Shown here one piece after another: positions 1-64,000 of a stretch of DNA of 64,000 bases; positions within the stretch are counted from its first letter, which is position 1, and the number at the start of each line of letters is the position of its first letter. Both the position numbers and the translations under genes were made by a program. This stretch comes from Candidatus Binatia bacterium (GTDB taxonomy: Bacteria; Desulfobacterota; Binatia; HRBIN30): positions 1-64,000 of the forward strand of contig JBBRSP010000032.1 of NCBI GenBank assembly GCA_038245295.1. The letters are read 5' to 3'. Under the pieces are notes generated by a model, which had not been told where the DNA came from, ran no database searches, and saw only the letters and a list, made by a program, of their open reading frames with translations.

Positions 1-91
1 CGATGGACCCCCGCCGCATGTCGCCGACTTCTTCGATCCGCCTGAGCACCTCTGCGCGTTTGCCTTCCAGCTCCTCGATCGTCCTTGCCAT
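1..91 (-). CDS. Partial (5' end only) DUF6788-like small IS-associated protein
   Basis: Minus-strand ATG at 91 with AGGAGG upstream; reads MARTIEELEGKRAEVLRRIEEVGDMRRGSI and runs off the window. 'GDMRRGSI' is typical of DUF6788 IS accessory proteins. Confidence 0.55.
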   Translation of the reverse strand, partial: MARTIEELEGKRAEVLRRIEEVGDMRRGSI

Positions 92-183
92 CCCCGCCAC
101 CTCCTCTACCAGCCTTATGTACTGGTAGAATCGTGACACAAGCAAGCCCTCGTTGCAATTACCCACATCTACGACGCACACCC
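1..183 (-). mobile_element. Probable left end of an insertion sequence (ISKra4-like)
   Basis: Minus strand begins GGGTGTGCGTCGTAGATGTGGGTAA at 183, directly upstream of the DUF6788-like ORF; resembles GGGTG(C/T)GCG-type IS termini. Transposase and other end lie outside the window. Confidence 0.4.
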
Positions 184-248
184 GAAATGACCCCACTACA
201 CAATTCAGTTTGACTCGACGAAGGATCAGCTGTATCGACAGCCGCAGA

Positions 249-332
249 ATGATTTCACGCGCTTGGTTCTATTCCTTTACCTCTTTCTTTCCTTGGCCCG
301 CGAGGGCGGCGGAGAGTTGCGTGAACGAATAG
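249..332 (+). CDS. Aromatic-amino-acid attenuator leader peptide (27 aa)
   Basis: ATG 249 to TAG 332 = MISRAWFYSFTSFFPWPARAAESCVNE; 2 Trp, 4 Phe, 1 Tyr within 11 codons; lies before a terminator and DAHP synthase. Confidence 0.85.
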   Translation: MISRAWFYSFTSFFPWPARAAESCVNE

Positions 333-355
333 AAGCAAGCGTCAGCGCACATTCC

Positions 356-394
356 AAAGCCCCGAGGGACGATCTCTCGGGGCTTTTTTGTTTT
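356..394 (+). terminator. Intrinsic terminator of the attenuator
   Basis: AAAGCCCCGAG...CTCGGGGCTTT stem followed by TTTGTTTT, between leader and DAHP synthase start. Confidence 0.9.
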
Positions 395-412
395 CGGCGA
401 TGGAGGAGAGTC

Positions 413-1480
413 ATGGAAGAGTTGTTGGATGATCGAAATGTGACCGAGTCGGTGCCCCTGGCGTCACCTCGTCAGGTCAAAGCGAGTCTGCCCGTTTCTC
501 CCACTGCGGCGGCAAACGTCCGCCGCGGGCGCGGCGCGATTCGCGATGTCCTGCACGGTCGCGACGAGCAACGTCTGGTGGTTGTGGTTGGCCCGTGCTC
601 GATTCACGATCGACGCGCCGCCTTTGAATATGCCACTCGGCTGAAGCACCTCGCCGATCAAGTTTCCGACTCCCTCGTTGTCATCATGCGCACCTACTTC
701 GAAAAGCCGCGCACCACGGTCGGCTGGAAGGGGTTGATCAACGACCCGCATCTCGACGGCTCGTGCGACATCGAGGCCGGCTTACGGTTGGCGCGCGAAG
801 TTCTCCTTGAGATCAACGACATGGGGATGCCGTGTGCCGGTGAGATGCTCGATCCGATCACGCCGCAGTATGTCGGCGACTTGATCAGTTGGGCCGCCAT
901 CGGCGCGCGGACGACGGAGAGCCAGACGCACCGTGAGCTTGCCAGCGGGTTGTCGATGCCGGTGGGTTTCAAAAATGGCACCGATGGCGGACTCGATGTT
1001 GCCCTCAACGCGATGATCTCGTCGCGCCAACCGCATAGTTTCCTGGGCATCAACGTCGAGGGTGGTGCGGCCCTGGTGCGCACGTCCGGCAATCCGGACC
1101 GTCATATCGTCCTGCGCGGCGGCAGCCGCGGAACCAACTTCGACGCGGCGAGTGTTCTCCACGCCACCGCCATGGTGCGAGGCGAGGGAATCGCGCGGCC
1201 GATCATGGTCGACTGCTCGCATGACAACTCGGCCAAAGACCACACGCGCCAGGTTGGCGTCGCCCGCATCGTCGGCGAGCAGTTCTGCAGCGGCGAGCAA
1301 TCGATCATGGGTTTGCTGATCGAGAGCCATCTCGAGGCGGGCAAGCAGACATGGAAGCCGGATCAACCGGGTCGCTACGGCGTGTCGATCACCGACGCGT
1401 GTATCGGCTGGGACGACACCGAAGCCTTGCTGCTCGAGCTGGCGGCCGGGGTGGGCGCCCGACCGCGTCGCGCCGCGTGA
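413..1480 (+). CDS. aroG: DAHP synthase, class I-alpha (AroF/G/H type)
   Basis: GPCSIHD, YFEKPRTTVGWKG, IGARTTESQTHRE, GFKNGTDG, VDCSH, SITDAC motifs; start placed at ATG 413 after GGAGG. Confidence 0.95.
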   Translation: MEELLDDRNVTESVPLASPRQVKASLPVSPTAAANVRRGRGAIRDVLHGRDEQRLVVVVGPCSIHDRRAAFEYATRLKHLADQVSDSLVVIMRTYFEKPRTTVGWKGLINDPHLDGSCDIEAGLRLAREVLLEINDMGMPCAGEMLDPITPQYVGDLISWAAIGARTTESQTHRELASGLSMPVGFKNGTDGGLDVALNAMISSRQPHSFLGINVEGGAALVRTSGNPDRHIVLRGGSRGTNFDAASVLHATAMVRGEGIARPIMVDCSHDNSAKDHTRQVGVARIVGEQFCSGEQSIMGLLIESHLEAGKQTWKPDQPGRYGVSITDACIGWDDTEALLLELAAGVGARPRRAA

Positions 1481-1576
1481 TCGTGCGAAGGCCGGGCTCG
1501 AGCCGTCTGACTTGACCGTGCGTCTACCCCAGGCATATCTCAGCATGCTTCGGCACGCCGGGCAGAGGGAGAGTGA

Positions 1577-2446
1577 GTGATGTCTGGACGACTTCAGGGA
1601 AAAGTGGCGGTGATCACCGGCGGTGCCAGCGGCATCGGGCGCGCTACCGTGTTGCGATTCCTCGACGAGGGGGCTCGCGTGGTGATCGCGGATTTCAACG
1701 CGGAGACCGGCAAGCTTGTCATGGAGGAATGCGCCAAGGCGGGCCATGCCGCCAACGTGAAGTTCATCCGAACCGACGTCGCGAAGGAATCGGATGTCGA
1801 GGCTGCCGTTAATCTTGCCGTCAGCGCCTTCGGACGTCTCGACTGCATGTTCAACAATGCCGGGGTCGCCGGCGCCTTCGGACCCATCACGCATCAGTCC
1901 GTCGAAGATTGGGACTACACATTCGGCGTCCTCGTGCGCGGCGTCTTCCTCGGCATCAAACATGCGGCGCGGGTGATGAAGGCACAGGGGCAGGGCGGTT
2001 CGATCATCAACACGGCGTCGATCGCCGGGCTCTCGGGCGGCGATGGACCGCAGGCCTACTGCGCTTCCAAAGCGGCGGTGATCAACCTGTCGCGCGCCTG
2101 TGCGGTCGAGCTTGGACCGGACCTGATCCGTGTCAATGCCATCTGCCCGGGTGGCATTCTCACTCCACTCATCCACCGCGGCAGCCCGGATGCTTTGTCG
2201 CCGATCCTGCAGCAGCTGCAACCGTGGCCGGAAGCCGGTTTGCCCGAGCATATCGCCGGTGTGGCACTGTTCCTGGCAACCGAGGACGCGCGGTTCGTTA
2301 CCGGAGCCCACATTGTTGCCGATGGTGGACTCACGGCGCAGGGCGGTAACGCGATACGCGGCCTTGGCCAGGGGCAGATGTCTCTCGCGGCGGGTGTTGA
2401 TCGCGGCACGACGGGTGAGGAGATGTCGATCCGCCTCATCGAATGA
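1577..2446 (+). CDS. Short-chain dehydrogenase/reductase
   Basis: TGGASGIG, NNAG, YxxxK (YCASK). Confidence 0.93.
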   Translation: MMSGRLQGKVAVITGGASGIGRATVLRFLDEGARVVIADFNAETGKLVMEECAKAGHAANVKFIRTDVAKESDVEAAVNLAVSAFGRLDCMFNNAGVAGAFGPITHQSVEDWDYTFGVLVRGVFLGIKHAARVMKAQGQGGSIINTASIAGLSGGDGPQAYCASKAAVINLSRACAVELGPDLIRVNAICPGGILTPLIHRGSPDALSPILQQLQPWPEAGLPEHIAGVALFLATEDARFVTGAHIVADGGLTAQGGNAIRGLGQGQMSLAAGVDRGTTGEEMSIRLIE

Positions 2447-2481
2447 CGGACCTCCTTGGAAAGAGATGAGCACTGAGCTTT

Positions 2482-2624
2482 TCCTCTCCCAGCTCGAATG
2501 GCGTCGTCGCGGCTGGGAGAGGGTCGGGGTGAGGGCGTGTTGATGGATTCAGGCCGGAATAGCTGCGCGCCCTCACCCCGACCCTCTCCCACAAATCGAA
2601 GTTCCACTCCGGGTGGGAGAGGGA
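2482..2624. repeat. Inverted pair of REP-like palindromes
   Basis: GGGAGAGGGTCGGGGTGAGGGC and its reverse complement GCCCTCACCCCGACCCTCTCCC, each with its own CCTCTCCC...GGGAGAGG hairpin. Confidence 0.8.
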
Positions 2625-2670
2625 GTGGTCGGCATCCAGTGTCCGGAGACGACCCGTGGGCGGAGACCGA

Positions 2671-3897
2671 ATGATTGCCGAACCTAACACCTGGCCCGGC
2701 GTCGACACCTCGCGAGTCCCTTTCTGGGTCTACACCGATCCCGAGGTGTACCGTCGTGAACAGGAGGCCATCTTCCGGGGGCCGTTCTGGTCGTATGTCG
2801 GTCTGGCGGCTGAGATCCCCAAGCCGGGCGACTTCAAGCGCACCAGCATCGGGGATGCCTCTGTCGTGCTGGTGCGCGATAAGGCAGGCACGTTACGCGT
2901 CGTTGCCAACCGGTGTGCGCATCGCGGCGTTGCCTTCTGCATGCAGCAACACGGCAACACGCGCGACTTCACGTGCCCGTATCATCAATGGACGTACGAT
3001 CTCACCGGCAAGCTCATTGGTGTGCCGCTGCGCAAAGGGCTCAAAGGGCAGGGCGGCATGCCCGACGACTTCCGGACCGACGAGCACAACCTGCAGCAGC
3101 TGCGGGTCTGCGAGCGCCATGGTGTCATCTTTGCCTCGTTCGACGCGCAAGCGCCGCCCTTTGAAGACTACCTGGGCGCGACGATGTTGGCTTACTTCGA
3201 TCGCGTCTTCGATGGCCGCGAGCTGCGTCTGCTCGGGTACATGCGTCAGCGTATCGACAGCAACTGGAAGTTGATGTTCGAGAACATCAAGGATCCGTAT
3301 CACGCCAGCCTGCTGCATGTGTTCCTGGTGACCTTCGGTCTTTTCCGCGCCGATCAACCGTCGGAGGTCCGCATGGACGAAAGCGGTCGGCATGCGGTGC
3401 TGGTGTCGCGGCGCGGTGAACAGAAGCCCTCGACCGACACCGGCGAGATGCGTTCCTTCCTTCCCGACTTCAAATTGCAGGATACGCGGCTGTTGGCGCC
3501 GGTGAAGGAGTTCGCCGGTGATGCCACGGTCGTCATGCAGACATTGTGGCCGAACCTCATCGTGCAGCAACAATCCAACACTCTGGCGACGCGACAGATC
3601 GTCACCTGCGGACCAGGGGCGTTCGAGCTCCATTGGACCTTCTTCGGATATGCGGATGACAGTGACGAGAGGACGCAGTTGCGTCTGCGTCAGGCCAACC
3701 TCATGGGGCCGGCTGGGTTCGTGTCGGTTGACGACAGCGAGATGATGCAGATCTCGCAATCGGGCGTAGCCGGCGCGCCGAGCGCCAACGCCGTTCTCGA
3801 ACTGGGCGGACGCGATCGCGAGGACACGCCGCATATGATCACCGAGACGGCGATCCGCGGCTTCTATCAATACTATCGCCGGGTGATGGGACTGTGA
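2671..3897 (+). CDS. Rieske ring-hydroxylating oxygenase alpha subunit (salicylate hydroxylase NagG-like)
   Basis: CAHRG...CPYHQW Rieske site; NWKLMFENIKDPYHASLLH mononuclear Fe site; NLMGPAGFVSVDD. Confidence 0.9.
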   Translation: MIAEPNTWPGVDTSRVPFWVYTDPEVYRREQEAIFRGPFWSYVGLAAEIPKPGDFKRTSIGDASVVLVRDKAGTLRVVANRCAHRGVAFCMQQHGNTRDFTCPYHQWTYDLTGKLIGVPLRKGLKGQGGMPDDFRTDEHNLQQLRVCERHGVIFASFDAQAPPFEDYLGATMLAYFDRVFDGRELRLLGYMRQRIDSNWKLMFENIKDPYHASLLHVFLVTFGLFRADQPSEVRMDESGRHAVLVSRRGEQKPSTDTGEMRSFLPDFKLQDTRLLAPVKEFAGDATVVMQTLWPNLIVQQQSNTLATRQIVTCGPGAFELHWTFFGYADDSDERTQLRLRQANLMGPAGFVSVDDSEMMQISQSGVAGAPSANAVLELGGRDREDTPHMITETAIRGFYQYYRRVMGL

Positions 3898-4379
3898 GCG
3901 CGATGGAAGAGCGTTGGCGAATACGCCTCGAGGTCGAAGAGCTCTACGCCGAATATGCGGCCTGTCTCGATGGCGATCGACTCGAACACTGGCCAGAGCT
4001 GTTCACCGACGAGTGCGTCTACAAGGTCATGCCGCGCGAAAACTTCGAACGCGGCTTCCCCCTGGCGCTCATCTATTGTGAGAGTCGAGGCATGTTGCGG
4101 GATCGGGCGGCGGCGCTGCGCAAGACGTCGGTGTACGCCCCACGCTCGATCCGCCACATGATCACCGGCATCCAACTCGTCGAGAGCGCCCCGGAGACGG
4201 TGCGCTGCGAGGCAAACTTCGCGGTCTTCGAAACCCCGCGTGGCGGGTCGACGCAGATTCTTAGCGTTGGGCGGTCTTTCGATCGGCTGGAACGTGAGAA
4301 CGGAACTCTGCGCTTCCGCGAACGCATCTGCGTCTTCGATACCGAGATGGTGCCAGGGTCGCTGGTATTCCCGTTGTGA
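3894..4379 (+). CDS. Ring-hydroxylating oxygenase beta subunit
   Basis: NTF2-like LEHWPELFTDECVYKVMPREN; GTGA overlap with the alpha subunit. Confidence 0.9.
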   Translation: MSAMEERWRIRLEVEELYAEYAACLDGDRLEHWPELFTDECVYKVMPRENFERGFPLALIYCESRGMLRDRAAALRKTSVYAPRSIRHMITGIQLVESAPETVRCEANFAVFETPRGGSTQILSVGRSFDRLERENGTLRFRERICVFDTEMVPGSLVFPL

Positions 4380-4574
4380 GAGAACTCCCGGCGAAGGCCT
4401 TCAAACGAGCTCAAGGGGCGTCGTCCCGGCGCAAGAGACTGTCGATAAACCGGTAAACTCGGCTTCGCCGGGCTCAGCCTGAGCGGTTGCTGTGTTGAAC
4501 CTTGCAGATGTTTTGCCGCTCACCCTGAGCCGGCTTTGCACGTAAATTCGACGATCAACCAGCGCTCAGCTCAC

Positions 4575-4597
4575 CGCAGGCTGAAGCCTGCGCCTAC
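4575..4597. repeat. GTAG-type REP palindrome
   Basis: CGCAGGCTGAAGCCTGCGCCTAC; near-identical copies at 36221 and 47466. Confidence 0.8.
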
Positions 4598-4722
4598 CAC
4601 GCTGATACGCTAGCGAAGTGGAAACCGGCAACGCGAATTGCCGTGCAAAGCCGCCTCGCCGGCGGATCGATTCGCCGAGTCGAGGGCAGGCATTGCCAGC
4701 AATGCCTGCCCTCGAGCTGCGA

Positions 4723-5757
4723 TCAGTTGTGCACAGTCTGATGTGTGGTCGCACTCGTCGACAACCGTCGTTGCCTCACCGTCGTCGGTCGGCGCGCCAG
4801 GTTGTTCGTCGTGTCGGTATCCGCTGCGTACGTCAGCGTCGCGCTGTTGGTCACCGTCGGGAAGGCGTTGGTGCCGACCGAGACGACCAGCGTGATGGAC
4901 GAGGAGGATAAAGCGTCCAGGGCGGTCAAGCGGTCACACGTCACGACCTGACCAGCCGCACTGCAGCTCCAATCGGTACCGGTCGCCGACACGAAGCCCA
5001 GACTGGTCGGCAAGTTGTCGATGACGGTGAGGTCGCCGTTGGTGGCGAGACCGCCGAGGTTGGTGACCGTCAGGGTGTAGGTGCCGTTGTTGCCGACGCT
5101 GAACGGACCGAAGGTTGTCTTGCCGAGGGAGACGTCCGTCTTGTTGAGTTGCGGTGTCCTGGTGGCGGTTGCCGTCTTCACGGTTGTTGGTGTCAGTGTG
5201 CGCGTTGGCGTCAGGGTTGGACCGCCAGGGCTTGGTGTAGCAGTGGCGGGAACCGGGCTGCCGGTACGCGTCGGGGTGAAGGTCGGACCACGCTGACCGC
5301 GCACACTATTGGTACGCGAAGTGGAATTGTTCCCGCTGTTGGTATCGCCGTCGTAGGACACCGTGAAGACGGTTGTAACACTCGGTACCGCCGAACCATC
5401 GACGTTTACGAGTAGGCTTACGGCCAGCGTCGTCGAAGCCGAGAGCGAATCCGGATTGGAGCAGCTCAAGTTCAGGCCGGCGCTGCTGCATGTCCAGCCG
5501 CTGCTGATCGATTGAAACGACAGGCCCGTTCCCAGAGCGGCGTTCAGTGTGATCGGAGCGTTGGTTGCGTTGGGCCCCTGATTGACGACCGACAACGTGT
5601 AGCGGCCCGGAAGGCCGACGGAGAAGGTGACCGACGTGGCGCGCACCTTCAGGTCTGCGGCGGCGGCGCCCGGAATCGGCGTATTGGCGCGCGCGAGACC
5701 GGCGAGCGCGACGGTGATGAATGAAGCGAGAAAAAACGTGCGAGTTGCTGAACGCAT
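4723..5757 (-). CDS. Secreted protein with two DUF11-like Ig domains joined by a Pro/Thr linker
   Basis: Signal peptide; two YTLxVxNxG...WxCS...DTN/DTTNN repeats; PTFTPTRT...TPTRTLTPT linker. Confidence 0.8.
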   Translation of the reverse strand: MRSATRTFFLASFITVALAGLARANTPIPGAAAADLKVRATSVTFSVGLPGRYTLSVVNQGPNATNAPITLNAALGTGLSFQSISSGWTCSSAGLNLSCSNPDSLSASTTLAVSLLVNVDGSAVPSVTTVFTVSYDGDTNSGNNSTSRTNSVRGQRGPTFTPTRTGSPVPATATPSPGGPTLTPTRTLTPTTVKTATATRTPQLNKTDVSLGKTTFGPFSVGNNGTYTLTVTNLGGLATNGDLTVIDNLPTSLGFVSATGTDWSCSAAGQVVTCDRLTALDALSSSSITLVVSVGTNAFPTVTNSATLTYAADTDTTNNLARRPTTVRQRRLSTSATTHQTVHN

Positions 5758-5845
5758 AACCTACTCCTCTTTTGTGGGCGGACCGGGGGGGGCTGTTGCC
5801 TGACTATAGGCCGGGGTGTCGCGAATACAAGAAACTATTCGGTGA

Positions 5846-6847
5846 CTACCCATCCTCGCGATCCGCCTGCGTGAGTAATGTGCGAACGGTCTCGAGGCCG
5901 CCACCGCGGCGCCACATGTAACAAGAGTCGGCCTGCGCGATGAGGCCAGGGTGACGAGGTGCCGACAGCACTTGCGCCAGCCACCTGTCGGGGAAGGAAG
6001 CCCGGCACTGAATCAGGGCGGGGCCGAGCATGAGGAAGGCGTCGCGCGCCACGGGCTCGGAGGCCAGCCGGCGGTTGATCTCAGCGCTACCACCCCGACC
6101 GAGATTCAACCCCAGCAAGGTGTTGAACGTGGCCGGTTCCTCCCAGGTTAGAACGGCAAAAGAAGCGGCGCTGCGTCGCCGTTGCGCCGCTTTGATCCCC
6201 TGGATCTCCGCCGGCCAGCCGCCAAGCATTACCTCGGCGCGGACTTCGACGTGCTCGAGTAGTGTCTCGGCGGGTAAGGTGGGGGTTTGGGGAGCGAGGG
6301 CCACGAGCTCCGACAGCTGCAAGGCCATCGACATTGCCTGCTCGTCGACCTCATTGCCGTCGATGACCAGATCCCGCTGCACGGTCCAGGCGCCATCCAC
6401 CTCGCGGCGCGTGTCGCGGTGCGTCGCCACGGAGGCCAAGGCGAACTGCGCCAGGGCCAACAGGTGAGAGCAGCCGAGCGGCCCACCGAAGGTTTCCCGC
6501 AGGCTGCTGGCGAGAGCGTCTTCCACACGACAACCGATCAGATTCGCCAACCGTACACTTGGGTCACGACAGCTCTCGCCGGCGCTCGCCTCGTTGGCTT
6601 CGAAGGCGACAGTCGGCTGTGGCGCCGCAATACTGAGGATCTCGCCGGTGCGGCGATCGACGCTCAGCTCGATCTCCATGTGATGGATGATGCCGCTCCC
6701 TTGGAGGGCGCTGCCGACGGGTACGAAGCCACGTTTGCGCAAGTCGAGCAAATAGCCGCGGGCTCGCAAGGTGTCGCCGTCGTCGATCGCCAAACGTACC
6801 TGCAGAGCCCGGGTGTGGATCGGATGGCCGTGTTGGTCGATGTGCAT
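5846..6847 (-). CDS. DUF2889-like protein
   Basis: PIHTR, IIHHM, ESCR, GPLGCSHL, DSCYMW motifs. Confidence 0.65.
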   Translation of the reverse strand: MHIDQHGHPIHTRALQVRLAIDDGDTLRARGYLLDLRKRGFVPVGSALQGSGIIHHMEIELSVDRRTGEILSIAAPQPTVAFEANEASAGESCRDPSVRLANLIGCRVEDALASSLRETFGGPLGCSHLLALAQFALASVATHRDTRREVDGAWTVQRDLVIDGNEVDEQAMSMALQLSELVALAPQTPTLPAETLLEHVEVRAEVMLGGWPAEIQGIKAAQRRRSAASFAVLTWEEPATFNTLLGLNLGRGGSAEINRRLASEPVARDAFLMLGPALIQCRASFPDRWLAQVLSAPRHPGLIAQADSCYMWRRGGGLETVRTLLTQADREDG

Positions 6848-6918
6848 TGGTGATGCGTCTACCTCAGGAGCGCGCCCGGATCATCTGGCCATTTGGTCAT
6901 TTGGGTCGGCAGCCGCCC

Positions 6919-8598
6919 CTAATGCGGCATCGTACGTGCCGGGTAGTCCTTCGGGTTGTGGTCGCTGCCATGGCAGGTGAGGGCGCAGCGGCCGCTTCCG
7001 GTGCCGAGCTCGGTGTACTCGAGTTGTCCGCTACTGGACGGCGTGACGACTTGTTTGCTGGTGAGATCGCGACTCATGAAGTTGATCAGGTGCGCGTTGC
7101 GCCGCGAGCCATGGGCGTCATGGCACACGGCGCAGCTGGCTCCCTGTTCGACGACGTGCTGCCGGTGCGGGAACCCGTCGGGGCGGTTCAACAGCGTGTT
7201 GCGATCGTGGCAGCCGTAGCACAGCGCATACAGTTGGTACGACTCGGGACCGCTCGTCGCGTCGAAGTGATACTCGGCAGCAAGAATCGGCCGGTAGTTC
7301 GAGCCGTGCGGACCGCGCGGCGCCGCACTGCCGAAGGGCGCCGCGGCATCGTTGTTGTGGCAGGCGATGCAGAGCGTCCGGCTTGCGGCACTGAGTGATG
7401 GTAGCAGCCCCTGGATCGTCGAGTTGCGTCCGACATCGGCGACCGGATGAAACGACGGATTGCGCGGATCGATCTGCAGCCGAACGTTGCTTACCTGGTC
7501 GACACGGTAGACGATCGGGTCGCGGTCCTCGGTGACACCGTGGCACTTGAGGCACACTTCGTACTCGAACGTAGCTTCCCGCAGGAAAGTACCGCCGATA
7601 CTGATTCCCGAGACGCCAGTCAGCGGGCCCGGCAGTTGGCCGGCCGGCGCCGTACTGCGCGCCTGGTGGGGGTTGTGGCAATCGACGCACTCCACGTGCG
7701 GTGGCATGAAATTGGGGTTCTCGATTGGATCGTGGACATCGGTGAAACGATCGACGCGGTGGGCACTGAGCTTGTACGATTCGCGCCGCAAGTCTTTGGC
7801 GGCACTGCGCCCGTCGTGGCAGTCGAGGCAGACCGCTTCCTCGGTTGGCGCCGTCAGCAGCCGTTTGGGGTGCGGCGCCGCGTGTGAGCGATGGCAACTG
7901 AAGCAGCCGTTCTGTCCCACCGTAGCCTGGGCGGTTCCAGGCACGGCGCTCGCCTGCCCGGCACTCGCCGAGGATGTTGCGTGTGCCGACTCCTGCCAGT
8001 GCGGCAGCTTGTGACAGGTGACGCAGAGCCCGGAGTACGCCGGGTCGGTGACCAGAAACTTGGGATGGCGGTCGAGGTGCGCGTCGTGGCAGCTGGTGCA
8101 CTGCATCTGCCGGGTGTCGTCGAGGCGCACGTTGCCGGTCAGGCTCGACGGGCTGACGAGCTCGCGCCGTCGCGTCGCCAGTGACTGGTCGTAGACGAAG
8201 GAGACCGGATGGTCGTCGGACAGATCGGTGCCGAGCGTCGAGTCGGCGTCACCCTTGATTCCGCCCTTGGCGATCACGCCGTCGTGACACGATAGGCACA
8301 AACGTGAGCTGCCGGTCGGTTGCTGAACCTGCGCTTGCGTCGTGCTGCTCTCGTAGAGCTTGTAGATGACCGGTGCCAATTCCTGATTCCACAAGCCGCG
8401 CTGGGCGGCGGCGCTGTGGGGCGTGTGACAGAAGAAGCAGAGGTCGTCCCGACCAGACATCGGGACCGAGCGACCTGCGGCGGCGACTCCGCCGCGACGC
8501 GGACTGAGGTTGTGTGGTGTTTCGCGCAAGCCCGCCGAAGCGGTCAACGGGAGAACCGACACGACGATGACGACAAGCCGCCGGGCGACGCGTTTCAC
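6919..8598 (-). CDS. Multiheme cytochrome c (11 CxxCH + 1 Cx3CH); OmcE-like N-terminal tetraheme domain plus an 8-heme domain
   Basis: Signal peptide; CFFCH, CLSCH, CTSCH, CVTCH, CFSCH, CLDCH, CVDCH, CLKCH, CIACH, CYGCH, CAVCH, CALTCH. Confidence 0.92.
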   Translation of the reverse strand: MKRVARRLVVIVVSVLPLTASAGLRETPHNLSPRRGGVAAAGRSVPMSGRDDLCFFCHTPHSAAAQRGLWNQELAPVIYKLYESSTTQAQVQQPTGSSRLCLSCHDGVIAKGGIKGDADSTLGTDLSDDHPVSFVYDQSLATRRRELVSPSSLTGNVRLDDTRQMQCTSCHDAHLDRHPKFLVTDPAYSGLCVTCHKLPHWQESAHATSSASAGQASAVPGTAQATVGQNGCFSCHRSHAAPHPKRLLTAPTEEAVCLDCHDGRSAAKDLRRESYKLSAHRVDRFTDVHDPIENPNFMPPHVECVDCHNPHQARSTAPAGQLPGPLTGVSGISIGGTFLREATFEYEVCLKCHGVTEDRDPIVYRVDQVSNVRLQIDPRNPSFHPVADVGRNSTIQGLLPSLSAASRTLCIACHNNDAAAPFGSAAPRGPHGSNYRPILAAEYHFDATSGPESYQLYALCYGCHDRNTLLNRPDGFPHRQHVVEQGASCAVCHDAHGSRRNAHLINFMSRDLTSKQVVTPSSSGQLEYTELGTGSGRCALTCHGSDHNPKDYPARTMPH

Positions 8599-9635
8599 GA
8601 TGCACCCCCAAGCGAGCGAAATATCTGGACGCGTTGATTGTAGGTGTCGACGACGTAGATGCGGTCGCCATCGACGGCCAGGCCCGACGGGAGCCAGAAC
8701 TGACCGGGGTCGTGACCGCGGCCGCCGAATACCATGAGGTAGCGGCCGTCCCCGTCGAACAGCTGGACGGCATCGAAGAGAGCGTCGACAAGGTAGACGT
8801 GTCCGGCCGCATCCACGCCGATGCCCTTGGGCCGGGCGAGTTCACCGGAGCCATCACCCTGCTGACCGAAGACCCCGAGGCAGCGGCCATCGGGGTCGAA
8901 GCGCTGGACGCGAAAGTTGAGCCCGTCGGTGACATAGAGAGTGCCGCCGGCATCGACGGCCATCCAGGTCGGAAAATTGAATTCCCCCGGAGCCGCGCCG
9001 CGTTCGCCAAAACGCAACTGCAGCGCGCCCTGCGGATCGAAGACCAGGACCTGATGCTTGCCGCTGTCACTCACGTACAACCGCGAACGCGTGGCGTCGG
9101 CGGCGAGACCCGCCGGGCGCGCCCCTTTCTCCAGATCCCAGCCGCCGACGCACTCACCGTCCGCGTCGAAACTGTCGATGCGGCCGCGCGCCGCGTCGGC
9201 AACGAAGAGGCGCTGCCCGAGAAACGCCACGGCGACCGGCTCAGCGAATTTGCTCGCATCGCAGCTGGTAAGCGAGTGGGCTTTTTGCGCCGTCAGATCA
9301 TAGAGCTGCACACGCGCCGCACCCGGATCCGCCACCGCGATGCGTCGCGCGTCTACGGCGACTCCGGTTGGACGCACGATCTCAGGATCGTCGGCACCAC
9401 CAACAAGGGTGGCGAGCCGCGACCACAGGGACGGTTTGATGCCGAGATCGGCCGCGCCACCGAACGCGGAGACCCACTCGACGCGCGCCTGGTCGGGCGG
9501 AGAAGGCCACACGAGCCGCACCGCCTCGACGCCCGGGCGGCCGGCGTCCCCCCAGTGACAGGATGCCACTAGGCTGGCGAGCAAGGGCACGAGGATCAGG
9601 AGGCGCTGCCGCCAGAGTCGACGTTCGGTACCCAT
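8595..9635 (-). CDS. NHL-repeat six-bladed beta-propeller lipoprotein
   Basis: Lipobox LVASC; WPSPPDQARV; repeated PxGxAVD / FNFPT / RPKGIGVD blades. Confidence 0.88.
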   Translation of the reverse strand: MGTERRLWRQRLLILVPLLASLVASCHWGDAGRPGVEAVRLVWPSPPDQARVEWVSAFGGAADLGIKPSLWSRLATLVGGADDPEIVRPTGVAVDARRIAVADPGAARVQLYDLTAQKAHSLTSCDASKFAEPVAVAFLGQRLFVADAARGRIDSFDADGECVGGWDLEKGARPAGLAADATRSRLYVSDSGKHQVLVFDPQGALQLRFGERGAAPGEFNFPTWMAVDAGGTLYVTDGLNFRVQRFDPDGRCLGVFGQQGDGSGELARPKGIGVDAAGHVYLVDALFDAVQLFDGDGRYLMVFGGRGHDPGQFWLPSGLAVDGDRIYVVDTYNQRVQIFRSLGGAS

Positions 9636-9643
9636 ACGAGTTC

Positions 9644-11692
9644 TCAGAAGAACCGCCGTACCATGCGTAGTTCGGCGCGCATATCGTTTAGCCGCCCGCG
9701 ATAGTCGGTCCAGGTGAAGCTCGGCGCAACCTCGAAGTTGCGATACGTCCAGTGCAGCCGCACGCCGCAGTCGGCGATCTCGTCGCTGGCGACCGACGAA
9801 TCGTCGAAGGCGCGGTAGCCGGCGAAAGAGGATACCGATACGCCGAGCGGCGTGAACCAATCGACCGAGGCGCGTGCCAGATACGACCGGGAGTGGCGCT
9901 GTTGCCCCGGGTAGTCGACGAAGTACTCGTCACCACTCAGCTGAGCGCTGACGTCCTGCACCGGCTGGTACACCAGCAATTGCCCAAAGCGCAGGGCATT
10001 GGAGTCGACGATCGTCGATCGCACGAGCTCGTAGGCGGCGCTCGACTGCACGCGCACCGTGCTCCACTGCTGGCGCAATTCCAATTTGAAGCGATCGAGA
10101 TTCTGGTCGATCAGAAAGTTCGAACTCGAGGAACCGGAAAGACGCGTTTGGTCGCTGAGGATGTGCTCGTACGATGTCGCGCCCCACGGGAACTCGACGC
10201 CGGTCCTGACATCGGCCGAGGTGGTCGAGAAGTGAATGCTCGGATCGAGGTTGCTCGTGTAGCTGACCTCGAGTGGGTCGCCGGGTCGGATCACCGGACT
10301 CGTGGGCAGAATGATGATGCGCGTCAGGCTGCCTTCCTGACTGAGCACGTAGTCGACGTTCAGCGTCGTCGGTAGGCGCGAGCCGCCGCGCACGTCGACC
10401 ATGACGATGGTGTCGTTCTGCACAAACGGATTGTTCAGCGTGAATCCGGCGCCCACACCAAACACCGCCGGTGCGGTGTGCGGCTCGTCGACAACGTCGA
10501 GCTGCGACGAGGTGAAGTTGTTCTGGTCGATCTGATAGCCGCCGGAGCAGGCGGCGAAGAATTGCGCCCCCCAGGGGATCGAGCGCCGGTAATCCAAACC
10601 AGTCTGGCCGCCGTAAACCATTCGGTCTCCGGTCTGGAAGTCTTGACGCATGGCGCGAACGTTCGCCGTACTGATCAACGTGCGGTAGAGGCGGTGCAGC
10701 AGTCCGGCCGTCGCCACGTTGGTTGTGGTGACACCGCTGGTCGAGTCGCTCTGCGAGAAGCTGTAGCGGTAGTCGGTGTTGAAATCGGCGCTGTGGTCGA
10801 GGCGCATGGCCTCGTCGAGCGAGATGAAGCTTCCGGGCGACGTGCCGGTGCGTTTGAAGTAATAGAAGGCGGAATCGAGCCTGCGGTTGAGGGTGGGCCC
10901 GAAATCGAAGCTGTCCAGCGCGCGCACCGTGTGACGGTCGAAGATGTCGGTCGGATTGAGCGGGTCATCGACGTTGTTGAACTCGTAGCGCAGATCGAGG
11001 TCCGACGTTTCCCACCCCTTGTGTCCCTGGTAGCGCACCACGTTGCGCGTCTCGTCGCGTCGAAACGGGCTGCCGAAGACCGCAGAGTCCTCTTTGACCA
11101 GCTCCTGGTGCACGTCAACCAGGGAGCTGAAATTGAGCAGTCCATACTCCTTCAGGAGGCTATTCTCGCGCAGCTCGAAAACGCCGCCGTGGGTTGCGAA
11201 CGTACTGTCGGACCGACCACCGAATCCCTGCGACAAGATGCTCTGATTGCGGTTGGCGAAAAAGTTCAGGAGGTACGGACGATCGGCGAAGAGGATTCCG
11301 TCGATCGCGTAGTCGTAGAGATCACCGTTGCCATAACGCAGTGGCTCGCTGGTGACGTTGATCGCTTCCTCTTGCGACAGCCCGAAGGAGCCGCCGAAAT
11401 TGAAGGTCAGGACGCGCGGATCAAGCAAGTACGCTCCAACGTTGCGCAAGCCAATCTTCTCCTGGAAGAAAATCGTCTCGTAGATGTTGTCCGAGCGTTT
11501 GTCGTCCTGTTTTTGCCAGTTGGTGAGGAAAGAGGCCTCGCCCTGCCAACGACCGAGCGACCACGCGGCCTGGGCTCGCGCCGTGTGGGTCAGAGCCACC
11601 AGCGCGAGGCCGACCAGCGCCACGGTGCACAACCCGCTCGTCCAGCTTACCGTGACGGGGAAGCCGCTGGTCCGTTGGACCGCTGAGATCAC
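9644..11692 (-). CDS. Outer-membrane beta-barrel protein (porin-cytochrome type)
   Basis: Signal peptide, amphipathic aromatic-rich beta strands, C-terminal ELRMVRRFF; GTGA-coupled to the upstream cytochrome. Confidence 0.8.
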   Translation of the reverse strand: MISAVQRTSGFPVTVSWTSGLCTVALVGLALVALTHTARAQAAWSLGRWQGEASFLTNWQKQDDKRSDNIYETIFFQEKIGLRNVGAYLLDPRVLTFNFGGSFGLSQEEAINVTSEPLRYGNGDLYDYAIDGILFADRPYLLNFFANRNQSILSQGFGGRSDSTFATHGGVFELRENSLLKEYGLLNFSSLVDVHQELVKEDSAVFGSPFRRDETRNVVRYQGHKGWETSDLDLRYEFNNVDDPLNPTDIFDRHTVRALDSFDFGPTLNRRLDSAFYYFKRTGTSPGSFISLDEAMRLDHSADFNTDYRYSFSQSDSTSGVTTTNVATAGLLHRLYRTLISTANVRAMRQDFQTGDRMVYGGQTGLDYRRSIPWGAQFFAACSGGYQIDQNNFTSSQLDVVDEPHTAPAVFGVGAGFTLNNPFVQNDTIVMVDVRGGSRLPTTLNVDYVLSQEGSLTRIIILPTSPVIRPGDPLEVSYTSNLDPSIHFSTTSADVRTGVEFPWGATSYEHILSDQTRLSGSSSSNFLIDQNLDRFKLELRQQWSTVRVQSSAAYELVRSTIVDSNALRFGQLLVYQPVQDVSAQLSGDEYFVDYPGQQRHSRSYLARASVDWFTPLGVSVSSFAGYRAFDDSSVASDEIADCGVRLHWTYRNFEVAPSFTWTDYRGRLNDMRAELRMVRRFF

Positions 11693-12939
11693 GGAGCATC
11701 CTTGATCCCGCTGTGACAGCGCTCGCACTGGCCGATCAGCTCGGTTGCCACGTCACCATGACAGGTCGCGCAATACTTGCCGCCGGCGAGATCAGGCATG
11801 CCGAGTCTGCTGGCGCTGGTAGCCGCATCATAGAGGTTGGTGTGACAGTTGGCGCACTCGAGATAGCGGTGTGTCTTGTGAGAAAAGCTGGTGGCGCCTC
11901 CGGATGCGGCGATCGGGCCGACCGGCACGTCAAGGTCGAGTGTGCTCTCGTGGTGCCGCGCTTGCTCGAAGCTGGGGTGGCACGGCCGGCAGGTGGTGGT
12001 GATGCCAAAGGCGACCGATCCGTGGCACGAGCCGCAGTAGCGTCGCGAGTGCAGGTCGATCGCTTTAACTCCTTCCAGCTTGCTGGCGGTGGGGAACAAT
12101 CGTGGATGGCAGTTTTGACAGGACAGCCATTTGGTGTGGCTGGCGTGTGCAAAGATGGCTTTGAACGTAGGCTGCCCCGAGGACTCCATCACGACGTCGA
12201 GATCGAGCTGTGGCTGTGGCTCGGCGTTTGCCATGCGTCCCGGCCGCGGCGAAATCAGATTGTCGTTCAGGGCGCGGTTCCAATCGACGCGCCCGGTCGG
12301 ATCGCGCGGAATGTTTTGCAGGTGGCACAGGGTGCAACCGCTCTTGGTGTCGAACGCCACCGGTCCGTGGCAAGTCGCGCAGTAGCGGTTGGTGTGCACG
12401 TCCGGCGCCGGCAGCACGTCGCCGCTTTTCATCTCAAAGATGCTGTCATGGCAGTTCGCGCAGCTCAGCCATTGCCCGTGCTTCGCATGCGAGAAGGTCA
12501 CCTTGAACGCCGGATTGGCGGGGGGAACGAGATCGATATCGAGCTCGATGACGTCCTGCTGCTTGGCGTCCGGCTCGCGCCCAGGCCGTGGGGCAATCAC
12601 CTTCTCTTCTGCGGCCCGCGTCCAATCGGGATTTCCGACCGCGTCCTTGGGAAGCTTACGCACCACGTCGTCGAAGGTGGCGAACGCGTTGGGCCCACGT
12701 GCCTCGGCACCAAGCTGCACGTCATCCTGCGGTGGTACCGTCGGGGTTGGCGTGGCGGACGGCGGATGGCGCGGGCTGCGCGCCACCTGAGGCGGGGGCG
12801 TCTCGTCTGACGGAATATCCGCGAACAAGAACGCGAGAACGCGCTGACGGTCCTCCGCGCCGCATCCGACAACCCCTGCCACGAAGGCCAGAGCGAGCAG
12901 CAGCAGAACGACCGGCCTTGCCTGGGCCACCGACGTCAC
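11689..12939 (-). CDS. Nonaheme lipoprotein cytochrome (three c7-type triheme domains)
   Basis: Lipobox VVGC; 9 CxxCH in three FxHxxH...CxNCH...YCxxCHG...CxxCH repeats; GTG start overlapping the upstream stop. Confidence 0.9.
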   Translation of the reverse strand: MTSVAQARPVVLLLLALAFVAGVVGCGAEDRQRVLAFLFADIPSDETPPPQVARSPRHPPSATPTPTVPPQDDVQLGAEARGPNAFATFDDVVRKLPKDAVGNPDWTRAAEEKVIAPRPGREPDAKQQDVIELDIDLVPPANPAFKVTFSHAKHGQWLSCANCHDSIFEMKSGDVLPAPDVHTNRYCATCHGPVAFDTKSGCTLCHLQNIPRDPTGRVDWNRALNDNLISPRPGRMANAEPQPQLDLDVVMESSGQPTFKAIFAHASHTKWLSCQNCHPRLFPTASKLEGVKAIDLHSRRYCGSCHGSVAFGITTTCRPCHPSFEQARHHESTLDLDVPVGPIAASGGATSFSHKTHRYLECANCHTNLYDAATSASRLGMPDLAGGKYCATCHGDVATELIGQCERCHSGIKDAP

Positions 12940-13265
12940 GGCCCGATGTGGCAACGCTGGCACATGTCGGTGCCAAACGCGGCCTTGCCATTGTGGCAGG
13001 CTCCGCACGATTGCCCCTTCGCCATCGCCGCCATGGTCGGCGCTTCGCCTCGCTTCATGGCGAAGAGATCGTCGTGGCAGGCGTAACATTTGTATTGGAT
13101 GCGATGCACCCAGTGCGGGAAGTAGGCGATGGCGATCTCACCGGCGGGGCGTTGGCGCGGATAGACGATGTCACCCAGCGTCCCGGCGCGCGCCGGCAAA
13201 GCGCCAGTGACCAGAAGCCCCAGCATCAGGCCGAGGAACATGCGTGCGAGATGGTGGCGGGCCAC
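12936..13265 (-). CDS. Periplasmic triheme c7-type cytochrome
   Basis: Signal peptide; FPHWVH, CYACH, CGACHNG, CQRCH. Confidence 0.92.
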   Translation of the reverse strand: MARHHLARMFLGLMLGLLVTGALPARAGTLGDIVYPRQRPAGEIAIAYFPHWVHRIQYKCYACHDDLFAMKRGEAPTMAAMAKGQSCGACHNGKAAFGTDMCQRCHIGP

Positions 13266-13290
13266 GTCCTAAACCTCCGGGGAGAACCTG

Positions 13291-13338
13291 CGTTCGGCGA
13301 AGAAGCCCATGGGTGCTGCGGGGCCTCTTCGCCGAACG
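13291..13338 (-). terminator. 18-bp GC-rich stem-loop directly 3' of the OmcE-like gene (mRNA stabiliser or partial terminator)
   Basis: CGTTCGGCGAAGAAGCCC / GGGCCTCTTCGCCGAACG inverted repeat; no clear U-tract. Confidence 0.65.
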
Positions 13339-13346
13339 AGTCACGA

Positions 13347-13997
13347 CTAGATGTCGTGGCAGGTGCTGCAGATCGCGCTGCCGCCGTTGTCGATCTTCAA
13401 GAACGGCGGATACGCGTTGTCATGTGGATTGTGGCACGAGCCACACTGGACGAAGCCTGCCGAGTCGTAGTTGACTGCGTTGCCGGCCGGCACCGTCTTG
13501 AAACCGGTGAAGCCGGTAACGTTCGCCGGCTTGGTGACGCCCAACGGATGGTTCGTCCCCATGGCAGCCGGGTTCAGGAAGGCGGCGGACCCGGACGTCA
13601 ACTTCCCTGCCGTGACGTTGGGGCCACTGACGGTACCACCTGTGTCGCGGATCAAGTCACCCAGGGCAATCGTGCCGTCATGACAGCTCATGCAGGCGCG
13701 CGATCCCGCCAGGGCGGTGCTGGTCATGGAGGTCGGCAGAGTCGTCCCCCGGACCGTCGTGGTGGGTGCCCAGGTGAGGTTCTGGATCGTCATATTGTGA
13801 TTCCACAGTGGCCGGGCCGCTGCCGGCTGGCTGTTGTGAGTCACGTGGCAGAACACGCATGTTTGCGTCTGCGTATTCGACTTGATTGCCCCGCCGCCCG
13901 TCGAGCTCAAGTCGTGCTTCGTGCCGGCAATCGGCAAGGCAAGTGCAAGCCCCGGCGTCAGCAGGGCAAGAGCGAGAAAGACGAAGCGCTTTCTCAT
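13347..13997 (-). CDS. omcE: OmcE-like tetraheme cytochrome c (candidate nanowire subunit)
   Basis: 216 aa with signal peptide; IAGTKHDLSS, CVFCHVTHN, PLWNH, CMSCHDG, NHP, CGSCHNPHDN, PFL, terminal CSTCH follow the Geobacter OmcE motif order as recalled; strong GAGGAGG RBS. Confidence 0.8.
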   Translation of the reverse strand: MRKRFVFLALALLTPGLALALPIAGTKHDLSSTGGGAIKSNTQTQTCVFCHVTHNSQPAAARPLWNHNMTIQNLTWAPTTTVRGTTLPTSMTSTALAGSRACMSCHDGTIALGDLIRDTGGTVSGPNVTAGKLTSGSAAFLNPAAMGTNHPLGVTKPANVTGFTGFKTVPAGNAVNYDSAGFVQCGSCHNPHDNAYPPFLKIDNGGSAICSTCHDI

Positions 13998-14087
13998 GAT
14001 GTACCCTCCTCGTATGTGTTGTGATTGTTTCTGAGACATCTAAGGGCCTCGTTTCCTTTCAGCTGTGTTTCCGTTTCACCCCCGCCC

Positions 14088-15176
14088 TCAACGTCCTCCT
14101 TTCTCGCCTCGCGGAATGGCCGCACCGGACGACAACTGGACGCTGTCTTCGACGGCGGTGCCGATCAGCTCGTAAACGCCGACCCGTTTTCCGAACGTGT
14201 CGGAAACGTAGATGCGGTTGCGGTTGTCGATGGCGATGGCGGTAGGATTCGTCAGCAGCCCCGGATAGGAGCCGACGCCGCCGAAGATCATCAGCAGCTG
14301 ACCGTGCTGATTGAACATCTGCACGTTGCTCCAACGCGAGTCGACGACGTAGATGTTGCCGAACGTGTCGATGGCGACGCCCTTCGGTCGCGCGAAGTTG
14401 CCGAGCTGGTCGCCCGACTCACCAAACTTCCAGAGAAACTTGCCGCTCGAGTCGAAAACTTGAATGCGATTGTTGACCGAGTCGACCACGTAGAGCCGGC
14501 CGTCAGCGTCGAGGTTGGCGAATGTCGGGAAGTTGAATTCGCCGTCGGCGCCGCCGCGCTTGCCGATTTCCTGCACCAACTGGCCGCCGAGATCGAAGAC
14601 GCGGATGCAATGCCCTTGCGGCGTATCATTGCGGCCAGTGTCGACGACGTAAAGGCGCTGCCGCGTGTTGTCGACGGCGATGCCGGTCGGATGAATCAAG
14701 AGGTCCTTGCCGATGTTGCGCAGGAAGCCGCCGCCTCTGTCATAGACACGAACGCTCTGCGTCCCGGTGTCGGTGACGTACACGTTCTCCGCATCGTCGA
14801 GGGCGACGCCCACCGGCATCGCCAGGGCATACCGCTCGTCGTCGCCGATGCTGCGTAACGTGCCAGTCTTGGAATCGAAGACGAACACGGCGTTCCACAC
14901 GTGGTCGGCGACGTAGACGCGCTCGCCGTCCGCCGACACGGCCAGACCCATCGGCTGGTAGAGGGCGCGCGTCTTGTCGCTGCCGGCCAGCAGTTCGCGC
15001 ACAGACGGACCGCCGACATCATCGCGCGACTGGAGCGTGCCGATGAGCTTGATGCGCGGCGCGTCGGGCGGATCCGGCCAGAATACTTCTGGAAGTTGGG
15101 ATTGCTGCGTCGCGCAACCGGTGCAGTTTAAGGCGACGCTCATGACCAGCATGACGGAGACGGTGAGTGTTTTCAC
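14088..15176 (-). CDS. NHL-repeat beta-propeller lipoprotein
   Basis: CTGC lipobox; FWPDPPDAPRI; six NHL blades; paralog of 8595-9635. Confidence 0.88.
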   Translation of the reverse strand: MKTLTVSVMLVMSVALNCTGCATQQSQLPEVFWPDPPDAPRIKLIGTLQSRDDVGGPSVRELLAGSDKTRALYQPMGLAVSADGERVYVADHVWNAVFVFDSKTGTLRSIGDDERYALAMPVGVALDDAENVYVTDTGTQSVRVYDRGGGFLRNIGKDLLIHPTGIAVDNTRQRLYVVDTGRNDTPQGHCIRVFDLGGQLVQEIGKRGGADGEFNFPTFANLDADGRLYVVDSVNNRIQVFDSSGKFLWKFGESGDQLGNFARPKGVAIDTFGNIYVVDSRWSNVQMFNQHGQLLMIFGGVGSYPGLLTNPTAIAIDNRNRIYVSDTFGKRVGVYELIGTAVEDSVQLSSGAAIPRGEKGGR

Positions 15177-15189
15177 AGCGTCTCGCAAA

Positions 15190-15303
15190 TGCAATTCCCG
15201 TGCTCTGCAGCCATGCATCGTGACACGATATAGAACGATCCCATTTTAGTGTTCTCTCTGCAAATGCTTGCATGGTCTGATGGCTGTTCCGCAGAGCTTT
15301 GCA
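15190..15303 (-). promoter_or_regulatory. Internal promoter: sigma54-like element with paired palindromic activator sites
   Basis: Minus strand GAGCACGGGAATTGCA (15205-15190; one mismatch in the -24 GG); TGCAAATGCTTGCA at 15259 and CGCAGAGCTTTGCA at 15290. Confidence 0.55.
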
Positions 15304-15345
15304 GGCGAATGAATGACGCAGTGACGTGCGAGTGACACCACGGGC

Positions 15346-18006
15346 TCAGCGCGCATAGTTGATTCTGTAGGATTCCGTTCCGTGGCAGGTTGGCGTGCAG
15401 GTACCGCCGGTCGTCGTTTCCGTATAGCTGATGATACCTGGCGTTCTTCCGGTGGCGATGAGGTGCGGCTGGGTCGCCACGCCGTGCGAGTCGTGGCAGG
15501 CGTAACAAGGGTATTGATGATCGCCGAGATGTTTCGTGTGGCCTTCGTCCGTCGCCGGTAGATTGAAGCGACTGTAACTCTTCTCGGTGATGGTCGCTCC
15601 CTCGTTGGCGTAGGTGTTGTAACGATGACAGGCGAAGCATTCTTCGGTGGACGCCATGACGCGCCGTGCGCTGGACGCAATTGCCGGCTGCTTGAGCAGG
15701 TAGCGATTCTGCGACCCGTGCGGGCCGCGCACCGTCGGGTCATCGCTGCTGTGGCAGTCGCCGCAGTACATCTGCGCCGAGCCGGTCCAGCCATTGATGA
15801 AGGAGAGGACGTTGACGTTGGTGTTCTTCCCGACAGCCTCAACCGGATGGTACGAGCGGTTGTTGCTGTTGAAGACGACGGCGAGATTCGACTGACCGGC
15901 CGGCTGCGTCGTCCAGGAGGAGTGGCACTTGAAGCACATCTGGTACTCGGCGACGGGCGCTGTCGAATCGCTCTTGTTGCGAAACGTGTATGCCGGGGTC
16001 GTTCCTGCCGCACCGTTGGTGACGGCGACACGTGATACGCCGCGAAGGTGATTGGAGAGGGCCGGCGCCGCAGGGGCTGCCGAGTCGGCGCGCGCCGCAT
16101 GGGAGTTGTGACAATCCTCACACTCGGCGTGACGGTTGGCGTTTCCAAATGCCGCCGAAGTGCCAGCCTCGGTGTTGCTGTGGCGGCCGCTGTAGTCGTC
16201 GGTCGGATGTCGGTAGGTCTTGGTATCCTGCAGCAGGATGTTCTTTGCCGCCGGGCCTCCGTCGTGGCAGGCGTAGCAAAGCTTCTCTTCGCGGTTGGCC
16301 AATAGGTTCGGATAGTCCTGCGTCGGCGTGCTGCCATCGGGCCAACCGTGGGTCATGTGACAATTCGTGCAAGACCCACGCTTCGTTGTGTCGATGACAC
16401 GCGGCAAACGCGTGCCGAACGACGGCCCCGGCCACAACGCGCCGGTCGTTGGATTCAAGTGCGCCGCCGGGGAGACCGTGTCGGCGAGGCTGTGGCAGTC
16501 AGTGCAGAGGGCGTTGAGATTCGACAGGCGCGCCAATGTCCCATCCGTGGCTCCGCCGTTGTTATGGAGCTGATGACACGACATGCACTGCACTTTGTGG
16601 GTCGTCTTGTCCAAGGGAATGGTCGACGGCGTCTTGTAGGCACCGGCCGGCAACACGACACCCACCGGGTGCGAGCCGAGAGCCGAGCCGTTGACATTGC
16701 GGGCACTGTGACAGTCGAGGCACGTTTGGTTGGTGTCGTCGTCCAGACGCTGACAATGGCGGCCGTTGCCGCCGGGGCCGGGCGTGCCACTCGGGCCGGG
16801 GGTCGGATAGGCCGGAGCTGTCGGATCGAACGGTTGGGCCATCTGGCTGTGCTCGTTGTGGCACGACGAACACGTAACCTTGCCGCTCGCCAGGCGCGCC
16901 GCCAGGGCCAGCGACGTTGGCTGATTGATGTCGCTGTTGGCATAGACGGTCCACTGATCGTTCAGCTTGAACGCCGGTGGTGGCGTGGCGTTCGCGAACG
17001 TTATGTTGATGCCCTCGTCGAGGCCGACATTGCTGCCGGTCGTGATGCCCGTGGTTGCCGGTGCGGCGACGAGGTACTCGATCTGGACATCATCGACGTA
17101 GACAAAGTCGGTCGCTCCCGCGGTGCCGCTCCCGAGAAAGCGAATGTACGTGGTGGTTGCGATGAAAGCGCTGAGGTCGAAGGCTTGCGCTACCACGGCA
17201 TTGTCGCAGGCATTGAGATTGTATGTAGCGAGCGTTGTCCATGTTGCACCGTCGGTGCTGGCCTGCAGCGCCACATTCGCGGTGCTGGTGTTCGGACACG
17301 TCGCCAGTTGACGTCGGTAGCTGAAGCTCAGTAGCGCGGAAGTGGCGCCGGTTGATGTGGACGGTCGTTGGATGGCCCTGGTGTTGATCGTGCCGCCGCC
17401 AATGCGCAAGCAATTGCCGGCGACACAGGCGGCGTTGGCGACGACACGCAGGACGCCGGCGTTGACGCCGTCCGCCTCGACCACCTCCTGCCACGGTGTG
17501 GCTGTCCACGTTCGAGTGCCGTTGCTCCCGTTGAAAGCGATGGTCGTAAACTCGTCGCGATAGGTCTGCGCCGCCGGCAACGAGGTCGTCCATCCAAACT
17601 TGGCAACGCCCACATCACCGGGCGTCGTGATCGTCAACGTGTAACTCTTCGAGTAACGCCCGCTGAAAGTACCTGCCGAGGTTACCTTGCCGGGCGACGT
17701 GTTGGCCGGGCTCGCCTTGACCCAACCCGAAGCGCCCGAGTCCCAGCGATGTGATGTGCCTCCCACTCCCGGCACCGCCTCGTCGGAATCGGCAAACGGC
17801 ATGGTCGCGGCCAAACCGCCGCTACTGTGGCAGCTCATGCACAAGTTCGGATTGCCGGCGATCTTGGTGATCGCTCCGCCAGGGGCGTGGTGTGTGATGT
17901 GGCAACTGGCGCAGGTGATCGAGTTGCTGGAGTCATGCGGCGGGTCGAGGGCCAGCGCCGGCGTCGTGAACGCGAGGAGGACGAGCAGCAGCAATCGTGC
18001 GCTCAT
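15346..18006 (-). CDS. Large multiheme cytochrome c (13 CxxCH + 1 Cx3CH) with an inserted non-heme beta-sandwich region
   Basis: Signal peptide; hemes 1-2, then ~300 aa without heme motifs, then 12 more motifs ending CTPTCH. Confidence 0.92.
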   Translation of the reverse strand: MSARLLLLVLLAFTTPALALDPPHDSSNSITCASCHITHHAPGGAITKIAGNPNLCMSCHSSGGLAATMPFADSDEAVPGVGGTSHRWDSGASGWVKASPANTSPGKVTSAGTFSGRYSKSYTLTITTPGDVGVAKFGWTTSLPAAQTYRDEFTTIAFNGSNGTRTWTATPWQEVVEADGVNAGVLRVVANAACVAGNCLRIGGGTINTRAIQRPSTSTGATSALLSFSYRRQLATCPNTSTANVALQASTDGATWTTLATYNLNACDNAVVAQAFDLSAFIATTTYIRFLGSGTAGATDFVYVDDVQIEYLVAAPATTGITTGSNVGLDEGINITFANATPPPAFKLNDQWTVYANSDINQPTSLALAARLASGKVTCSSCHNEHSQMAQPFDPTAPAYPTPGPSGTPGPGGNGRHCQRLDDDTNQTCLDCHSARNVNGSALGSHPVGVVLPAGAYKTPSTIPLDKTTHKVQCMSCHQLHNNGGATDGTLARLSNLNALCTDCHSLADTVSPAAHLNPTTGALWPGPSFGTRLPRVIDTTKRGSCTNCHMTHGWPDGSTPTQDYPNLLANREEKLCYACHDGGPAAKNILLQDTKTYRHPTDDYSGRHSNTEAGTSAAFGNANRHAECEDCHNSHAARADSAAPAAPALSNHLRGVSRVAVTNGAAGTTPAYTFRNKSDSTAPVAEYQMCFKCHSSWTTQPAGQSNLAVVFNSNNRSYHPVEAVGKNTNVNVLSFINGWTGSAQMYCGDCHSSDDPTVRGPHGSQNRYLLKQPAIASSARRVMASTEECFACHRYNTYANEGATITEKSYSRFNLPATDEGHTKHLGDHQYPCYACHDSHGVATQPHLIATGRTPGIISYTETTTGGTCTPTCHGTESYRINYAR

Positions 18007-20981
18007 GGCGCCACCCACCCGACGAAGCCATGCAAATCCACGGTGGAGCTCGGGGCCAGGTCAATCGCCTCCCCGAGCAAGGCGCCGTGAATTGCCGCGG
18101 CGCGCCCGACATGAATACGTCGGCTTGCCACGATCGAGCCGGTGACGGCGGACTCCCGCTTCAGTGCAGCCGACTGGTCCACGACGAACAGCACACGCTC
18201 GGGCGATAGGCCCTCGGTGTCGATGCGTGCTGCCGAACCGAGGATGAGACGGCCGTGTACGCGCACGATCACTGTATCGGTGCCGCCATCACCGGCCAAA
18301 GTCAGTCGACTTCCGGGGCCGAGGATGAGGTTGTTCAGGTCGACGACGACTTGTCCGCCACCAAGACTACCGGCAGCCGGGAGGCGGCGGCTAGCGGCGC
18401 GCCCCAGCGTTAGCGTGCCAAGAATGAGATCCGGTCGCGGTGCGAGGCCGGCGAGCTGCGCCAGCCGACGTGTCGCCAATGTCCGCGCCGCGACACACTC
18501 GGAGAGCGCCACGCTGTTGCCGGTTGTATCAACGCGTCCACTGACGCTGGTGGCCTCGATCCCGCTGACACTACCGCCGCCGGTGCTGGCATCGCCGCTG
18601 GTCGAACTGCCATGGCGAAAGGCGACGGCACGGCCGCTGTCGGCCCACGCTGTCAGGTTGCCGTCGACGCGCGCGAAGAGACCGAGCTTCAACTCCTCGA
18701 CACAGATCTCGCCGAGGACGATCGTATCGCTGCCGAGTTTGGTCGTGCGACGCACGTGTGTAGGCAGGGGCCAGCGCAGCAGGGCGTAGTTCGCGGTGAC
18801 GAAGCGGCCGCGACAGGAACCGGCTCCGTTACAGGTATCACCCACGGTCGCGGCATCCAGGTCATCGCAAGGCTTTGTGGAGAATGGGTGTCCACAAGTG
18901 CCCGCCGAGTCGCAAATGTCGTCCGTGCAGTCGTTGCCATCGTTGCAGTCCCGTAAGGCGCCCCGGCACACACCGCCGGCGCAGTTGTCACCGAGCGTGC
19001 AAGCATTGCCGTCGTCGCACGCAGCCGAGTTGTTGCCGCGGGCGCAGCCGCTAGCCGGATTGCAGCTGTCATCGGTGCAGTCGTTGGCGTCATTGCAATC
19101 ACGCGCCGCGCCGCGGCAGGTGCCGTCGCCGCAGGTGTCACCCACGGTGCAGGCATTGCCGTCGTCGCACGCAGCCGAGTTGTTGCCGTGGGCGCAGCCG
19201 CTCGTCGGATTGCAGCCGTCATCGGTGCAGTCGTTGCTGTCATTGCAGTCGCGCGGCGCGCCGCCACAAATGCCGCTGCCGCAGGTGTCACCCAGGGTGC
19301 AAGCGCTGCCGTCGTCGCAGGGCGAGATGTTGTCGGCGTGGAGGCAGCCACTGGCGGGGGCGCAGCTGTCGTCGGTGCAGGTATTGTTGTCGTTGCAGTC
19401 GAGCGCCGCGCCGGTGCAGACTCCGCCGCCGCAGGTATCACCCGAGGTGCAAGCGTTGGCATCGTCACAGGCTGCCGTGTTTGGGCTGAAGACACAGCCG
19501 TTCGGCGCATCACACGAATCGTCGGTGCAGACATTGCCGTCGTCGCAATGGAGCGCCCGTCCGACACAGACTCCGGCGCTGCAAGTATCTTCGATAGTGC
19601 AGGCGTCGCCATCTTCGCAGCCACCGCCGTCCGCCTTGGCCCGAACCGTGCAGCCGCTGGGGACAAGGCATACCGCCTCGCTACACTGCGGGTCGGCGTC
19701 GCCGAGAGGGCAGAGGGTGCCCGGGCCACAGATCGTCACCTGCAGCGCCGTCGAGCCCTCGAAGTGCATGGCGCCGATGGAACCGGTGAGCTGGACGGTC
19801 GCGGCACCTTGCGCCGGCAGTGTGGTGAGCAACTGGGCTGTATCAAATTCGACGCGCAGGTCGGCCACACCGTTGTTGTCATGATCGCCGCTGGTGACGG
19901 TGGCGGAAGCGTGGATGCCATTGGCGGTGATAGTCGATGGGTCGATCTGGTCCGGTGAGTATCCCGGCACTTCGATGTAGGCCGCGACTACCGGCGGCGG
20001 CGTCGCACGTTCGATGGGATCCGGAGCGATCTGGGCCACAGCGGGTGCGACGCTTTCGGGATCGGTGAAGGTGCCGAGACTGAAGACTTCGAGGCGAGCG
20101 TTATTGGCGGCGGCGATGAAGAGGCGATTAGAGGAATCAATCGCCAGACTCACGGGGATCCTCAACTGGCCCGGGGCATCGCCGAAGTCGCCGAGATAAC
20201 TTACGAAGTCGCCGTTACGATCGAGGACCTCGACGCGGCCTTCGACGGAGTCCGCCACGTAGACGCGCCCCTGGGCGTCGAGAGCGATTCCTTGCGGCAT
20301 GTTGAACTTGCCGGCGCTGTTTCCCTGGGCGCCGAAGCAGGACAGGAATGTGCCGTCGGCGGCGAAGGTCTCGACGCGATAGTTGAGTTGGTCGACAACG
20401 AGGACCTGCCGTGTCGCCGCATCTACAGCGACGGCGACGGGGACGTTGAACTGGCCATCGCCGCTGCCTTGTCCTCCGAACGCGAACAGGGGAGCACCAC
20501 CGGCCGCGTAGACTTTGACGCTGTGGGCGGCGCTGTCGACGATGTACAGATTACCGGTAACGGCCTCGATCGCGATGTCGTTCGGCAGCCCGAGCTCGCC
20601 GGCGCCGCGGCCGCATTGAAAGAGCTGCTGCCAGGCGGCGTCGAACGCCGTGACACTGCCCGTGGCGGCATCGCCGACGTAGATTGTGTCATTGCCGGCG
20701 ACGGCAACACTTGTTGGGCGAGCAACGGGCTTGGTCCGCGACAAGACCCGGCCGTTTGCCGCCCGCACGACGATCTCGTTGAGCGCCGAATCGACGATGT
20801 AAAGGTTGCCCGACGGAGTCGCGGCGACACGACTCGGCACGCCAAAAGGGGCTCGATAGGCGCGCAGGTATGACGCCGGTGGTGCCGGCAATGCTGAGGT
20901 GCCGCCACCTCCACACAACCCATGCGCCGTCGAGGAGAGTAGCAGCGCGGGAAGAACGAGAAGTCGTATTGGGAGTGACAT
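18003..20981 (-). CDS. Secreted modular protein: NHL propeller, Cys-rich CDDGNACT repeats, C-terminal beta-helix-like domain
   Basis: Signal peptide; NHL blades; 50-aa Cys repeats; C-terminal RVLFVV/GSIVA/GALLG beta-solenoid-like pattern. Confidence 0.8.
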   Translation of the reverse strand: MSLPIRLLVLPALLLSSTAHGLCGGGGTSALPAPPASYLRAYRAPFGVPSRVAATPSGNLYIVDSALNEIVVRAANGRVLSRTKPVARPTSVAVAGNDTIYVGDAATGSVTAFDAAWQQLFQCGRGAGELGLPNDIAIEAVTGNLYIVDSAAHSVKVYAAGGAPLFAFGGQGSGDGQFNVPVAVAVDAATRQVLVVDQLNYRVETFAADGTFLSCFGAQGNSAGKFNMPQGIALDAQGRVYVADSVEGRVEVLDRNGDFVSYLGDFGDAPGQLRIPVSLAIDSSNRLFIAAANNARLEVFSLGTFTDPESVAPAVAQIAPDPIERATPPPVVAAYIEVPGYSPDQIDPSTITANGIHASATVTSGDHDNNGVADLRVEFDTAQLLTTLPAQGAATVQLTGSIGAMHFEGSTALQVTICGPGTLCPLGDADPQCSEAVCLVPSGCTVRAKADGGGCEDGDACTIEDTCSAGVCVGRALHCDDGNVCTDDSCDAPNGCVFSPNTAACDDANACTSGDTCGGGVCTGAALDCNDNNTCTDDSCAPASGCLHADNISPCDDGSACTLGDTCGSGICGGAPRDCNDSNDCTDDGCNPTSGCAHGNNSAACDDGNACTVGDTCGDGTCRGAARDCNDANDCTDDSCNPASGCARGNNSAACDDGNACTLGDNCAGGVCRGALRDCNDGNDCTDDICDSAGTCGHPFSTKPCDDLDAATVGDTCNGAGSCRGRFVTANYALLRWPLPTHVRRTTKLGSDTIVLGEICVEELKLGLFARVDGNLTAWADSGRAVAFRHGSSTSGDASTGGGSVSGIEATSVSGRVDTTGNSVALSECVAARTLATRRLAQLAGLAPRPDLILGTLTLGRAASRRLPAAGSLGGGQVVVDLNNLILGPGSRLTLAGDGGTDTVIVRVHGRLILGSAARIDTEGLSPERVLFVVDQSAALKRESAVTGSIVASRRIHVGRAAAIHGALLGEAIDLAPSSTVDLHGFVGWVAP
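18860..19620 (-). repeat. Intragenic 150-bp tandem repeat encoding 50-aa Cys-rich units
   Basis: GCATTGCCGTCGTCGCACGCAGCCGAGTTGTTGCCG at 19003 and 19153; degenerate copies at 19303 and 19453. Confidence 0.85.
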
Positions 20982-20995
20982 GGTGCGGCTGTCCG

Positions 20996-22378
20996 TCAGT
21001 GGGCGACCTGTTTGGAGCGGAAGGTGGCGGTGTCATGGCACGTTGCGCATTGTGTTCCCTGCTTGGCGCAGCTGGCCGTGGTGTTGCTGTGGCACGAGAC
21101 ACATTGGCGACCGACCTCGCTGTAGGAGCGCGAGCGGTGGCACTGGCTACAGATCAGGCGCGTGTGAGCGCCGGTGAGAGGGAAAGGGCTGGCGTCGTGA
21201 TCGAACAGCACCTGGCGGCTCCAGCCCCGTTCATCGTGACAGCTCTCACATCGGGTTCCTTGTTGATGATTGTGCACGTCGTCATCGCGGTGGCACGAGT
21301 AACAGGTGGTCGACTGCCGCTCGGCGCGTGGCTCGGCGCGGTGGCAATTCGTGCACGGTGTCTCCTTGTGGCGGCCACGCAGCGCGAAATGTGTGTGGCG
21401 ATCGTGGTCGAAGGTCGGTCGGCGCCAGTCGATGGGTGTGTGACACGACTCGCAGGTGTTGCCGAAATGCCCCTGATGCCTGTCGTCGCGGGCGTGGCAG
21501 CTGACGCAGGTGGCAGAGGTGTGGTCCGCCGCCGTGCCGGGTTTGTGGCAGCTGACACAGGCGGTTGCCGCGTGCCGACCGATCAAGGGGAAGGATGTCT
21601 TGCGCGCGTGGTCGAAGATGGCGCCGGTCCAACCGCGCGTCGTGTGGCACGCCAGGCAGTTGCTGCCGAAGGTTCCCTGGTGGCGGTCGTTCTTAGAATG
21701 ACAGGCAACGCATTCTGTGGGCGTCGGCTTGAAGCGCCGACTCGTATGGCAGCTCTCGCAGCGCAGCGTCTGATGTCGATCCCGCAAGGGGAAGCGAGTT
21801 GCGCTGTGGTCGAACTGTGCCGGCTTCCAGCCGCTCTCGTCGTGGCAACTCGTGCAGGCCATACCGAGTGTGCCGTCGTGCGGATCCTTTGTCTGGTTGT
21901 GGCAGTCGCTACACGCCGAGGGGGCGTCGCGAAAGCGGGTGTCGGCGGGATGGCAACCTTCACAGTCGAGCTTGGTGTGACCTCCGACGAGCGGCATGTC
22001 GGTGAGGCGATGATCAAAGGTGCGGCGTTCGAGATGGATCAGGGTCGCGTCGCGGCCCTTGTGTTCAGCGTGGCAGGATTTGCATTGCTGCGCCTTGACT
22101 GTCGGCTCGTGCCCGTGGAAGCCGCGGCTGGAATCGAGATCGCCGGCGACGTCCGTATGGCACGCCAGGCAGAGACGGTCCTGCGACGCCTTTTCGAAAG
22201 GCTCATGGCATTTGCCGCACGCCTTCTCCGTCGCCGCATGCTTCTCTGTGACTTGTCCAGGCATAACTAGTGATTCAACCCATGTGGCTCGCGCCGGCCC
22301 AGGGACCCAGATCATCAACACAGCGGCCATCACGATCACGCACGCTCTGGATCGGGTCGCCCACAGTCCCCACCGCAT
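20996..22378 (-). CDS. 18-heme periplasmic cytochrome c built from triheme repeats
   Basis: 18 CxxCH; repeated FDHxxTxFPLxGxH...CxxCH...CxxCH...H.G..G..CxxCH units; N-terminal signal. Confidence 0.92.
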   Translation of the reverse strand: MRWGLWATRSRACVIVMAAVLMIWVPGPARATWVESLVMPGQVTEKHAATEKACGKCHEPFEKASQDRLCLACHTDVAGDLDSSRGFHGHEPTVKAQQCKSCHAEHKGRDATLIHLERRTFDHRLTDMPLVGGHTKLDCEGCHPADTRFRDAPSACSDCHNQTKDPHDGTLGMACTSCHDESGWKPAQFDHSATRFPLRDRHQTLRCESCHTSRRFKPTPTECVACHSKNDRHQGTFGSNCLACHTTRGWTGAIFDHARKTSFPLIGRHAATACVSCHKPGTAADHTSATCVSCHARDDRHQGHFGNTCESCHTPIDWRRPTFDHDRHTHFALRGRHKETPCTNCHRAEPRAERQSTTCYSCHRDDDVHNHQQGTRCESCHDERGWSRQVLFDHDASPFPLTGAHTRLICSQCHRSRSYSEVGRQCVSCHSNTTASCAKQGTQCATCHDTATFRSKQVAH

Positions 22379-22381
22379 GGC

Positions 22382-23332
22382 TCAATACATGTTCACCGCG
22401 ATGACGTGCAGGACTCCTGCAAGCACCAACATAATGAACAGCGGAATGTGCAGCGCGTGCCAGAGCGAGAACAGTCGCTCGAAGGCGCCGAACTGCAGAT
22501 CTTTGACAAGGGCGTTCATGTAGTCGCGGATGACCTCGGCGGTTTCCTCCTCGTTCAGGCGAGTACCGCAGCCTTCGGGTTGAGTGCCCCGGGTGGCCGC
22601 CAGCAGATCACGATGCAGGTCGCGTACAATGCGACGCTGCACCCAGGCGGCATAAAACGGCAGGACCAGGATCCGAAATAGACGACTGACGAGACCCGTG
22701 CGTTGGGCTCCGGCACGACGTGCGAACCGTGCCAGGCGCTGTGCGGCGTCGGATGTCGGGGGTAGCCGTTCCTCCAAGGTGTGGGCGGACGAGTCGAGCA
22801 TCGCATCGAGGTCTTTGATGGTGGCGCGTGCGCCGTAGAGGCCGTGGCTGATGCGTGTGTAGATGTAGCGGCCGACGACGCCGCTGGCCGACACGATCAG
22901 CATCGAAAACAATGCGACATTACTGTTGGGCGCCCCCAGGTGGAAGCCACAGTGGAATAGGATCAGCACGGGGCCGATGACCCCGAGCAGCATGTGCGTG
23001 CGGAACCAGTGGCTCAGGGAACCCCAGGAGCGCATGAAGCGTAGCGACTTGCGGGCCGGGTACAGGGCCAGAATAAGCATGGCTGAGGCGCCGGCGATGC
23101 CAAGTCCGTAACCGAGCCCATGTTTTGGTGTGATCCCGAGATGATCCCGGGAACTCCAGCCGAGAGTCACGGTGATCGCGACGACGCCGGTAAACAGGAT
23201 GGCGGAAAGGCTCGGGTTGTGTGCCTTGCGGTGGACCCGCCGCGGTCGCGTCGCCGATTGTGAATCGTCATCACGGGCACGCCCGGTAAGATGGATCGAG
23301 AAGGGGCGAGCAACACTCATCGTCGACTCCAT
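22382..23332 (-). CDS. His-rich integral membrane protein (cytochrome b / ferric-reductase-TM-like)
   Basis: About 5 hydrophobic segments; WFRTHMLLGVIGPVLILFH and LWHALHIPLF...VLHV intramembrane His pairs. Confidence 0.7.
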   Translation of the reverse strand: MESTMSVARPFSIHLTGRARDDDSQSATRPRRVHRKAHNPSLSAILFTGVVAITVTLGWSSRDHLGITPKHGLGYGLGIAGASAMLILALYPARKSLRFMRSWGSLSHWFRTHMLLGVIGPVLILFHCGFHLGAPNSNVALFSMLIVSASGVVGRYIYTRISHGLYGARATIKDLDAMLDSSAHTLEERLPPTSDAAQRLARFARRAGAQRTGLVSRLFRILVLPFYAAWVQRRIVRDLHRDLLAATRGTQPEGCGTRLNEEETAEVIRDYMNALVKDLQFGAFERLFSLWHALHIPLFIMLVLAGVLHVIAVNMY

Positions 23333-23399
23333 TCCCCGTCGCCGGTTCCCTGCATTGGTTTGGACTTCGTCAGCATCATCAAATCCGTGAGTGCGTCAG

Positions 23400-23415
23400 T
23401 GCAAACCTCATGCCC
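23400..23415 (-). promoter_or_regulatory. Candidate sigma54 (-24/-12) promoter for the cytochrome operon
   Basis: Minus strand GGGCATGAGGTTTGCA, exact GG-N10-GC spacing. Confidence 0.65.
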
Positions 23416-23472
23416 TGATTTGAGGGGGCTGTGCGAAGCACGGGAACCTTGCCGAAGTGGCAATTCGGCAAA

Positions 23473-23518
23473 CGCAAGAGTTTGCGGAGCGGCAAGGTTG
23501 TCACTGCAAACGCTTGCA
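23473..23518. promoter_or_regulatory. Paired palindromic upstream activator sites
   Basis: CGCAAGAGTTTGCG (23473) and TGCAAACGCTTGCA (23505), 32 bp apart; same motif pair at 15259/15290. Confidence 0.6.
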
Positions 23519-23570
23519 GTGCAGTGGGTACGTTGCGCAGGCGAGGTCTACATCGTTCTTGTCGGCTGAG

Positions 23571-23586
23571 CGGCATTGCACTTGCA
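23571..23586 (+). promoter_or_regulatory. Candidate sigma54 promoter for the flavoprotein gene
   Basis: CGGCATTGCACTTGCA, exact GG-N10-GC spacing. Confidence 0.6.
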
Positions 23587-23628
23587 TCGTCGGCGGTATG
23601 TGGATGGCCATGGCAGGATGAAGTTGGG

Positions 23629-24972
23629 GTGAGCAGTCAGTTCGAAGCAGCGGTGCGTGCTTTGTGGAGCGAAGAGTTCATTCGCTTCCCAATTTACGCG
23701 ATGACGATGAGCCTGATCTGGGCTGCGTATTGGACCCGTCGCCTGAGGCAGCAGCGGCGCACGGTGCGCATGCTGGAGACGGCGGTCGCGGCTGGTCTGA
23801 GTGATCCGCCATCCCTGCACCCCGTCATCAATGAGGCGCACTGCATCGGTTGCCGGTCGTGCGTTACCGCTTGTCCGGAGGGTGATGTGCTCGGCGTGAT
23901 CGATGGTAAGGCACGTCTGGTCAATCCAAGTCACTGTATCGGTCACGGCGCCTGCAAGCGCGCTTGCCCGATGAACGCCATCGACCTTGTCTTCGGCACG
24001 GAGAGGCGTGGCGTCGACATCCCGTTTGTCAGCAGCGAGTTCGAGACCAATGTTCCCGGGGTGTTCATCGCCGGCGAGCTCGGCGGAATGGGGCTGATCC
24101 GCAATGCCGCCGAGCAGGGCCAGCAGGCAATCACCGCGATTGCCGAGCGTCGTGACAAAAGCGGTGACGCCGAGCTCGACGTGTTGATCGTCGGAGCGGG
24201 ACCGGCCGGAATCGCCGCGTCATTGGCCGCCGCCGAGAAGCGGTTGCGTTATGTGACGATCGAGCAGGAAGTGCGCGGCGGAACCGTGGCGCACTATCCG
24301 CGCGGCAAGATCGTCATGACGGAGCCGGTGAATTTGCCACTGGTCGGCAAGACCCGCCTGCGTGAGACAACCAAGGAAGCCTTGCTCGCCTTCTGGGAAG
24401 CGATCGAGAAGGAACACGGGCTGAGCATTCATTACGCCGAGCGCCTCGAATCGATCATCGCGGAGCGCGACGGGTTTCTTGTGCGTACCTCGAGTGCCGT
24501 CTACCGTGCGCGCGCCGTGTTGCTGGCGATCGGCCGCCGTGGTTCACCGCGCAAGCTTGATGTTCCAGGTGAGGAGGTTGCGAAGGTCGTCTATCGCCTG
24601 ATCGATGCGGCGCAGTATGACGGCAAACACGTACTGGTGGTCGGTGGTGGCGACAGCGCGATCGAGGCGGCTGTCAGCCTGTCCGAGCGACCGGGGACAC
24701 AGGTAACCCTGTCCTACCGCGGCGCGGCGTTCTCGCGCACCCGCGAGAAAAACCGCCAACTGCTTGCGGCGGCCGCCGCCAAACATCGGCTCAGCGTCGT
24801 CCTCGAATCGTCGGTTCGAGAAATTCTGGCCGCCGATGTGATTCTGGAACACCACGGTGCACAGCGCCTTATCCCCAACGACGCGGTGATCGTCTGTGCC
24901 GGCGGCATCCTGCCGACGCAGCTGCTCAAAGACATTGGGGTGCGCGTCGAAACCAAATATGGAACCGCATGA
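23629..24972 (+). CDS. 4Fe-4S dicluster / FAD-dependent NAD(P)H oxidoreductase (thioredoxin-reductase-like fold), N-terminal membrane anchor
   Basis: CIGCRSCVTACP and CIGHGACKRACP; GAGPAG FAD site; GGGDSA and SYR NADPH site. Start uncertain (GTG 23629 or ATG 23701). Confidence 0.85.
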   Translation: MSSQFEAAVRALWSEEFIRFPIYAMTMSLIWAAYWTRRLRQQRRTVRMLETAVAAGLSDPPSLHPVINEAHCIGCRSCVTACPEGDVLGVIDGKARLVNPSHCIGHGACKRACPMNAIDLVFGTERRGVDIPFVSSEFETNVPGVFIAGELGGMGLIRNAAEQGQQAITAIAERRDKSGDAELDVLIVGAGPAGIAASLAAAEKRLRYVTIEQEVRGGTVAHYPRGKIVMTEPVNLPLVGKTRLRETTKEALLAFWEAIEKEHGLSIHYAERLESIIAERDGFLVRTSSAVYRARAVLLAIGRRGSPRKLDVPGEEVAKVVYRLIDAAQYDGKHVLVVGGGDSAIEAAVSLSERPGTQVTLSYRGAAFSRTREKNRQLLAAAAAKHRLSVVLESSVREILAADVILEHHGAQRLIPNDAVIVCAGGILPTQLLKDIGVRVETKYGTA

Positions 24973-25001
24973 CATATGGGACGAATGGGATGGATTGCCC
25001 G

Positions 25002-25907
25002 TTAGGAGGCCAGCAGCCCGGCGCGCCGCAGGACCCCGTCGAGCTTTTCCTCCAGTTGATTGGTGGCGGGGACCATCGGCAAACGATGCTCGTTGCGCGG
25101 CAGCAGGCCGAGTCGCTTCATCATGTATTTCATCGGAATCGGGTTGGTGTCGAAGAACACCGCCTGGTTGAGCTCGAACAATGTGTAGTGGAGAGCCCGC
25201 GCCGCGGCGAGGTTGCCGCTGGCGACGGCATCGTAAAGTTGCACCACCTTCTGCGGCGCCAGGTTGCCGACGGCGTTCATCATGCCGCAGGCGCCGAGCG
25301 CCAGCATTGGGAAGCTCAACTCTTCGAGACCAACGAAGATGCGGAACTCGAAGCCGAGTTTGGTCAGCGCCTGACTGACATACGTCAGATCGTTAGCGGC
25401 GTGTTTCATCCCGACCAGTTGTGGCACCTTCTCGGCGATGCGTTCGAGAGTCTCGACCTCGACGTTCACGCCGGTGCGCCCCGGGATATTGTAGATGAGG
25501 AGCGGCAGCTCGGAGCGTGAGGCGAGATCGACGTAGTAGTCGACGAGGCCGCGTTGCGGTGGGCGAATGTAGTAGGGCGTAACAATGAGCAGCGCATCCG
25601 CACCTACCGCTTCGGCTTGGGTCACCAGATCGAGTGTCTCGTGGTGCGACTGCGCTCCGACGGCGGCGACCACAGGCACGCGTCCGGCGGCCGTGTCGAT
25701 CGCCACCTCGAGGAGCTGGGCGCGTTCGGCAAGTGTCAGTGTGCTCGGCTCGGCGGTGGTACCGCAGACGACGATGCCGTGGGAGCCCTGCTGGATCTGG
25801 CGCTCGACGGTCTCGGCGAACGTGTCGTAGTCGACGTCGCCGTCACGAAACGGCGTGACGAGCGGAGGGTAGGAGCCGCGCAACGCATCTTTGTCGAGGC
25901 CAATCAT
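25002..25907 (-). CDS. DHDPS/NAL-family aldolase (HpaI-like)
   Basis: PLVTPF, CGTTAE, TPYY, IYNIPGRTG, GMKH, TNPIPMK. Confidence 0.85.
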   Translation of the reverse strand: MIGLDKDALRGSYPPLVTPFRDGDVDYDTFAETVERQIQQGSHGIVVCGTTAEPSTLTLAERAQLLEVAIDTAAGRVPVVAAVGAQSHHETLDLVTQAEAVGADALLIVTPYYIRPPQRGLVDYYVDLASRSELPLLIYNIPGRTGVNVEVETLERIAEKVPQLVGMKHAANDLTYVSQALTKLGFEFRIFVGLEELSFPMLALGACGMMNAVGNLAPQKVVQLYDAVASGNLAAARALHYTLFELNQAVFFDTNPIPMKYMMKRLGLLPRNEHRLPMVPATNQLEEKLDGVLRRAGLLAS

Positions 25908-27007
25908 TCGTCTCCCTCCCGTCCCTCCCGATTCGTATAAAACCCCTGCTGCGCCCCAAGCACCGCAAACGGCTTCTTCAGATCTTCCTGCCAGAGCAAT
26001 GACTCCATAGCGATGTTGAGCGGGCTATCCTGGATGGTGAGCTCATAGACCGGCTGGTCGTGCGAGGCGTGATTGTGCACACCCCAACCCGGGGCGGAGA
26101 GCATCAGATCGCCCGCCTTCCACTCATAGATCTTGCCTTCCACCGTGCTGCGCCCGCTGCCGGCAAAGAAGTAGTTGATCGCCGCCGAGGTGTGGCGGTG
26201 TGGGCGGTCGACGATCCCGGGCGGACGAATGGTGATGGTGGCGAAGAAGTTCTGGGTTGTGCCGTTGGTGCGGCCTGTGGCTGGGTTGTACATGAGATAC
26301 AGTCGTCGTCCGATGTACGACTTCCCCAGCGCCTCCAGTTTGTCGAGATGCTCTTTGACGAGTTTCCATGGCCAGTGCAGCGAGCGCGACTCGACAGGTT
26401 GCGGACTGATGAGTTGCTCATACGGCTTCAAGAAGGCGCCATCCGACGTCAGTTGAAAGGTGCCGAACGGACTCTGGCGCCGCGGGTCGGCATCGTTGCC
26501 GTCGCCGATTTCGCCCGCACCGGTCGCTGTTTCCTCCGGCGGATGTTCGTCCACGACGTGGACGTTCATTTTCTCGAGCAGTGGCGCATTGCTGTAGGTC
26601 AGGCGAACTTGCAGCTCGGCACCATCATTGACGACGCTGTAGGTGTGCATCGACGGCGTATTCCACACATCGTAGCGGGAGAATGGAATCCGCCGGCCGC
26701 CGACGCTGGCCGCACCGCTACCGGCAATGCAGAAGTTGACCTGTGTCGAGTTGTGGCGCATCGGCGCCGTCCGTTCGCCCGGATGCAGCACGTCGATACT
26801 GACGCGAATACCCGGCGCCAGGCCGAGACCTGGAGCGGTGGCCCGTGGGTGAACGATCGACGTCGAGCGCCGGCCATTCGCCGGCGGTGCCAAAGCCGCG
26901 AGGCGGGCAATCTCCACGTCGATGGAGGCCTTCGGAATGAGCAGCGCCGGCCACAGGTCGAGGTCGGGGCTGTGTGTGTCGGTGAGATCGATGAACGTTG
27001 CTTCCAT
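25904..27007 (-). CDS. Bicupin, gentisate 1,2-dioxygenase-like ring-cleavage enzyme
   Basis: RPHRHTSAAINY and WGVHNH; N-terminal cupin MRHNS...MHTY. Confidence 0.75.
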   Translation of the reverse strand: MEATFIDLTDTHSPDLDLWPALLIPKASIDVEIARLAALAPPANGRRSTSIVHPRATAPGLGLAPGIRVSIDVLHPGERTAPMRHNSTQVNFCIAGSGAASVGGRRIPFSRYDVWNTPSMHTYSVVNDGAELQVRLTYSNAPLLEKMNVHVVDEHPPEETATGAGEIGDGNDADPRRQSPFGTFQLTSDGAFLKPYEQLISPQPVESRSLHWPWKLVKEHLDKLEALGKSYIGRRLYLMYNPATGRTNGTTQNFFATITIRPPGIVDRPHRHTSAAINYFFAGSGRSTVEGKIYEWKAGDLMLSAPGWGVHNHASHDQPVYELTIQDSPLNIAMESLLWQEDLKKPFAVLGAQQGFYTNREGREGDE

Positions 27008-27011
27008 ACTC

Positions 27012-27965
27012 TTACTCCGGTGGCAGAGGCTTGCCGCGTCCGGCGGCTTTGGCGCGTCGTAGCACTTCCAGGCCGAGCGAAACATCGGCGAGGCCGGTGC
27101 CCATTGCTTTGAACAAAGTTAGGTCGGCGCCGGCTGGTCGCGTCCAATTCTCCGCGACCAACTGGTGTAACGGCACAACTCGCTTCCACGAGTCGGGCGT
27201 CGTGAAGTGGGCGCGAAACTCGGCCGAAAGCTTCTGTGTCGCAGCCACCGAGTCGGCGCTGACGGTGGTGCAGCGTTCCAGAATATCGCTGGTGAACTCC
27301 TGTCTTTCCGGTGTGATGGCGCCGATGGCGTTGATGTGAGTCCCGGGCCCCAGCATGGCGGCATGCAGGAACGGCTGACGCGCGCGCGTTGCCAGGGTGA
27401 CGATGGTAGCGCCGACGAGAGCTTCCTCCAGTGAAGCGCTGTCGATGACGTCGATCGGCAACGTCGCGGCGATCTTGTCACGCAACGCGGCGCGGTGATT
27501 GGCGGTCGGGCTGAAGACGTGGACTCGTTTGAGGGGGCGAACGACGGCGGTGGCCTCGACTTGTGGCAGCGCCTGCTTACCGGTGCCGATGATTGCCATC
27601 ACCGTGGCGTCATCGGCAGCCAGGCGCTGCGTCGCGACGGCAGAAATGCCGGATGTGCGCATCTGGCCTAAACGGAAGGCCTCGATGATCGCCAACAACG
27701 TGCCGCAGTCACTGTCGAAGAGGATCAAGAGGGGAGATGCGCCGCCGCCGGTATGAGCCCAGGTCTTGGTCCCGGCGACGTGTTCTCCTGGCACCGTCGC
27801 ACCGATCGCGTGTAGCGTATGGCTGGCGCCATAGGTGACATGGGTCTTCACCATATTTTCGGCTGCGCCGCTCGCTTCGAGGCGCAGCCCACGTTCGAGT
27901 GCGGCGATGGCACTCGGCAGATCGAGTAATAACTCGACGTCGCTTTCGGTGAGCCATAAGGCCAT
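27012..27965 (-). CDS. Ornithine cyclodeaminase / mu-crystallin family protein
   Basis: LGQMRTSG, IIGTGKQA, HINAIG, FKAMGTGLAD. Confidence 0.9.
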   Translation of the reverse strand: MALWLTESDVELLLDLPSAIAALERGLRLEASGAAENMVKTHVTYGASHTLHAIGATVPGEHVAGTKTWAHTGGGASPLLILFDSDCGTLLAIIEAFRLGQMRTSGISAVATQRLAADDATVMAIIGTGKQALPQVEATAVVRPLKRVHVFSPTANHRAALRDKIAATLPIDVIDSASLEEALVGATIVTLATRARQPFLHAAMLGPGTHINAIGAITPERQEFTSDILERCTTVSADSVAATQKLSAEFRAHFTTPDSWKRVVPLHQLVAENWTRPAGADLTLFKAMGTGLADVSLGLEVLRRAKAAGRGKPLPPE

Positions 27966-28080
27966 ACGATCATTCCATCTCGCGAAGGACGAGCGATGTC
28001 CAGTAGAGCCCGGGTACGCTACCGCGAGCATCCTTCTGCCCTCGGCGGGCCCCCGCCTGAATGAATTCGCCGCGCGGACC

Positions 28081-28884
28081 CTATCCGGCGGCCGCTTCCA
28101 GCGGCGCAAAGGCACGCCGCATCTCGTCGTGAATCCGGCCGTTCGATGCGAGGGTATGCTCGCCGAACAAATCAAAGGCAGCGCCGTGGAAGTTGCTCAA
28201 CCGCCCGCCTGCTTCCTCGACGATCAGCCAGCCGGCCGCTGTATCCCACGGATGTAGTCGCCACTCCCAAAACCCCTCGAAGCGCCCGCAGGCGACGTAA
28301 CAGAGATCGAGCGCGGCCGAGCCGAAACGCCGCACGTCGCGTGCTTCGCGGATGAAGGTGGCGAAGTAGGGGAGGTAGGAGTTGAGCCGCTCACGCCTGT
28401 CGTACGGGAAACCCGTGGCGAGCAGCGAGTCCTGCAATCGCTCGGTGGCCGAAACATGGATCGCGGCGCCGTTGAGCCATGCCCCCTGGCCGCGTCGCGC
28501 CGTGAAGGTCTCGTTGGCGACGGGATTGTGGACGATGGCGAACTCGACACACGTGCCACGCGCCGCGGCCAGTGAGATGGCGAAATGCGGCACGCCGTGC
28601 GCGAAGTTCACCGTTCCGTCGAGGGGGTCGAGATACCAGACCCACTCGTCTGCTGCCGGGCGCGTGAGGTGATGGCTCGCGGCGGCTTCCTCGCCGATTA
28701 CCCGATGGGTCGGGAAGGCCTGCCGCAATTTGTGGGTGACGAGCGTTTCGATCTCTCGGTCGGTTTGCGTCACCAGATCGACCGGACCTTTGAAAGCGAT
28801 TTCCTTGGCTTGCGCCCAGGCGAGTCGCATTTGCGGCGATACGTCCGCCACAATTTGCTGCGCCACGCGTGCGATGTCGTCCAT
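28081..28884 (-). CDS. suhB: Inositol monophosphatase family protein
   Basis: DLVTQTD, GEE, DPLDGTVNF, RRFGSAALDL, PWDTAAG. Confidence 0.9.
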   Translation of the reverse strand: MDDIARVAQQIVADVSPQMRLAWAQAKEIAFKGPVDLVTQTDREIETLVTHKLRQAFPTHRVIGEEAAASHHLTRPAADEWVWYLDPLDGTVNFAHGVPHFAISLAAARGTCVEFAIVHNPVANETFTARRGQGAWLNGAAIHVSATERLQDSLLATGFPYDRRERLNSYLPYFATFIREARDVRRFGSAALDLCYVACGRFEGFWEWRLHPWDTAAGWLIVEEAGGRLSNFHGAAFDLFGEHTLASNGRIHDEMRRAFAPLEAAAG

Positions 28885-28993
28885 TCCGCCGCCCTCGCAG
28901 AATGGCTTTGGGCGCGCAAGAACAGGGCTCGGCTCCCTGTGGGCCAGCAGGGCGTGACCCATTCCTGTCGTGACGCTTAGCGGGGGTCGAATC

Positions 28994-29017
28994 GGGCGGT
29001 TCTCGAACCGCCCCTAC
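28994..29017. repeat. REP-like palindrome, second class
   Basis: GGGCGGTTCTCGAACCGCCCCTAC; near-identical copy at 61107-61133. Confidence 0.75.
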
Positions 29018-29094
29018 AGCCGTTCTACGAGCTCGGGTTGGCCAAGTCGCAACCGAGATGGACAGTTGCCCGCCGACTAAAGTAGGAGAAGACC

Positions 29095-30030
29095 ATGCTG
29101 ACGAAGCCGCACAAGCTCTCCCACGAGGACATGGATCGCCTGCGTAGCGCCTGCGGTCGGCGCGACGTCGACCTGACGCGCAGCGTGTTTGGACCTGACA
29201 GCATCACCTGGCGCGTCAATCGCGAGATCGCACTGCTGGGTGGCGGCGGGTGCGCGCTGTTCTTACAGGTGGCCCACCCGTTGGTTGCCGCGGGCGTCGC
29301 ACGATTCAGCAATTTCAAAGGCGACCCGCTCAAACGGCTGTACCGCACGCTGGAACTGATGCTGACCATCACGTTCTCCGATGCCGCAAGTGCCATCGGC
29401 GCGGCGCGTGAGATCGAACGTATGCATCGACGTGTTCACGGATTACTCGACGCGGCTGTCGGTCCGTTTCCGAAGGGTACCGAGTACGATGCCAACGACC
29501 CGGACTTGCAGTTGTGGGTGCATGCGACCTTGGTCGAAACCGGGCTGCGGGTCTACGAAATGTTCATCGGCCCGCTCAGCGAAGACGAGCGTGAGCAGTA
29601 CTACGATGAGTCGAAGGTCGTCGCGCTGATTCTTGGAATTCCGGGCCTCAAGATCCCGCGCGATTGGCGGCGATTCGTGCAGTACTACCGCGACACGGTC
29701 GAGAGCGACGCACTCACGATCAGCCCCGCGGCGCGCGACATCACAACCGCGATCATGGCGCCTGATACGCCGTTCGGACTGAAGTTTGTCCTGCCACCAG
29801 TCAATGTGTTGAGCGTCGGTTTGCTGCCCGATGTGATCCGTACACGCTACGGATTATCCTGGGGCACTGTCCAGGAGGGCATTCTCCGGGCCGCAGTTCT
29901 CGCGATACAAGCCGTGATACCGCTGTTGCCCGAGATGGCGCGCTTTTTCCCGCAAGCGCGCGAGGCCGCGATTCGCGACGGGTTACATAGCGAGGCCGTT
30001 CGGAACCACACGGCCGCAGTGTCGGTCTAG
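29095..30030 (+). CDS. MpaB / DUF2236 oxygenase-family protein
   Basis: FGPDSITWRV, LQVAHPLVAAGV, YDANDPDLQLWVHATL. Confidence 0.88.
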   Translation: MLTKPHKLSHEDMDRLRSACGRRDVDLTRSVFGPDSITWRVNREIALLGGGGCALFLQVAHPLVAAGVARFSNFKGDPLKRLYRTLELMLTITFSDAASAIGAAREIERMHRRVHGLLDAAVGPFPKGTEYDANDPDLQLWVHATLVETGLRVYEMFIGPLSEDEREQYYDESKVVALILGIPGLKIPRDWRRFVQYYRDTVESDALTISPAARDITTAIMAPDTPFGLKFVLPPVNVLSVGLLPDVIRTRYGLSWGTVQEGILRAAVLAIQAVIPLLPEMARFFPQAREAAIRDGLHSEAVRNHTAAVSV

Positions 30031-30032
30031 TC

Positions 30033-31142
30033 ATGGCTGTCGATTTCGTACGCACGGGCATCATCGGCTGTGGTCGCATTTCAACGCTGCAGGCGCTTGG
30101 CTACCTCGACCATCCGCGGGCGCGCGTCCAGGCGGTCTGCGATTCGAATCTTGCCTTGGCACGACAGCGGGCCGGTGAATGGGGGTGTGAGCGGATCTAC
30201 GAGCGAGTCGACGACCTGCTGGCCGATGACACGGTGGACGCGGTTGAGATCCTCTTGCCGCATCACTTGCATCGCGACGTGGCGGTAGCGGCGCTGCGTG
30301 CCGGCAAACATGTCTCGCTGCAAAAGCCGCCGACGCTGACACTCGGCGAGTTGGCCGAGATCGATGCCGCGGCGCGCCAGACCGGGCAGGTGTTCCGCGT
30401 GTTCGAGAACTTCATGTACTACCCGCCGCATCGGCAGGCGCTCGAGTTGATCCACGGCGGCGCCATCGGTGAGCCGTTGTCGGTGCGTATCAAGACCGCC
30501 GCCGGCCGTTTTGGTGACGGTTGGGACGTACCCGGATCGGCAACCGCATGGCGCATGAACCCGGCGAGCTGCGGCGGTGGGCCGACGTGCTTCGATCACG
30601 GTTACCACTGTTACAACATGGCGCGTTTCTTCGTCGCCGAGCCGGTCGAGCGCGTGCATGCCTTCATCCATGTCAACCACTTCGGCGACAGCGCCCTCTA
30701 CGATGGACCGGCGCTCATCTCATGGAAGTATGCCGGTGTGGCCAAGTACGGCAGCTGGGAAGTGATCGCGTCGCTCGGGATGCGCGTGCGCTCGCGCTAC
30801 TACGCGTCCGACGACCGCATCGAGATCCACGGCCACGACGGCATACTCTGGATCAATCGCTGCACCGGCAAGCTGCTCGATGAGCCGTCGGTGGTACTGT
30901 ATCGCGACGGCGAAACGCGTGCCTGGCATGATCTCGCTACGGACTGGGCGGAGAGCTTTCGCTTAGGAGCACACGACTTCATCGATGCTCTTCTCGAGGG
31001 CAGGCCTGTGTCGCAAGGCTATGCCGATGCCGAAGCGACCCTGCGCTTTGCCATCGCCGCGCACGTGTCCGCGTGCGAAAAACGCGAGGTTGCTCTCTCC
31101 GAGATCGGCGCAGAAACACCGGCGCGCCTGCCTGACAATTGA
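30033..31142 (+). CDS. Gfo/Idh/MocA oxidoreductase
   Basis: GIIGCGRI, LPHHLH, AGKHVSLQKP, DHGYH. Confidence 0.88.
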   Translation: MAVDFVRTGIIGCGRISTLQALGYLDHPRARVQAVCDSNLALARQRAGEWGCERIYERVDDLLADDTVDAVEILLPHHLHRDVAVAALRAGKHVSLQKPPTLTLGELAEIDAAARQTGQVFRVFENFMYYPPHRQALELIHGGAIGEPLSVRIKTAAGRFGDGWDVPGSATAWRMNPASCGGGPTCFDHGYHCYNMARFFVAEPVERVHAFIHVNHFGDSALYDGPALISWKYAGVAKYGSWEVIASLGMRVRSRYYASDDRIEIHGHDGILWINRCTGKLLDEPSVVLYRDGETRAWHDLATDWAESFRLGAHDFIDALLEGRPVSQGYADAEATLRFAIAAHVSACEKREVALSEIGAETPARLPDN

Positions 31143-31316
31143 TACCGAGCCGTTGCTGTTTGTAAGGGAAAGAGTGTTAGGGGGCAGGGGCACGGGGGGA
31201 CCGTGCCCCTGGCACGCCGATGTGTTTATTGGGGGCAAAGCATCGGCGTGTCCCATTTTCTCTAGCGCATCTTATTTCGTTTTCCTACCCGCCCTTTTCA
31301 AAAAAGTTGGCGATTG

Positions 31317-34300
31317 TCACGGTGAACACGGCGTGCTGCACGTCATGCAGGCACCGCTCGCATCGAAGGCGCTTTGCGGGCACCACGAGACCCCCAAGGG
31401 CAAGCCGGCAGTGCTGGCCAGTTCGCAACACTTCGTCTGCAAGGTCGGGAAATAGCGACTCGCCTCACACGTCGATGAGCCGACGAAACAGACACCGTCG
31501 GCGTCGATCATCGTCGGTGGAGGAGGCGTTGTCCCGACCACGACGGACGTCGGATTGCACAAGCTGGGAAGTGAGTTGCCGCGGGGATCACTCGCCACCT
31601 GGCCGGTGCATCCAACCGGATAGCTACCGTTGGGCGCGTTGGCGGGGACGCTGACAACGCAGCTGAACATCGGCGCGCCGTCGGGGATGGGCGCGACATT
31701 GTCGAGCGCGAAGATCAGGGCACGAACCGTCGGGCATTGCCCATCCGGCGTGCACTTGTCTGCCACGAATCGGAACGCCGACTGCGGCTTCTCAATCGCG
31801 GGATTTACCTTGCACACGGGAGCCCCCGTCGTGTCACGAGTGATCTCGAGCGGAGCGACCGGTTGTAGGTCCACCTGGACCCCGGCAACCGCCAGACCAG
31901 CCGATGCCAGGTACGCTTCGATCGTTGCTGAACCACCCGCCAACGTCGTGTTGCTCACGAGGCGAATCGCGACGGCACGCATGGGGTCGATGATTGGTGT
32001 CGACGTTGGTTTAGGGGTCGGGCGCGCCGTTGGAGTTGGCTTGCTGCCATCCGGGTTAAAGACCGTCACGCCGATACGCACGACCGGATCGTAGTAGAGG
32101 TAGAAGCGACCGAAGATGGTGTAGTCGCCAGGCACCACCGTGTTGCCGCGATCGTCCTTGAGATCCCAATAAGCGCGCAACTGGTACTTGAGCGCTGCGT
32201 CGTCACGACCCGGGGCTGCGCTGGGCAGGAACGGTTCACCACAGCCTTCCTCGCGGATCGTTCGCACGCGCTCGTCGCCGCGATAGACGTACAGGTCGAG
32301 GCATGGGTCGAAGATGCCGCCGTGCGGTTGGGTTTCGGTGACAGAGTAACGCAGCGTCACCAGGCCCGGAGCCGTGTAGGTATCGCAGTCCGATTCGAGG
32401 GTGACGCGGTTGAAGTCATCCGACCATAAGGCCCGGTTGACATTCTGCGCATCGCAATAGGCGAGCTCCGATGTCTCGAAGACTTCGATCGACAGTTCGT
32501 TGCTGCGCTGCCCGTTGAGTTCGGCCCACAAGCGGACCGTGCCTGCCGCGCGCGCCGTAAGAACGCCAGGGGTGTCGAAGGAAGCAAGGTTCGCATTACT
32601 CGTCTTCCATGTCGCTGTGGGCGTTATGTCGCGACTTATGCCCACGTCGTAGGTTGCCGTTGCATGGAAGAATCGTTGGTCGGCCTTTGCCACGACACGG
32701 TCGCCGCCTTCTTGATAGATCGACAGGTTGGTGAGAGTTGCCTCGTTGACGATGCGAAGGTCAACCCGGTCGCTATTGTTCCCGGCGAGCGAAGCGGTGA
32801 CCCCGGCGCTGCCGGCCTGCTTGGCTGTGAACACGCCGGACGCGTCGATCGTGCCGATTGTTTCGTCGCTGCTGAGCCAGGTGACTTCCTTCGTCACCTC
32901 ACGCCATTCGCCGGTATCGTAGTGGGCGGTGGCGTGGAAGCTCACCATGTCGCCGCGCAGCAGGGTGAATGAGTAGCCGCAGTCAAAACAAGGACTGCTT
33001 CCATCGGAGGCAATCGGACCACCGGTGATTGCCGGATAGGCGATGTCGCCGGGGTAGATGGACAACGAGACCAAAGTCGATTCCGCGACGATGCGGATCT
33101 CAAGCTTGTCGCTGGAAACACCAGCGAGGGACGCCGTAACCCCGGCGGTTCCCGCGGCCGTCGCTGTGAACGTCCCTTTGTCGATTGTGGCGCTCGCGGC
33201 GGGGTCGACAGTCCATTCGACCTTGTCGGTTACGTTTTCATAAGAGCCATCGGCAAACTCGGCGTAGGCGCCAAACTGTAGGGTGGTTCCGAGACGGACG
33301 ACCTGACCGCAGTTGGGCCGCGGCAACAAGTCGGCCGTCGGTGCCGCGTAGTAGCAAGGCGGTAGGGACGAGGGCAGGGCGGCGCCCGGAGCACCGCTGG
33401 CGCGATCGTCAGCGAAGATCGGACCACAGAAGCAAGATTCGTTCTGGACGCTGAGCTGGCGCACGGCCGGACGATCAACGACGGCCAGGTTGGCGGAGCG
33501 ATCGGTGTCTCCAAGCTTGGCGTGGATTGCTGTGGTGCCTGTACGCAGAGCGTTGATGCGGCCCCACGAATCGACTGTCGCGATAGTGTCATCCGACGAC
33601 GACCATTGCACCAGATAGGTGACGTCCACCACGGAGCCGTCTGAGAGTTGTGCCGTTGCGAAGGCCTGCACCGTTCGTCCAACGACGAGTTGCGGCTGGA
33701 TGGCAATCGTGATGTCGGTGAGGTCGATGGGATCACAAGAGGGAAGGCACGCCGTGCGTGGACAATCGTCGCAGCCCTCGCAACTCGGCACACACACGCA
33801 GCGGTCGCCCGGCATTTTGCAAGTGGAATCCTCGGAGCAACGATATGGCCGGGTGCCCGGGGTATCGACGCAGATGCCGGGACTTTCGCAGTTATCACAG
33901 AAGGGGCACGCCGCCAGACAGGCGCACAGGTAGGCGTCGCCGCAGCCGCCGTCTCCGGCGCAGGACCATGTCGAGGTCTGACAACCGCGCGCGTCGAAGT
34001 GGCCATCGCGATCCAGATCGCTGTAGGTTGCGCGTGGGTCGCCAAGCTCCACCACCTTGCCGTTTTCGAACACAACCACAGTGGCGTAGGGCCCGTGGAT
34101 TTCGCGTATCGTATGGCCATCCTGTAAGTAGGTGATGTCGCTACGGAGTAGGCCTTGGCCAACCTCGGCGCGTACCGTGGCGCTGCCGTCGGCCCCGACC
34201 ACAAAGGGGAGGTCGATCGGCACGAGGTTGCCGCCGACCGTCTTGGTCAGACGGAGCGTGTAACGACCAGGAGCCAGGTTTTCGATGCGGAACTGGCCGT

Positions 34301-34670
34301 CTTTCCCAGTGACTCCGACCTTGGCGTTGTTCTCATCGACGATCCAGTCGGCGTTTGAAAGAGAATGTTCGAAGGAAGCCTCGTCGCCTTTTGAACCCCA
34401 ACCCGGCGGTGGCGCGCCCAGGTCGACCGCACCCTGGGCGGCGACGTCGCTGCCGACCACGACGAGTCCCGCGACGGCGTTGCTGCTCACCGTGGTCGGC
34501 GTCGCGGTCGGCCGTGACGTGGCCGTACGTGTCGGGCTCAAAGTTGCCGTTGCGACGTTTCCCGGGATCGTCAGATCCGAACCACCGCCGCCGCAACCGG
34601 CGGCGAGCGTGATCAGGATCGCGAATGTTGCGGTGGCCCATGTGTGGAGAACGGCGTGGCGTGCGGTCAT
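31317..34670 (-). CDS. Large surface lipoprotein: P/T linkers, Cys-rich segment, four Big_2-like Ig domains, cohesin-like domain
   Basis: ATG 34670 after GGAGG; lipobox LAAGC; repeated ATAxxxDG..DVT..V.W.SS...ATID..G units; C-terminal VAGVQVDL...VRALIFALDNV...FSCVVSVPANA. Confidence 0.8.
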   Translation of the reverse strand: MTARHAVLHTWATATFAILITLAAGCGGGGSDLTIPGNVATATLSPTRTATSRPTATPTTVSSNAVAGLVVVGSDVAAQGAVDLGAPPPGWGSKGDEASFEHSLSNADWIVDENNAKVGVTGKDGQFRIENLAPGRYTLRLTKTVGGNLVPIDLPFVVGADGSATVRAEVGQGLLRSDITYLQDGHTIREIHGPYATVVVFENGKVVELGDPRATYSDLDRDGHFDARGCQTSTWSCAGDGGCGDAYLCACLAACPFCDNCESPGICVDTPGTRPYRCSEDSTCKMPGDRCVCVPSCEGCDDCPRTACLPSCDPIDLTDITIAIQPQLVVGRTVQAFATAQLSDGSVVDVTYLVQWSSSDDTIATVDSWGRINALRTGTTAIHAKLGDTDRSANLAVVDRPAVRQLSVQNESCFCGPIFADDRASGAPGAALPSSLPPCYYAAPTADLLPRPNCGQVVRLGTTLQFGAYAEFADGSYENVTDKVEWTVDPAASATIDKGTFTATAAGTAGVTASLAGVSSDKLEIRIVAESTLVSLSIYPGDIAYPAITGGPIASDGSSPCFDCGYSFTLLRGDMVSFHATAHYDTGEWREVTKEVTWLSSDETIGTIDASGVFTAKQAGSAGVTASLAGNNSDRVDLRIVNEATLTNLSIYQEGGDRVVAKADQRFFHATATYDVGISRDITPTATWKTSNANLASFDTPGVLTARAAGTVRLWAELNGQRSNELSIEVFETSELAYCDAQNVNRALWSDDFNRVTLESDCDTYTAPGLVTLRYSVTETQPHGGIFDPCLDLYVYRGDERVRTIREEGCGEPFLPSAAPGRDDAALKYQLRAYWDLKDDRGNTVVPGDYTIFGRFYLYYDPVVRIGVTVFNPDGSKPTPTARPTPKPTSTPIIDPMRAVAIRLVSNTTLAGGSATIEAYLASAGLAVAGVQVDLQPVAPLEITRDTTGAPVCKVNPAIEKPQSAFRFVADKCTPDGQCPTVRALIFALDNVAPIPDGAPMFSCVVSVPANAPNGSYPVGCTGQVASDPRGNSLPSLCNPTSVVVGTTPPPPTMIDADGVCFVGSSTCEASRYFPTLQTKCCELASTAGLPLGVSWCPQSAFDASGACMTCSTPCSP

Positions 34671-34694
34671 GGCGGACCCTCCTTCAATGGTTGG

Positions 34695-34745
34695 GAAGTA
34701 AACAAAAGTTGTTTGCTTGTCAATCAAAAAGGTTTTGTGTAGGTT
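34695..34745. promoter_or_regulatory. AT-rich divergent promoter with palindromic operator candidate
   Basis: AAGTAAACAAAAGTTGTTTGCTT imperfect inverted repeat and a minus-strand TTGACA, between divergent genes. Confidence 0.5.
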
Positions 34746-34754
34746 GCGCTGCGG

Positions 34755-35564
34755 ATGGCGGCGACGACTACAACCCTCAAGCGTATCGGCGACGTGTTCT
34801 ACGAAACACGCGTGATGGCAGGCCGGCAATTCACGGTCCGGCGTTATGCCGCCGAGGTTCTCGGTGATGCCGTCGACGCGGTGATGCTCAGTTACATCGA
34901 GAAGGGCAAACGATTCCCGAGCGAGGCTTTGGTGCGACGGTTGGCCGCGGCAAGTGGCCAGGACGCGCATGATGTGCTTGCCATTCTGTGGCGCGATCGG
35001 ATGCTCTACGGATTTGCCAAGGAACTGCGCCGCCTTCTGACTGCACCGCGCGCTCTCGACGGTGTTGAGGACGCGGAGCTGGCCGTGCGCATCAGTCAAG
35101 CGATCGCGGCGTTGCCCGATGACGAGAGCTGGATCACACGCCGCGAGTGGCGTGCCGAGTTTGTCGGTGCATCGCGGCGCGCGGCACGCACGAATCCAAA
35201 GCCGGCCGATGTCGGTGACCTGGTCGAACAGACGCTGCGTGAGCGCGGCCTGATTGAAGTGCGTGGCCAGAAGGTGCGCCGCAAGGGCCGCCACTTCGTC
35301 GCCGAAGGAGTAGAGGAGCGCCAAGCGCTGGCGATCGAGTTCTGCACTTTGTTCGCCAAGGGCCTTGTCGACAAGCTGGCGCTCGCTGACCAAGACACCG
35401 GTACGTATCTGCGTAATCACTATCTCAACATCGAGACCAAGCGACTTGCCGAGTTTCAGAAGCGTCTCGACGCGGCTTTGCGTGGGTTGGCGCAGGAGTT
35501 TGCGGGCGATGCCTCGGACGACACGAAGTTCCTCAACGTGCTCGTCACGTCGACGCCCCTCTAG
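34755..35564 (+). CDS. XRE-type HTH transcriptional regulator
   Basis: VMLSYIEKGKRFPSEALVRRLA HTH signature; C-terminal domain unassigned. Confidence 0.65.
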   Translation: MAATTTTLKRIGDVFYETRVMAGRQFTVRRYAAEVLGDAVDAVMLSYIEKGKRFPSEALVRRLAAASGQDAHDVLAILWRDRMLYGFAKELRRLLTAPRALDGVEDAELAVRISQAIAALPDDESWITRREWRAEFVGASRRAARTNPKPADVGDLVEQTLRERGLIEVRGQKVRRKGRHFVAEGVEERQALAIEFCTLFAKGLVDKLALADQDTGTYLRNHYLNIETKRLAEFQKRLDAALRGLAQEFAGDASDDTKFLNVLVTSTPL

Positions 35565-35576
35565 GAGATTTGCACC

Positions 35577-36194
35577 ATGACCCTGCTCCCACTTGCTTCG
35601 ATGATCCGTCGCTGTGCCGTTGCCCTCGTGATGGCGCTGGTTGTCGCCGGTTGCGGCGGCGGTAGCGGCTCGAGCGGCTTCGATGCGGCGTTCAGTGAGA
35701 ACGGGGCAATCATGCAAGCGCTGGCCGAGTCGCACTGTGTGGCACATGCGGGATTGTCGATCTGTCCGGCCGACGTGGCCACACCACCCGGTGCTCCAGG
35801 GGCCGTGGAAACCGGACTCGATCAGGCGGGTAGCGTGGCGTGTGCGCCGTCGACCGATGGAGCTTGCAGCTTCTCCTTGCCGTTCATGCCACTGGGTTTT
35901 CCGTCGAATGCCGCCTTTCGCGTCGTCAGTCGCTCGGTGGGCCCGCTGAGGCCATGGCGCATGGGGGCGTTGCCGATGCCCAATGGCCCCCCCGATAGTG
36001 GAGACCTCGAAGTGCCGGTCAATTTCCCGGCGGCGGGTGGTGATCGTCCGGCGCCACTTCACGTACAGATCGCGGTTCTCGTTTATCTGAAACCGTTGCC
36101 GAGCAACGTGCCTTCCATGGCTGACGGCTTGGCGTCCTTCGATGCCGACTTTGCGTTTGTGACGCAGCAACTGACGGCAGGGGTGCAGCCGTAG
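35577..36194 (+). CDS. Hypothetical lipoprotein
   Basis: GGAG RBS; lipobox VVAGC followed by Gly/Ser linker. Confidence 0.7.
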   Translation: MTLLPLASMIRRCAVALVMALVVAGCGGGSGSSGFDAAFSENGAIMQALAESHCVAHAGLSICPADVATPPGAPGAVETGLDQAGSVACAPSTDGACSFSLPFMPLGFPSNAAFRVVSRSVGPLRPWRMGALPMPNGPPDSGDLEVPVNFPAAGGDRPAPLHVQIAVLVYLKPLPSNVPSMADGLASFDADFAFVTQQLTAGVQP

Positions 36195-36220
36195 GGTGAG
36201 GCAAGGCTTGGGTGTTACGC

Positions 36221-36303
36221 CGCAGGCTAAAGCCTGCGCCTACCGGGCTCAGGCGCCAACCGAAATGGTAATAAGGCAGCCTGCGGGAGCGCGGTAGGCG
36301 CAG
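36221..36303. repeat. GTAG-type REP pair between convergent genes
   Basis: CGCAGGCTAAAGCCTGCGCCTAC and inverted GTAGGCGCAG. Confidence 0.75.
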
Positions 36304-36319
36304 TCCTGCCCGCCAACTA

Positions 36320-37363
36320 CTAGGGCAGCGGCTGCTGCTGCGTCACGCAGTGGAAGGCGCCGAGACCCCAGACGAGCTCACGTGAGGAGATTCCCACAAC
36401 CCGACGGGTAGGGAAGCAATCCCGCAGCACCGCAAGCGCGGCGGCGTCTTTCGGATCGTCGAAGATCGGTACCAGCACGGCGCTGTTGCCGATGTAGAAG
36501 TTGGCGTAACTCGCCGGTAGTTGCTGGTCCTCGTAAATGACTGGTCGCGGCATCGGTAGGGTCAGTACACGCAGGGGCTGACCATCCTGGTCGGTCATGC
36601 CGCGCAATCGTTTCAAGTTGTCTTGCAGGGGCGCGTAGTTCGCATCGTTCGGGTCGTCTTCGACAACCGTCACGACCGTTGTCGGATCAACAAAGCGCGT
36701 CAGATCGTCGACGTGTCCATCCGTATCGTCCCCGACAATCCCATCTCCCAGCCACAAGACATTTCGCACTCCAAGGTGTGACGCGAGGATTGCCTCGATC
36801 TCGGCCTTCTTCAGGTGTGGGTTGCGATTCGGGTTGAGCAGGCACGCTTCCGTGGTCAGAACCGTGCCGGCACCATTCACGTCGACCGACCCACCTTCGA
36901 GGACAACGCCGGGCTCGAACAAGGGTAGGTCGAGAATCTCGGCGACACGTTGTGGAACGACGTCGTCTTGCTCCCACGGCGGATATTTCCCACCCCACGC
37001 ATTGTAGATCCAATCGATGATCGCCAGTTCCCTGCCATTGGTGACGAACATCGGGCCGTGATCACGTGCCCAGGCGTCGTTGGTCGGCACGACGTGCAGG
37101 CTGACGTGGTCGAGATTGACGCCCGCTGCGCTCAACTGGGCGCGGACATTGGACTGCATGGGCGTATTGAGGACGAGGATGTTGACGTGCTCGCCGGGCG
37201 TAAGGGCGCGTACCATTTCGACCCAGATTGCCGGAATCGGTTCGAAGTTGCCCGGCCACGAAGCTTCCTTGTGCGGCCAAGACAGCCACGTCGCCGCATG
37301 CGGAGCCCACTCGGCCGGCATGCGCCAACCCTGCGCGGCCGGTGTTCCCGTCAATCGCCGCAT
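36320..37363 (-). CDS. aguA: Agmatine deiminase
   Basis: RMPAEW, DAWARDHGP, LEGGS, DDTDGHVD, ASYANF, GLGAFHCVTQQQP. Confidence 0.95.
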   Translation of the reverse strand: MRRLTGTPAAQGWRMPAEWAPHAATWLSWPHKEASWPGNFEPIPAIWVEMVRALTPGEHVNILVLNTPMQSNVRAQLSAAGVNLDHVSLHVVPTNDAWARDHGPMFVTNGRELAIIDWIYNAWGGKYPPWEQDDVVPQRVAEILDLPLFEPGVVLEGGSVDVNGAGTVLTTEACLLNPNRNPHLKKAEIEAILASHLGVRNVLWLGDGIVGDDTDGHVDDLTRFVDPTTVVTVVEDDPNDANYAPLQDNLKRLRGMTDQDGQPLRVLTLPMPRPVIYEDQQLPASYANFYIGNSAVLVPIFDDPKDAAALAVLRDCFPTRRVVGISSRELVWGLGAFHCVTQQQPLP

Positions 37364-37366
37364 GAT

Positions 37367-38251
37367 CTACTCGCGATCGAGGTAGCGCTTTACCAGACCA
37401 CCGTAAGCGTCGATTCGCCGATCACGCAGAAACGGCCAGTTGCGGCGCGTCTCTTCAATGAGGCGCCGATCACAATCGACAATCAGGATCTCCTCACGAT
37501 CGTGACTGGCCTGCGCCAGGATGCGACCGAACGGGTCGGCGATGAACGAACCGCCCCAGAATTCGAGAGTGCCTTCGTGGCCGACGCGATTAGCGACGGC
37601 GACAAAGATGCCGTTCGCCACGGCATGACTGCGCTGGATCGTTTGCCAGGCGTCGTGTTGAGCGGGACCGAACTCGTCTTTCTCGTGTTTGTGCCAGCCG
37701 ATCGCCGTCGGGTAGAAGAGCACCTCCGCACCACTCAAGGCGGTGAGCCGGGCGGCCTCGGGGAACCACTGATCCCAGCACACGAGTGTGCCGATGCGGG
37801 CGTTTCCCGCTTCAAAGCTGCGGAACCCCGTATCGCCGGGGGTGAAGTAGAACTTCTCAAAATAGAGCGGGTCGTCCGGGATGTGCATCTTGCGATACAG
37901 GCCCGTCAGAGTGCCGTCCGGACCCATCACGATCGCCGTGTTGTGATACACGCCGGCAGCCCGCTTCTCGAAGATGGAACCGACAACCGTAATGCGGTGC
38001 TTGGCGGCGACGCGTCCGAGCGCCTCGCTACTGGGTCCAGGAATGGTCTCGGCGAGGTCGAACAGCGCGGCATCTTCGCGCTGACAAAAGTACTGCGACG
38101 TGAACAGCTCTTGCGTGCAGACGACCTGGGCGCCCTTCGATACTGCCTCGTTGATGCGATCGACGGCCTTGGCCAGGTTTGCCGCCACGTCGGTGCCGCA
38201 ACTCATCTGCACCACGGCAACACGCAAGGAGGAGCTTGCTGGTGTGCTCAT
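37367..38251 (-). CDS. aguB: N-carbamoylputrescine amidase (nitrilase family)
   Basis: QELF, YRKMHIPDDP, EKFYFTPGD, VCWDQWFPE; adjacent to aguA. Alternative start at 38287. Confidence 0.9.
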   Translation of the reverse strand: MSTPASSSLRVAVVQMSCGTDVAANLAKAVDRINEAVSKGAQVVCTQELFTSQYFCQREDAALFDLAETIPGPSSEALGRVAAKHRITVVGSIFEKRAAGVYHNTAIVMGPDGTLTGLYRKMHIPDDPLYFEKFYFTPGDTGFRSFEAGNARIGTLVCWDQWFPEAARLTALSGAEVLFYPTAIGWHKHEKDEFGPAQHDAWQTIQRSHAVANGIFVAVANRVGHEGTLEFWGGSFIADPFGRILAQASHDREEILIVDCDRRLIEETRRNWPFLRDRRIDAYGGLVKRYLDRE

Positions 38252-38489
38252 GCGGCGCTCGATAAGCTGCGCCGGAGAGTGATGCAAGAGCGTGTCGCAA
38301 GTCCACGGCGGATTCGATGGCGCTAACGCGCTCGCAGCCCGCTCACCGCGATCTGCGATCGCTCGAAGAAGCGGTCAGCGCAAGCTTTTGCTTGCGCTGA
38401 GCCTTGTGGCGGGACCCAAACTGACTTCGTTGACTTAACTCCGGTTGCGTTCCACAACCACAGATCATCTCAAGAGGGCGAGGAGAGTT

Positions 38490-39587
38490 ATGAATTTTGA
38501 CTTCTCAGACGAGCAGAAGTTGCTGCGCCAGACCGCGCGAGAATTTCTGGACAAGAATGCACCGCTGACCTTGTGCCGAGCCGTGTTGGAGTCGGACGCT
38601 TCCTTCTCCGATACTCTGTGGAAGAGTGTCTCGGAGCTCGGCTGGCTTGCCACGTCGATTCCCGAAGAGTTCGGTGGCGCCGGCTTCGGGCGCCTCGAGA
38701 TGGCGGTCCTGGCCGAAGAGGCCGGTCGCGTTCTGGCGCCAATCCCGTTTTCGTCGACCGCCTACCTGGCGACCGAAGCGCTGCTGCTCGCCGGAACGGA
38801 AGAGCAGAAGAAGCGCTTCCTGCCGCGTATCGCCACCGGCGAATGGATCGGTGCCTTCGCGCACAATGAAGGTGCCGGCGAGCCCGGACCCAAGCAGATC
38901 GCCACGGCGCTGAAGGACAAACTCAAGGGCAGCAAGTCTCCCGTCGCCGACGGGGATATCGCCCACTTCGCGATCGTCACCGCCAAGAGCGGCAAGGAAG
39001 TGGGTCTCGCGATCGTCGAGCTGGGCGGCCGCGGGATCACCCGCAGCACTCTGCGCTCGATCGACCCGAGCCGGTCGCTTGCGACGCTGACCTTCAAGAA
39101 CGCCCCGGCCGAATGGCTAGGCGGCGCACCGTGCGGCTGGGATAAGATCCAGAACCTGCTCGATCGCAGCGCCGTCCTGATGGCCTTCGAACAACTTGGT
39201 GGGGCGACGCGCGCCTTCGAGCTGACGCGCGAATATGTCCTCGGCCGCTACGCCTTCGGGCGGCCCGTCGCCTCCTTCCAGGCGATCAAGCACCGCCTGG
39301 CCGACCTCTACGTCGCCATCGAGCTGGCGCGTTCGAATTGTTACTACGCCGCCTGGGCTCTGGAGAACGACGCACCGCAGCTCGGTGTCGCTGCGTGTGG
39401 CGCGCGTGTCAGCGCCAGCGACGCCTTCGAGCTCGCCAGCAAGGAAATGGTTCAGATGCACGGCGGTGTCGGCTTCACCTGGGAGTTCGACTGCCATCTC
39501 TTCTACCGCCGCGCCAAGTACCTCGGCAGTATTCTCGGGAGTCCCAACCTGTGGCGCGAACAGTTGGTGCAGCGCCTCGGCGCCTGA
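38490..39587 (+). CDS. Acyl-CoA dehydrogenase (short subunit of a probable heteromeric pair)
   Basis: MNFDFSDEQ, FGRPVASFQAIKH, QMHGGVGFTWE. Confidence 0.92.
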   Translation: MNFDFSDEQKLLRQTAREFLDKNAPLTLCRAVLESDASFSDTLWKSVSELGWLATSIPEEFGGAGFGRLEMAVLAEEAGRVLAPIPFSSTAYLATEALLLAGTEEQKKRFLPRIATGEWIGAFAHNEGAGEPGPKQIATALKDKLKGSKSPVADGDIAHFAIVTAKSGKEVGLAIVELGGRGITRSTLRSIDPSRSLATLTFKNAPAEWLGGAPCGWDKIQNLLDRSAVLMAFEQLGGATRAFELTREYVLGRYAFGRPVASFQAIKHRLADLYVAIELARSNCYYAAWALENDAPQLGVAACGARVSASDAFELASKEMVQMHGGVGFTWEFDCHLFYRRAKYLGSILGSPNLWREQLVQRLGA

Positions 39588-39604
39588 TCTGAAGGAGAGA
39601 AGAC

Positions 39605-40843
39605 ATGGACTTCAACGATACCCCCGAAGAAGCAGCATTCCGTGCCGAAGCGCGGGCGTGGCTCCAAGCCAACGCCGAACCCCTGACCGCCGGCGAAAGC
39701 CCGGGCGAGCTCGAACGCACCAATCCCGAGATCGTCAAACGCTCTCAAGCCTGGCAGGCCAAGAAGGCCGACAACGGTTGGGCCTGCATCACCTGGCCGA
39801 AGGAGTTCGGTGGTCGCGGCGCCACGTCGATTCAGTCGGTCATCTGGGGCCAGGAAGAGGGCAAGTTTCGTACGCCTCCCAACATCTTCGGCATCGGCCA
39901 GGGCATGCTTGGACCGACGATCATGGTGCACGGCACGCAAGAGCAGAAGGATCGCTACATCCGCCCGATGCTGCGCGGCGAAGAGATCTGGTGCCAGATG
40001 TTCAGCGAGCCGAGCGCCGGCTCCGATCTCGCCGGCTTGCGCACGACCGCCGTGCGTGACGGCGATGACTGGATCATCAACGGCCAGAAGATCTGGACCA
40101 CCGGCGCGCAGTACTGCAAGTGGGGCATGATCGTCACCCGCACCGACCCCAACGCAGAGAAGCACAAGGGCATTACCTACTTCATCCTCGATATGGAGTC
40201 GCCCGGCATCGAAATCCGTCCGATCAAACAGATCAACGGCATGTCGGGATTCAATGAAGTGTTCTTCACCGACGTGCGCGTTTCCGACAAGAACCGCGTC
40301 GGCGCCGTGAACGACGGCTGGCGCGGCGCCTTGACGACCTTGATGAACGAGCGCCACTCGATCGGCGCCGGTGGCGGCGGGCCGGACTTCAACGATCTGA
40401 TTCGCCTCACCAAGGAAGTCCAGTGGAACGGCAAACCGGCCTTCGAGGACGCGGGTGTGCGCCAACGCCTGGCCGACTTTTATGTTCGCTTGAAGGGTTT
40501 GCAGTACACCGGCTATCGCGGCCAGACGGCACTGTCGCGTGGTTCTACGCCGGGCCCGGAGAGCTCGATCGGCAAGCTGGTCGGTGCACCCCTGCGCCAG
40601 GATATCGCCGCATTCGCGATCAGCCTCCAGGGTGCGGCCGGCGCCATTCTCGATCGCGGCGACGGGGTCGAAGAGGGCGTCTGGCAGCAGATGTACCTGG
40701 GGACCCCCGGGCTGCGCTTGGCCGGTGGCACAGACGAAATCCTGCGCAACATCATCGCCGAACGTGTGCTTGGCCTGCCCCCGGAAATTCGCGCCGACAA
40801 GGGGATGCCGTTCAAAGACATCCCCACAGGCCCGAAGAGCTGA
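39605..40843 (+). CDS. Acyl-CoA dehydrogenase
   Basis: WCQMFSEPSAGSDLA, NGQKIWT, FNEVFF, AGGTDEILRN. Confidence 0.93.
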   Translation: MDFNDTPEEAAFRAEARAWLQANAEPLTAGESPGELERTNPEIVKRSQAWQAKKADNGWACITWPKEFGGRGATSIQSVIWGQEEGKFRTPPNIFGIGQGMLGPTIMVHGTQEQKDRYIRPMLRGEEIWCQMFSEPSAGSDLAGLRTTAVRDGDDWIINGQKIWTTGAQYCKWGMIVTRTDPNAEKHKGITYFILDMESPGIEIRPIKQINGMSGFNEVFFTDVRVSDKNRVGAVNDGWRGALTTLMNERHSIGAGGGGPDFNDLIRLTKEVQWNGKPAFEDAGVRQRLADFYVRLKGLQYTGYRGQTALSRGSTPGPESSIGKLVGAPLRQDIAAFAISLQGAAGAILDRGDGVEEGVWQQMYLGTPGLRLAGGTDEILRNIIAERVLGLPPEIRADKGMPFKDIPTGPKS

Positions 40844-40958
40844 ACCACCGTTCATCCACCACGCCCGACGCCCTCTACCCAATACGCCCGACCCCACCCA
40901 ATTGGTGGTAGGGCGTGGTGGGTAGGGCGCCGGGGGTGGATGGCGGCCTCATAGAAGT

Positions 40959-42155
40959 ATGGTTCATCGTCGCGCCTTCGCACTCCTCGTCGTTTGTCTC
41001 GTGTCGGTGGGCATGGGGCAGTCGATGTTATTTTCGATCTTGCCGCCGGCGGCGCGGCAGATCGGCATTTCACCGTTTCAAGTTTCAACGATTTTTTCGA
41101 CCTCGGCCTTTCTATGGGTGTTCGTTAGCCCATGGTGGGGACGGCGCAGCGATACCAGTGGGCGGCGCAAGATCATTCTCATCGGCTTGCTCGGCTACGC
41201 GCTTTCGATGGCGTCGCTCGGCGGGGTGATTCAGATCGGCTTGTGGGGTTGGCTGCCGGCGATCTTCATCTATCCGATGATGATCGCCTCGCGTTGTATC
41301 TTCGCGCTCATCGGGTCGGGGACTGGTCCGGCCGCCAACGCCTACATCGCCGATCGTACGACGCGCGCCGAGCGCACCGCCGGCGTGGCCCTGGTCAGTG
41401 CCGCGATGGGTATGGGCGAAACGATCGGCCCTGGCGTCGGCGCGGCGCTGGCCAATGTTGGTCTGCTGGCGCCTCTCTTCCTGTCCGCGGCTCTGGCTGT
41501 CGTCAGTGCGTTTACGATCTGGAAGTTCCTCCCGGAGGAGGGCACGCCACACGGCAAGACCGAGCAGCGACCGCCGATGATGAGTCCGCTCGATGGGCGC
41601 GTCCTGCCATTTCTGGCGGTGACGACATCCCTGCAGGCCGTGCGGGCGACAACCGTCATCACGTTCGCGTTCTTCCTGCAGGATAGTTTGAAACTCGATC
41701 AGACGGCAACCGTTCGATACTCGAGCCTCGGCTTCGTTGTGCTCGCTGTGTCCGGCTTGTTTTCGCAATTGGTCATCGTCCAACGCTTTCGACCGCGAGC
41801 CCAGACGATGATGCGAGTCGGTGTACTGCTGATGATCGGCGCCTTCGCCATGCTTGTGTTCGGCAACGATTATGCCGTGTTTGTCGGTGCCCTGTGCAGT
41901 CTTGGTCTTGGTCTCGGTCTCGTGCGACCCGGTTCGGCCGCCGCTGCCTCTCTGTCTGTCGAACCGAACGAGCAAGGTTCCGTGGCGGGGGTTCTGGGTG
42001 GCGTGTCGGTGATCGGCAACGTCTTCGGGCCACTGCTGGGGACGCGCCTCTATGAATACTCTCATGTCGCACCCTATCTCATGAACCTGATCATCATGAG
42101 TTTGTCCGCCGTGCTCATCTTTACCAGTCGGCGCGTGAGACGGGTCCACGTATGA
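40959..42155 (+). CDS. MFS transporter (TetA/DHA1-like)
   Basis: About 12 TM segments; WGRRSDTSGRRK motif A; AYIADRT. Confidence 0.9.
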   Translation: MVHRRAFALLVVCLVSVGMGQSMLFSILPPAARQIGISPFQVSTIFSTSAFLWVFVSPWWGRRSDTSGRRKIILIGLLGYALSMASLGGVIQIGLWGWLPAIFIYPMMIASRCIFALIGSGTGPAANAYIADRTTRAERTAGVALVSAAMGMGETIGPGVGAALANVGLLAPLFLSAALAVVSAFTIWKFLPEEGTPHGKTEQRPPMMSPLDGRVLPFLAVTTSLQAVRATTVITFAFFLQDSLKLDQTATVRYSSLGFVVLAVSGLFSQLVIVQRFRPRAQTMMRVGVLLMIGAFAMLVFGNDYAVFVGALCSLGLGLGLVRPGSAAAASLSVEPNEQGSVAGVLGGVSVIGNVFGPLLGTRLYEYSHVAPYLMNLIIMSLSAVLIFTSRRVRRVHV

Positions 42156-43138
42156 AGCGGTTCTTTACGCATGCGGAGTTCTTGCGCGACTACGGCGAAC
42201 GTTTCACGACCGTGTGTCGGCAGTACGACGCGTCGCTCGAACCCTTACTTCTGCCCGACGATGTCAACCTGCGCCTCGACGACGACACGTTGGCGAGTAT
42301 CGAGGTCGCTTGTTTCACCGGTACATTCGAGTCGGACGGCGTGTTCACCAAACGCTACCTCGGCAGCACGCTACGTGCGCCGAATCTGCGTTGGATGCAC
42401 TTGCCCAACGCGGGCGTCGACCATCCGGTGTTTGGGCAACTACTGGCCAAGGGCGTGCGTCTGACCAACTCATCGGGGGCCACCGCCGAGCCGATCGCCC
42501 AGACGGCGATTGCCGGCATGTTGGCCCTGGCGCGCGGCTTCCCGGATTGGTGGCGCGCCCAACAGCAGCACGAGTGGCGACCGCATTCGTATCGGCCGCG
42601 CGACCTGCGCGGCCAGACGATGGTGATCGTTGGCCTCGGCGCCATCGGCAACGAGATCGCGCGTTTGGCGCGCGCCTTTGGCCTCCGCGTGGTCGGTGTC
42701 CGGCGCAGTCCTCAACGCGCCGACGATCACGCCGATCAGGTTGTGCCCGTCAACCAACTCGATGGCGTGTTGCCGCAAGCCGACTGGCTCGTGCTAGCAT
42801 GTCCGCTCACCGACGAGACACGCGGTCTGATCAACGCCGCTGCGTTGGCGCACCTGCGTCCAAGCGCTCGTATCCTTAACGTGGCCCGCGGACCCGTGGT
42901 GGAGGAAAGCGCGATGGTCGAGGCGCTGCGCAGCGGGCGCCTGGCGGGTGCCTATCTCGATGTCTTCGAAGAAGAACCATTGGCGTCTGCATCGCCGTTG
43001 TGGGACCTGCCGAATGTCATCGTCACACCACACAACTCAGCGGCATCCGATGGAAACCGCGCCCGTGTGACGGAGATCTTCTTCCGCAACCTGGAGGATT
43101 GGCTGCGCGGTGAGCCGCTGGAGAACGAGGTGCGTTAA
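42152..43138 (+). CDS. D-2-hydroxyacid dehydrogenase
   Basis: GLGAIG, CPLTDETRGLI, NVARG, LDVFEEEPL, TPHN. Confidence 0.92.
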   Translation: MKRFFTHAEFLRDYGERFTTVCRQYDASLEPLLLPDDVNLRLDDDTLASIEVACFTGTFESDGVFTKRYLGSTLRAPNLRWMHLPNAGVDHPVFGQLLAKGVRLTNSSGATAEPIAQTAIAGMLALARGFPDWWRAQQQHEWRPHSYRPRDLRGQTMVIVGLGAIGNEIARLARAFGLRVVGVRRSPQRADDHADQVVPVNQLDGVLPQADWLVLACPLTDETRGLINAAALAHLRPSARILNVARGPVVEESAMVEALRSGRLAGAYLDVFEEEPLASASPLWDLPNVIVTPHNSAASDGNRARVTEIFFRNLEDWLRGEPLENEVR

Positions 43139-43322
43139 ACCTGCCCACGCAAAATTCAAGGCGCAGGGTCGTCATCCTGACCACGCTTCGAACCACTCGC
43201 CTTCGCCTCGCTCCGGCGCGCAAGCAGGATGTTGACCGATTACTCGGATAGGATCCGTGATGGTTGACTGGCTCCTGCTCCGCCGGGTGGAGTTCCTCCG
43301 CGGCGCCGGAAAGCGCAGCGAG

Positions 43323-44039
43323 TCACGGACGCGCGCAGGTTCCGAAGCCGGCGTAACATGAGCCATTGATGCAATGGCCGTCGCCGCAGACGACGTCGCT
43401 TTGGCAACTCGTGCGCGCGCACCTCCCCAACTCTTCGTCGTGGAGGAGCCCCTTGGACATGTAGTTCGACCCGCAGTCTTCGTCAGAAGAGCAGTACGCA
43501 GGCTGGCAGCGGTCGTCCGCCCCGCAGATTGATGCCTGCCCGCAATCGGCATCAGTCGCGCAGATCTGCCGACACACATGTGCCGGGGCACAAGGACAGA
43601 GTGACGGTGGTACCGGGTCGCAGACCGTGGAGCCGAAACGGAGCCCTCGTGATGTGCAGTCGAAAGTGGTGACACAATCACTGTCAAAGTGCTGGCACGA
43701 GGTGCACCCGGCGAATTCGCCGGGACTCACGCATGTCATCCCTAGCTCGCAGTCTCCCGTGAATTGGCAGGGGCAGCCCTGAAGCGAGTGAATCGTAGCG
43801 ATAGTCAATTCATCCACGGAGACGAACCCGTCATCGTTTAGATCTGCGGGCCTGCATTGGCGAAGCGCGCTACCATTTCTGCTGTCCAGGGCGATCGTGA
43901 CGCCGAGCACTATTTCGTCAACGCCAACTTCCCCATCCCTATTGCAATCACCACCACAGCGGAGCTGGCTCGCCGCGGGCGACGCGAAGAGCAGTGCTCC
44001 CAAGAGCAGGATCGAACACGTGGCATTCGGACCAATCAT
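43323..44039 (-). CDS. Secreted protein with dockerin-like domain and Cys-rich repeats
   Basis: GGGAGG RBS; signal peptide; CGGDCNRDGEVGVDEI and ADLNDDGFVSVDEL duplicated Ca-binding loops; CxxDxDC repeats. Confidence 0.7.
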   Translation of the reverse strand: MIGPNATCSILLLGALLFASPAASQLRCGGDCNRDGEVGVDEIVLGVTIALDSRNGSALRQCRPADLNDDGFVSVDELTIATIHSLQGCPCQFTGDCELGMTCVSPGEFAGCTSCQHFDSDCVTTFDCTSRGLRFGSTVCDPVPPSLCPCAPAHVCRQICATDADCGQASICGADDRCQPAYCSSDEDCGSNYMSKGLLHDEELGRCARTSCQSDVVCGDGHCINGSCYAGFGTCARP

Positions 44040-44127
44040 CAATTGCCTCCCAACCCGAACCGCGTCGTCTCGTCCCCCTCGCCAGTTGTCAACCACGTTT
44101 CTCACGGCTCGCGCACAACGCATCAAG

Positions 44128-44934
44128 TCATCGCCGACGTCTGGGAGACGCTTCGATCGCGCGTAATCGGGCGAGCGCCGCTTCCTTCTCGGCACGCTCC
44201 TGCTCGAGCAGGGCTCGTGCGGACGCTGCATCGGCGCGGGCGGCCTCTTTCTCTAGGCGCTCGTGCTCCGCTGCGGCGCGGGCATCTTCTTTTGATTGTC
44301 GTTCGTGCTCTTTCTCCAACCGCTCCGCCTCCTCGGCAGTTGCGAAAAACTCGCTACCGTTGGCACCGATACCAATGCGAAGACGCGTCTCGCCGTTGGC
44401 CCCCACTGCCACCAGCCAGCAACCAAGAACCTTGGAACGCACGCGATCGTCATTGGTCGATTCGATTCGTACCAGGCCGCGTTTCCCAACCGGGCGGAAC
44501 ACCTGCCAGCGTACTCGTTGCTTGTTCTGGCGATGATCCGGGTCGAAGACGAGTAGTTCCTTGATGCCGAGGTCGTCATAGCGATCGATGACCTCGATGT
44601 AGTCCTTCTCCCAGTCATGCGACACCACCTCGAGGGCAAACGACGGGACAACCTCGTCCACCCATGTCTTCCAACTCCGTACCCGGCGACGCGGGCTGAT
44701 GCCTGGGAGGACGTAGATATCGGGCGACACACGCGCGTGCGCGTCGTGCGGCCGGTAGTAGATGAACTGGTCGGCGCCAACGAGAGCGACGATGCGTCGG
44801 CTGCTGAGCCAGCGCTGCAAGAGGGGACGCAACATCTCCACGATCCAGCGTTGTAGGATGTCCTCGCCCAGGCGCTCCTCCTCAGGATAGATGGTCGGAT
44901 CGGGAACTCGTCGCCCGGCAGCACTGCCCTTCAT
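44128..44934 (-). CDS. Uma2 (DUF820) PD-(D/E)XK family protein with coiled-coil tail
   Basis: VSPDIYV, PSFALEVVS, YDDLGIKELLVFDP; charged EKE/ERA tail. Confidence 0.85.
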   Translation of the reverse strand: MKGSAAGRRVPDPTIYPEEERLGEDILQRWIVEMLRPLLQRWLSSRRIVALVGADQFIYYRPHDAHARVSPDIYVLPGISPRRRVRSWKTWVDEVVPSFALEVVSHDWEKDYIEVIDRYDDLGIKELLVFDPDHRQNKQRVRWQVFRPVGKRGLVRIESTNDDRVRSKVLGCWLVAVGANGETRLRIGIGANGSEFFATAEEAERLEKEHERQSKEDARAAAEHERLEKEAARADAASARALLEQERAEKEAALARLRAIEASPRRRR

Positions 44935-45096
44935 GACTCGACCCTATCGTCAACGAAACGAGCAGGCAACGACTGCAACACATCTCTGCGTTGCATCTAT
45001 GGCTTGCCCACCTGTGCCTCTGCGGTGAGAAATTCCTCCGTAGGCTCGGCGGAGGAGGCTTGAATTCCCGCGCCGATCATCCAATGAACTTGATCC

Positions 45097-45726
45097 ATGG
45101 AATTCCAATCGGTCATCGAGTCCACTCCGGCGTGCCGCTTCTACCGCTCTGATCCGGTTCCTGACGACGTGCTGCGTCGCATCCTCGATGCGGCGCGCTT
45201 TGCGCCGACCGGTGGCAATCGCCAACCCGTCCGCCTGATCGCCGTGCGCGATGCGGGTCTGCGGCAACAGCTTGCGGATCTGTATCTGCCGCTGTGGAAA
45301 CGTTTCATGGAACGTTACGCCAAAGCCGGCGTGACGCCGGCCACGTCGAAGGTCATCGCCAATTCCGACGCGATGGCCGAGAACCTGGCGCAGATACCTG
45401 TACTGATCGTCGTGTGTGCCGTCTTGGGAGATGTCTTGGCAACGGACCGCCAACTCGACCGCCTGAGCATCGTCGGCGGCGCATCTGTTTACCCGGCCGT
45501 TCAGAATCTCATGCTGAAGGCGCGTGACGAAGGACTCGGCACCGCCCTGACGACGTTGCTGTGTTACGTCGAGGCGGATGTGAAGAAGCTACTGGGAATT
45601 CCAGACGAGGTCTCGACCGCAGCGATGTTGCCGCTCGGCTATCCGTCGCAACCGTTCCCAAAGCGAGTCCACCGCCGGCCGCTGGCGGAGATCGCTTTCG
45701 TCGATCGCTTCGGTTCGGCTCTGTGA
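45097..45726 (+). CDS. Nitroreductase family protein
   Basis: DPVPDDVL, ARFAPTGGNRQP, AVQNLML, GLGT, PLGYP. Confidence 0.9.
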   Translation: MEFQSVIESTPACRFYRSDPVPDDVLRRILDAARFAPTGGNRQPVRLIAVRDAGLRQQLADLYLPLWKRFMERYAKAGVTPATSKVIANSDAMAENLAQIPVLIVVCAVLGDVLATDRQLDRLSIVGGASVYPAVQNLMLKARDEGLGTALTTLLCYVEADVKKLLGIPDEVSTAAMLPLGYPSQPFPKRVHRRPLAEIAFVDRFGSAL

Positions 45727-45738
45727 GCAGCGAAGTCT

Positions 45739-45818
45739 TCACCGCAGAGGCGCAGAGAACGCAGAGAGGATACGGGGAACATTCTTAGGGCTCTGCGCGC
45801 TCCGCGACTCTGCGGTGA
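45739..45818. repeat. Long imperfect inverted repeat (CGCAGAG family)
   Basis: TCACCGCAGAGGCGCAGAGAACGCAGAG ... CTCTGCGCGCTCCGCGACTCTGCGGTGA between convergent genes. Confidence 0.7.
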
Positions 45819-45833
45819 GAGTTCGCGTGAAGG

Positions 45834-46184
45834 TTAGAAGCCTTCCGGCGCCGCGCCCTTGTGGTCGCGGTGGTGACCCATCATCCCAGGGCCCATCGGC
45901 CGACCTGCATCGAGCTCCTCTTTCGAGAGGGCCCCGTCACCGTTGGTGTCGAGGTGCTTGAAGCGCGCCGCTTCCATTTGCTGGCGCACGAGCTCGTGAA
46001 ATTTGGTGAACTCCGCCGGGCTCAGTGTGCCACTCTTGTCGGCGTCGGCCTGCACGAAAGCAGCGTCTCGCGCCGCCGTCATCTCGGCGCGACGGTCCGT
46101 GCCGGCAATTGCGGTGCCGTTGAGCACCCACATCGCGCCAATGACGATGACGCCGGTGCAGAGAAATGCGCTTGTTCGGTTCAT
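45834..46184 (-). CDS. Secreted EF-hand protein
   Basis: Signal peptide; DADKSGTLSPAEF and DTNGDGALSKEEL. Confidence 0.85.
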   Translation of the reverse strand: MNRTSAFLCTGVIVIGAMWVLNGTAIAGTDRRAEMTAARDAAFVQADADKSGTLSPAEFTKFHELVRQQMEAARFKHLDTNGDGALSKEELDAGRPMGPGMMGHHRDHKGAAPEGF

Positions 46185-46401
46185 ATCCTTGTCCTCCTTC
46201 GGACGTCGATGGGTCATAGACCTATGCGACTCATACGACCTATATCCTGTATGTCTTCAACGGCCGAGACGGAAAAATCCGTCGCTGCTTGACCTGCATC
46301 TAGGCTGGCGCGCCGAGTGGCCGCCCTCTCAAGGTCCCTCTCTCGCTCACGCGAGAGAATTCCGGTATCGTCCGCCCACTTTTCGCTCGGGAGGATGCAC
46401 G

Positions 46402-47406
46402 GTGAAACTCGATACCGGTTTGCCAACAGGACTCAGTGAATGTGGCGCGGCGGCCAAGACGGCCGAGGAGATGGGCTTCGACGGCTTGTGGACCGCGGAG
46501 ACGGCTCACGACCCGTTCTTCCCGTTGGTCGTGGCAGCGCAGCAGACCTCACACGTGAAGCTGGGCACGTCGATCGCCGTCGCCTTTCCGCGTAGCCCGA
46601 TGGTGCTGGCGCAGATTGCCTGGGACCTGCAGGTCCATTCTCAGGGCCGTTTCATCCTCGGTCTGGGCACGCAGATCAAGGCGCACAACGAACGTCGCTT
46701 CGGCATCAAGTGGGAACATCCAGGGCCGAAGTTGCGCGAGATGATCCAGATGATCCATGCCATCTGGGATTGTTGGCAGACCAACGCGCGGCCGAACTTT
46801 CAGGGGCAGTTCTACAACTTCTCGTTGATGACCCCGTTCTTCAACCCGGGCCCGATCCCGTACAAACTGCCGGAGATCTACATCGCCGGAGTCAACGAAT
46901 ACATGTGCCGCCTGGCCGGCGAGCTCTGCGAAGGGTTCCACGTGCACCCGTTCCATTCGATCCAACACCTTGACGAAGTCGTGCTGCCGAATATCGCCAA
47001 GGGCACGGAGAAGGCTGGCCGCAAGCGCAGCGACCTGGCGTTGTCGAGCAGTGTCTTTGTGGTCACCGGTAAGAACCGGGACGAGGTCGAAGCAATGAAG
47101 GCACCGGTGAAACAGCAGATCGCCTTTTATGCGTCGACTCCCGCCTACGTCGGCGTCCTCGATGTACACGGTTGGGCCGACGTTGGTCCGCGTCTTACCG
47201 AGCGCTCGAAGAAGGGCGACTGGGCCGGCATGGCCGACGAGATCACCGACGAGATGCTCGAGCACTATGCCGTCGTCGCGACCTACGACGACCTCGTCGA
47301 TCGCATCAAGAAGAAATACACCGGCTATCTCGATCGCCTTGGGTTCTACTTCCCGATCAAGCGGGAAGGCCCGTGGCCGGAGATCGTCAAGGCGTTCAAG
47401 GGCTGA
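46402..47406 (+). CDS. LLM-class F420-dependent oxidoreductase
   Basis: GTG after GGAGG; AETAHDPF, AVAFPRSPM, GRFILGLGTQIKAH, FYASTPAY. Confidence 0.9.
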   Translation: MKLDTGLPTGLSECGAAAKTAEEMGFDGLWTAETAHDPFFPLVVAAQQTSHVKLGTSIAVAFPRSPMVLAQIAWDLQVHSQGRFILGLGTQIKAHNERRFGIKWEHPGPKLREMIQMIHAIWDCWQTNARPNFQGQFYNFSLMTPFFNPGPIPYKLPEIYIAGVNEYMCRLAGELCEGFHVHPFHSIQHLDEVVLPNIAKGTEKAGRKRSDLALSSSVFVVTGKNRDEVEAMKAPVKQQIAFYASTPAYVGVLDVHGWADVGPRLTERSKKGDWAGMADEITDEMLEHYAVVATYDDLVDRIKKKYTGYLDRLGFYFPIKREGPWPEIVKAFKG

Positions 47407-47412
47407 CCTTCC

Positions 47413-47488
47413 GTCGCAAGCTGAAGCTTGCGACGACCGAACTCGGCTTCTGCCGGGCATAATCGGTAGGCGCAGGCTTTAGCCTGCG
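47413..47488. repeat. REP pair
   Basis: GTCGCAAGCTGAAGCTTGCGAC and GTAGGCGCAGGCTTTAGCCTGCG. Confidence 0.75.
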
Positions 47489-47535
47489 ATCGGCCTGCCA
47501 CCAGACGTCCACCCTCCTGCATCGAAGGAGATCCA

Positions 47536-47895
47536 ATGCCCGACCTGACCCGCTACGCCAAAAAGAATACCGTGAACCTCACCACCACCGGCCGCAAGTC
47601 GGGAAAGAAGTTCACCGCGCCGATCTGGTTCGTCGTCGACGACCCGTCGACTGTACTGGTGCAACACGTCCGCGGCGAGCCGTCGAACTGGTACAAGAAC
47701 CTCCTGAAGAACCCGGATGTCGAAGTCGACTTTGGGGAAGGCCCACTCAAGGCCACGGCGAGACCTATCACTGATGCCGCCGGGATCGCGCGCGTTCTTG
47801 TTCTGATCCGCAAGAAGCACTGGATTACGGCGCGGTTTCTGCAGCGTGGTGCGATCAAACCGGTCGCGGCAACGATTCGGTTGGCACAGGCATGA
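47536..47895 (+). CDS. Ddn-like deazaflavin (F420H2)-dependent reductase
   Basis: LTTTGRKSGK and NWYKNLLKNPDVEV. Confidence 0.85.
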   Translation: MPDLTRYAKKNTVNLTTTGRKSGKKFTAPIWFVVDDPSTVLVQHVRGEPSNWYKNLLKNPDVEVDFGEGPLKATARPITDAAGIARVLVLIRKKHWITARFLQRGAIKPVAATIRLAQA

Positions 47896-48779
47896 AGACC
47901 ATCGGACTCATCGGCCTCGGCATCATGGGCCGCCCGATGGCCCGCAACCTTCTCAAGGCCGGCTTCGAGGTTGTCGTCCACTCGCGTACCCAGGCGAAGG
48001 TCGACGAGCTTGTGACCGCCGGTGCGCGAGCGGCAAAGACTCCCGCCGACGTCGCGCGCCAGGTCGAAGCGGTGATCACGATGGTTCCGGACACGCCGGA
48101 TGTGCAGGCTGTGATGCTCGGTGCCAACGGCGTCATTGCTGGGGCGCACGACGGACTGATCGCCATCGACATGAGTACCATCTCGCCCCAGGCGACGAGC
48201 GAGATAGCCGCGGCGTTGGCGCAGCGTGGCGTGGCGATGCTCGACGCGCCGGTCTCCGGCGGTGAGGTCGGCGCGATCAACGGCAATCTTTCGATCATGG
48301 TTGGTGGCGAGACGGCGGACTTTGAACGATGCAAGCCGGTCTTCGAAGCGATGGGCAAGAAGATCACTCACGTCGGGCCGACGAGCCACGGCCAGATCAC
48401 CAAGCTGTGCAATCAGGTCGCCGGCGTTTTGAGTCTGCAGGCGGTGTGTGAGGCGTTAACCCTCGCGGCCAAGGCGGGAGTTGATCGCGCGAAAGTCATC
48501 GAAGCCTTGTCGGGTGGCTCGGCCGATTCGTGGAACATGCGCAACCAGGGGCCGAAAATGTTGAAGCGCGACTTTGCACCCGGCTTCTTCGTCCACCTGC
48601 AGCAGAAGGATCTTCGTCTGGCGCTGGAGTTGGCGCAAACGCTGCACGCACCGCTGCCAGGGGCTGCCTTGCTGCACGAGCTGTTCAGTGTCGTCGAAGC
48701 GGCGGGTGGGCGCGAGCAGGGTGTGCAAGCCTTGGTCCGGGCGCTCGAGATCATGGGTGGGACAGAGGTCGGTCCGTAG
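47892..48779 (+). CDS. Beta-hydroxyacid dehydrogenase (GarR/MmsB family)
   Basis: GLIGLGIMG, DMSTISP, DAPVSGGE, KLCNQ, QKDL. Confidence 0.92.
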   Translation: MKTIGLIGLGIMGRPMARNLLKAGFEVVVHSRTQAKVDELVTAGARAAKTPADVARQVEAVITMVPDTPDVQAVMLGANGVIAGAHDGLIAIDMSTISPQATSEIAAALAQRGVAMLDAPVSGGEVGAINGNLSIMVGGETADFERCKPVFEAMGKKITHVGPTSHGQITKLCNQVAGVLSLQAVCEALTLAAKAGVDRAKVIEALSGGSADSWNMRNQGPKMLKRDFAPGFFVHLQQKDLRLALELAQTLHAPLPGAALLHELFSVVEAAGGREQGVQALVRALEIMGGTEVGP

Positions 48780-48800
48780 CTCGCTACCGCGCGTGAGCCG

Positions 48801-50327
48801 ATGGATGAATCAGTCGAGATCCGCCGCGGCAACTCGCGCATCCTCCTGGTGGCGCCGCATGGCGGGCGCCGCGCTCCCGTCGATGCACTCAACCCGCCAC
48901 CAAACCTGCGTGTGAACGACGTCTTTACACCCGACCTCACACGGCTGCTCGCCGAGCGCCTCGACGCGACGGCGATCATCAATGAGACAATCGATCGCAA
49001 CGACATCGACCTGAACCGCATCTCACAAGTCACCAAGCGCGCCGCCTGGTTCCTCGACGTGTTGCATGTCGAGATCGAGCGCTTGCGGCAGCGGCATGGA
49101 GTGGTCGTCGCTTTGTTCGTGCATGGTTGGAACACCGGGCAACCAATCTGCGATCTCGGCATCGGTGGTTCGTTGATCGACGAGGCATTGGTTGTTCCAG
49201 AAGGCGCCGGGCTGACGGTAAGCGAGAGCTTTCGCGTCAATGCGCTTCAGCAACTGAGAGAGGAGTGTGCGGTTCGTCGCATCGCGACCGCGGTTGGTGA
49301 ACGCTACGCGGCGAGCCATCGTAACAACCTCCTGCAGTTGTTCGCCCTCGAACGGCACCACCACGTCGAGGCCGTGCAGCTCGAGCTGGCCATTCCGCTG
49401 CGGATGCCCGGCGAGTGGCGCGATCGCTTTCTCGACGCATGCGTGGCGACCTTCACGGTCCCGCAACGCGTGCGGAGCCCGTTCGAGATACCGTCGCGCC
49501 GCGATGAATCGGCACCGTTGAGCCTGCAGTTCTACGACCCGCGTGCCGCCGTCGGTCTCTTCACCGGAACAGGCCGGCTCGGCGCGATGCTCGGTGGTCG
49601 TCTGCTGTTGTTCCTGGGGGAGAAGCGTATCGCGCTGTTCACCGGCGAAGCAGCGGTGCGCGGAGGTCGCTCGCTGCTGCCGCTGCGCCTGACGGGGCAG
49701 GGGAGTGAGGTGGACCTGTCGTTTGACGGCCCGATGCTATTTCTCGAAGACGGCGCCGACTACCTCGATCTCGAAGCGGCCTTTGGTCGCTCGCGCCTCA
49801 TCCATGCCGAAGTCGAGATCCATTTCACGGCGTCGGTGGGTGAAGCAGCACAGCTGGGACATTGTGTCGGTCGCCTGCGCGCCGATGGAAACGAGCACAT
49901 CATCGAGGCGAATGGCTTTGCCAATGCCGGAGCCTGGCGCGGCAGTGGCGCGCACGAGCAGACAATGCTGAGTGCGGCGTTTGCCAACGGCGCCGGAGAG
50001 CTCGTGCGCTACGATCACAGTCGCGACGAGTTCCTGGAGATGCGGTTCTCTCCGGCCGGTGTGACGACGGGGACAAACGGCAGGGTGGAGATCACGCCCG
50101 AGGAAGATCCCTACGTGCCGCAATCCCTGGCGCTGCATGCCGATGATGCTGCGCCGATGCGGGTTGTTCCGCTCTCCCGGATGAGCATCCTGCGGACCGC
50201 TGGCGGGGGCGCCGCCCGCGTCACCTTCGGCGTCGCCCGCTTCGAAGCGGAGAGGGGCGATGGTTTTGGTGTCTTCGAGTACACACGCCCGATCGGCGCG
50301 CCAAGTGGTCAGCGCAAGGCGCCGTGA
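48801..50327 (+). CDS. Two-domain hypothetical protein; N-terminus resembles N-formylglutamate amidohydrolase
   Basis: LLVAPHGG, ND, DLNR, FVHG, AVQLEL motifs; beta-rich C-terminal half ending GFGVFEY. Confidence 0.55.
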   Translation: MDESVEIRRGNSRILLVAPHGGRRAPVDALNPPPNLRVNDVFTPDLTRLLAERLDATAIINETIDRNDIDLNRISQVTKRAAWFLDVLHVEIERLRQRHGVVVALFVHGWNTGQPICDLGIGGSLIDEALVVPEGAGLTVSESFRVNALQQLREECAVRRIATAVGERYAASHRNNLLQLFALERHHHVEAVQLELAIPLRMPGEWRDRFLDACVATFTVPQRVRSPFEIPSRRDESAPLSLQFYDPRAAVGLFTGTGRLGAMLGGRLLLFLGEKRIALFTGEAAVRGGRSLLPLRLTGQGSEVDLSFDGPMLFLEDGADYLDLEAAFGRSRLIHAEVEIHFTASVGEAAQLGHCVGRLRADGNEHIIEANGFANAGAWRGSGAHEQTMLSAAFANGAGELVRYDHSRDEFLEMRFSPAGVTTGTNGRVEITPEEDPYVPQSLALHADDAAPMRVVPLSRMSILRTAGGGAARVTFGVARFEAERGDGFGVFEYTRPIGAPSGQRKAP

Positions 50328-50749
50328 ACCGCCGGCTTGCCGCTCAACACGACGACGGTCTGTCTCACCGCGCAGATGCGCCAGCCATCAGCGTGGCGCT
50401 GCAAGCGATGCTCGTAGTTGCCGGCCGTGTCGAGACGGTCGGCTACATCTTTCTGTGACACGCGAAAGATTTGGTAAGCCGAGTAACACGTCGCCTCGTC
50501 CCCGCTGATTGTAACCTCGTGATTGGTGCTCAGGTGGAGCGTGCGCACGCCCGCCAGTCCGGTCTCCCGCGCTCGCACGTAATCATTGGCTGATACCCGC
50601 GCTGGCGGTTCGCCACGGAACTCGGAGTAGTCGGTGTCGAGCTCGTCGGTGAGCAGCGATCGCAGGCGCGGCCAGTCTTGCCGATCAAAGGCATTCGCGA
50701 AAGCGACGATGGTATCGATGACTGCGGCGCGGTCGATGAGACGTTGCAT
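50309..50749 (-). CDS. NTF2/SnoaL-like protein
   Basis: FDRQDW, TLHLSTNH, GNYEHRL, GWRI. Confidence 0.85.
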   Translation of the reverse strand: MQRLIDRAAVIDTIVAFANAFDRQDWPRLRSLLTDELDTDYSEFRGEPPARVSANDYVRARETGLAGVRTLHLSTNHEVTISGDEATCYSAYQIFRVSQKDVADRLDTAGNYEHRLQRHADGWRICAVRQTVVVLSGKPAVHGALR

Positions 50750-50761
50750 CGGAGGATGAGG

Positions 50762-51799
50762 TCAAACAGCCAACAGTGCTCGAGTGCGGCGGATCACATC
50801 CTGCCAGCGCTCCATCACAGCTGCCCCCTTCTCCCACGACTCGCTGGCGAAGTAGTGAATGATGTGGTCGGCGATGCCCTTGTACCGATCGACGATCTTC
50901 TGCGGCAGCTCGGCCCAGGTGCTGGTGATGGCGTAGACTTCGAGCATCTCGTCGGTGATCATTGCGGCCATTCCTGGAATGTCGCCCTGGCGTTGCAGCG
51001 CGGTCAGACTTTCTGAGACGCCACTCCAGCCGTGGATCTCGAACACCTCTTTGTAGGCCGGCGTCGAGCCGTAGAAGGCGATCTGGAAGCGGGCGCGCTG
51101 GCGCCACTCCTCGCGTTCTTCGACGCTGTCGCCGACGATGGCGAAGATCGGGCAGGCGAGTTTCACTTGCTTCGGATCGCGCCCGGCCTTCTTGGCCCCG
51201 GCGGCGACATTCGGGATCAGAACCTCGTCGAGAAACTTGCGCGAGTGGAACGGGTGGACGTGGACGCCGTCGGCGACCTCGCCGCAGGCGCGCAGCATCC
51301 ATGGACGCACCGCCGCAAGGTAGATCGGGATCTCCGGGTAGTCGATTGGTCCGGGAGTCCAGATGCCGAGCAGGCTGAAGTTGTAGAAGTCGCCTTTAAA
51401 GCTGAGACGCTCCTGTCCCTGGAAGGCCCGGAAGATGGCGCGCAAGGCAAGCACATACTCGCGTAGTCGCGCGCCCGGGTGATCATAGGTGGTGGAGAAG
51501 CGACGCTCGATATGTGCCTTGATTTGAGTGCCGAGGCCGAGAATGAATCGGCCCTTGGTTGCTTCGGCAAGCTCCCAGGCGATCTGAGCTGTCACCATTG
51601 GGCTGCGTGGGAAGGCCGTGGCGATGGCGGTTCCGGTGCCGAGGTCCGGTGCGGCGATCGTGCTGGCGGCGCAGTTGAGGTAGGCGGTGCGCCCCGCCTC
51701 GGCGAGCCACAAGCGATCGTAGCCGGCCGCCGCCAGAGCGCGCGAACGCTCACCGGCTTTGTGCAGCTCGAGTCCTGATCCGAACGCGTCGATTTCCAT
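50762..51799 (-). CDS. LLM-class F420-dependent oxidoreductase (paralog of 46402)
   Basis: AFPRSPM, GRFILGLGTQIKAH, HVHPFHS, FYGSTPAY. Confidence 0.9.
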   Translation of the reverse strand: MEIDAFGSGLELHKAGERSRALAAAGYDRLWLAEAGRTAYLNCAASTIAAPDLGTGTAIATAFPRSPMVTAQIAWELAEATKGRFILGLGTQIKAHIERRFSTTYDHPGARLREYVLALRAIFRAFQGQERLSFKGDFYNFSLLGIWTPGPIDYPEIPIYLAAVRPWMLRACGEVADGVHVHPFHSRKFLDEVLIPNVAAGAKKAGRDPKQVKLACPIFAIVGDSVEEREEWRQRARFQIAFYGSTPAYKEVFEIHGWSGVSESLTALQRQGDIPGMAAMITDEMLEVYAITSTWAELPQKIVDRYKGIADHIIHYFASESWEKGAAVMERWQDVIRRTRALLAV

Positions 51800-51895
51800 A
51801 AAGCCCTCACTCGGGCGGAGCACGCCACTCTGTGGCGCCCGGCTGCGGAATTTGCGGAGCCAGCGTTGGGCGGCGCCGAGCGCTGTGCTTCGGCA

Positions 51896-52333
51896 TCAAG
51901 GGCGCGTCGGAAGCTCAGCGGTGAAGCTGCCGCTGATCGCAGTCTCGCCCTTCTGATTGAGGGCCACGACATCGCCCTCGATGAAGTGCTTGCCGTCGCT
52001 GTCGCTCTTCTTCGTGACCTTGCCTTTGCAGGTGATCGTGTCGCCGGGCCACACGCGCGTCGCGAAGCGCACCTTGAACTTGCGCAGATTCTCGCGGCCG
52101 ACGTAGTCGGTGACACACTTGCTGACGAAGCCGGCGTTGAGCATGCCGTGCGAGAAGGTGCTCGGCAGGCCGACCTTCTGTGCGAACGGCTCGTCGTGGT
52201 GCATCGGGTTGAAGTCGCCGGAGGCGCCGGCGTACTTGACGAGGTCGGTGCGCGACAGATTCTCGACGACGAAAGCCGGCACTTCGTCGCCTTCCTTGAC
52301 GTCTTCGAAGAAGAGTTTCTTTAGCTCAGCCAT
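51896..52333 (-). CDS. MaoC-family dehydratase
   Basis: YAGASGDFNPMHHD, HGML, VWPGD. Confidence 0.92.
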   Translation of the reverse strand: MAELKKLFFEDVKEGDEVPAFVVENLSRTDLVKYAGASGDFNPMHHDEPFAQKVGLPSTFSHGMLNAGFVSKCVTDYVGRENLRKFKVRFATRVWPGDTITCKGKVTKKSDSDGKHFIEGDVVALNQKGETAISGSFTAELPTRP

Positions 52334-52401
52334 GATTCACCTCGTTTTGTGAGTTCCCATGGAACCTATGCGACCCATGGGACTCATAGGTCGTATGCTC
52401 G

Positions 52402-53565
52402 CTACGCTGTCGCCTGCAAGCTTTCTGGATGATCAAGCACCACCTGAGCTACGAGCTCACGATTCCAGGTGGCGTCACCGAAGGTCACTTCCGATCCCTT
52501 CGCCCGCTTGAAGTACAGGTGCATGTCGTGCTCCCACGTGAAGCCGATGCCGCCATGGATCTGGATGCCCTCGCCGCTGACGATGCGATAGGCATCGGAG
52601 CAATAGGCCTTGGCCATGCAGGCGGCGAGATGTGCTTCGGTAACGTTGTTGGCGACGGCCCAGGCGGCGTAGTAGGTCGCTGACTTCGAGCTTTCGACCT
52701 GTACCATCATGTTGGCGCACTTGTGTTGAATCGCCTGGAAGCTGCCGATCGGCTTTCCGAACTGCTCGCGCACCTTGGCGTAGTCGACGCTCATTTCGAG
52801 CACCTTCTGCATGCCGCCGCACATCTCGGCGCACAGGGCGACCTTGGCGCGATCGATGAGACGTCCGAGCAGCGGCCATCCCTGCCCTGCTTTGCCGAGC
52901 ACGGCGTCTTTGCCGACGTTGACGCCGGTGAAGGTGACTTCACAGAGCTTGCGCGTCTGATCCATCGTCTTGAGGACCGAACGTTTCACGCCGTCGGCCT
53001 TGGCATCGACGATGAATAGCGTGATGCCCTTTTCGCCCTTCTTGCCGGCGGTGCGGGTGGGGACGATCAGGATGTCGGAGTTGTGTGCGTCGTGCACGAA
53101 TAGTTTTGTGCCGTTCAGTGTGAAGCCGTCGGCCGTCTTGGTTGCGGCGAGCATGATGCCATCGGCATCCCAGCGGCCGCTCTCCTCGACTTGCGCCAGC
53201 GTCGCCTTCAGCGTGCCGTCGCAGATGCCGGGCAGGTACTTCTTCTTCTGCGCCTTGCTGCCGCCGAGGTCGATCGCCAGGCCGCCCAGGATGACGGTCG
53301 AAAAGTACGGACCCGGCATGACGCAACGGCCCATCTCTTCCAGAACAACGACGAGGTCGACCATGTTGAGGCCGCTGCCGCCGTATTCCTCCGGGAAGAT
53401 GAGGCCGGTCCAGCCGAGGCCGGCAAGCTTGTTCCACTGCTCCCCGGAGTAACCGGTCTCGTCATCCATCATCTTGCGCACATAGGTCATGGCGCATTCG
53501 GTATCGAGAAATTGGCGCGCACTCTGGCGCAGCATGTCCTGCTCTTCACTGAATCCGAAATCCAT
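52402..53565 (-). CDS. Acyl-CoA dehydrogenase
   Basis: MDFGFSEEQ, REQFGKPIGSFQAIQH, QIHGGIGFTWE. Confidence 0.93.
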   Translation of the reverse strand: MDFGFSEEQDMLRQSARQFLDTECAMTYVRKMMDDETGYSGEQWNKLAGLGWTGLIFPEEYGGSGLNMVDLVVVLEEMGRCVMPGPYFSTVILGGLAIDLGGSKAQKKKYLPGICDGTLKATLAQVEESGRWDADGIMLAATKTADGFTLNGTKLFVHDAHNSDILIVPTRTAGKKGEKGITLFIVDAKADGVKRSVLKTMDQTRKLCEVTFTGVNVGKDAVLGKAGQGWPLLGRLIDRAKVALCAEMCGGMQKVLEMSVDYAKVREQFGKPIGSFQAIQHKCANMMVQVESSKSATYYAAWAVANNVTEAHLAACMAKAYCSDAYRIVSGEGIQIHGGIGFTWEHDMHLYFKRAKGSEVTFGDATWNRELVAQVVLDHPESLQATA

Positions 53566-53657
53566 CTAAAGCGTCCTCCGCCGGTTTGCTGAACGTTCGT
53601 TAACCCGGGGGATTTATGCGTTCTGCAACCAAGAAGCAACGGGGCGGGTTCCCGCCA

Positions 53658-53741
53658 AAGGGTCCTGTCCCCTTTTTCGGCAGGCTCAAGCCTGTTGGCG
53701 CCTCGATGTTTCAGCTCGGCCAAAAGGGTCCTGACCCCTTT
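53658..53741. repeat. Two copies of an AAAGGGTCCTG(T/A)CCCCTTT palindrome
   Basis: Copies at ~53658 and ~53722 in a divergent intergenic region. Confidence 0.7.
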
Positions 53742-53787
53742 GGCTTCACTGGTGCCGCGCTAAGAGTGGTGGTCTCGGAGCACGACG

Positions 53788-54918
53788 TTGTCACAAGCCA
53801 TCAAAGATCAGATCCGTGCCGCCGCCCTCGAGCTCGGCTTCGCCCGTTGCGGCTTCGCGCGCCCGACCCGTCCGCCGCACGCCGATTTCGTCGAGCTTTG
53901 GGTGGAGGAGGGCAATGCCGCCGGCATGGCCTACCTCGGTAAACGCCTGGGGCGCCGCCTCGATCCGACAAACGTTCTCAAGACGGTGCGCAGCATCATC
54001 ACTCTCTCGAATCGTTATGCCCCGCCGCCACTGCCGCCGCACGACTGGCGTGAATCGTTGCGCGGGCGCATCGCCGCCTACGCTCTCGGCGGCGACTATC
54101 ACAAAGCGATTGGGCCGCGGCTGGCGCAGCTGGCGCGTCAGATCGAAATGCTGACGCCGGGCTCGCGCGCACTTTGGTACATCGATACCGGCGCCATCCT
54201 CGAACGCGAATGGGCCAGCCTCGGCGGCATCGGCTGGTTCGGCAAGAACACCAACATCCTGCGGCGCGATGACGGCTCGTGGTTCTTCCTTGGAGAGATC
54301 TTCACGTCGCTCGACCTTGAGCCGGATGCGCCGGTCGCCGACCACTGCGGCACGTGTACACGCTGTCTCGATTCATGCCCGACGGGGGCGCTGGCGCCAG
54401 GGTACAAGCTCGATGCGCGGCGTTGCATCTCGTATTGGACCATCGAGCACCGCGGCGCCATTCCGCTGGAGATGCGGCCGCTGCTTGGCAATTGGATTTT
54501 CGGTTGTGACGAGTGCCAGGAGGTTTGTCCCTGGAACGACGATCACAAGCCGCCCGAGGCCGCTGCCTCGCCGCTGTTGCCCTATCTCCCCGATCTTCTC
54601 GCGCTGGATGATGCGGCGTTCGAAGCAACCTATCGCGATACGTCCCTGTGGCGCACCAAACGCGACGGCTTGTTGCGTAATGTGGCGATCGCCCTCGGCA
54701 ACAGTGGCAACCCCGGGGCCGTACCGGCACTCGGCACGGCTTTGCGCTCCGACGCATCGCCTCTAGTACGTTTGCACTCGGCGTGGGCGCTGGGTGTGCT
54801 TGGGACGAGTGCGGCGCGAACTGCTCTCGATCGTGCCTTGGTGTCGGAAGCCGACGACAATGTGTTGAACGAGATCCACGACGCGCTCGCCGGTGGTCCA
54901 ACGTCAAAGTCAAATTGA
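53788..54918 (+). CDS. queG: tRNA epoxyqueuosine reductase
   Basis: YALGGDYH, IDTG, GWFGKN, GSWFFLG, CGTCTRCLDSCPT, CISY, FGCDECQEVCPWN; HEAT-like tail. Confidence 0.95.
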   Translation: MSQAIKDQIRAAALELGFARCGFARPTRPPHADFVELWVEEGNAAGMAYLGKRLGRRLDPTNVLKTVRSIITLSNRYAPPPLPPHDWRESLRGRIAAYALGGDYHKAIGPRLAQLARQIEMLTPGSRALWYIDTGAILEREWASLGGIGWFGKNTNILRRDDGSWFFLGEIFTSLDLEPDAPVADHCGTCTRCLDSCPTGALAPGYKLDARRCISYWTIEHRGAIPLEMRPLLGNWIFGCDECQEVCPWNDDHKPPEAAASPLLPYLPDLLALDDAAFEATYRDTSLWRTKRDGLLRNVAIALGNSGNPGAVPALGTALRSDASPLVRLHSAWALGVLGTSAARTALDRALVSEADDNVLNEIHDALAGGPTSKSN

Positions 54919-54996
54919 CGCGGCGCGCGAGAACTTGCGGCGCGCACCTTGCGCGGCGCGGGGGCTGAAGTCTAAAGCGCCTTTACCGGAGACTGG

Positions 54997-55821
54997 ATGT
55001 CGGAAGCACGCGAGAGATTCATGGCGATTGCGCGCCAGGACGACGACGCGATCGATGTTGCAGAAGCGGCGTTGTGGATCGCCAAGGAGGAGTACCCTTC
55101 CCTCGACGTCAGCCAATGTCTCTCCGAATTTGATCGTCTGGCGGCGCGTCTCGATGCGGAACGCGCCAAGAAGCTGTCGATCGCCGAGCGCGTCGCTCGA
55201 CTCAATCACTTCCTGTTTGTCGATTGCGGCTTCAGCGGTAACCAGGACGACTACTACGATCCACGCAACAGTTTCCTCAATGACGTCATGGAGCGCCGCA
55301 CGGGAATTCCGATCACGTTGAGCACCGTGTATTGCGAAGTCGGCCGCCGTGTCGGCTTGCCGCTCCGCGGCGTCGCCTTTCCCGGGCACTTTCTGGTGAA
55401 GTACGAGAGTGATCCCGCCATCATCATCGACCCATTCTACGGCACGACGCTGACGCACGAGGAATGCGAAGAACGCCTACAGAACATCTATGGGCCGAAA
55501 GCCCGGCTTGATCCGCGCCTGCTGCAGGCGGCATCCCCGCGCGAGATCTTGGTGCGTTTGCTCAGCAATCTGAAACAGGTGTGGGTCGAGAAGAGTGACT
55601 CGATGCGGGCTCTCGCCTGTGTTGATCGGATCCTGCTGTTGACGCCGCAAGCGCCGCGCGAGCTGCGCGACCGCGGCATCCTCTACCAGAAGCTCGAGTG
55701 TTACTCGGCGGCGTTGCGCGACCTGGATGCGTATCTGCGTCTGGCTCCGAACGATGATGCCGCCGATGCCATCCGCGCCCTCCTGCCTGATTTACATCGC
55801 CAGGCTTCGCAGCTGCAGTAG
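54997..55821 (+). CDS. SirB1/YchA-like transglutaminase-fold plus TPR protein
   Basis: YYDPRNSFLN, GIPITLS, FPGHFL, IDPF, RDRG. Confidence 0.88.
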   Translation: MSEARERFMAIARQDDDAIDVAEAALWIAKEEYPSLDVSQCLSEFDRLAARLDAERAKKLSIAERVARLNHFLFVDCGFSGNQDDYYDPRNSFLNDVMERRTGIPITLSTVYCEVGRRVGLPLRGVAFPGHFLVKYESDPAIIIDPFYGTTLTHEECEERLQNIYGPKARLDPRLLQAASPREILVRLLSNLKQVWVEKSDSMRALACVDRILLLTPQAPRELRDRGILYQKLECYSAALRDLDAYLRLAPNDDAADAIRALLPDLHRQASQLQ

Positions 55822-55840
55822 TGCGGTTCCTGACGCGCCC

Positions 55841-56938
55841 TCAGGACTGGATGTTGTCGCGTCCGAGACCGGCAAACCACTCGAGGATGCGCACGTTCTC
55901 CGAACGCGGATAGGTGTGCGAGAGTTCCGCGAGCTCGCGATAGGTGAGGTCGGCGCCGGCGCGCTCCAGGACGTCGCGCGTGAAGCGCGCCATCTGTACC
56001 GGGAACAGGAAGTCGAGAGCGCCGTGCACGAGATAGATCGGTTTGCCGGCAGCGCGTTCGAGGTTGCCGACGTCTTCGTTGGCCGGATGTAGGACACCAC
56101 ACAACGGCGCAATGGCGCGGTAAACGTCGGGATGCAACAGGCCATAGAGCAGGCCAAAGGTGGCGCCGTCCGAGAGCCCGGTCATGAGAATGCGCCGGCG
56201 ATCGATACGGTAGTGGCCATCAAGCCAGACGAGAATTTGCAGGATGCCCGTATCGTCGCCTTCGCCCCACGTATCGAGTAGCGCGCTCGGTGCCAGCAGA
56301 ATGTAGCCAAGGCTGCGCGCCTCGCGCACCCAGGTCCACAGAAAGTCGCGGCCATTCCCCGAGCCGCCGTGTAGCGCGACGATCACCGGCCACTCGCGCT
56401 CCGGTGTATAGGACTCCGGCACATACAGACTGAAGCCGCCGTGCTCGCCGCCGCGGCTCACATGCGTCAGGCCGACCCGCTCGTTGGCATTGGGGTTGGG
56501 CTCATCCGATGGCGAACTCCCCGGCAAATCCCAGAACCCTGTAAACGGCTGCAGCGCCTGGCGCAGGATGTAAAACATCTCGGTGGCGCAGGCACAGTGA
56601 TGCATGGCGGCGAGGATGCGCTCGATACTCTCTGGAGGGAACATCGTGGGGAACGCGGCGAAGTTTTCGTAGGCTTGCACGATGTGGGTGAAGCCCTCGC
56701 GGAAGCGCTCGGCGAATGGTTTGAGCTCTTCCGGCGGCGGGCTGTGCTCGAGCTCCGCGTCGGCTGCCGCGATGGCGTTGCCGAACAGGGCGGTTGCCTC
56801 GACGGCAAGGGCGGCACTGCGTTGCGGCGCCAACTTCTCGAAGGCGCCTTCCATCCACTCGAGATAGCGACGGGCGATCTTGCTCGCAGCGACAGTGGCG
56901 GCGAGATACTGAGTTTCTTCGGGGCTGTAGTCGGCCAT
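55841..56938 (-). CDS. Phospholipase/carboxylesterase (alpha/beta hydrolase) with helical N-domain
   Basis: ALHGGSG, TGLSDG nucleophile elbow, HGALD, SHTY. Confidence 0.85.
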   Translation of the reverse strand: MADYSPEETQYLAATVAASKIARRYLEWMEGAFEKLAPQRSAALAVEATALFGNAIAAADAELEHSPPPEELKPFAERFREGFTHIVQAYENFAAFPTMFPPESIERILAAMHHCACATEMFYILRQALQPFTGFWDLPGSSPSDEPNPNANERVGLTHVSRGGEHGGFSLYVPESYTPEREWPVIVALHGGSGNGRDFLWTWVREARSLGYILLAPSALLDTWGEGDDTGILQILVWLDGHYRIDRRRILMTGLSDGATFGLLYGLLHPDVYRAIAPLCGVLHPANEDVGNLERAAGKPIYLVHGALDFLFPVQMARFTRDVLERAGADLTYRELAELSHTYPRSENVRILEWFAGLGRDNIQS

Positions 56939-56955
56939 TGCCGTCGGGTGCCGGG

Positions 56956-57708
56956 TTACCGGAACAGATCCATCTCACGTGGGCGGATCAGCGGCTTGGC
57001 GCTGCCTTCGGCTGGTGCGAATTCGTAGCCGCGCACGAGAACCGCCGGTACACCGTCACCTTTTTTCATCAGCAGACCAGCAGCGGCGGCGAGGGCGTCG
57101 CCCTGGGCCATGAAGGTGTGGTGCAGCTCGCGGCCGTTCATGTCGGTCGACCCTCGTAGGTCGAGGATGGCGTCCATGCCGGCGAGGCCAAGGGCGAAGT
57201 CGACGAGGCCGTCACGCCAAGGGCGGCCAAAGGTATCGGTGATGATGACCGCGACGGCGACACCGGTGCGTTTGCGGATCTCGCTTCGCAGTGCCTGCGC
57301 CGAAGCGTCCGGGTCGACAGGCAAGAGGATCACCGTGTCGGGCGCGAGCGCATTGGATTCGTCGACGCCGGCGTTGGCGCAGACCCAGCCCGGACCCGTT
57401 TCGACGATCAGATGGCCGCGGTCCATCTTGATGATGCGGCTCGTCTCACCCAGGATGACCTCGACGATACGCGGATCCTTATCCTCCGTTTGCGCGGCGA
57501 TGCTCTTGGCGAACGGTGAGGCTTCGATGTCGGCGAGGCGGACGATGCGGCCCTCGGCTTTGGAGACGACCTTCTGACACACGATAACGATATCGCCGTC
57601 GGCGAAATCGATCTTCGACTGACGCGCGCCATCTAGGATGAGGGTCGCAAGATCGTCTCCCGGTTTTACCGGTGGGATACCGTTGATTGGCGCGAGACTC
57701 AGGCTCAC
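56956..57708 (-). CDS. cofE: F420-0:gamma-glutamyl ligase (no C-terminal nitroreductase domain)
   Basis: QKVVSKAEG, CANAGVDESN, LLPVDPD, DTFGRPWR, terminal DLFR. Confidence 0.95.
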   Translation of the reverse strand: MSLSLAPINGIPPVKPGDDLATLILDGARQSKIDFADGDIVIVCQKVVSKAEGRIVRLADIEASPFAKSIAAQTEDKDPRIVEVILGETSRIIKMDRGHLIVETGPGWVCANAGVDESNALAPDTVILLPVDPDASAQALRSEIRKRTGVAVAVIITDTFGRPWRDGLVDFALGLAGMDAILDLRGSTDMNGRELHHTFMAQGDALAAAAGLLMKKGDGVPAVLVRGYEFAPAEGSAKPLIRPREMDLFR

Positions 57709-58652
57709 TGGTCGAGCTCCTTTAGGACAGCCGCGGCGAGGCGTTTCGACTTCGCCGGTGTGGTCATCAGGGTGTCGGTCACCAAGACCCGCATGCCCAG
57801 ACGCGCGATCGACGGCGCGTAACGCACGTCTCGCTCGTCGATGACGAACAGGTCCACGAAATCGGTGTAGAGCTTGGCAACGCCGAGCGGCGACACGTCG
57901 TGCCCGAGGCCGCGTAGCATGCGATGCAGGGGACCTTTTACGGGCAGACCTCCAACAATGGGACTAATCGCGGCGACCTGAGCCGAGGCCTTGGCCAGCG
58001 CCTGGCGCACACCCTTGAGCGCGACGATCGGGCCGATGCTCACGAAGGGGTTACTCGGCGGTAGGATGATGTGCTCCGCCGCACGAATGGCGGTAAGTAC
58101 TCCCGTCGCCGGTGCCGCGGCTTTGGCGCCGCGTGCCTCGATGCGTTGGACAACACCGATGCCGCGTTGGTGTACCAGGTATTCTTGAAAGGGTAGGGCG
58201 CCGCGCTTCGCTACCGTCACGAAGGTGCGCACCGAAGCGTCAGTCATCGGCAGAACCGTGGGCTTCACCTCGAGCGCACGCGCCAACTCGGCCGTTACCT
58301 TCGATAGCCTGACGCCGCGCCGCAAAGACTCGGTGCGATAGATGTGTGTCGCCAGGTCGCGATCGCCGAGCTGAAACCACGCATCCGGATAGAAGCGGCG
58401 TAGGGCATCTAGACTCGTGTAGGTGTCGCCGGCGATACCCCAGCCCTGTTGCACCGACGCGAGGCCGGCGAGGGTGTAGAGGATTGTGTCGACGTCGGGA
58501 CTGACGTGCAGCCCGAAAAACGTCTCATCGTCACCGGTGTTGACAATGACGGTGAGACGTCGCGGGTCAATGAGTGAGTTGAGGCCCCGCAGAAACCGCG
58601 CTGCGCCCACTCCTCCAACCAGAACTGTTATGCGCTTCGTGTACTTGGCCAT
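57705..58652 (-). CDS. cofD: 2-phospho-L-lactate transferase
   Basis: GGVGAARF, VNTGDD, SPDVD, WFQLGDRDLATH, PSNPFVSI, VKGP. Confidence 0.95.
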   Translation of the reverse strand: MAKYTKRITVLVGGVGAARFLRGLNSLIDPRRLTVIVNTGDDETFFGLHVSPDVDTILYTLAGLASVQQGWGIAGDTYTSLDALRRFYPDAWFQLGDRDLATHIYRTESLRRGVRLSKVTAELARALEVKPTVLPMTDASVRTFVTVAKRGALPFQEYLVHQRGIGVVQRIEARGAKAAAPATGVLTAIRAAEHIILPPSNPFVSIGPIVALKGVRQALAKASAQVAAISPIVGGLPVKGPLHRMLRGLGHDVSPLGVAKLYTDFVDLFVIDERDVRYAPSIARLGMRVLVTDTLMTTPAKSKRLAAAVLKELDQ

Positions 58653-59811
58653 CGGAGACCTTGCCATACAGGGTTGTACGCTCTTCGGGAATACGCCCCA
58701 CGCCTTCAATTAACGCGCGGATGCTCTCGACCGGCAGGTACTCGCCGGCGTCGGCGCCGGCCGACTTGGAGATTTGCTCTTCCATCAGCGTACCGCCGAA
58801 GTCGTTGCAACCGGCACCCAGCGTGATCTGCGACAACTCGAGGCCCAACTTGACCCACGAGGTCTGCAGGTTGTCGATCCAGCCGCGCAGCATGAGACGC
58901 GAGAACGCGTACATGCGCACGTCCGGGATGCCCTTTGGTGGGGGATCAACCAGGCCCTTCTGGTACAGCGCCGTGTAGGTATGGATGAAACGCAGCGGCA
59001 CGAACTCGGTGAAGCCGCCGGTCTCCTTTTGAATCGTGCGCAACAGCTCGAGGTGGCGCACCACGTGTTCGGGCTTCTCAATGTGTGCGTACATCACGGT
59101 CGATGTCGTGCGGACGCCGACGCGATGCGCCGTGGTGATGATTTCCACCCAGGTGCGCACGTCGACTTTCTTATGACTCAAGACTTCTCGAATCTCGTCG
59201 TCGAGGATTTCTGCCGCGGTCCCAGGGATCGTTCCCAGCCCCGCATCGCGCAGCATCGAGATGTAGTCGTGGTAATTCATGCCGGTGCGGCGCGCGCCGT
59301 ACATGATCTCCATCGGCGAGAAGGCGTGCACGTGTAGCTGCGGGAAGCGCTTCTTGATGTCGACCAGGAGGTCGCGATAGCCGAAGGCGTCCATCTCGGG
59401 ATTGATGCCGCCCTGCATGCACACTTCGGTGGCGCCGCGATCGATGGCGTCCTGGATCTTTCCGAGGACGATCTCATTCGAGTCGGTGCGTGCGTCTTCG
59501 TCCTTGCGATGCCGCGCGAAGGCGCAGAACTGGCAGCCTACGAAACAGACATTGGTGAAGTTGACGTTGCGGTTGACGACATACGTGACGACGTCTCCCA
59601 CATCCTCGCGGCGAATGTGATCCGCCGTACGAATCAGTGCCGCCAGATCGGTGCCGGTGGCGTGGAGCAACGCCAGACCGTCTTCGAAGCCGAGCTCTTG
59701 GCGATTGAGCGAGCGTTCGAGAATCGCGCGCATCGTGGGCGACGCTTCACCAAGAAGCGAGTCGAGCGAGCCCGACTCGAACACGAGATCACGCAGTTTG
59801 TGGATCAACAT
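58567..59811 (-). CDS. cofH: FO synthase subunit CofH (radical SAM)
   Basis: VTYVVNRNVNFTNVCFVGCQFC, EVCMQGG, PGTAAEIL, QTSWVKLG, GGTLMEE. Confidence 0.93.
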   Translation of the reverse strand: MLIHKLRDLVFESGSLDSLLGEASPTMRAILERSLNRQELGFEDGLALLHATGTDLAALIRTADHIRREDVGDVVTYVVNRNVNFTNVCFVGCQFCAFARHRKDEDARTDSNEIVLGKIQDAIDRGATEVCMQGGINPEMDAFGYRDLLVDIKKRFPQLHVHAFSPMEIMYGARRTGMNYHDYISMLRDAGLGTIPGTAAEILDDEIREVLSHKKVDVRTWVEIITTAHRVGVRTTSTVMYAHIEKPEHVVRHLELLRTIQKETGGFTEFVPLRFIHTYTALYQKGLVDPPPKGIPDVRMYAFSRLMLRGWIDNLQTSWVKLGLELSQITLGAGCNDFGGTLMEEQISKSAGADAGEYLPVESIRALIEGVGRIPEERTTLYGKVSDGQVHEAHNSSGWRSGRSAVSAGPQLTH

Positions 59812-61019
59812 AGTTCAACTCCTCTGTCGGCGGCACAGGCTACTACATGGGGATGTAGGCTGGAATCGAGGAACTCCGAACGCTCGACGTAGTCGGCGTA
59901 GATCGGCAAACGCGGCCGCAGGGCAAAGCCCGCTTCCGTGCAGGTTTGCGCCAGAGCGGCGATGTGCGGCCAGGGCGCCTCGGGATTGACGAAGTCCGGC
60001 GTCAGCGGCGAGATACCGCCCCAATCGTTGATGCCGGCATCGATCAGCAAGCGATGGTCCGATGGGCTGAGGTTGGGTGGCGCCTGAATGTTCATGTCAG
60101 GCATCATCAGCCGTGCGATGGCAATGACCTTGGCGATCTCGACGTTCTCCGGCTCCGGATGGGCCGCCATCTTGGTGGTCGGCTTGGCGCGGAAATTCTG
60201 AATGATGATTTCTTGAATGTGACCAAAGTCGGCGTGTGCTTGGGCAATGGCAACGAGGCTATCGATGACCTCGGCGCGGTTCTCGCCGATGCCGAGCAGG
60301 ATCCCGGTCGTGAACGGAATCTGCAGCTCGCCGGCCTCGCGAATCATTTGCAGGCGCCGCACCGGGTCCTTGTCGGGTGCATGGTGATGCGCCTCACCCT
60401 TGCCGCGCAAACGCGGGCTGATGTTTTCGAGCATCAGACCCATACTGACGTTGACCGGCTTCAGGGCGCGCATCTCGTCGCGGCTCATCAAGCCGGCGTT
60501 GGTGTGCGGCAAGAGGCCTTCTTGGATGGCGATCTCGCAGGCCTGACCGACGTAGCTGATCGTCGACTCATGCCCGAGCGCCGCGAGGGTATGGCGATAG
60601 CTCTTGAACGCAACTTCCGGCTTGTCGCCGAGGCACATGAGCGCCTCGATGCAGCGCAGTTTATTGGCCTGACGACTGCTGGCGCGAATCTCTTCAGGGA
60701 GCATGGTCCATGCCTGTGCATCCTCCGGGTCAGCACGGAATGTACAGTAGGCGCAGCGGTCGCGGCATAGGTTGGTCACCGGCACGAAGACCTTGGGCGA
60801 GTAGGTGAGGCGGCGCCCCTTACGGGAAGTACGCACAAATCCGGCGGTAGCGATCAGCGCGCCAATCTCAGCGCTCGTCTCCGTGTTCAATAGTTCAAGC
60901 GCCTTGGTTGGCTTGAGTGGCTCGCCGCGTAGGGCGCGCTCGAGTGTGGCACCCGCGGTGGCGCTGACGGCGGAAAGTCCGGGCGCCTCGTGTGCGGCAG
61001 GCGCGGCTGCGTCGAACAT
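59805..61019 (-). CDS. cofG: FO synthase subunit CofG (radical SAM)
   Basis: TYSPKVF, CRDRCAYC, LLPHTN, PFTTGILLGIGE, QAPPNL, DWGGISP, NPEAPWP. Confidence 0.93.
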   Translation of the reverse strand: MFDAAAPAAHEAPGLSAVSATAGATLERALRGEPLKPTKALELLNTETSAEIGALIATAGFVRTSRKGRRLTYSPKVFVPVTNLCRDRCAYCTFRADPEDAQAWTMLPEEIRASSRQANKLRCIEALMCLGDKPEVAFKSYRHTLAALGHESTISYVGQACEIAIQEGLLPHTNAGLMSRDEMRALKPVNVSMGLMLENISPRLRGKGEAHHHAPDKDPVRRLQMIREAGELQIPFTTGILLGIGENRAEVIDSLVAIAQAHADFGHIQEIIIQNFRAKPTTKMAAHPEPENVEIAKVIAIARLMMPDMNIQAPPNLSPSDHRLLIDAGINDWGGISPLTPDFVNPEAPWPHIAALAQTCTEAGFALRPRLPIYADYVERSEFLDSSLHPHVVACAADRGVELC

Positions 61020-61129
61020 AGCGTCGTTGCTACCACAACCGAATCGACTGCCATAGTGGGTGTCGCATTCTTGGGAAGGATCGCCTGTTTACCGAGATTC
61101 CTGTTCGTGGGGCGGTTCGCGAACCGCCC

Positions 61130-61837
61130 CTACGATGGGTGTCGGGCAGGAGGCGCGAGGCCTGCATCGGCTTGCGGCTTGAAGCGGCGACGCACGCGCA
61201 GCGTCAGCACCCCGTCGTCGGCGCGATGTGTCTCGAGGCAAACGCGTAGGCGTTCAAGGTCGGCGCCGCTGAAGATCGCCGCGCTCAGGGCGACGATGGT
61301 CTCGAAAAGAGCTTCCGGCATGCGGCCGATCGTCACATCGGGGTCCACCGCGTCATCAAAGAGGAGCTCAATCACGCTGGCATCGGTTCGGCCGACCGTT
61401 TCGCGCACCATGCCGATGAAGCGATCGAGCTTCGTCGGACCGAGTGTGAGAGGATAAAATGTCTGCTCGACGGCACGTCGCAGATGGGACTCCTCGATGC
61501 TGACGGAGGCTTCGACGAGGCTCAGGCTTCCGGGACGGAAGTGCACCGTGGGCGGCGCGTCAATCGAGTCGCGGCTGAGGCTCAGGACGAACGACTTCTC
61601 GCCGTTGGTGACTTGAATCTGCGCGCTGGCGGCGGGATCCCACATGGGGTGTGTGCTCTGAATGGCGTCGCCGTCGATGCGTAGGTGCGTCAGACTGTGC
61701 CCGGCATGGGCTGCGAGAAATGTGGTCAGATCCGTGTCGTCGGCCGCGACCAGGGCGTGCGACAGGAGGGGTAGGGCGGTGCCGCAATCACGGCAGCCGA
61801 GCCAACCTGATGCGGCACTAGTGGAGGGACGAGGCAC
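61130..61837 (-). CDS. Hypothetical protein with CxxC...HxxH motif
   Basis: Start overlaps the kinase stop; CRDC and HAGH. Confidence 0.55.
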   Translation of the reverse strand: MPRPSTSAASGWLGCRDCGTALPLLSHALVAADDTDLTTFLAAHAGHSLTHLRIDGDAIQSTHPMWDPAASAQIQVTNGEKSFVLSLSRDSIDAPPTVHFRPGSLSLVEASVSIEESHLRRAVEQTFYPLTLGPTKLDRFIGMVRETVGRTDASVIELLFDDAVDPDVTIGRMPEALFETIVALSAAIFSGADLERLRVCLETHRADDGVLTLRVRRRFKPQADAGLAPPARHPS

Positions 61838-62912
61838 TCGGCGCTCCGTTGGGAAGGCGTAGTTCGACGTAGGTCCCAGCCTGGGTCTTGCTACGGACGT
61901 CGAGCTCGCCGCCGAGCAGGTTGGTCAGTCTCGTCGCCAGACGCAGCCCAAGCCCGAGGCCACGATGGCTGCGCGAGTGTGAGGCGTCGGCTTGTGTCAG
62001 CCCCTGCAGAGCGCGCCGCAAGTCCTCGTCGCTCATGCCAACCCCAGTGTCTTGAATGCCGATGCTGAGCATCTTGTTGCCCACGGCGATCCGAACGTCG
62101 AGCTGGCCGCTGCCGGTGAACTTCATGGCGTTGTCGAGCAACGCGTCGAGGATGCGTTCCACCATGCCCTCGTCGCTGAACAGATGGTACGCGTCCGGCG
62201 CTCCCACCAGGCTCACATCGAGATGTTTAGCGAGAGCGATCGGGCGGGCGCGGTCGATGGCGCGGCGCACGGTGGCGACAATGTCGAACGTGTCGGCGAA
62301 CGGCTCGACGTCGCCCGCCTCGATGGCGTTGAGCAACATGACATCTTCGATGAGCTGCAACAGGTCGACCGAATTGGTGCGGATACGTCCGAGCGCAAAC
62401 CGCTGATCCTCGGTGAGGATCGGATGCAATTCGTCGCCGAGAATCGAGCTGTAGCCGATGATGGCGCTCAACGGCGTGCGCAACTCGTGCGACAGATTGG
62501 AGAGAAAGTCTTCCTTGGCGCTGCGACTACGCAGGCGCGAGCGTCGCCGAGCCACGGCGCGACGCACCAGCTCGGTTACCTGGGGTACGTCGAATGGCTT
62601 GGCGATGTAGTCGAAGGCGCCGAACCGGATACCGTCGAGCGCCGTGTCGAGGGAGCTGTATCCGGTGACGATGATCACCTCGATGTCCGGGTCGAACTGT
62701 TTGATGCGTTCGAGGACTTCAACCCCCGGCATCACCGGCATGCGTAAATCGAGCGTCACGACGTCGACCGAACGCTGTCGGATGACTTCCAACGCCTCCA
62801 TCCCACCGCTGGCCACCACCACATCGTACGACGTCTTGAAGATCATCCGCAGCGACTCGGCCGGACCGCGTTCGTCGTCTACAATTAAAAGCGTTGCGCG
62901 TTCATCGGCCAT
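61818..62912 (-). CDS. Hybrid receiver-histidine kinase
   Basis: IVDDE, DLRMP, AKPF receiver; SHELRTPL H-box; NAMKFT, DTGVG, GLGL. Confidence 0.93.
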   Translation of the reverse strand: MADERATLLIVDDERGPAESLRMIFKTSYDVVVASGGMEALEVIRQRSVDVVTLDLRMPVMPGVEVLERIKQFDPDIEVIIVTGYSSLDTALDGIRFGAFDYIAKPFDVPQVTELVRRAVARRRSRLRSRSAKEDFLSNLSHELRTPLSAIIGYSSILGDELHPILTEDQRFALGRIRTNSVDLLQLIEDVMLLNAIEAGDVEPFADTFDIVATVRRAIDRARPIALAKHLDVSLVGAPDAYHLFSDEGMVERILDALLDNAMKFTGSGQLDVRIAVGNKMLSIGIQDTGVGMSDEDLRRALQGLTQADASHSRSHRGLGLGLRLATRLTNLLGGELDVRSKTQAGTYVELRLPNGAPSASSLH

Positions 62913-62941
62913 CGAGTCCCCTTCTGCAATGTGCAGAACGG

Positions 62942-62957
62942 AGCACGTGTGGTGCCA
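62942..62957 (-). promoter_or_regulatory. Candidate sigma54 promoter
   Basis: Minus strand TGGCACCACACGTGCT, GG-N10-GC. Confidence 0.6.
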
Positions 62958-63135
62958 ACCGAGCCGTGGCGAGCGTGATGCGCTGGGGGAATGGACCTAA
63001 GCAGTTGGTCTCAGGGATAAAACTCGATGAAAATCGTTCGGTGTCGAACCCCCGAACGATCCTCTGCCGTACTCTTGCAGTTCGAAATTGTACGACGCGG
63101 CCCTGGGCCGTTCGCTTCTGTACGGACCCGCCAGG

Positions 63136-63552
63136 TCACTTTTCTTGGAGCGAACTCACATACTCGGTAATCTGTAGTGCCTTGCCACGCGCTCTGGTCT
63201 CCGCATTCAAGCTCATGCCGTCTTCGGCCCGGAAGATGTCGCCCCACACCGGCATGTCGGCATCACCATGGGCGCGGACCGTTTCACGGCCGTCAATGAT
63301 TCGAATCATACGGTTGAACGGGAAATCACCGTGGTTCGCCTTGGCGATCTGGGTCAGATCCGACGGTTTCGGCCGCAGGTACTGCGAGACGACACCTTCG
63401 CCTTTGCCGTTTTCGCCATGACAGGCGCTGCAGTAACGCATGTAGGCCGCCTTCGACGGGCCGCGGGGTTCGGCGGTGACGGCCGACACCGAGGCCAGCG
63501 CGAGCAGCATGCTCGTCGCGACCACGCCTTGAACGATCATTCGGACATTCAT
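63136..63552 (-). CDS. Monoheme cytochrome c
   Basis: AAGGAG RBS; signal peptide; YCSACHG, PSDLT, MPVWG. Confidence 0.9.
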   Translation of the reverse strand: MNVRMIVQGVVATSMLLALASVSAVTAEPRGPSKAAYMRYCSACHGENGKGEGVVSQYLRPKPSDLTQIAKANHGDFPFNRMIRIIDGRETVRAHGDADMPVWGDIFRAEDGMSLNAETRARGKALQITEYVSSLQEK

Positions 63553-63579
63553 GAGAGATCTCCTTCGAACGATTAGCCG

Positions 63580-63595
63580 TGCAAAGTACCTGCCA
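63580..63595 (-). promoter_or_regulatory. Candidate sigma54 promoter
   Basis: Minus strand TGGCAGGTACTTTGCA, GG-N10-GC. Confidence 0.65.
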
Positions 63596-63882
63596 TCGTA
63601 CCGGCACGCAGGCAAGACAGGAAAAACACGAACGGAGCTGAGTCGGTTCCCATTGGCAAGAACGTTACGCCTCAAGTTGGGTCGGACGTCCGCTGTCCGC
63701 AGCAAACGAGATCCCTGAGTTGCATCGCTTCTCTGTTGCTGTGCGGTGGCGTATGGTCAGGCGACTCGAGGAGTATCGGTTTGAGTTCAACCAATCCGGC
63801 CTCGAGCCCGGTCAAACCGAATGTGCCAACCAACCTCGCCTCGTATTACTGATGTTCGAATTCGTTGCCGGACGCGCAATTT

Positions 63883-63960
63883 GACAGGATGGACAGGATA
63901 TACAGGATGAACCCGACAAGAACGCGCTCTCTGTTCCATCCTGCTTATCCTGCCTGTCCT
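63883..63960. repeat. ACAGGAT 9-bp-period repeats with inverted ATCCTG copies
   Basis: GACAGGATGGACAGGATATACAGGATG ... CATCCTGCTTATCCTGCCTGTCC. Confidence 0.65.
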
Positions 63961-64000
63961 CCGGAGCCTCAGCGCAGGTGGGTCCATCCTGTTGAATTTG

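What the first reader, a model, noticed from the sequence alone, without database searches (positions are those of the whole stretch)
249..412. Leader-peptide attenuator apparently sensing all three aromatic amino acids
Seen: a 27-aa uORF (below the ORF track's apparent size cutoff) with a WFYSFTSFFPW core. Bases 260-274, covering the Trp-Phe-Tyr codons, are complementary (one mismatch) to 327-341 around the leader stop. CCTTGG at 291 can pair with CCGAGG in the terminator's 5' arm. A strong terminator precedes the DAHP synthase RBS. Established: trpL/pheL-type ribosome-stalling attenuation usually reads one amino acid. Inference: this leader integrates Trp, Phe and Tyr charging at the first shikimate step.
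Basis: partly seen in the sequence, partly recalled or inferred. Interest (0 to 1): 0.72.

Follow-up and report, generated by a model that had tools for sequence, protein, structure and literature searches.

The report
Aromatic leader-peptide attenuator before DAHP synthase
A tiny upstream gene packed with Phe, Tyr and Trp codons, followed by a switchable transcription stop signal, most likely turns on the first enzyme of aromatic amino-acid synthesis when those amino acids run short; it is a real, conserved example of a textbook kind of switch.

Summary
Window 249-332 encodes a 27-aa uORF (MISRAWFYSFTSFFPWPARAAESCVNE), 260-274 pairs with 327-341 (14 Watson-Crick pairs, one mismatch), and a strong terminator (356-386 plus T-tract) precedes a type I-alpha DAHP synthase gene (413-1480).

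The element is conserved. A covariance model built here finds it once per genome in 15 of 52 genomes of the same order, and in 5 of 80 named loci. In every locus I inspected it lies just upstream of a DAHP synthase gene. All 20 aligned leaders contain Phe and Tyr codons and 19 contain Trp.

It is CCGGGGC in the leader's 3' half pairing with GCCCYG of the terminator's 5' arm (117 of 120 cells paired, one covarying pair). The window uses a shifted register, 297-307 with 359-368.

By position, Phe and Tyr codons are the sensing codons. The conserved Trp codon sits in a stem 8-10 nt from the antiterminator strand, so sensing of all three amino acids is unproven.

The closest known case is the Corynebacterium glutamicum aroR-aroF attenuator. 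Earlier notes of this scan report similar leaders on other DNA. Verdict: new member of a known kind, moderate interest.

The parts
210..238 (+). Putative promoter: -35 TTGACT (210-215), 17-nt spacer, -10 TATCGA (233-238). The -10 ends 10 nt before the leader ATG, which implies a very short or absent 5' UTR and no Shine-Dalgarno sequence for the uORF.
   Evidence: TTGAC at 17 nt from a TAnnnn-like hexamer occurs in 17 of 20 family members, TTGCC in 2 and none in 1. The -10 end lies 6-13 nt from the start codon in 18 of 19. The tool's stricter consensus scan found no promoter in 1-1700. The start site is inferred, not measured.
249..332 (+). Leader uORF, 27 codons plus TAG: MISRAWFYSFTSFFPWPARAAESCVNE (W6 F7 Y8 F10 F13 F14 W16).
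   Evidence: Homologous uORFs are present in 20 aligned leaders, with 4-9 aromatic codons in frame against 0-4 in each other frame. Both synonymous codons are used: TTT 37 and TTC 33, TAC 22 and TAT 9.
259..342 (+). Long anti-antiterminator hairpin (regions 1:2). The outer stem is 259-274 with 327-342; it covers codons W6-F10 on the 5' side and the stop codon on the 3' side. The inner hairpin is 287-299 with 304-316.
   Evidence: MFE; the region 257-344 folds at -43.9 kcal/mol and the inner hairpin at -17.5. Equivalent nested hairpins with different sequences appear in relatives. The apical stem is 87.5% paired in alignment A1.
297..307 (+). Region 2, the antiterminator 5' strand (CCCGCGAGGGC). 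It pairs with 359-368.
   Evidence: This pairing forms in the fold of transcript 245-371 when a ribosome is masked at codons 5-11. The duplex is -17.2 kcal/mol. The homologous family pairing CCGGGGC:GCCCYG is 90.2% paired in A1 and 117 of 120 core cells pair in 20 sequences.
356..394 (+). Intrinsic terminator: stem-loop 356-386 (regions 3 and 4) and T-tract 384-394.
   Evidence: The terminator helix is 94.2% paired in A1, with 5 pairs changed on both sides.
402..1480 (+). Shine-Dalgarno GGAGGAG (402-408) and the regulated gene, a type I-alpha DAHP synthase (ATG 413 to TGA 1480, 355 aa).
   Evidence: PF00793, E 3.4e-85. TIGR00034 aroFGH, 481 bits against a cut-off of 173. Isozyme specificity cannot be assigned: AroG equivalog 439 against 568, AroH subfamily 428 against 463.

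Best explanation
This is a classical ribosome-mediated (leader-peptide) transcription attenuator controlling a monocistronic type I-alpha DAHP synthase gene.

Proposed mechanism:
1. Transcription starts a few bases before the uORF.
2. With enough charged aromatic tRNAs, or with no translation at all, the long hairpin 259-342 forms. It sequesters region 2 (297-307). The terminator 356-386 then forms and transcription stops before the gene.
3. When a ribosome stalls at aromatic codons in the 5' arm of that hairpin, region 2 is freed. It pairs with the terminator's 5' arm (359-368), the terminator cannot form, and RNA polymerase reads into the gene.

What is sensed: by position, Phe and Tyr codons are the conserved sensing codons across the family. 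In this window an extra Trp codon (W6, next to F7 and Y8) sits in the outer stem, so Trp may be sensed too. The conserved Trp codon (W16) is part of stem region 1 and lies too close to region 2 for its role to be judged.

Shown: the sequence anatomy, its conservation, and the mutually exclusive pairings. Inferred: translation of the uORF, the start site, and the response to starvation.
For: Anatomy: uORF, long hairpin, terminator, Shine-Dalgarno sequence and gene are all present.

Conservation:
- All 10 relatives with a DAHP synthase at least 60% identical carry an aromatic uORF plus terminator. None of the 5 loci at 55-57% identity do.
- Model R1 gives one strong hit (73-136 bits) per genome in 15 of 52 genomes of the order. 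This count includes the window's own genome and one genome flagged unpublished.
- R1 gives strong hits in 5 of 80 named loci, in 1 class-level relative (54 bits), and in 1 of the 80 listed loci (of 120 or more matches) from a metagenome pattern scan.
- Every strong hit I inspected lies just upstream of a DAHP synthase gene.

Alternative pairing:
- The 2:3 helix is 90.2% paired against 54-62% when slid by one column.
- In 20 sequences the covarying pair reads GC 8, AU 6, GU 4, with 2 unpaired (the window and L116).
- In the window, the shifted register 297-307:359-368 is the fold chosen when a ribosome is masked at codons 5-11. It does not form with no ribosome or with a ribosome at codons 14-28.
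- It lowers the energy by 3.3-7.2 kcal/mol relative to leaving region 3 single-stranded.

Coding signal: aromatic codons are enriched only in the leader frame, and both synonymous Phe and Tyr codons are used.

Precedent: the C. glutamicum aroF leader carries Phe-Tyr-Phe and is induced under Phe limitation (PMC11802643 passages; PMC4046766 passages).
Against: - No expression data exist. No RNA run holds this stretch, so translation, premature termination and the start site are unmeasured.
- At equilibrium the terminator persists for every ribosome position, 28 of 28. The switch must therefore be kinetic, as in known attenuators, and I could not simulate co-transcriptional folding.
- In the family register the window's antiterminator fails at 2 of 7 pairs (G.G and A.C). 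Only a shifted register with a bulge rescues it.
- W6, F7 and Y8 lie upstream of the zone where a stalled ribosome would itself cover region 1. Their effect depends on the inner hairpin (-17.5 kcal/mol) giving way.
- The uORF has no Shine-Dalgarno sequence, and the tool's promoter scan found nothing.
- The truncated-transcript simulation was noisy in the relatives: region 3 often paired upstream even without a ribosome.
Confidence: 0.82

Rival explanations
1. This is a true three-input attenuator. Shortage of any one of Trp, Phe or Tyr causes stalling that gives readthrough, so one leader integrates all three end products.
For: 19 of 20 leaders contain at least one Trp codon. The three that lack Trp in stem region 1 are L016, L056 and L051, and two of them (L056, L051) carry a Trp codon elsewhere. 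In the window W6-F7-Y8 are consecutive codons in the outer stem. A ribosome masked at any of them gives the antiterminator fold, which is 3.3-5.3 kcal/mol better than leaving region 3 single-stranded. With a ribosome front edge at A+9, the conserved Trp falls in the effective zone in 13 of 20 leaders.
Against: With a front edge of A+11 to A+15, the conserved Trp codon lies where the ribosome occludes region 2 in 17 of 20 leaders, and Trp is in the effective zone in 0-2 of 20. The TGG is part of the conserved stem CC(C/U)UGG, so RNA structure alone could keep it. The genome also has a second DAHP synthase (type I-beta, contig C10) with no leader, so this isozyme need not answer to all three. 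In C. glutamicum the Tyr codon in the leader did not make Tyr a signal (PMC11802643 passage).
Confidence: 0.33
2. The leader works as a nascent-peptide arrest sequence, like TnaC. The conserved peptide motif (F.YFT(F)PWW.PG) stalls the ribosome in response to a free aromatic amino acid.
For: Conservation extends to non-aromatic residues (T, P, G) around the aromatic core.
Against: The conserved P-W and P-G residues coincide with the RNA stems CCCUGG and CCGGGG, which explains them without any peptide function. The N- and C-terminal parts of the peptide vary freely. An arrest triggered by the free amino acid would induce a biosynthetic gene when the product is abundant, which is the wrong sign. 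Nothing was tested.
Confidence: 0.04
3. This is an RNA-only or protein-binding switch, such as a riboswitch or a TRAP-like or T-box-like element, and the open frame is incidental.
For: The RNA is strongly structured (z = -4.87). The uORF lacks a Shine-Dalgarno sequence.
Against: No Rfam family reaches its threshold. The only related hit is Phe_leader at 23 bits against a gathering score of 55. The aromatic-rich frame stays open in 20 of 20 sequences despite many substitutions and length changes, with enrichment only in that frame. The leader start is the first ATG or GTG after the promoter in 19 of 20, and in L007 an in-frame GTG lies 3 nt upstream. Unrelated leaders with the same codon bias precede other DAHP synthase genes.
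Confidence: 0.06
4. This is an unregulated small gene or sRNA with its own terminator, and the DAHP synthase gene is transcribed from a separate promoter.
For: The terminator is strong (-23.7 kcal/mol) and persists in all equilibrium folds.
Against: Only about 18 nt separate the T-tract from the gene's start codon, and they hold just the Shine-Dalgarno sequence. That leaves no room for a promoter. The element is always directly upstream of a DAHP synthase gene. The conserved 2:3 alternative pairing has no role in a plain terminator.
Confidence: 0.04

Closest known systems
Corynebacterium glutamicum aroR leader peptide / aroF (DAHP synthase) attenuator (Mentz et al. 2013, PMC4046766, passages read; Neshat et al. 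2014 as summarised in PMC11802643, passages read; original paper not seen)
   Same: A short leader peptide with mixed aromatic codons (Phe-Tyr-Phe) lies upstream of a DAHP synthase gene. It works by ribosome-stalling transcription attenuation. The same organism translates a leader peptide (ilvBNC) without a ribosome-binding site (title of a reference listed in PMC4046766).
   Different: The present leader is longer and carries 4-9 aromatic codons, usually including Trp. It belongs to an RNA family with its own conserved stems (CCCUGG / CCGGGGC / GCCCYG / CYCRGGGC). In C. glutamicum only Phe limitation was reported to induce; here nothing has been measured.
E. coli pheL-pheA and trpL-trpE attenuators (Rfam RF01859 Phe_leader, RF00513 Trp_leader)
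   Same: It has the four-region architecture (1:2, 2:3, 3:4), with regulatory codons in region 1 and an intrinsic terminator before an aromatic-pathway gene.
   Different: It is not a member of these families by sequence and structure: Phe_leader scores 23 bits against a gathering score of 55. The regulated gene is the common first step, not a branch enzyme. The codons are mixed rather than a run of one amino acid, and the uORF has no Shine-Dalgarno sequence.
Multivalent attenuators of E. coli (thr leader: Thr and Ile; ilvGMEDA leader: Ile, Leu, Val).
   Same: One leader peptide carries codons for several end products of a shared pathway.
   Different: The pathway and the RNA are different. 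For the present element multivalency is only inferred from codon content.
Polycysteine leaderless short-ORF attenuators of mycobacteria (bioRxiv 10.1101/834739; listing and start of abstract only)
   Same: A regulatory uORF apparently begins at or next to the transcript's 5' end, with no Shine-Dalgarno sequence.
   Different: It senses a different amino acid. The mode of action there was not read. The 5' end here is inferred from promoter spacing only.

Membership tests
Classical leader-peptide (ribosome-mediated) transcription attenuator | A short uORF with a cluster of codons for the pathway's end products | tested here: met
   The uORF has 27 codons, 7 of them aromatic (W2 F4 Y1), upstream of DAHP synthase. 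It is conserved in 20 aligned leaders.
Classical leader-peptide (ribosome-mediated) transcription attenuator | An intrinsic terminator between the uORF and the structural gene | tested here: met
   Stem 356-386 has 14 bp and is followed by a T-tract, at -23.7 kcal/mol. The helix is 94.2% paired with 5 compensatory pairs.
Classical leader-peptide (ribosome-mediated) transcription attenuator | An antiterminator (2:3) that is mutually exclusive with the terminator | tested here: met
   In the family, CCGGGGC:GCCCYG is 90.2% paired and 117 of 120 core cells pair, with GC/AU/GU covariation. The window uses the shifted register 297-307:359-368 at -17.2 kcal/mol. In the family register the window fails at 2 of 7 pairs.
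Classical leader-peptide (ribosome-mediated) transcription attenuator | An anti-antiterminator (1:2) whose 5' strand overlaps the regulatory codons | tested here: met
   Hairpin 259-342 has codons 5-16 on its 5' arm. The apical stem is 87.5% paired.
Classical leader-peptide (ribosome-mediated) transcription attenuator | The uORF is translated, and readthrough rises when the cognate tRNA is uncharged | not testable with these tools
   No RNA run holds the stretch. This needs reporter, Term-seq or Ribo-seq experiments.
Rfam RF01859 Phe_leader | Covariance-model score at or above the gathering score (55 bits) | tested here: not met
   23 bits, E 0.99.
aroR-aroF type attenuator (C. glutamicum) | A leader with Phe/Tyr codons directly upstream of a DAHP synthase gene | tested here: met
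   The comparison is by description only.
aroR-aroF type attenuator (C. glutamicum) | Sequence or structure homology of the leader RNA to aroR | not tested
TIGR00034 aroFGH (3-deoxy-7-phosphoheptulonate synthase, type I-alpha), for the regulated gene | Score above the curated cut-off | tested here: met
   481.2 bits against 173.2. PF00793, E 3.4e-85.

The most novel reading that the evidence does not exclude
One nearly leaderless 27-codon leader acts as a three-input sensor of Trp, Phe and Tyr charging. W6-F7-Y8 open the outer stem. The conserved Trp codon inside stem region 1 gives Trp a distinct, position-dependent weight: either readthrough, or a veto by occluding the antiterminator. That would make this a graded, hierarchical integrator of all three aromatic end products at the first shikimate step, in an RNA family shared between type I-alpha and type I-beta DAHP synthase genes.
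Probability: 0.3. Interest if true: 0.55.

Novelty: new member of a known kind. Interest (0 to 1): 0.4.

Why it matters
It documents ribosome-sensing control of the committed step of aromatic amino-acid synthesis in an uncultured lineage; the nearest named records are MAGs labelled Candidatus Binatia, delta proteobacterium and Myxococcales.

It defines an RNA family that no Rfam model detects. The alignment and covariance model built here could be used to annotate that family.

It shows that aromatic leaders before DAHP synthase genes are much more widespread than the single published Corynebacterium case suggests. The family also offers a natural test of how codon position relative to the antiterminator sets which amino acid is actually sensed.

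Tried and rejected
- Equilibrium folding with a ribosome mask at each of 28 codons never removed the terminator. I rejected it as a test because attenuators are kinetic, and replaced it with folds of the transcript cut before region 4.
- The same truncated-fold simulation on 18 relatives was too noisy to use. Region 3 paired with something upstream even without a ribosome in most, and one terminator was mis-called (L003).
- An Rfam scan of 1-3000 at E up to 10 found no family near its threshold for the leader.
- Expression data: no RNA holder is listed for window 150-1500.
- The genome-wide scan for other aromatic uORFs with terminators in this genome found nothing else convincing. I opened only the C3 hit, which lies inside a longer ORF; the other eight were judged from hairpin energy alone.
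- The phylum-wide R1 search mostly returned bare terminators at 26-33 bits. I inspected 10 of the 20 non-self hits and left 10 uninspected.
- A metagenome pattern scan keyed on the terminator listed 80 loci of 120 or more matches. Only 1 was a strong family member (L207), plus 1 related leader (L180).
- Literature: Naville & Gautheret 2010 (PMC2965389) and Seliverstov et al. 2005 (PMC1262725) contain no DAHP synthase attenuator (term searches). Full-text searches returned only the C. glutamicum case. Subscription papers (Neshat 2014, Vitreschak 2004, Lopatovskaya 2010) were not readable and may contain predictions I could not see.
- A sequence look-up in this scan's earlier notes found no look-alike stretch.

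Full report
**What is in the sequence**

Window 249-332 (+) is an ATG-initiated 27-codon frame, MISRAWFYSFTSFFPWPARAAESCVNE, ending in TAG. Seven of its codons are aromatic: W6, F7, Y8, F10, F13, F14 and W16.

Bases 260-274 pair with 327-341 through 14 Watson-Crick pairs and one G.G mismatch (-19.3 kcal/mol). This is the outer stem of the minimum-free-energy fold of 240-412 (-76.4 kcal/mol; z = -4.87; 0 of 200 dinucleotide shuffles fold as well). Inside it sits a second hairpin, 287-299 with 304-316 (-17.5 kcal/mol).

A 14-bp stem-loop at 356-386 followed by TTTTTTGTTTT is a strong intrinsic terminator (-23.7 kcal/mol). GGAGGAG at 402-408 and ATG 413 open a 355-aa type I-alpha DAHP synthase: PF00793 at E 3.4e-85, and TIGR00034 at 481 bits against a cut-off of 173.

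**Is it more than chance?**

I scanned the whole 6.6-Mb assembly for ORF tails with at least 5 aromatic residues in 8, followed within 170 nt by a hairpin and a T-run. This gave 10 hits. Only this one has a hairpin below -20 kcal/mol. I opened one other, on contig C3, and it lies inside a longer ORF. Conservation, below, is the stronger argument.

**Conservation**

- Among 41 related genomes, 16 have a homologue of this DAHP synthase.
- All 10 loci with at least 60% identity (L002-L010, L016) carry an aromatic-rich uORF plus terminator in the same place. The 5 loci with 55-57% identity (L011-L015) do not.
- I aligned 16 leaders (A1) and built covariance model R1.
- R1 finds one strong match (73-136 bits) per genome in 15 of 52 genomes of the order. 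This count includes the window's genome and G050, which is flagged unpublished and was not otherwise used. Three further matches are weak.
- Among 80 named loci encoding the closest DAHP synthases in GTDB species representatives, R1 matches 5 strongly: two MAGs labelled Candidatus Binatia, one delta proteobacterium, one Myxococcales and one Thermostichus. It matches 3 weakly at full length. None of the 30 loci labelled Nitrospir* match.
- A phylum-wide sample of 151 genomes gave only one further clear member, in the same class (54 bits).
- A metagenome pattern scan added one more, L207.
- Every strong hit I inspected lies directly upstream of a DAHP synthase gene.

**The leader is coding**

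- The 20 aligned leaders are 19-28 codons long and share a core of roughly F.YFT(F)PWW.PG.
- They hold 4-9 aromatic codons in frame, against 0-4 in each of the other two frames.
- Both synonymous codons are used for Phe (TTT 37, TTC 33) and Tyr (TAC 22, TAT 9).
- The leader start is the first ATG or GTG after the promoter in 19 of 20.
- A TTGAC -35 box lies 17 nt from a TAnnnn-like -10 in 17 of 20 leaders.
- The -10 ends 6-13 nt before the start codon in 18 of 19, and in the window there is no Shine-Dalgarno sequence.
- I infer a leaderless or nearly leaderless uORF. The start site itself is unmeasured, and the tool's stricter promoter scan found nothing.

**The switch**

In relatives, the 5' half of the leader (the aromatic codons) and the 3' half (through the stop codon) form one long, imperfect hairpin. 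Its outer stem differs in sequence between genomes but keeps pairing. Examples are UUCUAUUC:GAAUAGAA in the window, UAUUCGUUC:GAACGAAUA in L009 and UACUCGUUUACG:CGUAGACGAGUA in L004. Its apical stem is CC(C/U)UGG:CC(G/A)GGG, 87.5% paired.

The 3' strand of that apical stem, CCGGGGC, is also complementary to GCCC(C/U)G in the terminator's 5' arm. On A1 this 2:3 helix is 90.2% paired, against 54.5% and 61.6% when slid by one column. In 20 sequences 117 of 120 core cells pair. One pair covaries: GC 8, AU 6, GU 4, with 2 unpaired, the window and L116. Where region 2 has A, region 3 has U, and in L007, L110, L112 and L207 region 4 has A as well.

The terminator plus apical stem exceed all 500 column shuffles for percent paired and for covariation score. 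This is the four-region logic of a classical attenuator.

**The window's own version**

In the family register the window's region 2 (CGAGGGC) mispairs at two positions. A shifted register, 297-307 with 359-368, gives 9 pairs with a bulge and a 1x1 loop, at -17.2 kcal/mol.

I folded the transcript cut before region 4 (245-371) with a ribosome masked at each codon. This pairing appears for A-site codons 5-11. It is absent with no ribosome and for codons 14-28. It is worth 3.3-7.2 kcal/mol over leaving region 3 single-stranded.

The fold never chooses it, and in relatives it does no better than shuffles: 70.8% paired, with 317 of 500 shuffles as high.

At full length and equilibrium the terminator always wins, 28 of 28 ribosome positions. 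This is expected for a kinetic switch, but it means the mechanism is inferred, not demonstrated.

**Which amino acids are sensed?**

I classed each aromatic codon by whether a ribosome stalled there (front edge at A-site +13 nt) would do one of three things:
- (E) cover region 1 and leave region 2 free;
- (U) sit further upstream;
- (B) occlude region 2 itself.

| Zone | Leaders with Phe | Leaders with Tyr | Leaders with Trp |
|---|---|---|---|
| E | 20 of 20 | 18 of 20 | 2 of 20 |
| B | 3 of 20 | 2 of 20 | 17 of 20 |
| U | 18 of 20 | 10 of 20 | 5 of 20 (includes the window's W6) |

The conserved Trp codon is the UGG of stem region 1, 8-10 nt from region 2. It moves into zone E only if the front edge is at +9 or less (13 of 20).

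Two facts point the other way. 19 of 20 leaders keep at least one Trp codon. Two of the three leaders that lost the stem Trp (L056, L051) have one elsewhere.

So Phe and Tyr sensing is well supported by position. Trp sensing is possible, and more plausible here than in most relatives because W6 adjoins F7 and Y8 in the outer stem, but it is unproven. The genome also has a second DAHP synthase, a type I-beta enzyme with an N-terminal domain on contig C10, which shows no leader. It has no type II enzyme. This isozyme therefore need not answer to all three end products.

**Comparison with what is known**

The closest published case is the C. glutamicum aroF leader (aroR), with Phe-Tyr-Phe. It was predicted from RNA-seq (PMC4046766, passages read). 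It is reported to raise aroF transcription under Phe limitation but not Tyr limitation (PMC11802643, passages read, citing Neshat 2014, which I could not read).

E. coli pheL and trpL share the architecture, but the element is not a member of their Rfam families: Phe_leader scores 23 bits against a gathering score of 55. Leaders that read several amino acids (E. coli thr, ilv) are established knowledge, which I recall but did not check.

Five full-text searches and term look-ups in two comparative papers turned up no description of this family.

This scan's earlier notes list 207 findings that hold the words leader peptide, attenuator, DAHP synthase and aromatic. The eight shown describe leaders before DAHP synthase genes in cyanobacteria, Planctomycetota, Chloroflexota, Actinobacteria and archaea. 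So the scan has found this kind of device before on other DNA. None is a sequence look-alike of this one.

I saw the same breadth myself. Unrelated aromatic leaders with terminators precede DAHP synthase genes in MAGs labelled Latescibacterota (L081), Planctomycetota (L087), Dehalococcoidia (L075, YYYY) and others. They also precede type I-beta genes in L121, L122, L124 and L180.

**Verdict**

This is a real, conserved leader-peptide attenuator of a DAHP synthase gene (confidence about 0.8). It is a new member of a known kind, defines an RNA family not in Rfam, and probably has a leaderless uORF. Interest is moderate (0.4).

Noticed in passing
window 2513-2592: A long, near-perfect G+C-rich inverted repeat (about 25 bp per arm) lies between the short-chain dehydrogenase gene (1577-2446) and an ORF with a Rieske-like CxH...CxxH motif (2656-3897, motif read by eye). 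It gives sub-threshold hits to several miRNA precursor models on both strands (best 35.5 bits against a gathering score of 150).
   Followed up: no
L115 (G048:C199), about 9887-10055 in contig coordinates: In a genome of the same order, a weak R1 hit (34.9 bits) is a different leader. It encodes MSTSRRTYMCCCCTRAW... with four consecutive Cys codons plus a terminator, upstream of an ORF that looks like a sulfate-binding protein (by eye). This is a candidate cysteine-sensing attenuator.
   Followed up: partly
L113 (G038:C4), about 146460-146603 in contig coordinates: A weak R1 hit (29.5 bits) with a terminator lies upstream of an ORF beginning MAKDTVRIFDTTLRDGEQSPG, which looks like 2-isopropylmalate synthase (by eye). 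It may be a leucine leader and was not analysed.
   Followed up: no
L121, L122, L124 and L180: Aromatic-rich uORFs with terminators precede DAHP synthase homologues that are only 22-24% identical to the window's enzyme and look like type I-beta (L121, L122, L124). Examples are MDGRTTYYFFWRFYF..., MNCNSWQSFSFLYYYPYY..., MKKTRWDGFANFFFFFFM... and MIAHTYFGYWFTFTPP.... In L180 the downstream gene was judged type I-beta only from its N-terminus, by eye. L180 scores 45 bits with R1, so a related leader RNA may serve both enzyme types.
   Followed up: partly
G000 contig C10:199470-200660 and C3:318024-318860: The window's genome has two further PF00793 genes. One is a type I-beta DAHP synthase with an N-terminal extension and no evident leader upstream. 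The other is a 278-aa protein like KDO-8-phosphate synthase. No type II DAHP synthase was found, in a genome that is 96.6% complete.
   Followed up: partly
L045 (MAG labelled Candidatus Binatia): This DAHP synthase gene, 64% identical, has no leader. It directly follows another coding region. The leader is therefore not universal even among close relatives: 2 of the 3 Binatia-labelled loci have it.
   Followed up: partly

What the first reader, a model, noticed from the sequence alone, without database searches (positions are those of the whole stretch)
6919..24972. Candidate complete cytoplasm-to-surface electron conduit built around an OmcE-type nanowire cytochrome
Seen: eleven minus-strand genes, many with overlapping or near-adjacent stop/start codons, plus one divergent gene. 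They encode six multiheme cytochromes (18, 14, 4, 3, 9 and 12 heme motifs), three NHL propellers, a beta-barrel, a His-rich membrane protein and an FeS flavoprotein. Established: Geobacter OmcE and OmcS polymerise into heme filaments, and their loci carry beta-propellers and accessory cytochromes. Inference: this is a self-contained path NAD(P)H -> membrane -> periplasmic cytochromes -> lipoprotein/barrel -> filament. The host's other genes (Rieske oxygenase, F420 enzymes, ACADs) suggest an O2-capable aromatic/lipid degrader rather than a classical metal reducer.
Basis: partly seen in the sequence, partly recalled or inferred. Interest (0 to 1): 0.92.

Follow-up and report, generated by a model that had tools for sequence, protein, structure and literature searches.

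The report
OmcE/Uet nanowire cluster with PCC3 input
An uncultured, oxygen-respiring Binatia bacterium carries a gene cluster that joins two already predicted electron-wiring systems, an OmcE-type cytochrome "nanowire" module for the outer membrane and a PCC3-type inner-membrane module with an NAD(P)H-type flavoprotein, into what looks like one path from cell interior to cell surface.

Summary
In detail: 11 co-directional minus-strand genes plus one divergent gene, with six multihaem cytochromes (18, 14, 4, 3, 9 and 12 haem motifs), three NHL propellers, a ~30-strand beta-barrel, a dihaem-type membrane protein and an FeS flavoprotein.

The cluster combines two published but biochemically untested kinds:
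- **Outer half:** an omcE/uet-type cluster. It has a tetrahaem OmcE homologue (E 4e-21 to PDB 7TFS), c7-type cytochromes, a barrel, two NHL lipoproteins and a UetJ-like 12-haem cytochrome.
- **Inner half:** the front end of a PCC3 cluster. It has a five-helix membrane protein with two W-x3-H-x13-H motifs, an 18-haem periplasmic cytochrome, and the membrane-anchored NAD(P)H-type FeS flavoprotein that usually accompanies them.

What is new here:
- The lineage is Binatia, a heterotroph with six haem-copper oxidase genes.
- The two halves are fused. I saw this in 2 of 4 Binatia genomes with the OmcE orthologue, and in 0 of 78 other omcE-type loci.
- The first ~200 residues of the 12-haem cytochrome form a complete OmcE-like module, which makes it a candidate filament base.

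Direction of electron flow, filament formation and coupling of the halves are inferred. Earlier notes of this scan record each half separately on other DNA; none retrieved combined them.

The parts
23431..24972 (+). FeS flavoprotein. One N-terminal transmembrane helix, a 2x[4Fe-4S] ferredoxin domain, and an FAD/NAD(P)H-binding domain of the TrxR/YpdA type. Divergently transcribed from the membrane-protein gene. The conserved part begins near residue 71-88 of this longest ORF.
   Evidence: Pfam Pyr_redox_3 1.7e-39, Fer4_10 1.4e-11; NCBIfam YpdA-like 6.5e-44, below cut-off. Adjacent to the membrane protein in G076 and in 5 of 5 further Binatia genomes. Found within 5 kb upstream in 33 of 45 metagenome loci with room.
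22382..23332 (-). PCC3-type inner-membrane protein (IMP). Five predicted TM helices, with W109-x3-H113-x13-H127 in TM3, S150-G-x-x-G154 in TM4 and W291-x3-H295-x13-H309 in TM5. Presumably binds two b haems stacked across the membrane.
   Evidence: Invariant residues in a 28-sequence alignment. AF2 model pLDDT 82.9. The motifs match the PCC3/PCC4 IMP description in He et al. 2017, PMC5566968 (passages read). No Pfam family. 2475 cluster representatives at E<=1e-3.
20996..22378 (-). 18-haem periplasmic cytochrome of the PCC3 periplasmic-MHC family, with a signal peptide.
   Evidence: 18 CxxCH. A c18-like cytochrome starts within 700 nt downstream of the IMP in 71 of 72 metagenome loci with room (37-48% identity in full-length alignments). 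Orthologues lie in the omcE cluster of G012, G098 and G076.
18003..20981 (-). 992-aa secreted protein. N-terminal NHL propeller, Cys-rich repeats (53 Cys, Dicty_CTDC-like) and a C-terminal ice-binding-like (beta-solenoid) region. Role unknown; a possible scaffold or adhesin.
   Evidence: Pfam NHL 5.5e-21, Dicty_CTDC 7.6e-10, Ice_binding 2.5e-6, the last just below cut-off. 55-59% identical orthologues lie next to c14 in G012, G098 and G076.
15346..18006 (-). 14-haem cytochrome (13 CxxCH + 1 CxxxCH), a paralogue of the 12-haem cytochrome from its second haem onward. Its different N-terminus has two haems and a ~300-aa non-haem domain.
   Evidence: BLASTP c12 97-505 vs c14 425-850, E 5e-27. hhalign to the OmcE profile 93%, E 3.5e-7, for residues 355-511. 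Weak F5/8-type-C and choice-of-anchor-J hits, both below cut-off.
14088..15218 (-). NHL beta-propeller, a probable lipoprotein (UetH/I-like). The start is uncertain (15218, 15176 or 15152).
   Evidence: Pfam NHL 9.2e-29, 6-bladed propeller DUF5128 7.6e-17. N-terminus read. Orthologues sit next to OmcE in L001, L002, L087 and L085.
13347..13997 (-). OmcE-family tetrahaem cytochrome, 216 aa with a signal peptide (UetA-like). Candidate filament subunit.
   Evidence: PDB 7TFS E 3.7e-21 and 9YUQ E 1e-20 over the full length. 4 CxxCH plus 4 further invariant His. GGAGG ribosome-binding site before the ATG at 13997.
12936..13265 (-). Triheme c7-type periplasmic cytochrome (UetD/E/G-like).
   Evidence: TIGR04257 nanowire_3heme 77.6 bits against a cut-off of 40; PF14522 9e-16.
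11689..12939 (-). 9-haem lipoprotein made of three c7-type triheme domains. Its start overlaps the stop of the triheme gene.
   Evidence: TIGR04257 139.9 bits, 3 stretches. 9 CxxCH. Lipobox VVGC.
9644..11692 (-). Large outer-membrane beta-barrel (~30 strands, with a small inserted domain near residues 406-480; ends in Phe). UetC-like.
   Evidence: AF2 pLDDT 86.5. Foldseek hits to TonB-dependent receptors, FimD/PapC ushers, LptD and MtrB (6r2q_B, TM 0.44/0.45). hhalign 98.7% to the barrel of the Geomonas cluster.
8595..9635 (-). NHL beta-propeller lipoprotein (lipobox LVASC).
   Evidence: Pfam NHL 1e-28. N-terminus read. In most of the 78 related loci an NHL hit lies about 1 kb before the c12-like hit.
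6919..8598 (-). 12-haem cytochrome (11 CxxCH + 1 CxxxCH; UetJ-like 'undecahaem'). Residues ~17-198 form a complete OmcE-like tetrahaem module, followed by eight more haems.
   Evidence: 7TFS E 6.6e-18 for residues 7-197. hhalign to the OmcE profile 99.7%, E 1.4e-25. A c12-like ORF is present in 64 of 78 genome-contig loci. Invariant haem motifs and His in a 29-sequence alignment.

Best explanation
The locus is a hybrid trans-envelope electron-transfer operon.

**Outer half (6919-15218).** This is an omcE/uet-type module. A UetJ-like 12-haem cytochrome, two NHL lipoproteins and a ~30-strand outer-membrane barrel form the outer-membrane passage. c7-type tri- and nona-haem cytochromes relay electrons in the periplasm. 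The OmcE homologue is the secreted subunit that probably polymerises on the cell surface. I propose that it does so on the OmcE-like N-terminal module of the 12-haem cytochrome, which would serve as filament base.

**Inner half (20996-24972).** This is the front end of a PCC3 cluster. A membrane-anchored flavoprotein (NAD(P)H, FAD, two [4Fe-4S]) passes electrons to a five-helix membrane protein with two b haems, and from there to an 18-haem periplasmic cytochrome.

**Between them.** A 14-haem paralogue of the 12-haem protein and a 992-aa NHL/Cys-rich protein lie here. Their roles are open.

**Direction.** The most likely direction is outward (NAD(P)H to extracellular acceptor). That would let an otherwise aerobic heterotroph dispose of reducing equivalents when O2 is scarce.

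**Shown:** homologies, folds, motifs, synteny. **Inferred:** haem b binding, coupling of the halves, polymerisation, direction.
For: **OmcE identity**
- Full-length similarity to two solved OmcE filaments.
- Eight invariant His for four haems.

**Core homologous to a Geobacteraceae cluster**
- The Geomonas paludis locus L067 has a 15-motif cytochrome, an OmcE-family tetrahaem protein, NHL, a 5-haem lipoprotein, a 678-aa barrel, NHL and a 12-haem cytochrome.
- hhalign gives 98.7% for the barrel and 99.8% for the tetrahaem protein. tblastn gives 35% identity over 589 residues for c12.

**Gene content matches published descriptions**
- The minimal omcE cluster (PMC13712944).
- uetA-J (10.1101/2022.05.06.490989, passages).

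**Barrel fold:**

**c12 N-terminal module is OmcE-like:**

**Inner module**
- The IMP motifs are those described for PCC3.
- A c18-like cytochrome follows the IMP in 71 of 72 metagenome loci with room.
- The flavoprotein lies within 5 kb upstream in 33 of 45 loci with room; in 27 of these it is divergent and within 1 kb.
- The same trio is present in 5 of 5 further Binatia genomes, as far as their contigs reach.

**Coupling of the halves**
- All 12 genes occur together in G076 (same order, different family), although the inner module sits at a different place in the cluster.
- c18 is part of the omcE cluster in all 4 Binatia genomes that have the OmcE orthologue.
- G000 has a single IMP gene and no reading frame with more than 18 CxxCH. 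No PCC3-type giant extracellular cytochrome was therefore found for the IMP-c18 pair to serve.

**Topology.** By the positive-inside rule (sequence read), H113 and H295 lie near the cytoplasmic face and H127 and H309 near the periplasmic face.

**Host:** six haem-copper oxidase genes, cytochrome c maturation genes, and no RuBisCO large subunit found.
Against: - No experiment exists for PCC3, for Uet or for this locus. Nothing here shows polymerisation.
- The IMP model has no specific structural relative in the PDB. Foldseek gave nothing at E<=0.001, and VIA gave only generic helical matches. There is no Pfam ferric-reductase hit. Haem b binding therefore rests on motifs alone.
- 12 of 45 metagenome loci with room lack the flavoprotein within 5 kb upstream.
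- In G012 and G098 the omcE cluster has c18 but no adjacent IMP or flavoprotein. The inner module is therefore dispensable or replaceable.
- Published models place Uet and PCC3 in electron uptake by aerobic iron or cathode oxidisers. This host is also an aerobe.
Confidence: 0.6

Rival explanations
1. Same hardware, opposite direction. The system takes up electrons from extracellular donors (Fe(II) minerals, reduced humics, partner cells) and passes them through the periplasmic cytochromes to the oxidases, as proposed for Uet in Tenderiales and for PCC3 in iron oxidisers.
For: - Published models for Uet and PCC3 assume uptake in aerobic lithotrophs.
- The host has six haem-copper oxidase subunit I genes.
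Against: - No RuBisCO large subunit was found in a genome 96.6% complete. The window carries heterotrophic catabolic genes.
- Moving electrons inward through a dihaem membrane protein to reduce FeS, FAD and NAD(P)+ runs against both redox potential and membrane potential (reasoning, not tested). The flavoprotein would then be hard to explain, unless uptake bypasses the IMP.
Confidence: 0.2
2. A porin-cytochrome complex without a wire. The OmcE homologue and the 12- and 14-haem proteins act as monomeric surface or barrel-inserted cytochromes (as in MtrCAB), and no filament forms.
For: - c12-like genes with NHL (and a barrel, where detectable) are far more common than free OmcE genes. A c12-like ORF occurs in 64 of 78 loci, and in most of these the 'OmcE' match is the c12 N-terminus itself.
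- The barrel resembles MtrB as well as the pilus ushers.
Against: - The free tetrahaem protein keeps all eight His of the filament-forming OmcE proteins and aligns end to end with two solved filaments.
- It is a separate gene with its own strong ribosome-binding site, flanked by gaps of 81 and 90 nt to the neighbouring genes. That would suit a highly expressed subunit gene (inference).
Confidence: 0.15
3. The two halves are neighbours only. The PCC3-type module serves another periplasmic process and is not wired to the omcE/uet module.
For: - In 5 other Binatia genomes the trio lies on contigs other than those with the c12/OmcE-type matches.
- G012 and G098 have the omcE cluster without an adjacent IMP.
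Against: - Adjacency recurs in two families with different gene order, and possibly in metagenome locus L138.
- c18 is inside the omcE cluster in 4 of 4 Binatia genomes with the OmcE orthologue.
- The stop of the IMP gene and the start of c18 are 3 nt apart, and the run of genes continues with short gaps.
- No PCC3-type giant cytochrome was found in G000.
Confidence: 0.05

Closest known systems
omcE gene cluster of Desulfuromonadia (G. sulfurreducens OmcE filament PDB 7TFS; D. soudanensis OmcE bundles PDB 9YUQ; Petersen et al., mBio 2026, PMC13712944)
   Same: - A tetrahaem OmcE homologue with all haem ligands.
- Two propeller lipoproteins, a large beta-barrel and multihaem cytochromes.
- No glycosylation genes follow the cluster, as in the 'smallest' clusters the paper describes.
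   Different: - The host is Binatia. The paper lists five other phyla.
- The gene order around OmcE differs.
- c7-type 3- and 9-haem proteins stand in place of the 5-haem lipoprotein.
- There are extra genes: the 14-haem paralogue, the 992-aa NHL/Cys-rich protein, and the 18-haem, IMP and flavoprotein input.
- The paper states that no OmcE-like tip or anchor candidate is encoded in omcE operons. Here the 12-haem protein begins with an OmcE-like module.
uetABCDEFGHIJ cluster of Tenderiales and Gallionella (bioRxiv 10.1101/2022.05.06.490989; Hoover et al. 2023, PMC10734462)
   Same: - An extracellular tetrahaem cytochrome (UetA) and a barrel (UetC).
- Triheme c7 cytochromes (UetD/E/G) and two NHL proteins (UetH/I).
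- A cytochrome with 11 CxxCH motifs (UetJ).
   Different: - No peptidyl-prolyl isomerase (UetB) or cupredoxin (UetF) among the 12 ORFs.
- No adjacent ccsAB or bat genes.
- Uet is modelled as an uptake system in autotrophs; this host lacks a detectable RuBisCO.
PCC3 porin-cytochrome cluster (He, Barco, Emerson and Roden 2017, PMC5566968)
   Same: - An IMP of about 300 aa with five TM helices, SGxxG in TM4 and two W-x3-H-x13-H motifs.
- A periplasmic multihaem cytochrome (18 haems here, median 21 in the paper) directly downstream.
   Different: - The PCC3 giant extracellular cytochrome is missing, and no separate PCC3 porin gene lies in the cluster. Their place is taken by the omcE/uet module.
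- The paper proposes exchange with the quinone pool. The conserved flavoprotein partner is not named in the passages I read. Earlier notes of this scan had seen it.
Hmc/Tmc-type transmembrane redox complexes of sulphate reducers (recalled, apart from a weak HmcA match)
   Same: The layout: a periplasmic high-haem cytochrome c, a membrane cytochrome b and a cytoplasmic FeS protein. c18 has a weak HmcA match (E 5e-5, far below cut-off).
   Different: No subunit homology was shown. The cytoplasmic partner here is an NAD(P)H-type flavoprotein, not an HdrD-like protein.

Membership tests
OmcE tetrahaem nanowire cytochrome family | Four CxxCH motifs and four further conserved His ligands | tested here: met
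   4 CxxCH. H28, H54, H150 and H192 plus the four motif His are invariant in 23 sequences.
OmcE tetrahaem nanowire cytochrome family | Full-length sequence similarity to solved OmcE filament subunits | tested here: met
   7TFS E 3.7e-21 (residues 26-228 against 15-230); 9YUQ E 1e-20.
OmcE tetrahaem nanowire cytochrome family | Polymerises into an extracellular haem filament through inter-subunit His ligation | not testable with these tools
   Needs expression and cryo-EM. The one complex prediction gave no verdict (see Tried and rejected).
omcE gene cluster (minimal form, PMC13712944) | Two multihaem cytochromes, two beta-propeller lipoproteins, OmcE and a large beta-barrel together | tested here: met
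   Homology of the barrel, tetrahaem protein and 12-haem protein to the Geomonas paludis cluster.
Uet cluster (Tenderiales) | Undecahaem (11 CxxCH) cytochrome with tetrahaem, triheme c7, NHL x2 and barrel genes | tested here: met
   c12 has 11 CxxCH + 1 CxxxCH. TIGR04257 above cut-off for c3 and c9. NHL. Barrel.
Uet cluster (Tenderiales) | UetB peptidyl-prolyl isomerase and UetF cupredoxin in the cluster | tested here: not met
   No PPIase or cupredoxin family among the 12 ORFs in Pfam or NCBIfam.
Uet cluster (Tenderiales) | Sequence orthology to Ca. Tenderia electrophaga UetA-J | not tested
The assignment rests on gene content described in the preprint.
PCC3 cluster | IMP with five TM helices, SGxxG on TM4 and W-x3-H-x13-H on TM3 and TM5 | tested here: met
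   W109/H113/H127, S150-G151-x-x-G154 and W291/H295/H309; the His, Gly, S150 and W291 are invariant and W109 nearly invariant in 28 sequences. Helices in the AF2 model. Description.
PCC3 cluster | Periplasmic multihaem cytochrome (about 18-27 haems) encoded next to the IMP | tested here: met
   The 18-haem gene starts 3 nt after the IMP stop. The same arrangement is seen in 71 of 72 metagenome loci.
PCC3 cluster | Extracellular multihaem cytochrome with very many haems (median 34) in the cluster | tested here: not met
   None in the cluster. No frame in G000 has more than 18 CxxCH. For this reason I file only the inner half as PCC3-type.
PCC3 cluster | PCC3-type porin | not tested
   The barrel here is homologous to omcE-cluster barrels. 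It was not compared with PCC3 porins.
Ferric reductase transmembrane domain (FRD, PF01794; NOX/FRE) | Match to the FRD profile or fold | tested here: inconclusive
   No Pfam hit at E<=0.01. Foldseek and VIA gave no specific match. An atlas cluster carries the automatic name 'ferric reductase like' (score 0.97). Two H-x13-H pairs are present.
MtrAB / Pcc porin-cytochrome complexes | MtrB/OmbB-type porin with an MtrA/OmaB-type periplasmic decahaem or octahaem cytochrome | tested here: inconclusive
   The barrel model aligns with MtrB at TM 0.44/0.45, among many other large barrels. The DmsE/MtrA family model scores far below cut-off for all the cytochromes.

The most novel reading that the evidence does not exclude
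The UetJ-like 12-haem cytochrome is the missing base of OmcE-type nanowires.

- Its N-terminal module has the OmcE fold and all eight OmcE haem ligands, so it could accept or donate the inter-subunit histidine. That would let it nucleate the polymer at the mouth of the barrel.
- Its eight further haems would carry electrons through the barrel.
- In Binatia this socket is fed directly from cytoplasmic NAD(P)H by a PCC3-type dihaem membrane protein. That would make a quinone-independent, NOX-like route from metabolism to a nanowire in an aerobe.
- The 14-haem paralogue, with its large non-haem domain, would be an alternative terminal (tip or adhesin) subunit.
Probability: 0.25. Interest if true: 0.8.

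Novelty: new variant of a known kind. Interest (0 to 1): 0.55.

Why it matters
**1. A natural module swap.** In G000 and G076 the front end of one predicted conduit (PCC3) is joined to the back end of another (omcE/uet). This argues that the PCC3 membrane protein and its periplasmic cytochrome form a general inner-membrane-to-periplasm adaptor. It also argues that omcE/uet clusters, which have no inner-membrane component of their own, can be supplied this way.

**2. Candidates for the filament ends.** How OmcE filaments start and how they are held on the cell is an open question, stated in the 2026 mBio paper. The OmcE-like head of the 12-haem cytochrome is conserved in 64 of 78 related loci across many phyla, and it is a concrete, testable candidate.

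**3. A new setting.** Nanowire-type genes are here extended to Binatia, a widespread soil and sediment lineage described as aerobic methylotrophs or alkane degraders (passages of PMC11264602). Extracellular electron transfer may be a back-up for O2-limited heterotrophs.

**4. A possible quinone bypass.** If the flavoprotein really feeds the chain, this is a quinone-independent way for a Gram-negative cell to export electrons.

Tried and rejected
- **Complex prediction.** OmcE (residues 21-216) with the c12 N-terminal module (residues 23-210), each as an alignment, gave no verdict (score 0.18 against a mark of 0.32). The controls were not run. This is no evidence either way.
- **Fold of the membrane protein.** Foldseek against the PDB gave no match at E<=0.001. 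VIA-align over 48,161 chains gave only generic helical matches (best Z 11.3, an ABC-transporter TM domain; cytochrome b561 at Z 7.8), which is within the noise for helical bundles. I could show neither a ferric-reductase fold nor any other solved fold.
- **Long forms of the membrane-protein family.** I scanned the 10 long forms (449-687 aa) among the 12 proteins sent, looking for fused redox domains. 4 of the 10 showed TPR-type or SPOR matches and 6 showed nothing. These are probably gene-call artefacts or unrelated fusions.
- **Expression.** No RNA holder is listed. Two of the three listed DNA runs, both from one sediment study, hold the stretch. I did not lay reads.
- **Promoters and terminators.** The scan of 6500-25200 found fewer sites than in shuffled sequence, so I drew no operon boundaries from it.
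- **Papers not held.** Wang et al. 2022 (OmcE structure) and Shen et al. 2025 (osc cluster) could not be read. What I say about the osc cluster comes from passages of PMC13194489. I did not test homology between this cluster and oscD-G.
- **OmcO/OmcH.** Whether c12 belongs to the Geobacter OmcO/OmcH family is only a recollection. The papers found (listing only) were not read for it.
- **Split OmcE-like head in c14.** I first read c14 this way. The N-terminal 96 residues instead align with the last two haem motifs of OmcE (86.7%). The firm result is paralogy with c12 from its second haem onward.
- **Flanking genes.** DUF2889 (5846-6847) gave no hit in 78 loci. DUF11 (4723-5757) was only scanned against Pfam and not searched in relatives. 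I left both out of the cluster.

Full report
**Observation**

The region holds eleven co-directional minus-strand genes and one divergent plus-strand gene.

| ORF | Motifs |
|---|---|
| 20996-22378 | 18 CxxCH |
| 15346-18018 | 13 CxxCH + 1 CxxxCH |
| 13347-14039 | 4 |
| 12936-13265 | 3 |
| 11689-13089 | 9 |
| 6919-8598 | 11 CxxCH + 1 CxxxCH |

Three proteins carry NHL repeats. The 9644-11692 product has no family match. The 22382-23332 product is a His-rich membrane protein. The 23431-24972 product joins a 2x[4Fe-4S] domain to an FAD/NAD(P)H oxidoreductase domain.

Reading the N-termini refines several starts:
- OmcE at 13997, behind a GGAGG site.
- NHL_C at 9635, with lipobox LVASC.
- The 9-haem gene at 12939, with lipobox VVGC, overlapping the stop of the triheme gene.

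It also shows 4-nt overlaps or gaps of at most 14 nt at 6 of 10 junctions.

**Host**

- Homologues of the barrel carry the source names Candidatus Binatia and Binataceae. Two related loci are titled Binatia and Binataceae.
- The assembly has 6.63 Mb in 129 contigs and is 96.6% complete.
- It has six haem-copper oxidase subunit I genes and cytochrome c maturation genes. No RuBisCO large subunit was found.
- 33 stop-to-stop frames have 3 or more CxxCH motifs, and none has more than 18.
- The rest of the window encodes Rieske oxygenase, acyl-CoA dehydrogenases and similar catabolic enzymes.

**The outer half is an omcE/uet-type cluster**

*OmcE homologue.* The 216-aa tetrahaem protein matches the solved OmcE filament subunits of G. 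sulfurreducens (7TFS, E 3.7e-21) and D. soudanensis (9YUQ, E 1e-20) over their whole length. In an alignment of 23 homologues, the four CxxCH motifs and four further His are invariant.

*Published cluster descriptions.*
- Petersen et al. (mBio 2026, PMC13712944; outline, passages and sections 7 and 9 read) describe the minimal omcE cluster as two multihaem cytochromes, two propeller lipoproteins, OmcE and a large barrel.
- The Tenderiales preprint (10.1101/2022.05.06.490989, passages) and the Gallionellaceae pangenome (PMC10734462, passages) describe what is evidently the same kind of cluster as uetA-J: tetrahaem UetA, barrel UetC, triheme c7 UetD/E/G, NHL UetH/I and undecahaem UetJ.

*Components here.* All of these are present. 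The c3 and c9 proteins score above the cut-off of TIGR04257. The 12-haem protein has exactly 11 CxxCH. The UetB isomerase and UetF cupredoxin are not present.

*Barrel.* The alignment-based model has mean pLDDT 86.5, about 30 strands and a small inserted domain. It matches TonB-dependent receptors, FimD/PapC ushers, LptD and MtrB; the highest TM-score in the list is 0.44/0.45, to 6r2q_B.

*Direct comparison with a Geobacteraceae cluster (Geomonas paludis, L067).* The same core is found. hhalign gives 98.7% for the barrel and 99.8% for the tetrahaem protein. tblastn gives 35% identity over 589 residues for the 12-haem protein.

**The 12-haem cytochrome has an OmcE-like head**

- Residues 7-197 match 7TFS at E 6.6e-18. 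The OmcE profile aligns to residues 17-198 with probability 99.7%, E 1.4e-25, including all eight haem-ligand positions.
- In the genome-contig scan made with the OmcE alignment, 601 of 624 pattern-matched stretches encoded a relative. The best 80 were kept, as 78 loci.
- In 64 of the 78 loci a c12-like ORF of about 520-735 aa is present (tblastn alignment of at least 480 residues at E<=1e-30). In most loci the 'OmcE' match is the N-terminus of that ORF, preceded by an NHL gene.
- By record title, these loci come from Nitrospirota, Acidobacteriota, Verrucomicrobiota, Planctomycetota, Bacteroidota, Campylobacterales, Desulfobacterota, Myxococcota, Beta- and Gammaproteobacteria and others.
- A 29-sequence alignment keeps all 12 haem motifs, with 22 invariant and 4 nearly invariant His. 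That is two more than 12 bis-His haems need.
- The mBio paper says that no OmcE-like anchor or tip candidate is encoded in omcE operons. The Tenderiales preprint only suggests that UetA and UetJ may interact. I found no paper stating this homology in the searches.
- I therefore propose, as inference, that this protein is the filament base.
- The 14-haem protein is a paralogue of c12 from its second haem onward (E 5e-27), with a different N-terminus and a ~300-aa non-haem domain.

**The inner half is the front end of a PCC3 cluster**

*The membrane protein.* Its family has no Pfam model but is large: 2475 cluster representatives at E<=1e-3 and 479 at E<=1e-30. In 28 aligned members H113, H127, H292, H295, H309, S150, G151, G154 and W291 are invariant and W109 is nearly invariant. 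This gives W-x3-H-x13-H in the third and fifth helices and SGxxG in the fourth helix of the model (pLDDT 82.9).

*Match to the literature.* That is exactly the description of the 'conserved inner membrane protein' of PCC3 and PCC4 in He et al. 2017 (PMC5566968, passages). By the positive-inside rule, one His pair lies near each face of the membrane.

*Linkage of the trio in 80 metagenome loci found with this family (counts).*
- A c18-like cytochrome starts within 700 nt downstream in 71 of the 72 loci with room.
- The flavoprotein lies within 5 kb upstream in 33 of the 45 loci with room. In 27 of these it is divergent and within 1 kb.
- 12 of the 45 lack it there.
- Most loci continue with a second cytochrome of 13-39 haems, which is the canonical PCC3 layout.

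*Fold.* Structure comparison gave no specific relative. Haem b binding is therefore inferred from motifs.

**Linkage of the two halves**

- Among 201 genomes of the class, 21 (including G000) match the OmcE query at E<=1e-10. Only 4 (G000, G012, G076, G098) have the close free OmcE, at 68-72% identity to the window's.
- G012 and G098 have the order c18, NHL_A, c14, NHL_B, OmcE, c3, c9, barrel, NHL_C, c12, without an adjacent IMP or flavoprotein.
- G076 (same order, another family) has all 12 genes, but the flavoprotein, IMP and c18 sit between c14 and NHL_B.
- None of the 78 genome-contig loci has an IMP or flavoprotein hit within its flanks.
- Of the 80 metagenome IMP loci, one (L138) has an OmcE-like tetrahaem gene beside the IMP.
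- Strong IMP orthologues occur in 6 other class genomes. In the 5 other than G076 the trio lies on a different contig from the c12-type genes.
- G000 has one IMP gene and no giant cytochrome.

Taken together, the 18-haem cytochrome has been recruited into the omcE cluster in this Binatia clade. In two genomes the whole PCC3 front end travels with it.

**Mechanism and direction**

The most economical reading is a single chain:
1. NAD(P)H to FAD to 2x[4Fe-4S].
2. Two b haems in the membrane protein.
3. The 18-haem cytochrome.
4. The c7-type relay.
5. The 12-haem cytochrome in the barrel.
6. The OmcE polymer.

Outward flow is downhill in redox terms and is favoured by the membrane potential. Inward flow to NAD(P)+ through this route would be uphill on both counts (reasoning only). 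The reported midpoint potential of D. soudanensis OmcE bundles, -145 mV (abstract), fits an outward chain from NAD(P)H.

Against this, the published models for Uet and PCC3 are uptake models in aerobes, and this host is an aerobe. I therefore hold direction at roughly 3:1 for outward flow. A NOX-like export of electrons would not conserve energy at this step. I see it as a redox valve, or a route to extracellular acceptors, when O2 is short.

**Novelty**

Both halves are known kinds, and this scan has noted each before on other DNA.

Searches for Binatia or Binatota with multihaem or extracellular-electron terms gave four papers:
- In PMC11264602, the passages I read concern Methanoperedens cytochromes and Binatia methylotrophy, not a Binatia cytochrome cluster.
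- The other three I saw only as listings.

I rate the finding a new variant of a known kind. It is of moderate interest for three reasons: the natural module swap, the new lineage, and the OmcE-like head of the UetJ-type cytochrome.

**Also in this genome**

A second OmcE-family cluster lies on contig C19, in the Geomonas-like gene order: 8-haem protein, tetrahaem protein, NHL, 5-haem lipoprotein, ~700-aa barrel-sized ORF, NHL, c12-like protein, 13-haem protein. Its tetrahaem protein matches the OmcE profile at 99.6%.

Noticed in passing
G000 contig C19, about 5032-17827 (locus L088 = C19:5000-24999): A second OmcE-family cluster in the same genome, in the Geomonas-like order: 1202-aa frame with 8 CxxCH, 266-aa OmcE-family tetrahaem protein (hhalign 99.6%), NHL, 5-haem lipoprotein, ~700-aa ORF of barrel size, NHL, c12-like cytochrome (36% identity to c12), 13-haem cytochrome. 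No IMP or flavoprotein lies nearby.
   Followed up: partly
Locus L138 (metagenome contig, 1985 bases): 219-884 (-) and 1197-1943 (+): An OmcE-like tetrahaem gene lies divergently next to a PCC3-type IMP gene, where the flavoprotein usually sits. This is a possible third case of OmcE-PCC3 linkage. The contig is too short to see more.
   Followed up: no
G000 contig C5, about 214686-221448: Another group of multihaem frames (12, 4, 7 and 10 CxxCH) on the minus strand. Not examined.
   Followed up: no
window 4723-5757 (-) and 5846-6847 (-): Directly downstream of c12 lie a DUF11-repeat protein (the family is often found in cell-surface proteins, from memory) and a DUF2889 protein. DUF2889 gave no tblastn hit in the 78 related loci. 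DUF11 was not searched in relatives.
   Followed up: partly
window 31317-36170 (-): A 1617-aa ORF with a bacterial Ig-like (Big_2) domain match, possibly a large surface protein.
   Followed up: no
window 29095-30030 (+): A member of the MpaB/rubber-oxygenase (Lcp) catalytic-domain family (E 3e-59), next to a GFO/IDH/MocA oxidoreductase.
   Followed up: no
Loci L116, L119, L120, L143, L160, L185 and others (metagenome): Canonical PCC3 loci in which the IMP is followed by a 21-24-haem cytochrome and a second cytochrome with 33-39 CxxCH motifs.
   Followed up: partly
G014:C3:4225000-4244999 (L104): A Binatia genome with no OmcE/c12 match at E<=1e-10 has the IMP followed by 24- and 27-haem cytochromes, with the flavoprotein about 6 kb downstream on the opposite strand. 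This is a looser layout than usual.
   Followed up: no

What the first reader, a model, noticed from the sequence alone, without database searches (positions are those of the whole stretch)
13347..13997. OmcE-like tetraheme cytochrome, the probable filament subunit
Seen: signal peptide then IAGTKHDLSS-CVFCHVTH-PLWN-CMSCHDG-NHP-CGSCHNPHDN-PFL-CSTCH with almost no C-terminal tail. From recollection of G. sulfurreducens OmcE (TKHDLSS, CVFCHTPH, PLWN, CMSCHDG, DHP, CGSCH..HDN, PFL, CxxCH), size and motif order match, including the extra His residues needed for bis-His ligation. Polymerisation is inference.
Basis: partly seen in the sequence, partly recalled or inferred. Interest (0 to 1): 0.85.

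Follow-up and report, generated by a model that had tools for sequence, protein, structure and literature searches.

The report
OmcE-family tetraheme cytochrome, likely nanowire subunit
This gene encodes a secreted four-heme protein clearly related to the building block of Geobacter's OmcE "nanowires", set among the kinds of helper genes those wires have, so it is a new member of a known family and its polymerisation is still unproven.

Summary
Window 13347-13997 (-) encodes a 216-aa protein with a Sec signal, four CxxCH motifs and four further histidines that are invariant or nearly so.

Its only solved relatives are the two OmcE nanowire subunits: 7TFS at E 4e-21 and 9YUQ at E 9e-21. An AlphaFold model superposes on 7TFS with Z 14.5 and 2.7 A over 176 of 202 residues.

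The gene order MHC-NHL-MHC-NHL-tetraheme-hairpin matches six Desulfuromonadales omcE loci. Downstream lie c7 cytochromes, a roughly 30-strand outer-membrane barrel, a propeller lipoprotein and an undecaheme. This resembles the published "uet" cluster.

Polymerisation remains inference. The family is very large, with 5,416 cluster representatives at E <= 1e-10. Orthology to Geobacter OmcE is unresolved. The barrel shows no detectable similarity to the Desulfuromonadales one.

Verdict: a new member of a known kind, probably in Binatia. The most novel lead is that the cluster's undecaheme starts with an OmcE-like domain and carries a surplus invariant histidine, so it may anchor the wire.

The parts
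13347..13997 (-). OmcE-family tetraheme c-type cytochrome, 216 aa. The Sec signal is residues 1-20, with predicted cleavage ALA|LP. Hemes attach at C47/C50/H51, C102/C105/H106, C185/C188/H189 and C210/C213/H214. The distal His are H28, H54, H150 and H192.
14004..14009 (-). Ribosome-binding site GGAGGG, 6 nt upstream of the ATG at 13997.
   Evidence: Read from the sequence.
13291..13338 (-). An 18-bp hairpin with a 12-nt loop directly after the stop codon and no U-tract. It is a probable transcript-stabilising or attenuating element between the subunit gene and the downstream genes.
   Evidence: z -4.15, and 0 of 200 shuffles fold as well. Hairpins lie at the same place in L005 and in 6 of 6 Desulfuromonadales omcE loci, 5 of them with a U-tract.
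14088..15218 (-). NHL-repeat beta-propeller protein (376-aa ORF) directly upstream of the tetraheme gene.
   Evidence: Pfam NHL, E 9e-29. It is 31-37% identical over about 335-363 residues to the propellers beside Desulfuromonadales omcE.
15346..18018 (-). Multiheme cytochrome, 890 aa, with 13 CxxCH and 1 CxxxCH.
   Evidence: No solved relative at E <= 0.01.
18003..20981 (-). A 992-aa secreted protein with an N-terminal NHL propeller, repeats, and an ice-binding-like C-terminal part.
20996..22378 (-). Multiheme cytochrome of c3/c7 type, 460 aa, with 18 CxxCH.
22382..23332 (-). A 316-aa His-rich protein with a hydrophobic stretch and no Pfam family. It is a possible heme-b membrane partner of the 18-heme protein (lead only).
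   Evidence: Searches found no family. The nearest Atlas cluster is auto-named 'ferric reductase like', score 0.97.
12936..13265 (-). c7-type triheme cytochrome, 109 aa, with a signal peptide.
   Evidence: TIGR04257, E 6e-22. Three CxxCH.
11689..12939 (-). Lipoprotein with three c7-type triheme domains (9 CxxCH). The probable start is the GTG at 12939, which overlaps the upstream stop as GTGA. The lipobox is VVGC.
9644..11728 (-). Large outer-membrane beta-barrel, 694-aa ORF. It has a signal peptide, about 28-30 long strands, an insert at about 418-485, and ends in ...RRFF.
   Evidence: AlphaFold pLDDT 87.7. Foldseek hits are only large outer-membrane barrels, with TM about 0.3. No Pfam or NCBIfam family.
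8595..9635 (-). NHL beta-propeller lipoprotein, 346 aa from the ATG at 9635, with lipobox VASC.
6919..8598 (-). Undecaheme cytochrome, 559 aa, with 11 CxxCH and 1 CxxxCH. Residues about 24-198 form an OmcE-like four-heme domain that keeps all eight His. Residues 223-552 resemble the first multiheme protein of Desulfuromonadales omcE clusters.

Best explanation
The gene encodes the major subunit of an OmcE-type extracellular cytochrome filament.

Proposed sequence of events:
1. The precursor is exported by Sec and its signal is cut after residue 20 (inferred).
2. Four hemes are attached at the CxxCH motifs. This follows from the established biochemistry of c-type cytochromes.
3. The holo-protein crosses the outer membrane with help from the neighbouring beta-propeller proteins and a large barrel (inferred from context).
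4. Subunits then stack head to tail. Seven of the eight axial His bind hemes of their own subunit. The eighth, most likely H28 at the N-terminal end, completes the bis-His ligation of the open heme of the next subunit. This gives one continuous heme chain that carries respiratory electrons away from the cell (inferred by homology).

Electrons would reach the wire from the c7-type periplasmic cytochromes and the barrel/undecaheme conduit encoded just downstream.

Shown here: family, fold, ligand set and context. Inferred: export route, polymerisation, which His bridges subunits, and the direction of electron flow.
For: 1. Solved relatives. The only ones are the two OmcE nanowire subunits, 7TFS (E 4.3e-21) and 9YUQ (E 9e-21), aligned over residues 12-214 and 3-215.

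2. Fold. The AlphaFold model (pLDDT 83.9) has 7TFS as its only Foldseek hit (E 2.2e-8). By VIA-align it gives Z 14.5, 2.7 A, 176 of 202 residues and 33% identity. The next hit is OmcS at Z 4.5.

3. Ligands. All four CxxCH and H28, H54 and H192 are invariant in 117 of 117 aligned homologues, and H150 is conserved in at least 90%. PMC13712944 (sections 7 and 12 read) says four CxxCH plus four His are the conserved features, and that the subunit interface has a heme needing a His from the next subunit.

4. Bridging His. The solved OmcE chain runs from residue 30 to 231, and the His aligned with H28 is residue 31 by the numbering. This His therefore sits at the very start of the ordered chain. The His equivalent to H150 is described as binding an internal heme.

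5. Gene order. The order multiheme, NHL, multiheme, NHL, tetraheme matches 5 of 6 Desulfuromonadales omcE loci; in the sixth the second NHL gene follows the tetraheme gene. An NHL gene lies within 600 nt on the same strand of 52 of 63 stand-alone tetraheme genes.

6. Barrel. A large beta-barrel gene lies 1.6 kb downstream, as the published criterion requires.

7. Hairpin. A strong hairpin follows the stop codon here, in L005 and in 6 of 6 Desulfuromonadales loci. This fits a subunit made in excess of its partners.

8. Duplication. In two of the four relatives that hold a close orthologue the gene is tandemly repeated: two copies in G222, and a second, split copy in G200.
Against: - Only two members of a family with 5,416 cluster representatives at E <= 1e-10 are known to polymerise. 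This protein is only about 33% identical to one of them.
- Stand-alone relatives from other lineages score higher against the solved subunits: an acidobacterial one 100 bits and a Desulfuromonadales one 139 bits, against 79 bits here.
- In the IQ-TREE tree the window's clade of 9 is well supported, but it is not joined to the Desulfuromonadales OmcE group by any supported branch.
- The barrel family here is not found beside Desulfuromonadales omcE by hmmsearch (0 ORFs in the six loci). It shows no profile-profile similarity to their barrels (probability about 1%).
- The eight-His pattern is equally conserved in the N-terminal domain of undecaheme proteins (67 of 67), so it is not specific to polymer subunits.
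- The identity of the bridging His was not read from a paper. The OmcE structure paper is not held.
Confidence: 0.58

Rival explanations
1. It is a non-polymerising tetraheme cytochrome that works as a discrete partner of the barrel/undecaheme conduit, like the UetA tetraheme proposed for the uet cluster. It would pass electrons between the conduit and soluble or surface acceptors, or donors, as a monomer or small oligomer.
For: The lower half of the cluster has tetraheme, c7 trihemes, barrel, NHL and undecaheme. This matches the gene content listed for uetA-J in bioRxiv 10.1101/2022.05.06.490989 (passages read).

42 of 63 stand-alone tetraheme genes have an undecaheme gene within 12 kb. The barrel belongs to the family found beside undecahemes (37 ORFs in 78 loci), not to the one beside Desulfuromonadales omcE. 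9 of the 30 relatives of the same family or order hold only undecaheme-type matches, without a close orthologue of this gene.
Against: The uet authors themselves leave polymerisation open. The fold and all ligands match a protein whose known state is a polymer. If the fold is the same, a monomer would leave one heme five-coordinate and one His unused. The upstream half of the cluster follows the Desulfuromonadales omcE pattern.
Confidence: 0.3
2. It is a minor or specialised subunit (tip, cap or alternative subunit) of a filament whose major subunit is another OmcE-like paralogue of the same genome, such as the 271-aa protein on contig C19.
For: The genome has four OmcE-like regions: two stand-alone and two fused. 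The C19 271-aa protein also sits beside an NHL propeller gene.
Against: The window protein scores better against solved OmcE (79 bits) than the C19 paralogue does (57 bits). It has the hairpin and the upstream NHL gene typical of omcE loci. The two paralogues fall in different clades.
Confidence: 0.07
3. The gene is silent or decaying and has no present function.
For: None found.
Against: The frame is intact with a good ribosome-binding site. All 16 heme-binding residues are kept. The whole ten-gene arrangement is conserved at 44-67% identity in locus L005.
Confidence: 0.03

Closest known systems
OmcE nanowire subunit of Geobacter sulfurreducens (PDB 7TFS) and of Desulfuromonas soudanensis WTL (PDB 9YUQ; PMC13712944)
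   Same: - Size: 216 aa against 232 and 218.
- Sec signal, four CxxCH motifs, and four extra His in the same order.
- Almost no C-terminal tail.
- Coil-rich fold: Z 14.5, 2.7 A.
- An NHL propeller gene directly upstream, a hairpin after the stop codon, and a large barrel gene downstream.
   Different: - About 33% identity only.
- A separate, well-supported clade of uncultured, probably Binatia, sequences.
- Two c7 cytochrome genes are inserted between the subunit gene and the barrel gene.
- The barrel is of another sequence family.
- The flanking multihemes have 13 and 18 hemes, instead of 8 and 7-23.
- No glycosyltransferase genes were seen in the cluster.
- Polymerisation has not been shown.
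uet cluster of 'Candidatus Tenderia electrophaga' (UetA tetraheme, UetC 28-strand barrel, UetD/E/G c7 trihemes, UetH/I NHL proteins, UetJ undecaheme; bioRxiv 10.1101/2022.05.06.490989)
   Same: The gene content matches in the stretch 6919-13997: tetraheme, c7 triheme domains, a barrel of about 28-30 strands, an NHL propeller, and a protein with eleven CxxCH.
   Different: - No peptidyl-prolyl isomerase or cupredoxin gene was found in the window's cluster.
- The gene order differs.
- No Tenderia sequence was compared here, so orthology is untested.
- The uet system is proposed for electron uptake.
'Porin-scaffold-cytochrome' EET clusters of peat Acidobacteriota and Verrucomicrobiota (bioRxiv 10.64898/2026.05.27.727921, section 9 read)
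   Same: A porin plus multiheme cytochromes described as 'OmcE-like' with 8-13 hemes. Loci from these phyla hold the barrel, NHL and undecaheme module seen here.
   Different: That preprint does not use the words tetraheme, NHL, barrel or Binat in its main text. Direct correspondence was not tested.

Membership tests
OmcE-type cytochrome nanowire subunit | About 200-aa secreted protein with exactly four CxxCH heme-binding motifs | tested here: met
   216 aa with an N-terminal signal. CxxCH at 47, 102, 185 and 210.
OmcE-type cytochrome nanowire subunit | Four further conserved His giving bis-His ligation of all hemes (PMC13712944, section 7) | tested here: met
   H28, H54 and H192 are invariant and H150 is conserved in at least 90% of 117 sequences. 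In stand-alone relatives they are conserved in 62-65 of 65.
OmcE-type cytochrome nanowire subunit | Full-length sequence similarity to a solved OmcE subunit | tested here: met
   7TFS E 4.3e-21 and 9YUQ E 9e-21. There is no other significant PDB hit.
OmcE-type cytochrome nanowire subunit | OmcE fold | tested here: met
   This rests on a predicted model only. VIA-align gives Z 14.5, 2.7 A and 176 of 202 residues. Foldseek gives E 2.2e-8 and TM 0.61/0.65.
OmcE-type cytochrome nanowire subunit | Beta-propeller (lipo)protein gene beside the subunit gene | tested here: met
   The NHL376 gene ends 90 nt upstream. The same arrangement is seen in 5 of 6 Desulfuromonadales loci. A clear lipobox is seen only in the second propeller.
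OmcE-type cytochrome nanowire subunit | Large outer-membrane beta-barrel gene in the cluster | tested here: met
   694-aa ORF, about 28-30 strands, pLDDT 87.7.
OmcE-type cytochrome nanowire subunit | The barrel is homologous to the barrel next to bona fide omcE | tested here: inconclusive
   hmmsearch finds no match in the six Desulfuromonadales loci. hhalign probability is about 1%. Barrels diverge fast, so common descent is not excluded.
OmcE-type cytochrome nanowire subunit | Orthology with Geobacter/Desulfuromonas OmcE (same clade) | tested here: inconclusive
   The window clade (9 rows, support 99) lies on the stand-alone side of the tree. No supported branch joins it to the Desulfuromonadales group.
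OmcE-type cytochrome nanowire subunit | Head-to-tail polymer with one heme ligated by a His of the next subunit | not testable with these tools
This needs a structure or a heme-complete multimer model.
uet-type undecaheme conduit cluster | Tetraheme, c7 trihemes, large barrel, NHL proteins and an undecaheme encoded together | tested here: met
   All are present on one strand between 6919 and 13997. The content is as listed.
uet-type undecaheme conduit cluster | Peptidyl-prolyl isomerase (UetB) and cupredoxin (UetF) genes | tested here: not met
   No such Pfam or NCBIfam domain occurs in any ORF of 4723-23332.
uet-type undecaheme conduit cluster | Sequence orthology to Tenderia Uet proteins | not tested

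The most novel reading that the evidence does not exclude
The cluster encodes a wire together with its socket.

The 559-aa undecaheme (6919-8598) begins, right after its signal peptide, with an OmcE-like four-heme domain that keeps all eight His, including the N-terminal one. Its family has 13 conserved non-motif His for 12 heme motifs. One of them is an invariant His (H206) ten residues after the fourth CxxCH.

The undecaheme could therefore be the in-cluster 'anchor' cytochrome that Petersen et al. postulated but did not find in the D. soudanensis cluster. Its OmcE-like head would join one end of the OmcE-type filament through the same His-heme handshake. Its own open heme would be closed internally. 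Its seven further hemes would run through the roughly 30-strand barrel held by the propeller lipoprotein.

Barrel, propeller and undecaheme recur together in loci of more than a dozen phyla, mostly with a stand-alone tetraheme gene nearby. This would give a general answer to how OmcE-type wires are mounted and wired to the cell.
Probability: 0.2. Interest if true: 0.75.

Novelty: new member of a known kind. Interest (0 to 1): 0.42.

Why it matters
If this protein polymerises, cytochrome nanowires of the OmcE type extend to an uncultured soil and sediment lineage, probably Binatia. That lineage is not among the five phyla named in PMC13712944 (main text searched: 0 occurrences of 'Binat'). It would be a further candidate for mineral or humic respiration in these habitats.

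More generally, the locus places side by side the two gene sets that the literature treats separately: the Desulfuromonadia omcE cluster and the uet-type barrel/undecaheme conduit. It also offers a concrete candidate for the unknown anchor that mounts such wires on the cell.

Tried and rejected
- **Homodimer prediction.** Residues 21-216, two copies with four hemes, alignment A2. The verdict was 'no answer' (score 0.01, mark 0.42, controls not run). It says nothing either way. The job could hold only four of the eight hemes that two subunits need.
- **Expression.** No RNA holder was listed for 9600-18100. No reads were laid.
- **OmcE structure paper.** PMC9357133 is not held, so I could not read which His bridges subunits. 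Further searches gave only the general statement.
- **Taxonomic marker.** An rpoB family search of the window's genome found no match. Taxonomy therefore rests on names of barrel homologues and on earlier notes.
- **Terminator scan.** The consensus scan found no terminator in 12800-15400. The hairpin was found only by folding.
- **Barrel comparison.** Pfam and NCBIfam give nothing for either barrel family. hmmsearch and hhalign between them found nothing.
- **Atlas search.** Searching with the tetraheme returned only generic cytochrome c3/paired-CxxCH clusters.
- **One mistyped call.** It gave a locus as 'of'. It was corrected through a handle.

Full report
**1. Observation**

The minus-strand ORF 13347-13997 gives a 216-aa protein. 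A GGAGGG site lies 6 nt before the ATG at 13997. Many homologues are exactly 216 aa and start the same way, so this start is preferred over the ATG at 14039.

The protein has a typical Sec signal (residues 1-20...GLALA|LP) and four CxxCH motifs at 47, 102, 185 and 210. It ends two residues after the last motif.

**2. Family**

phmmer against all PDB chains finds two significant relatives, both OmcE nanowire subunits:
- 7TFS from G. sulfurreducens, E 4.3e-21, residues 12-214.
- 9YUQ, E 9e-21, residues 3-215.

I take 9YUQ to be the D. soudanensis WTL bundle of PMC13712944. I infer this from its 16 chains and 218-aa length. The entry code was not seen in the passages I read.

An AlphaFold2 model from a 117-sequence alignment has pLDDT 83.9 and pTM 0.76. 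Foldseek finds only 7TFS (E 2.2e-8, TM 0.61/0.65). A Foldseek-independent scan of 48,161 chains gives 7TFS at Z 14.5, 2.7 A over 176 of 202 residues and 33% identity. The next hits are OmcS at Z 4.5 and MtrC at Z 2.8.

In the 117-sequence alignment the invariant residues are:
- all eight Cys;
- the four motif His;
- H28, H54 and H192;
- W65.

H150 is kept in at least 90%. This is the pattern that PMC13712944 (section 7, read) gives for OmcE homologues: four CxxCH plus four further His.

**3. Which His bridges subunits**

The literature I could read says only that one heme at the interface needs a His from the next subunit. The sources are the eLife OmcZ paper (passages), a review (passages) and PMC13712944 (discussion). 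The original OmcE paper is not held.

My inference that H28 is the bridging His rests on three points:
- The solved chain runs from residue 30 to 231. The His aligned with H28 is residue 31 in the numbering, so it sits at the very start of the ordered chain.
- The His equivalent to H150 is said to bind an internal heme.
- H54 and H192 each lie three residues after a CxxCH. From my own knowledge of paired-CxxCH domains, such a His usually binds the following heme of the same chain.

This is inference, not a result.

**4. Surroundings**

All genes from 4723 to 23332 are on the minus strand. In order of transcription they are:
1. A 316-aa His-rich protein with a hydrophobic stretch and no family.
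2. An 18-heme cytochrome.
3. A 992-aa NHL-propeller protein.
4. A 13-heme cytochrome.
5. A 376-aa NHL propeller.
6. The tetraheme.
7. A c7 triheme.
8. A lipoprotein with three c7 domains. Its GTG start overlaps the preceding stop.
9. A 694-aa protein without any family.
10. A 346-aa NHL lipoprotein.
11. A 559-aa cytochrome with eleven CxxCH and one CxxxCH.
12. A DUF2889 protein.
13. A DUF11 protein.

The 694-aa protein folds, with pLDDT 87.7, into about 28-30 long strands with a small insert, and it ends in Phe. Its structural neighbours are only large outer-membrane barrels, at low TM. [quoted passage not shown]

**5. Direct comparison with bona fide omcE loci**

A Desulfuromonadales MAG protein (L046) scores 139 bits against 9YUQ. 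I used it to search 41 genomes of its order. 15 of them had a match at E <= 1e-25, and I cut out six 20-kb regions.

In all six loci the order is: multiheme (7-23 hemes), NHL, octaheme, then NHL and tetraheme, then a 740-791-aa ORF ending in ...K[IT]F. In one locus the last NHL gene follows the tetraheme gene instead of preceding it.

The window's upper half follows the same pattern (18-heme, NHL, 13-heme, NHL, tetraheme). Its propellers are 31-37% identical to theirs over about 335-363 residues.

The window's barrel is a different matter. A profile of its family finds nothing in the six loci. Profile-profile comparison with their barrels gives a probability of about 1%.

**6. The hairpin**

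An 18-bp hairpin sits directly after the stop codon (13291-13338; z -4.15). The closest locus L005 has one too (z -3.3). All six Desulfuromonadales loci have a GC-rich hairpin at the same place, five of them with a U-tract. I read this as a device that lets the subunit be made in excess of the downstream genes. That reading is inference.

**7. The wider family and the fused form**

A scan of species-representative genomes found 590 relatives, of which 78 loci were kept. Re-analysis showed that most of the primary hits are the N-terminal domain of proteins of about 560-780 aa. 52 of 68 such large ORFs have exactly eleven CxxCH. They are usually preceded by an NHL gene, and often by a barrel of the window's family (37 ORFs).

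The same loci also hold stand-alone four-heme genes. Of 63 such genes:
- 52 have an NHL gene within 600 nt on the same strand (25 upstream, 28 downstream, one locus with both);
- 42 have an undecaheme gene within 12 kb.

By record titles the loci come from Acidobacteriota, Verrucomicrobiota, Planctomycetota, Bacteroidota, Chlorobiota/Ignavibacteriota, Nitrospirota, Campylobacterota, Pseudomonadota, Myxococcota, Kiritimatiellota, Chlamydiota and several candidate phyla, including Binatia.

The exhaustive profile search counts 8,708, 5,416 and 2,263 cluster representatives at E <= 1e-3, 1e-10 and 1e-30.

The gene content of the window's lower half matches the uet cluster of 'Ca. Tenderia electrophaga' (passages read). 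A 2026 preprint describes porin-scaffold-cytochrome clusters with 'OmcE-like' multihemes in peat bacteria (section 9 read).

**8. Phylogeny**

In a FastTree of 141 domains, stand-alone and fused forms need only 5 changes of label, against a shuffled mean of 47.

In an IQ-TREE quick tree of 73 rows I chose representatives by hand and left out the other 68 rows of the first tree. The window protein sits in a clade of nine stand-alone sequences (support 99). That clade is on the stand-alone side together with the Desulfuromonadales OmcE group, but it is not joined to that group by a supported branch. Orthology is therefore open.

Bit scores against 7TFS / 9YUQ:

| Protein | 7TFS | 9YUQ |
|---|---|---|
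| Desulfuromonadales L046 | 120 | 139 |
| Acidobacterial stand-alone protein | 100 | 97 |
| Window protein | 79 | 78 |
| Window undecaheme head | 68 | 59 |
| Contig-19 paralogue | 57 | 49 |

**9. Lineage**

Close barrel homologues (62% identity) are named Candidatus Binatia bacterium or Deltaproteobacteria bacterium. A more distant one is named Candidatus Binataceae. Earlier notes of this scan also call the genome Binatia.

Among 30 relatives of the same family or order:
- four hold a close orthologue (61-70% identity), and in two of these the gene is tandemly repeated;
- nine hold only undecaheme-type or other distant matches.

Across the 150 other genomes sampled from the phylum, 16 have a match at E <= 1e-15. 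None exceeds 43% identity.

**10. The undecaheme as a possible anchor**

The window's undecaheme starts, after its signal peptide, with an OmcE-like domain (36% identity over residues 4-215 of the tetraheme). All eight His are kept in 67 of 67 fused domains.

In 59 aligned undecahemes there are 13 conserved non-motif His for 12 heme motifs. One of them, H206, is invariant and lies ten residues after the fourth CxxCH. Residues 223-552 resemble the first multiheme protein of the Desulfuromonadales clusters (24% identity, E 2e-8 to 5e-15).

PMC13712944 proposes that an anchor would be an OmcE-like protein with nine His and four hemes. It found a candidate only outside the cluster. The undecaheme head fits that description and is in-cluster. 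This is my most novel reading, and it is untested.

**11. Verdict**

The protein is a member of the OmcE-like tetraheme family, in a cluster that meets the published context criteria in kind.

That it forms a filament is the best reading (about 0.6) but is not shown. A discrete UetA-like role is the main rival.

It is a new member of a known kind.

Noticed in passing
window 6919-8598 (-): The undecaheme cytochrome has an N-terminal OmcE-like four-heme domain. Its family has one more conserved His than heme motifs, including the invariant H206. It is a possible in-cluster anchor or adaptor for the wire.
   Followed up: partly
L002 1261-3234 and L004 1390-2205 (contig C19 of the window's genome): The genome has a second NHL-plus-undecaheme-like pair (657 aa, 10 CxxCH). 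It also has a second stand-alone OmcE-like tetraheme (271 aa) followed by an NHL propeller gene.
   Followed up: partly
window 13291-13338 (-); L095-L100: A strong hairpin lies directly after the tetraheme stop codon. All six Desulfuromonadales omcE genes examined have one too, five of them as intrinsic terminators.
   Followed up: partly
window 20996-23332 (-): An 18-heme cytochrome is preceded by a 316-aa His-rich protein with a hydrophobic stretch and no Pfam family. The nearest Atlas cluster is auto-named 'ferric reductase like'. This could be the inner-membrane entry point of the pathway.
   Followed up: partly
window 12936-12939 (-): The stop codon of the c7 triheme gene and the GTG start of the triple-c7 lipoprotein gene overlap as GTGA, which suggests translational coupling.
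   Followed up: yes
G222:C39:8518-9881 and G200:C1:11741-13053: In two relatives the close orthologue of the tetraheme gene is tandemly repeated. In G200 the second copy is split into two frames.
   Followed up: no
window 31317-36170 (-): A 1,617-aa ORF whose only clear domains are Big_2 and a weak carboxypeptidase-regulatory-like match. It is probably a giant surface protein.
   Followed up: no
window 46003-61019: Genes of F420 biosynthesis type (F420 ligase and two radical-SAM CofG/H-like genes) lie near two luciferase-like monooxygenase genes.
   Followed up: no
window 4723-6847 (-): DUF2889 and DUF11-repeat proteins close the cytochrome cluster. They have no match in the related loci examined, including L005.
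   Followed up: partly
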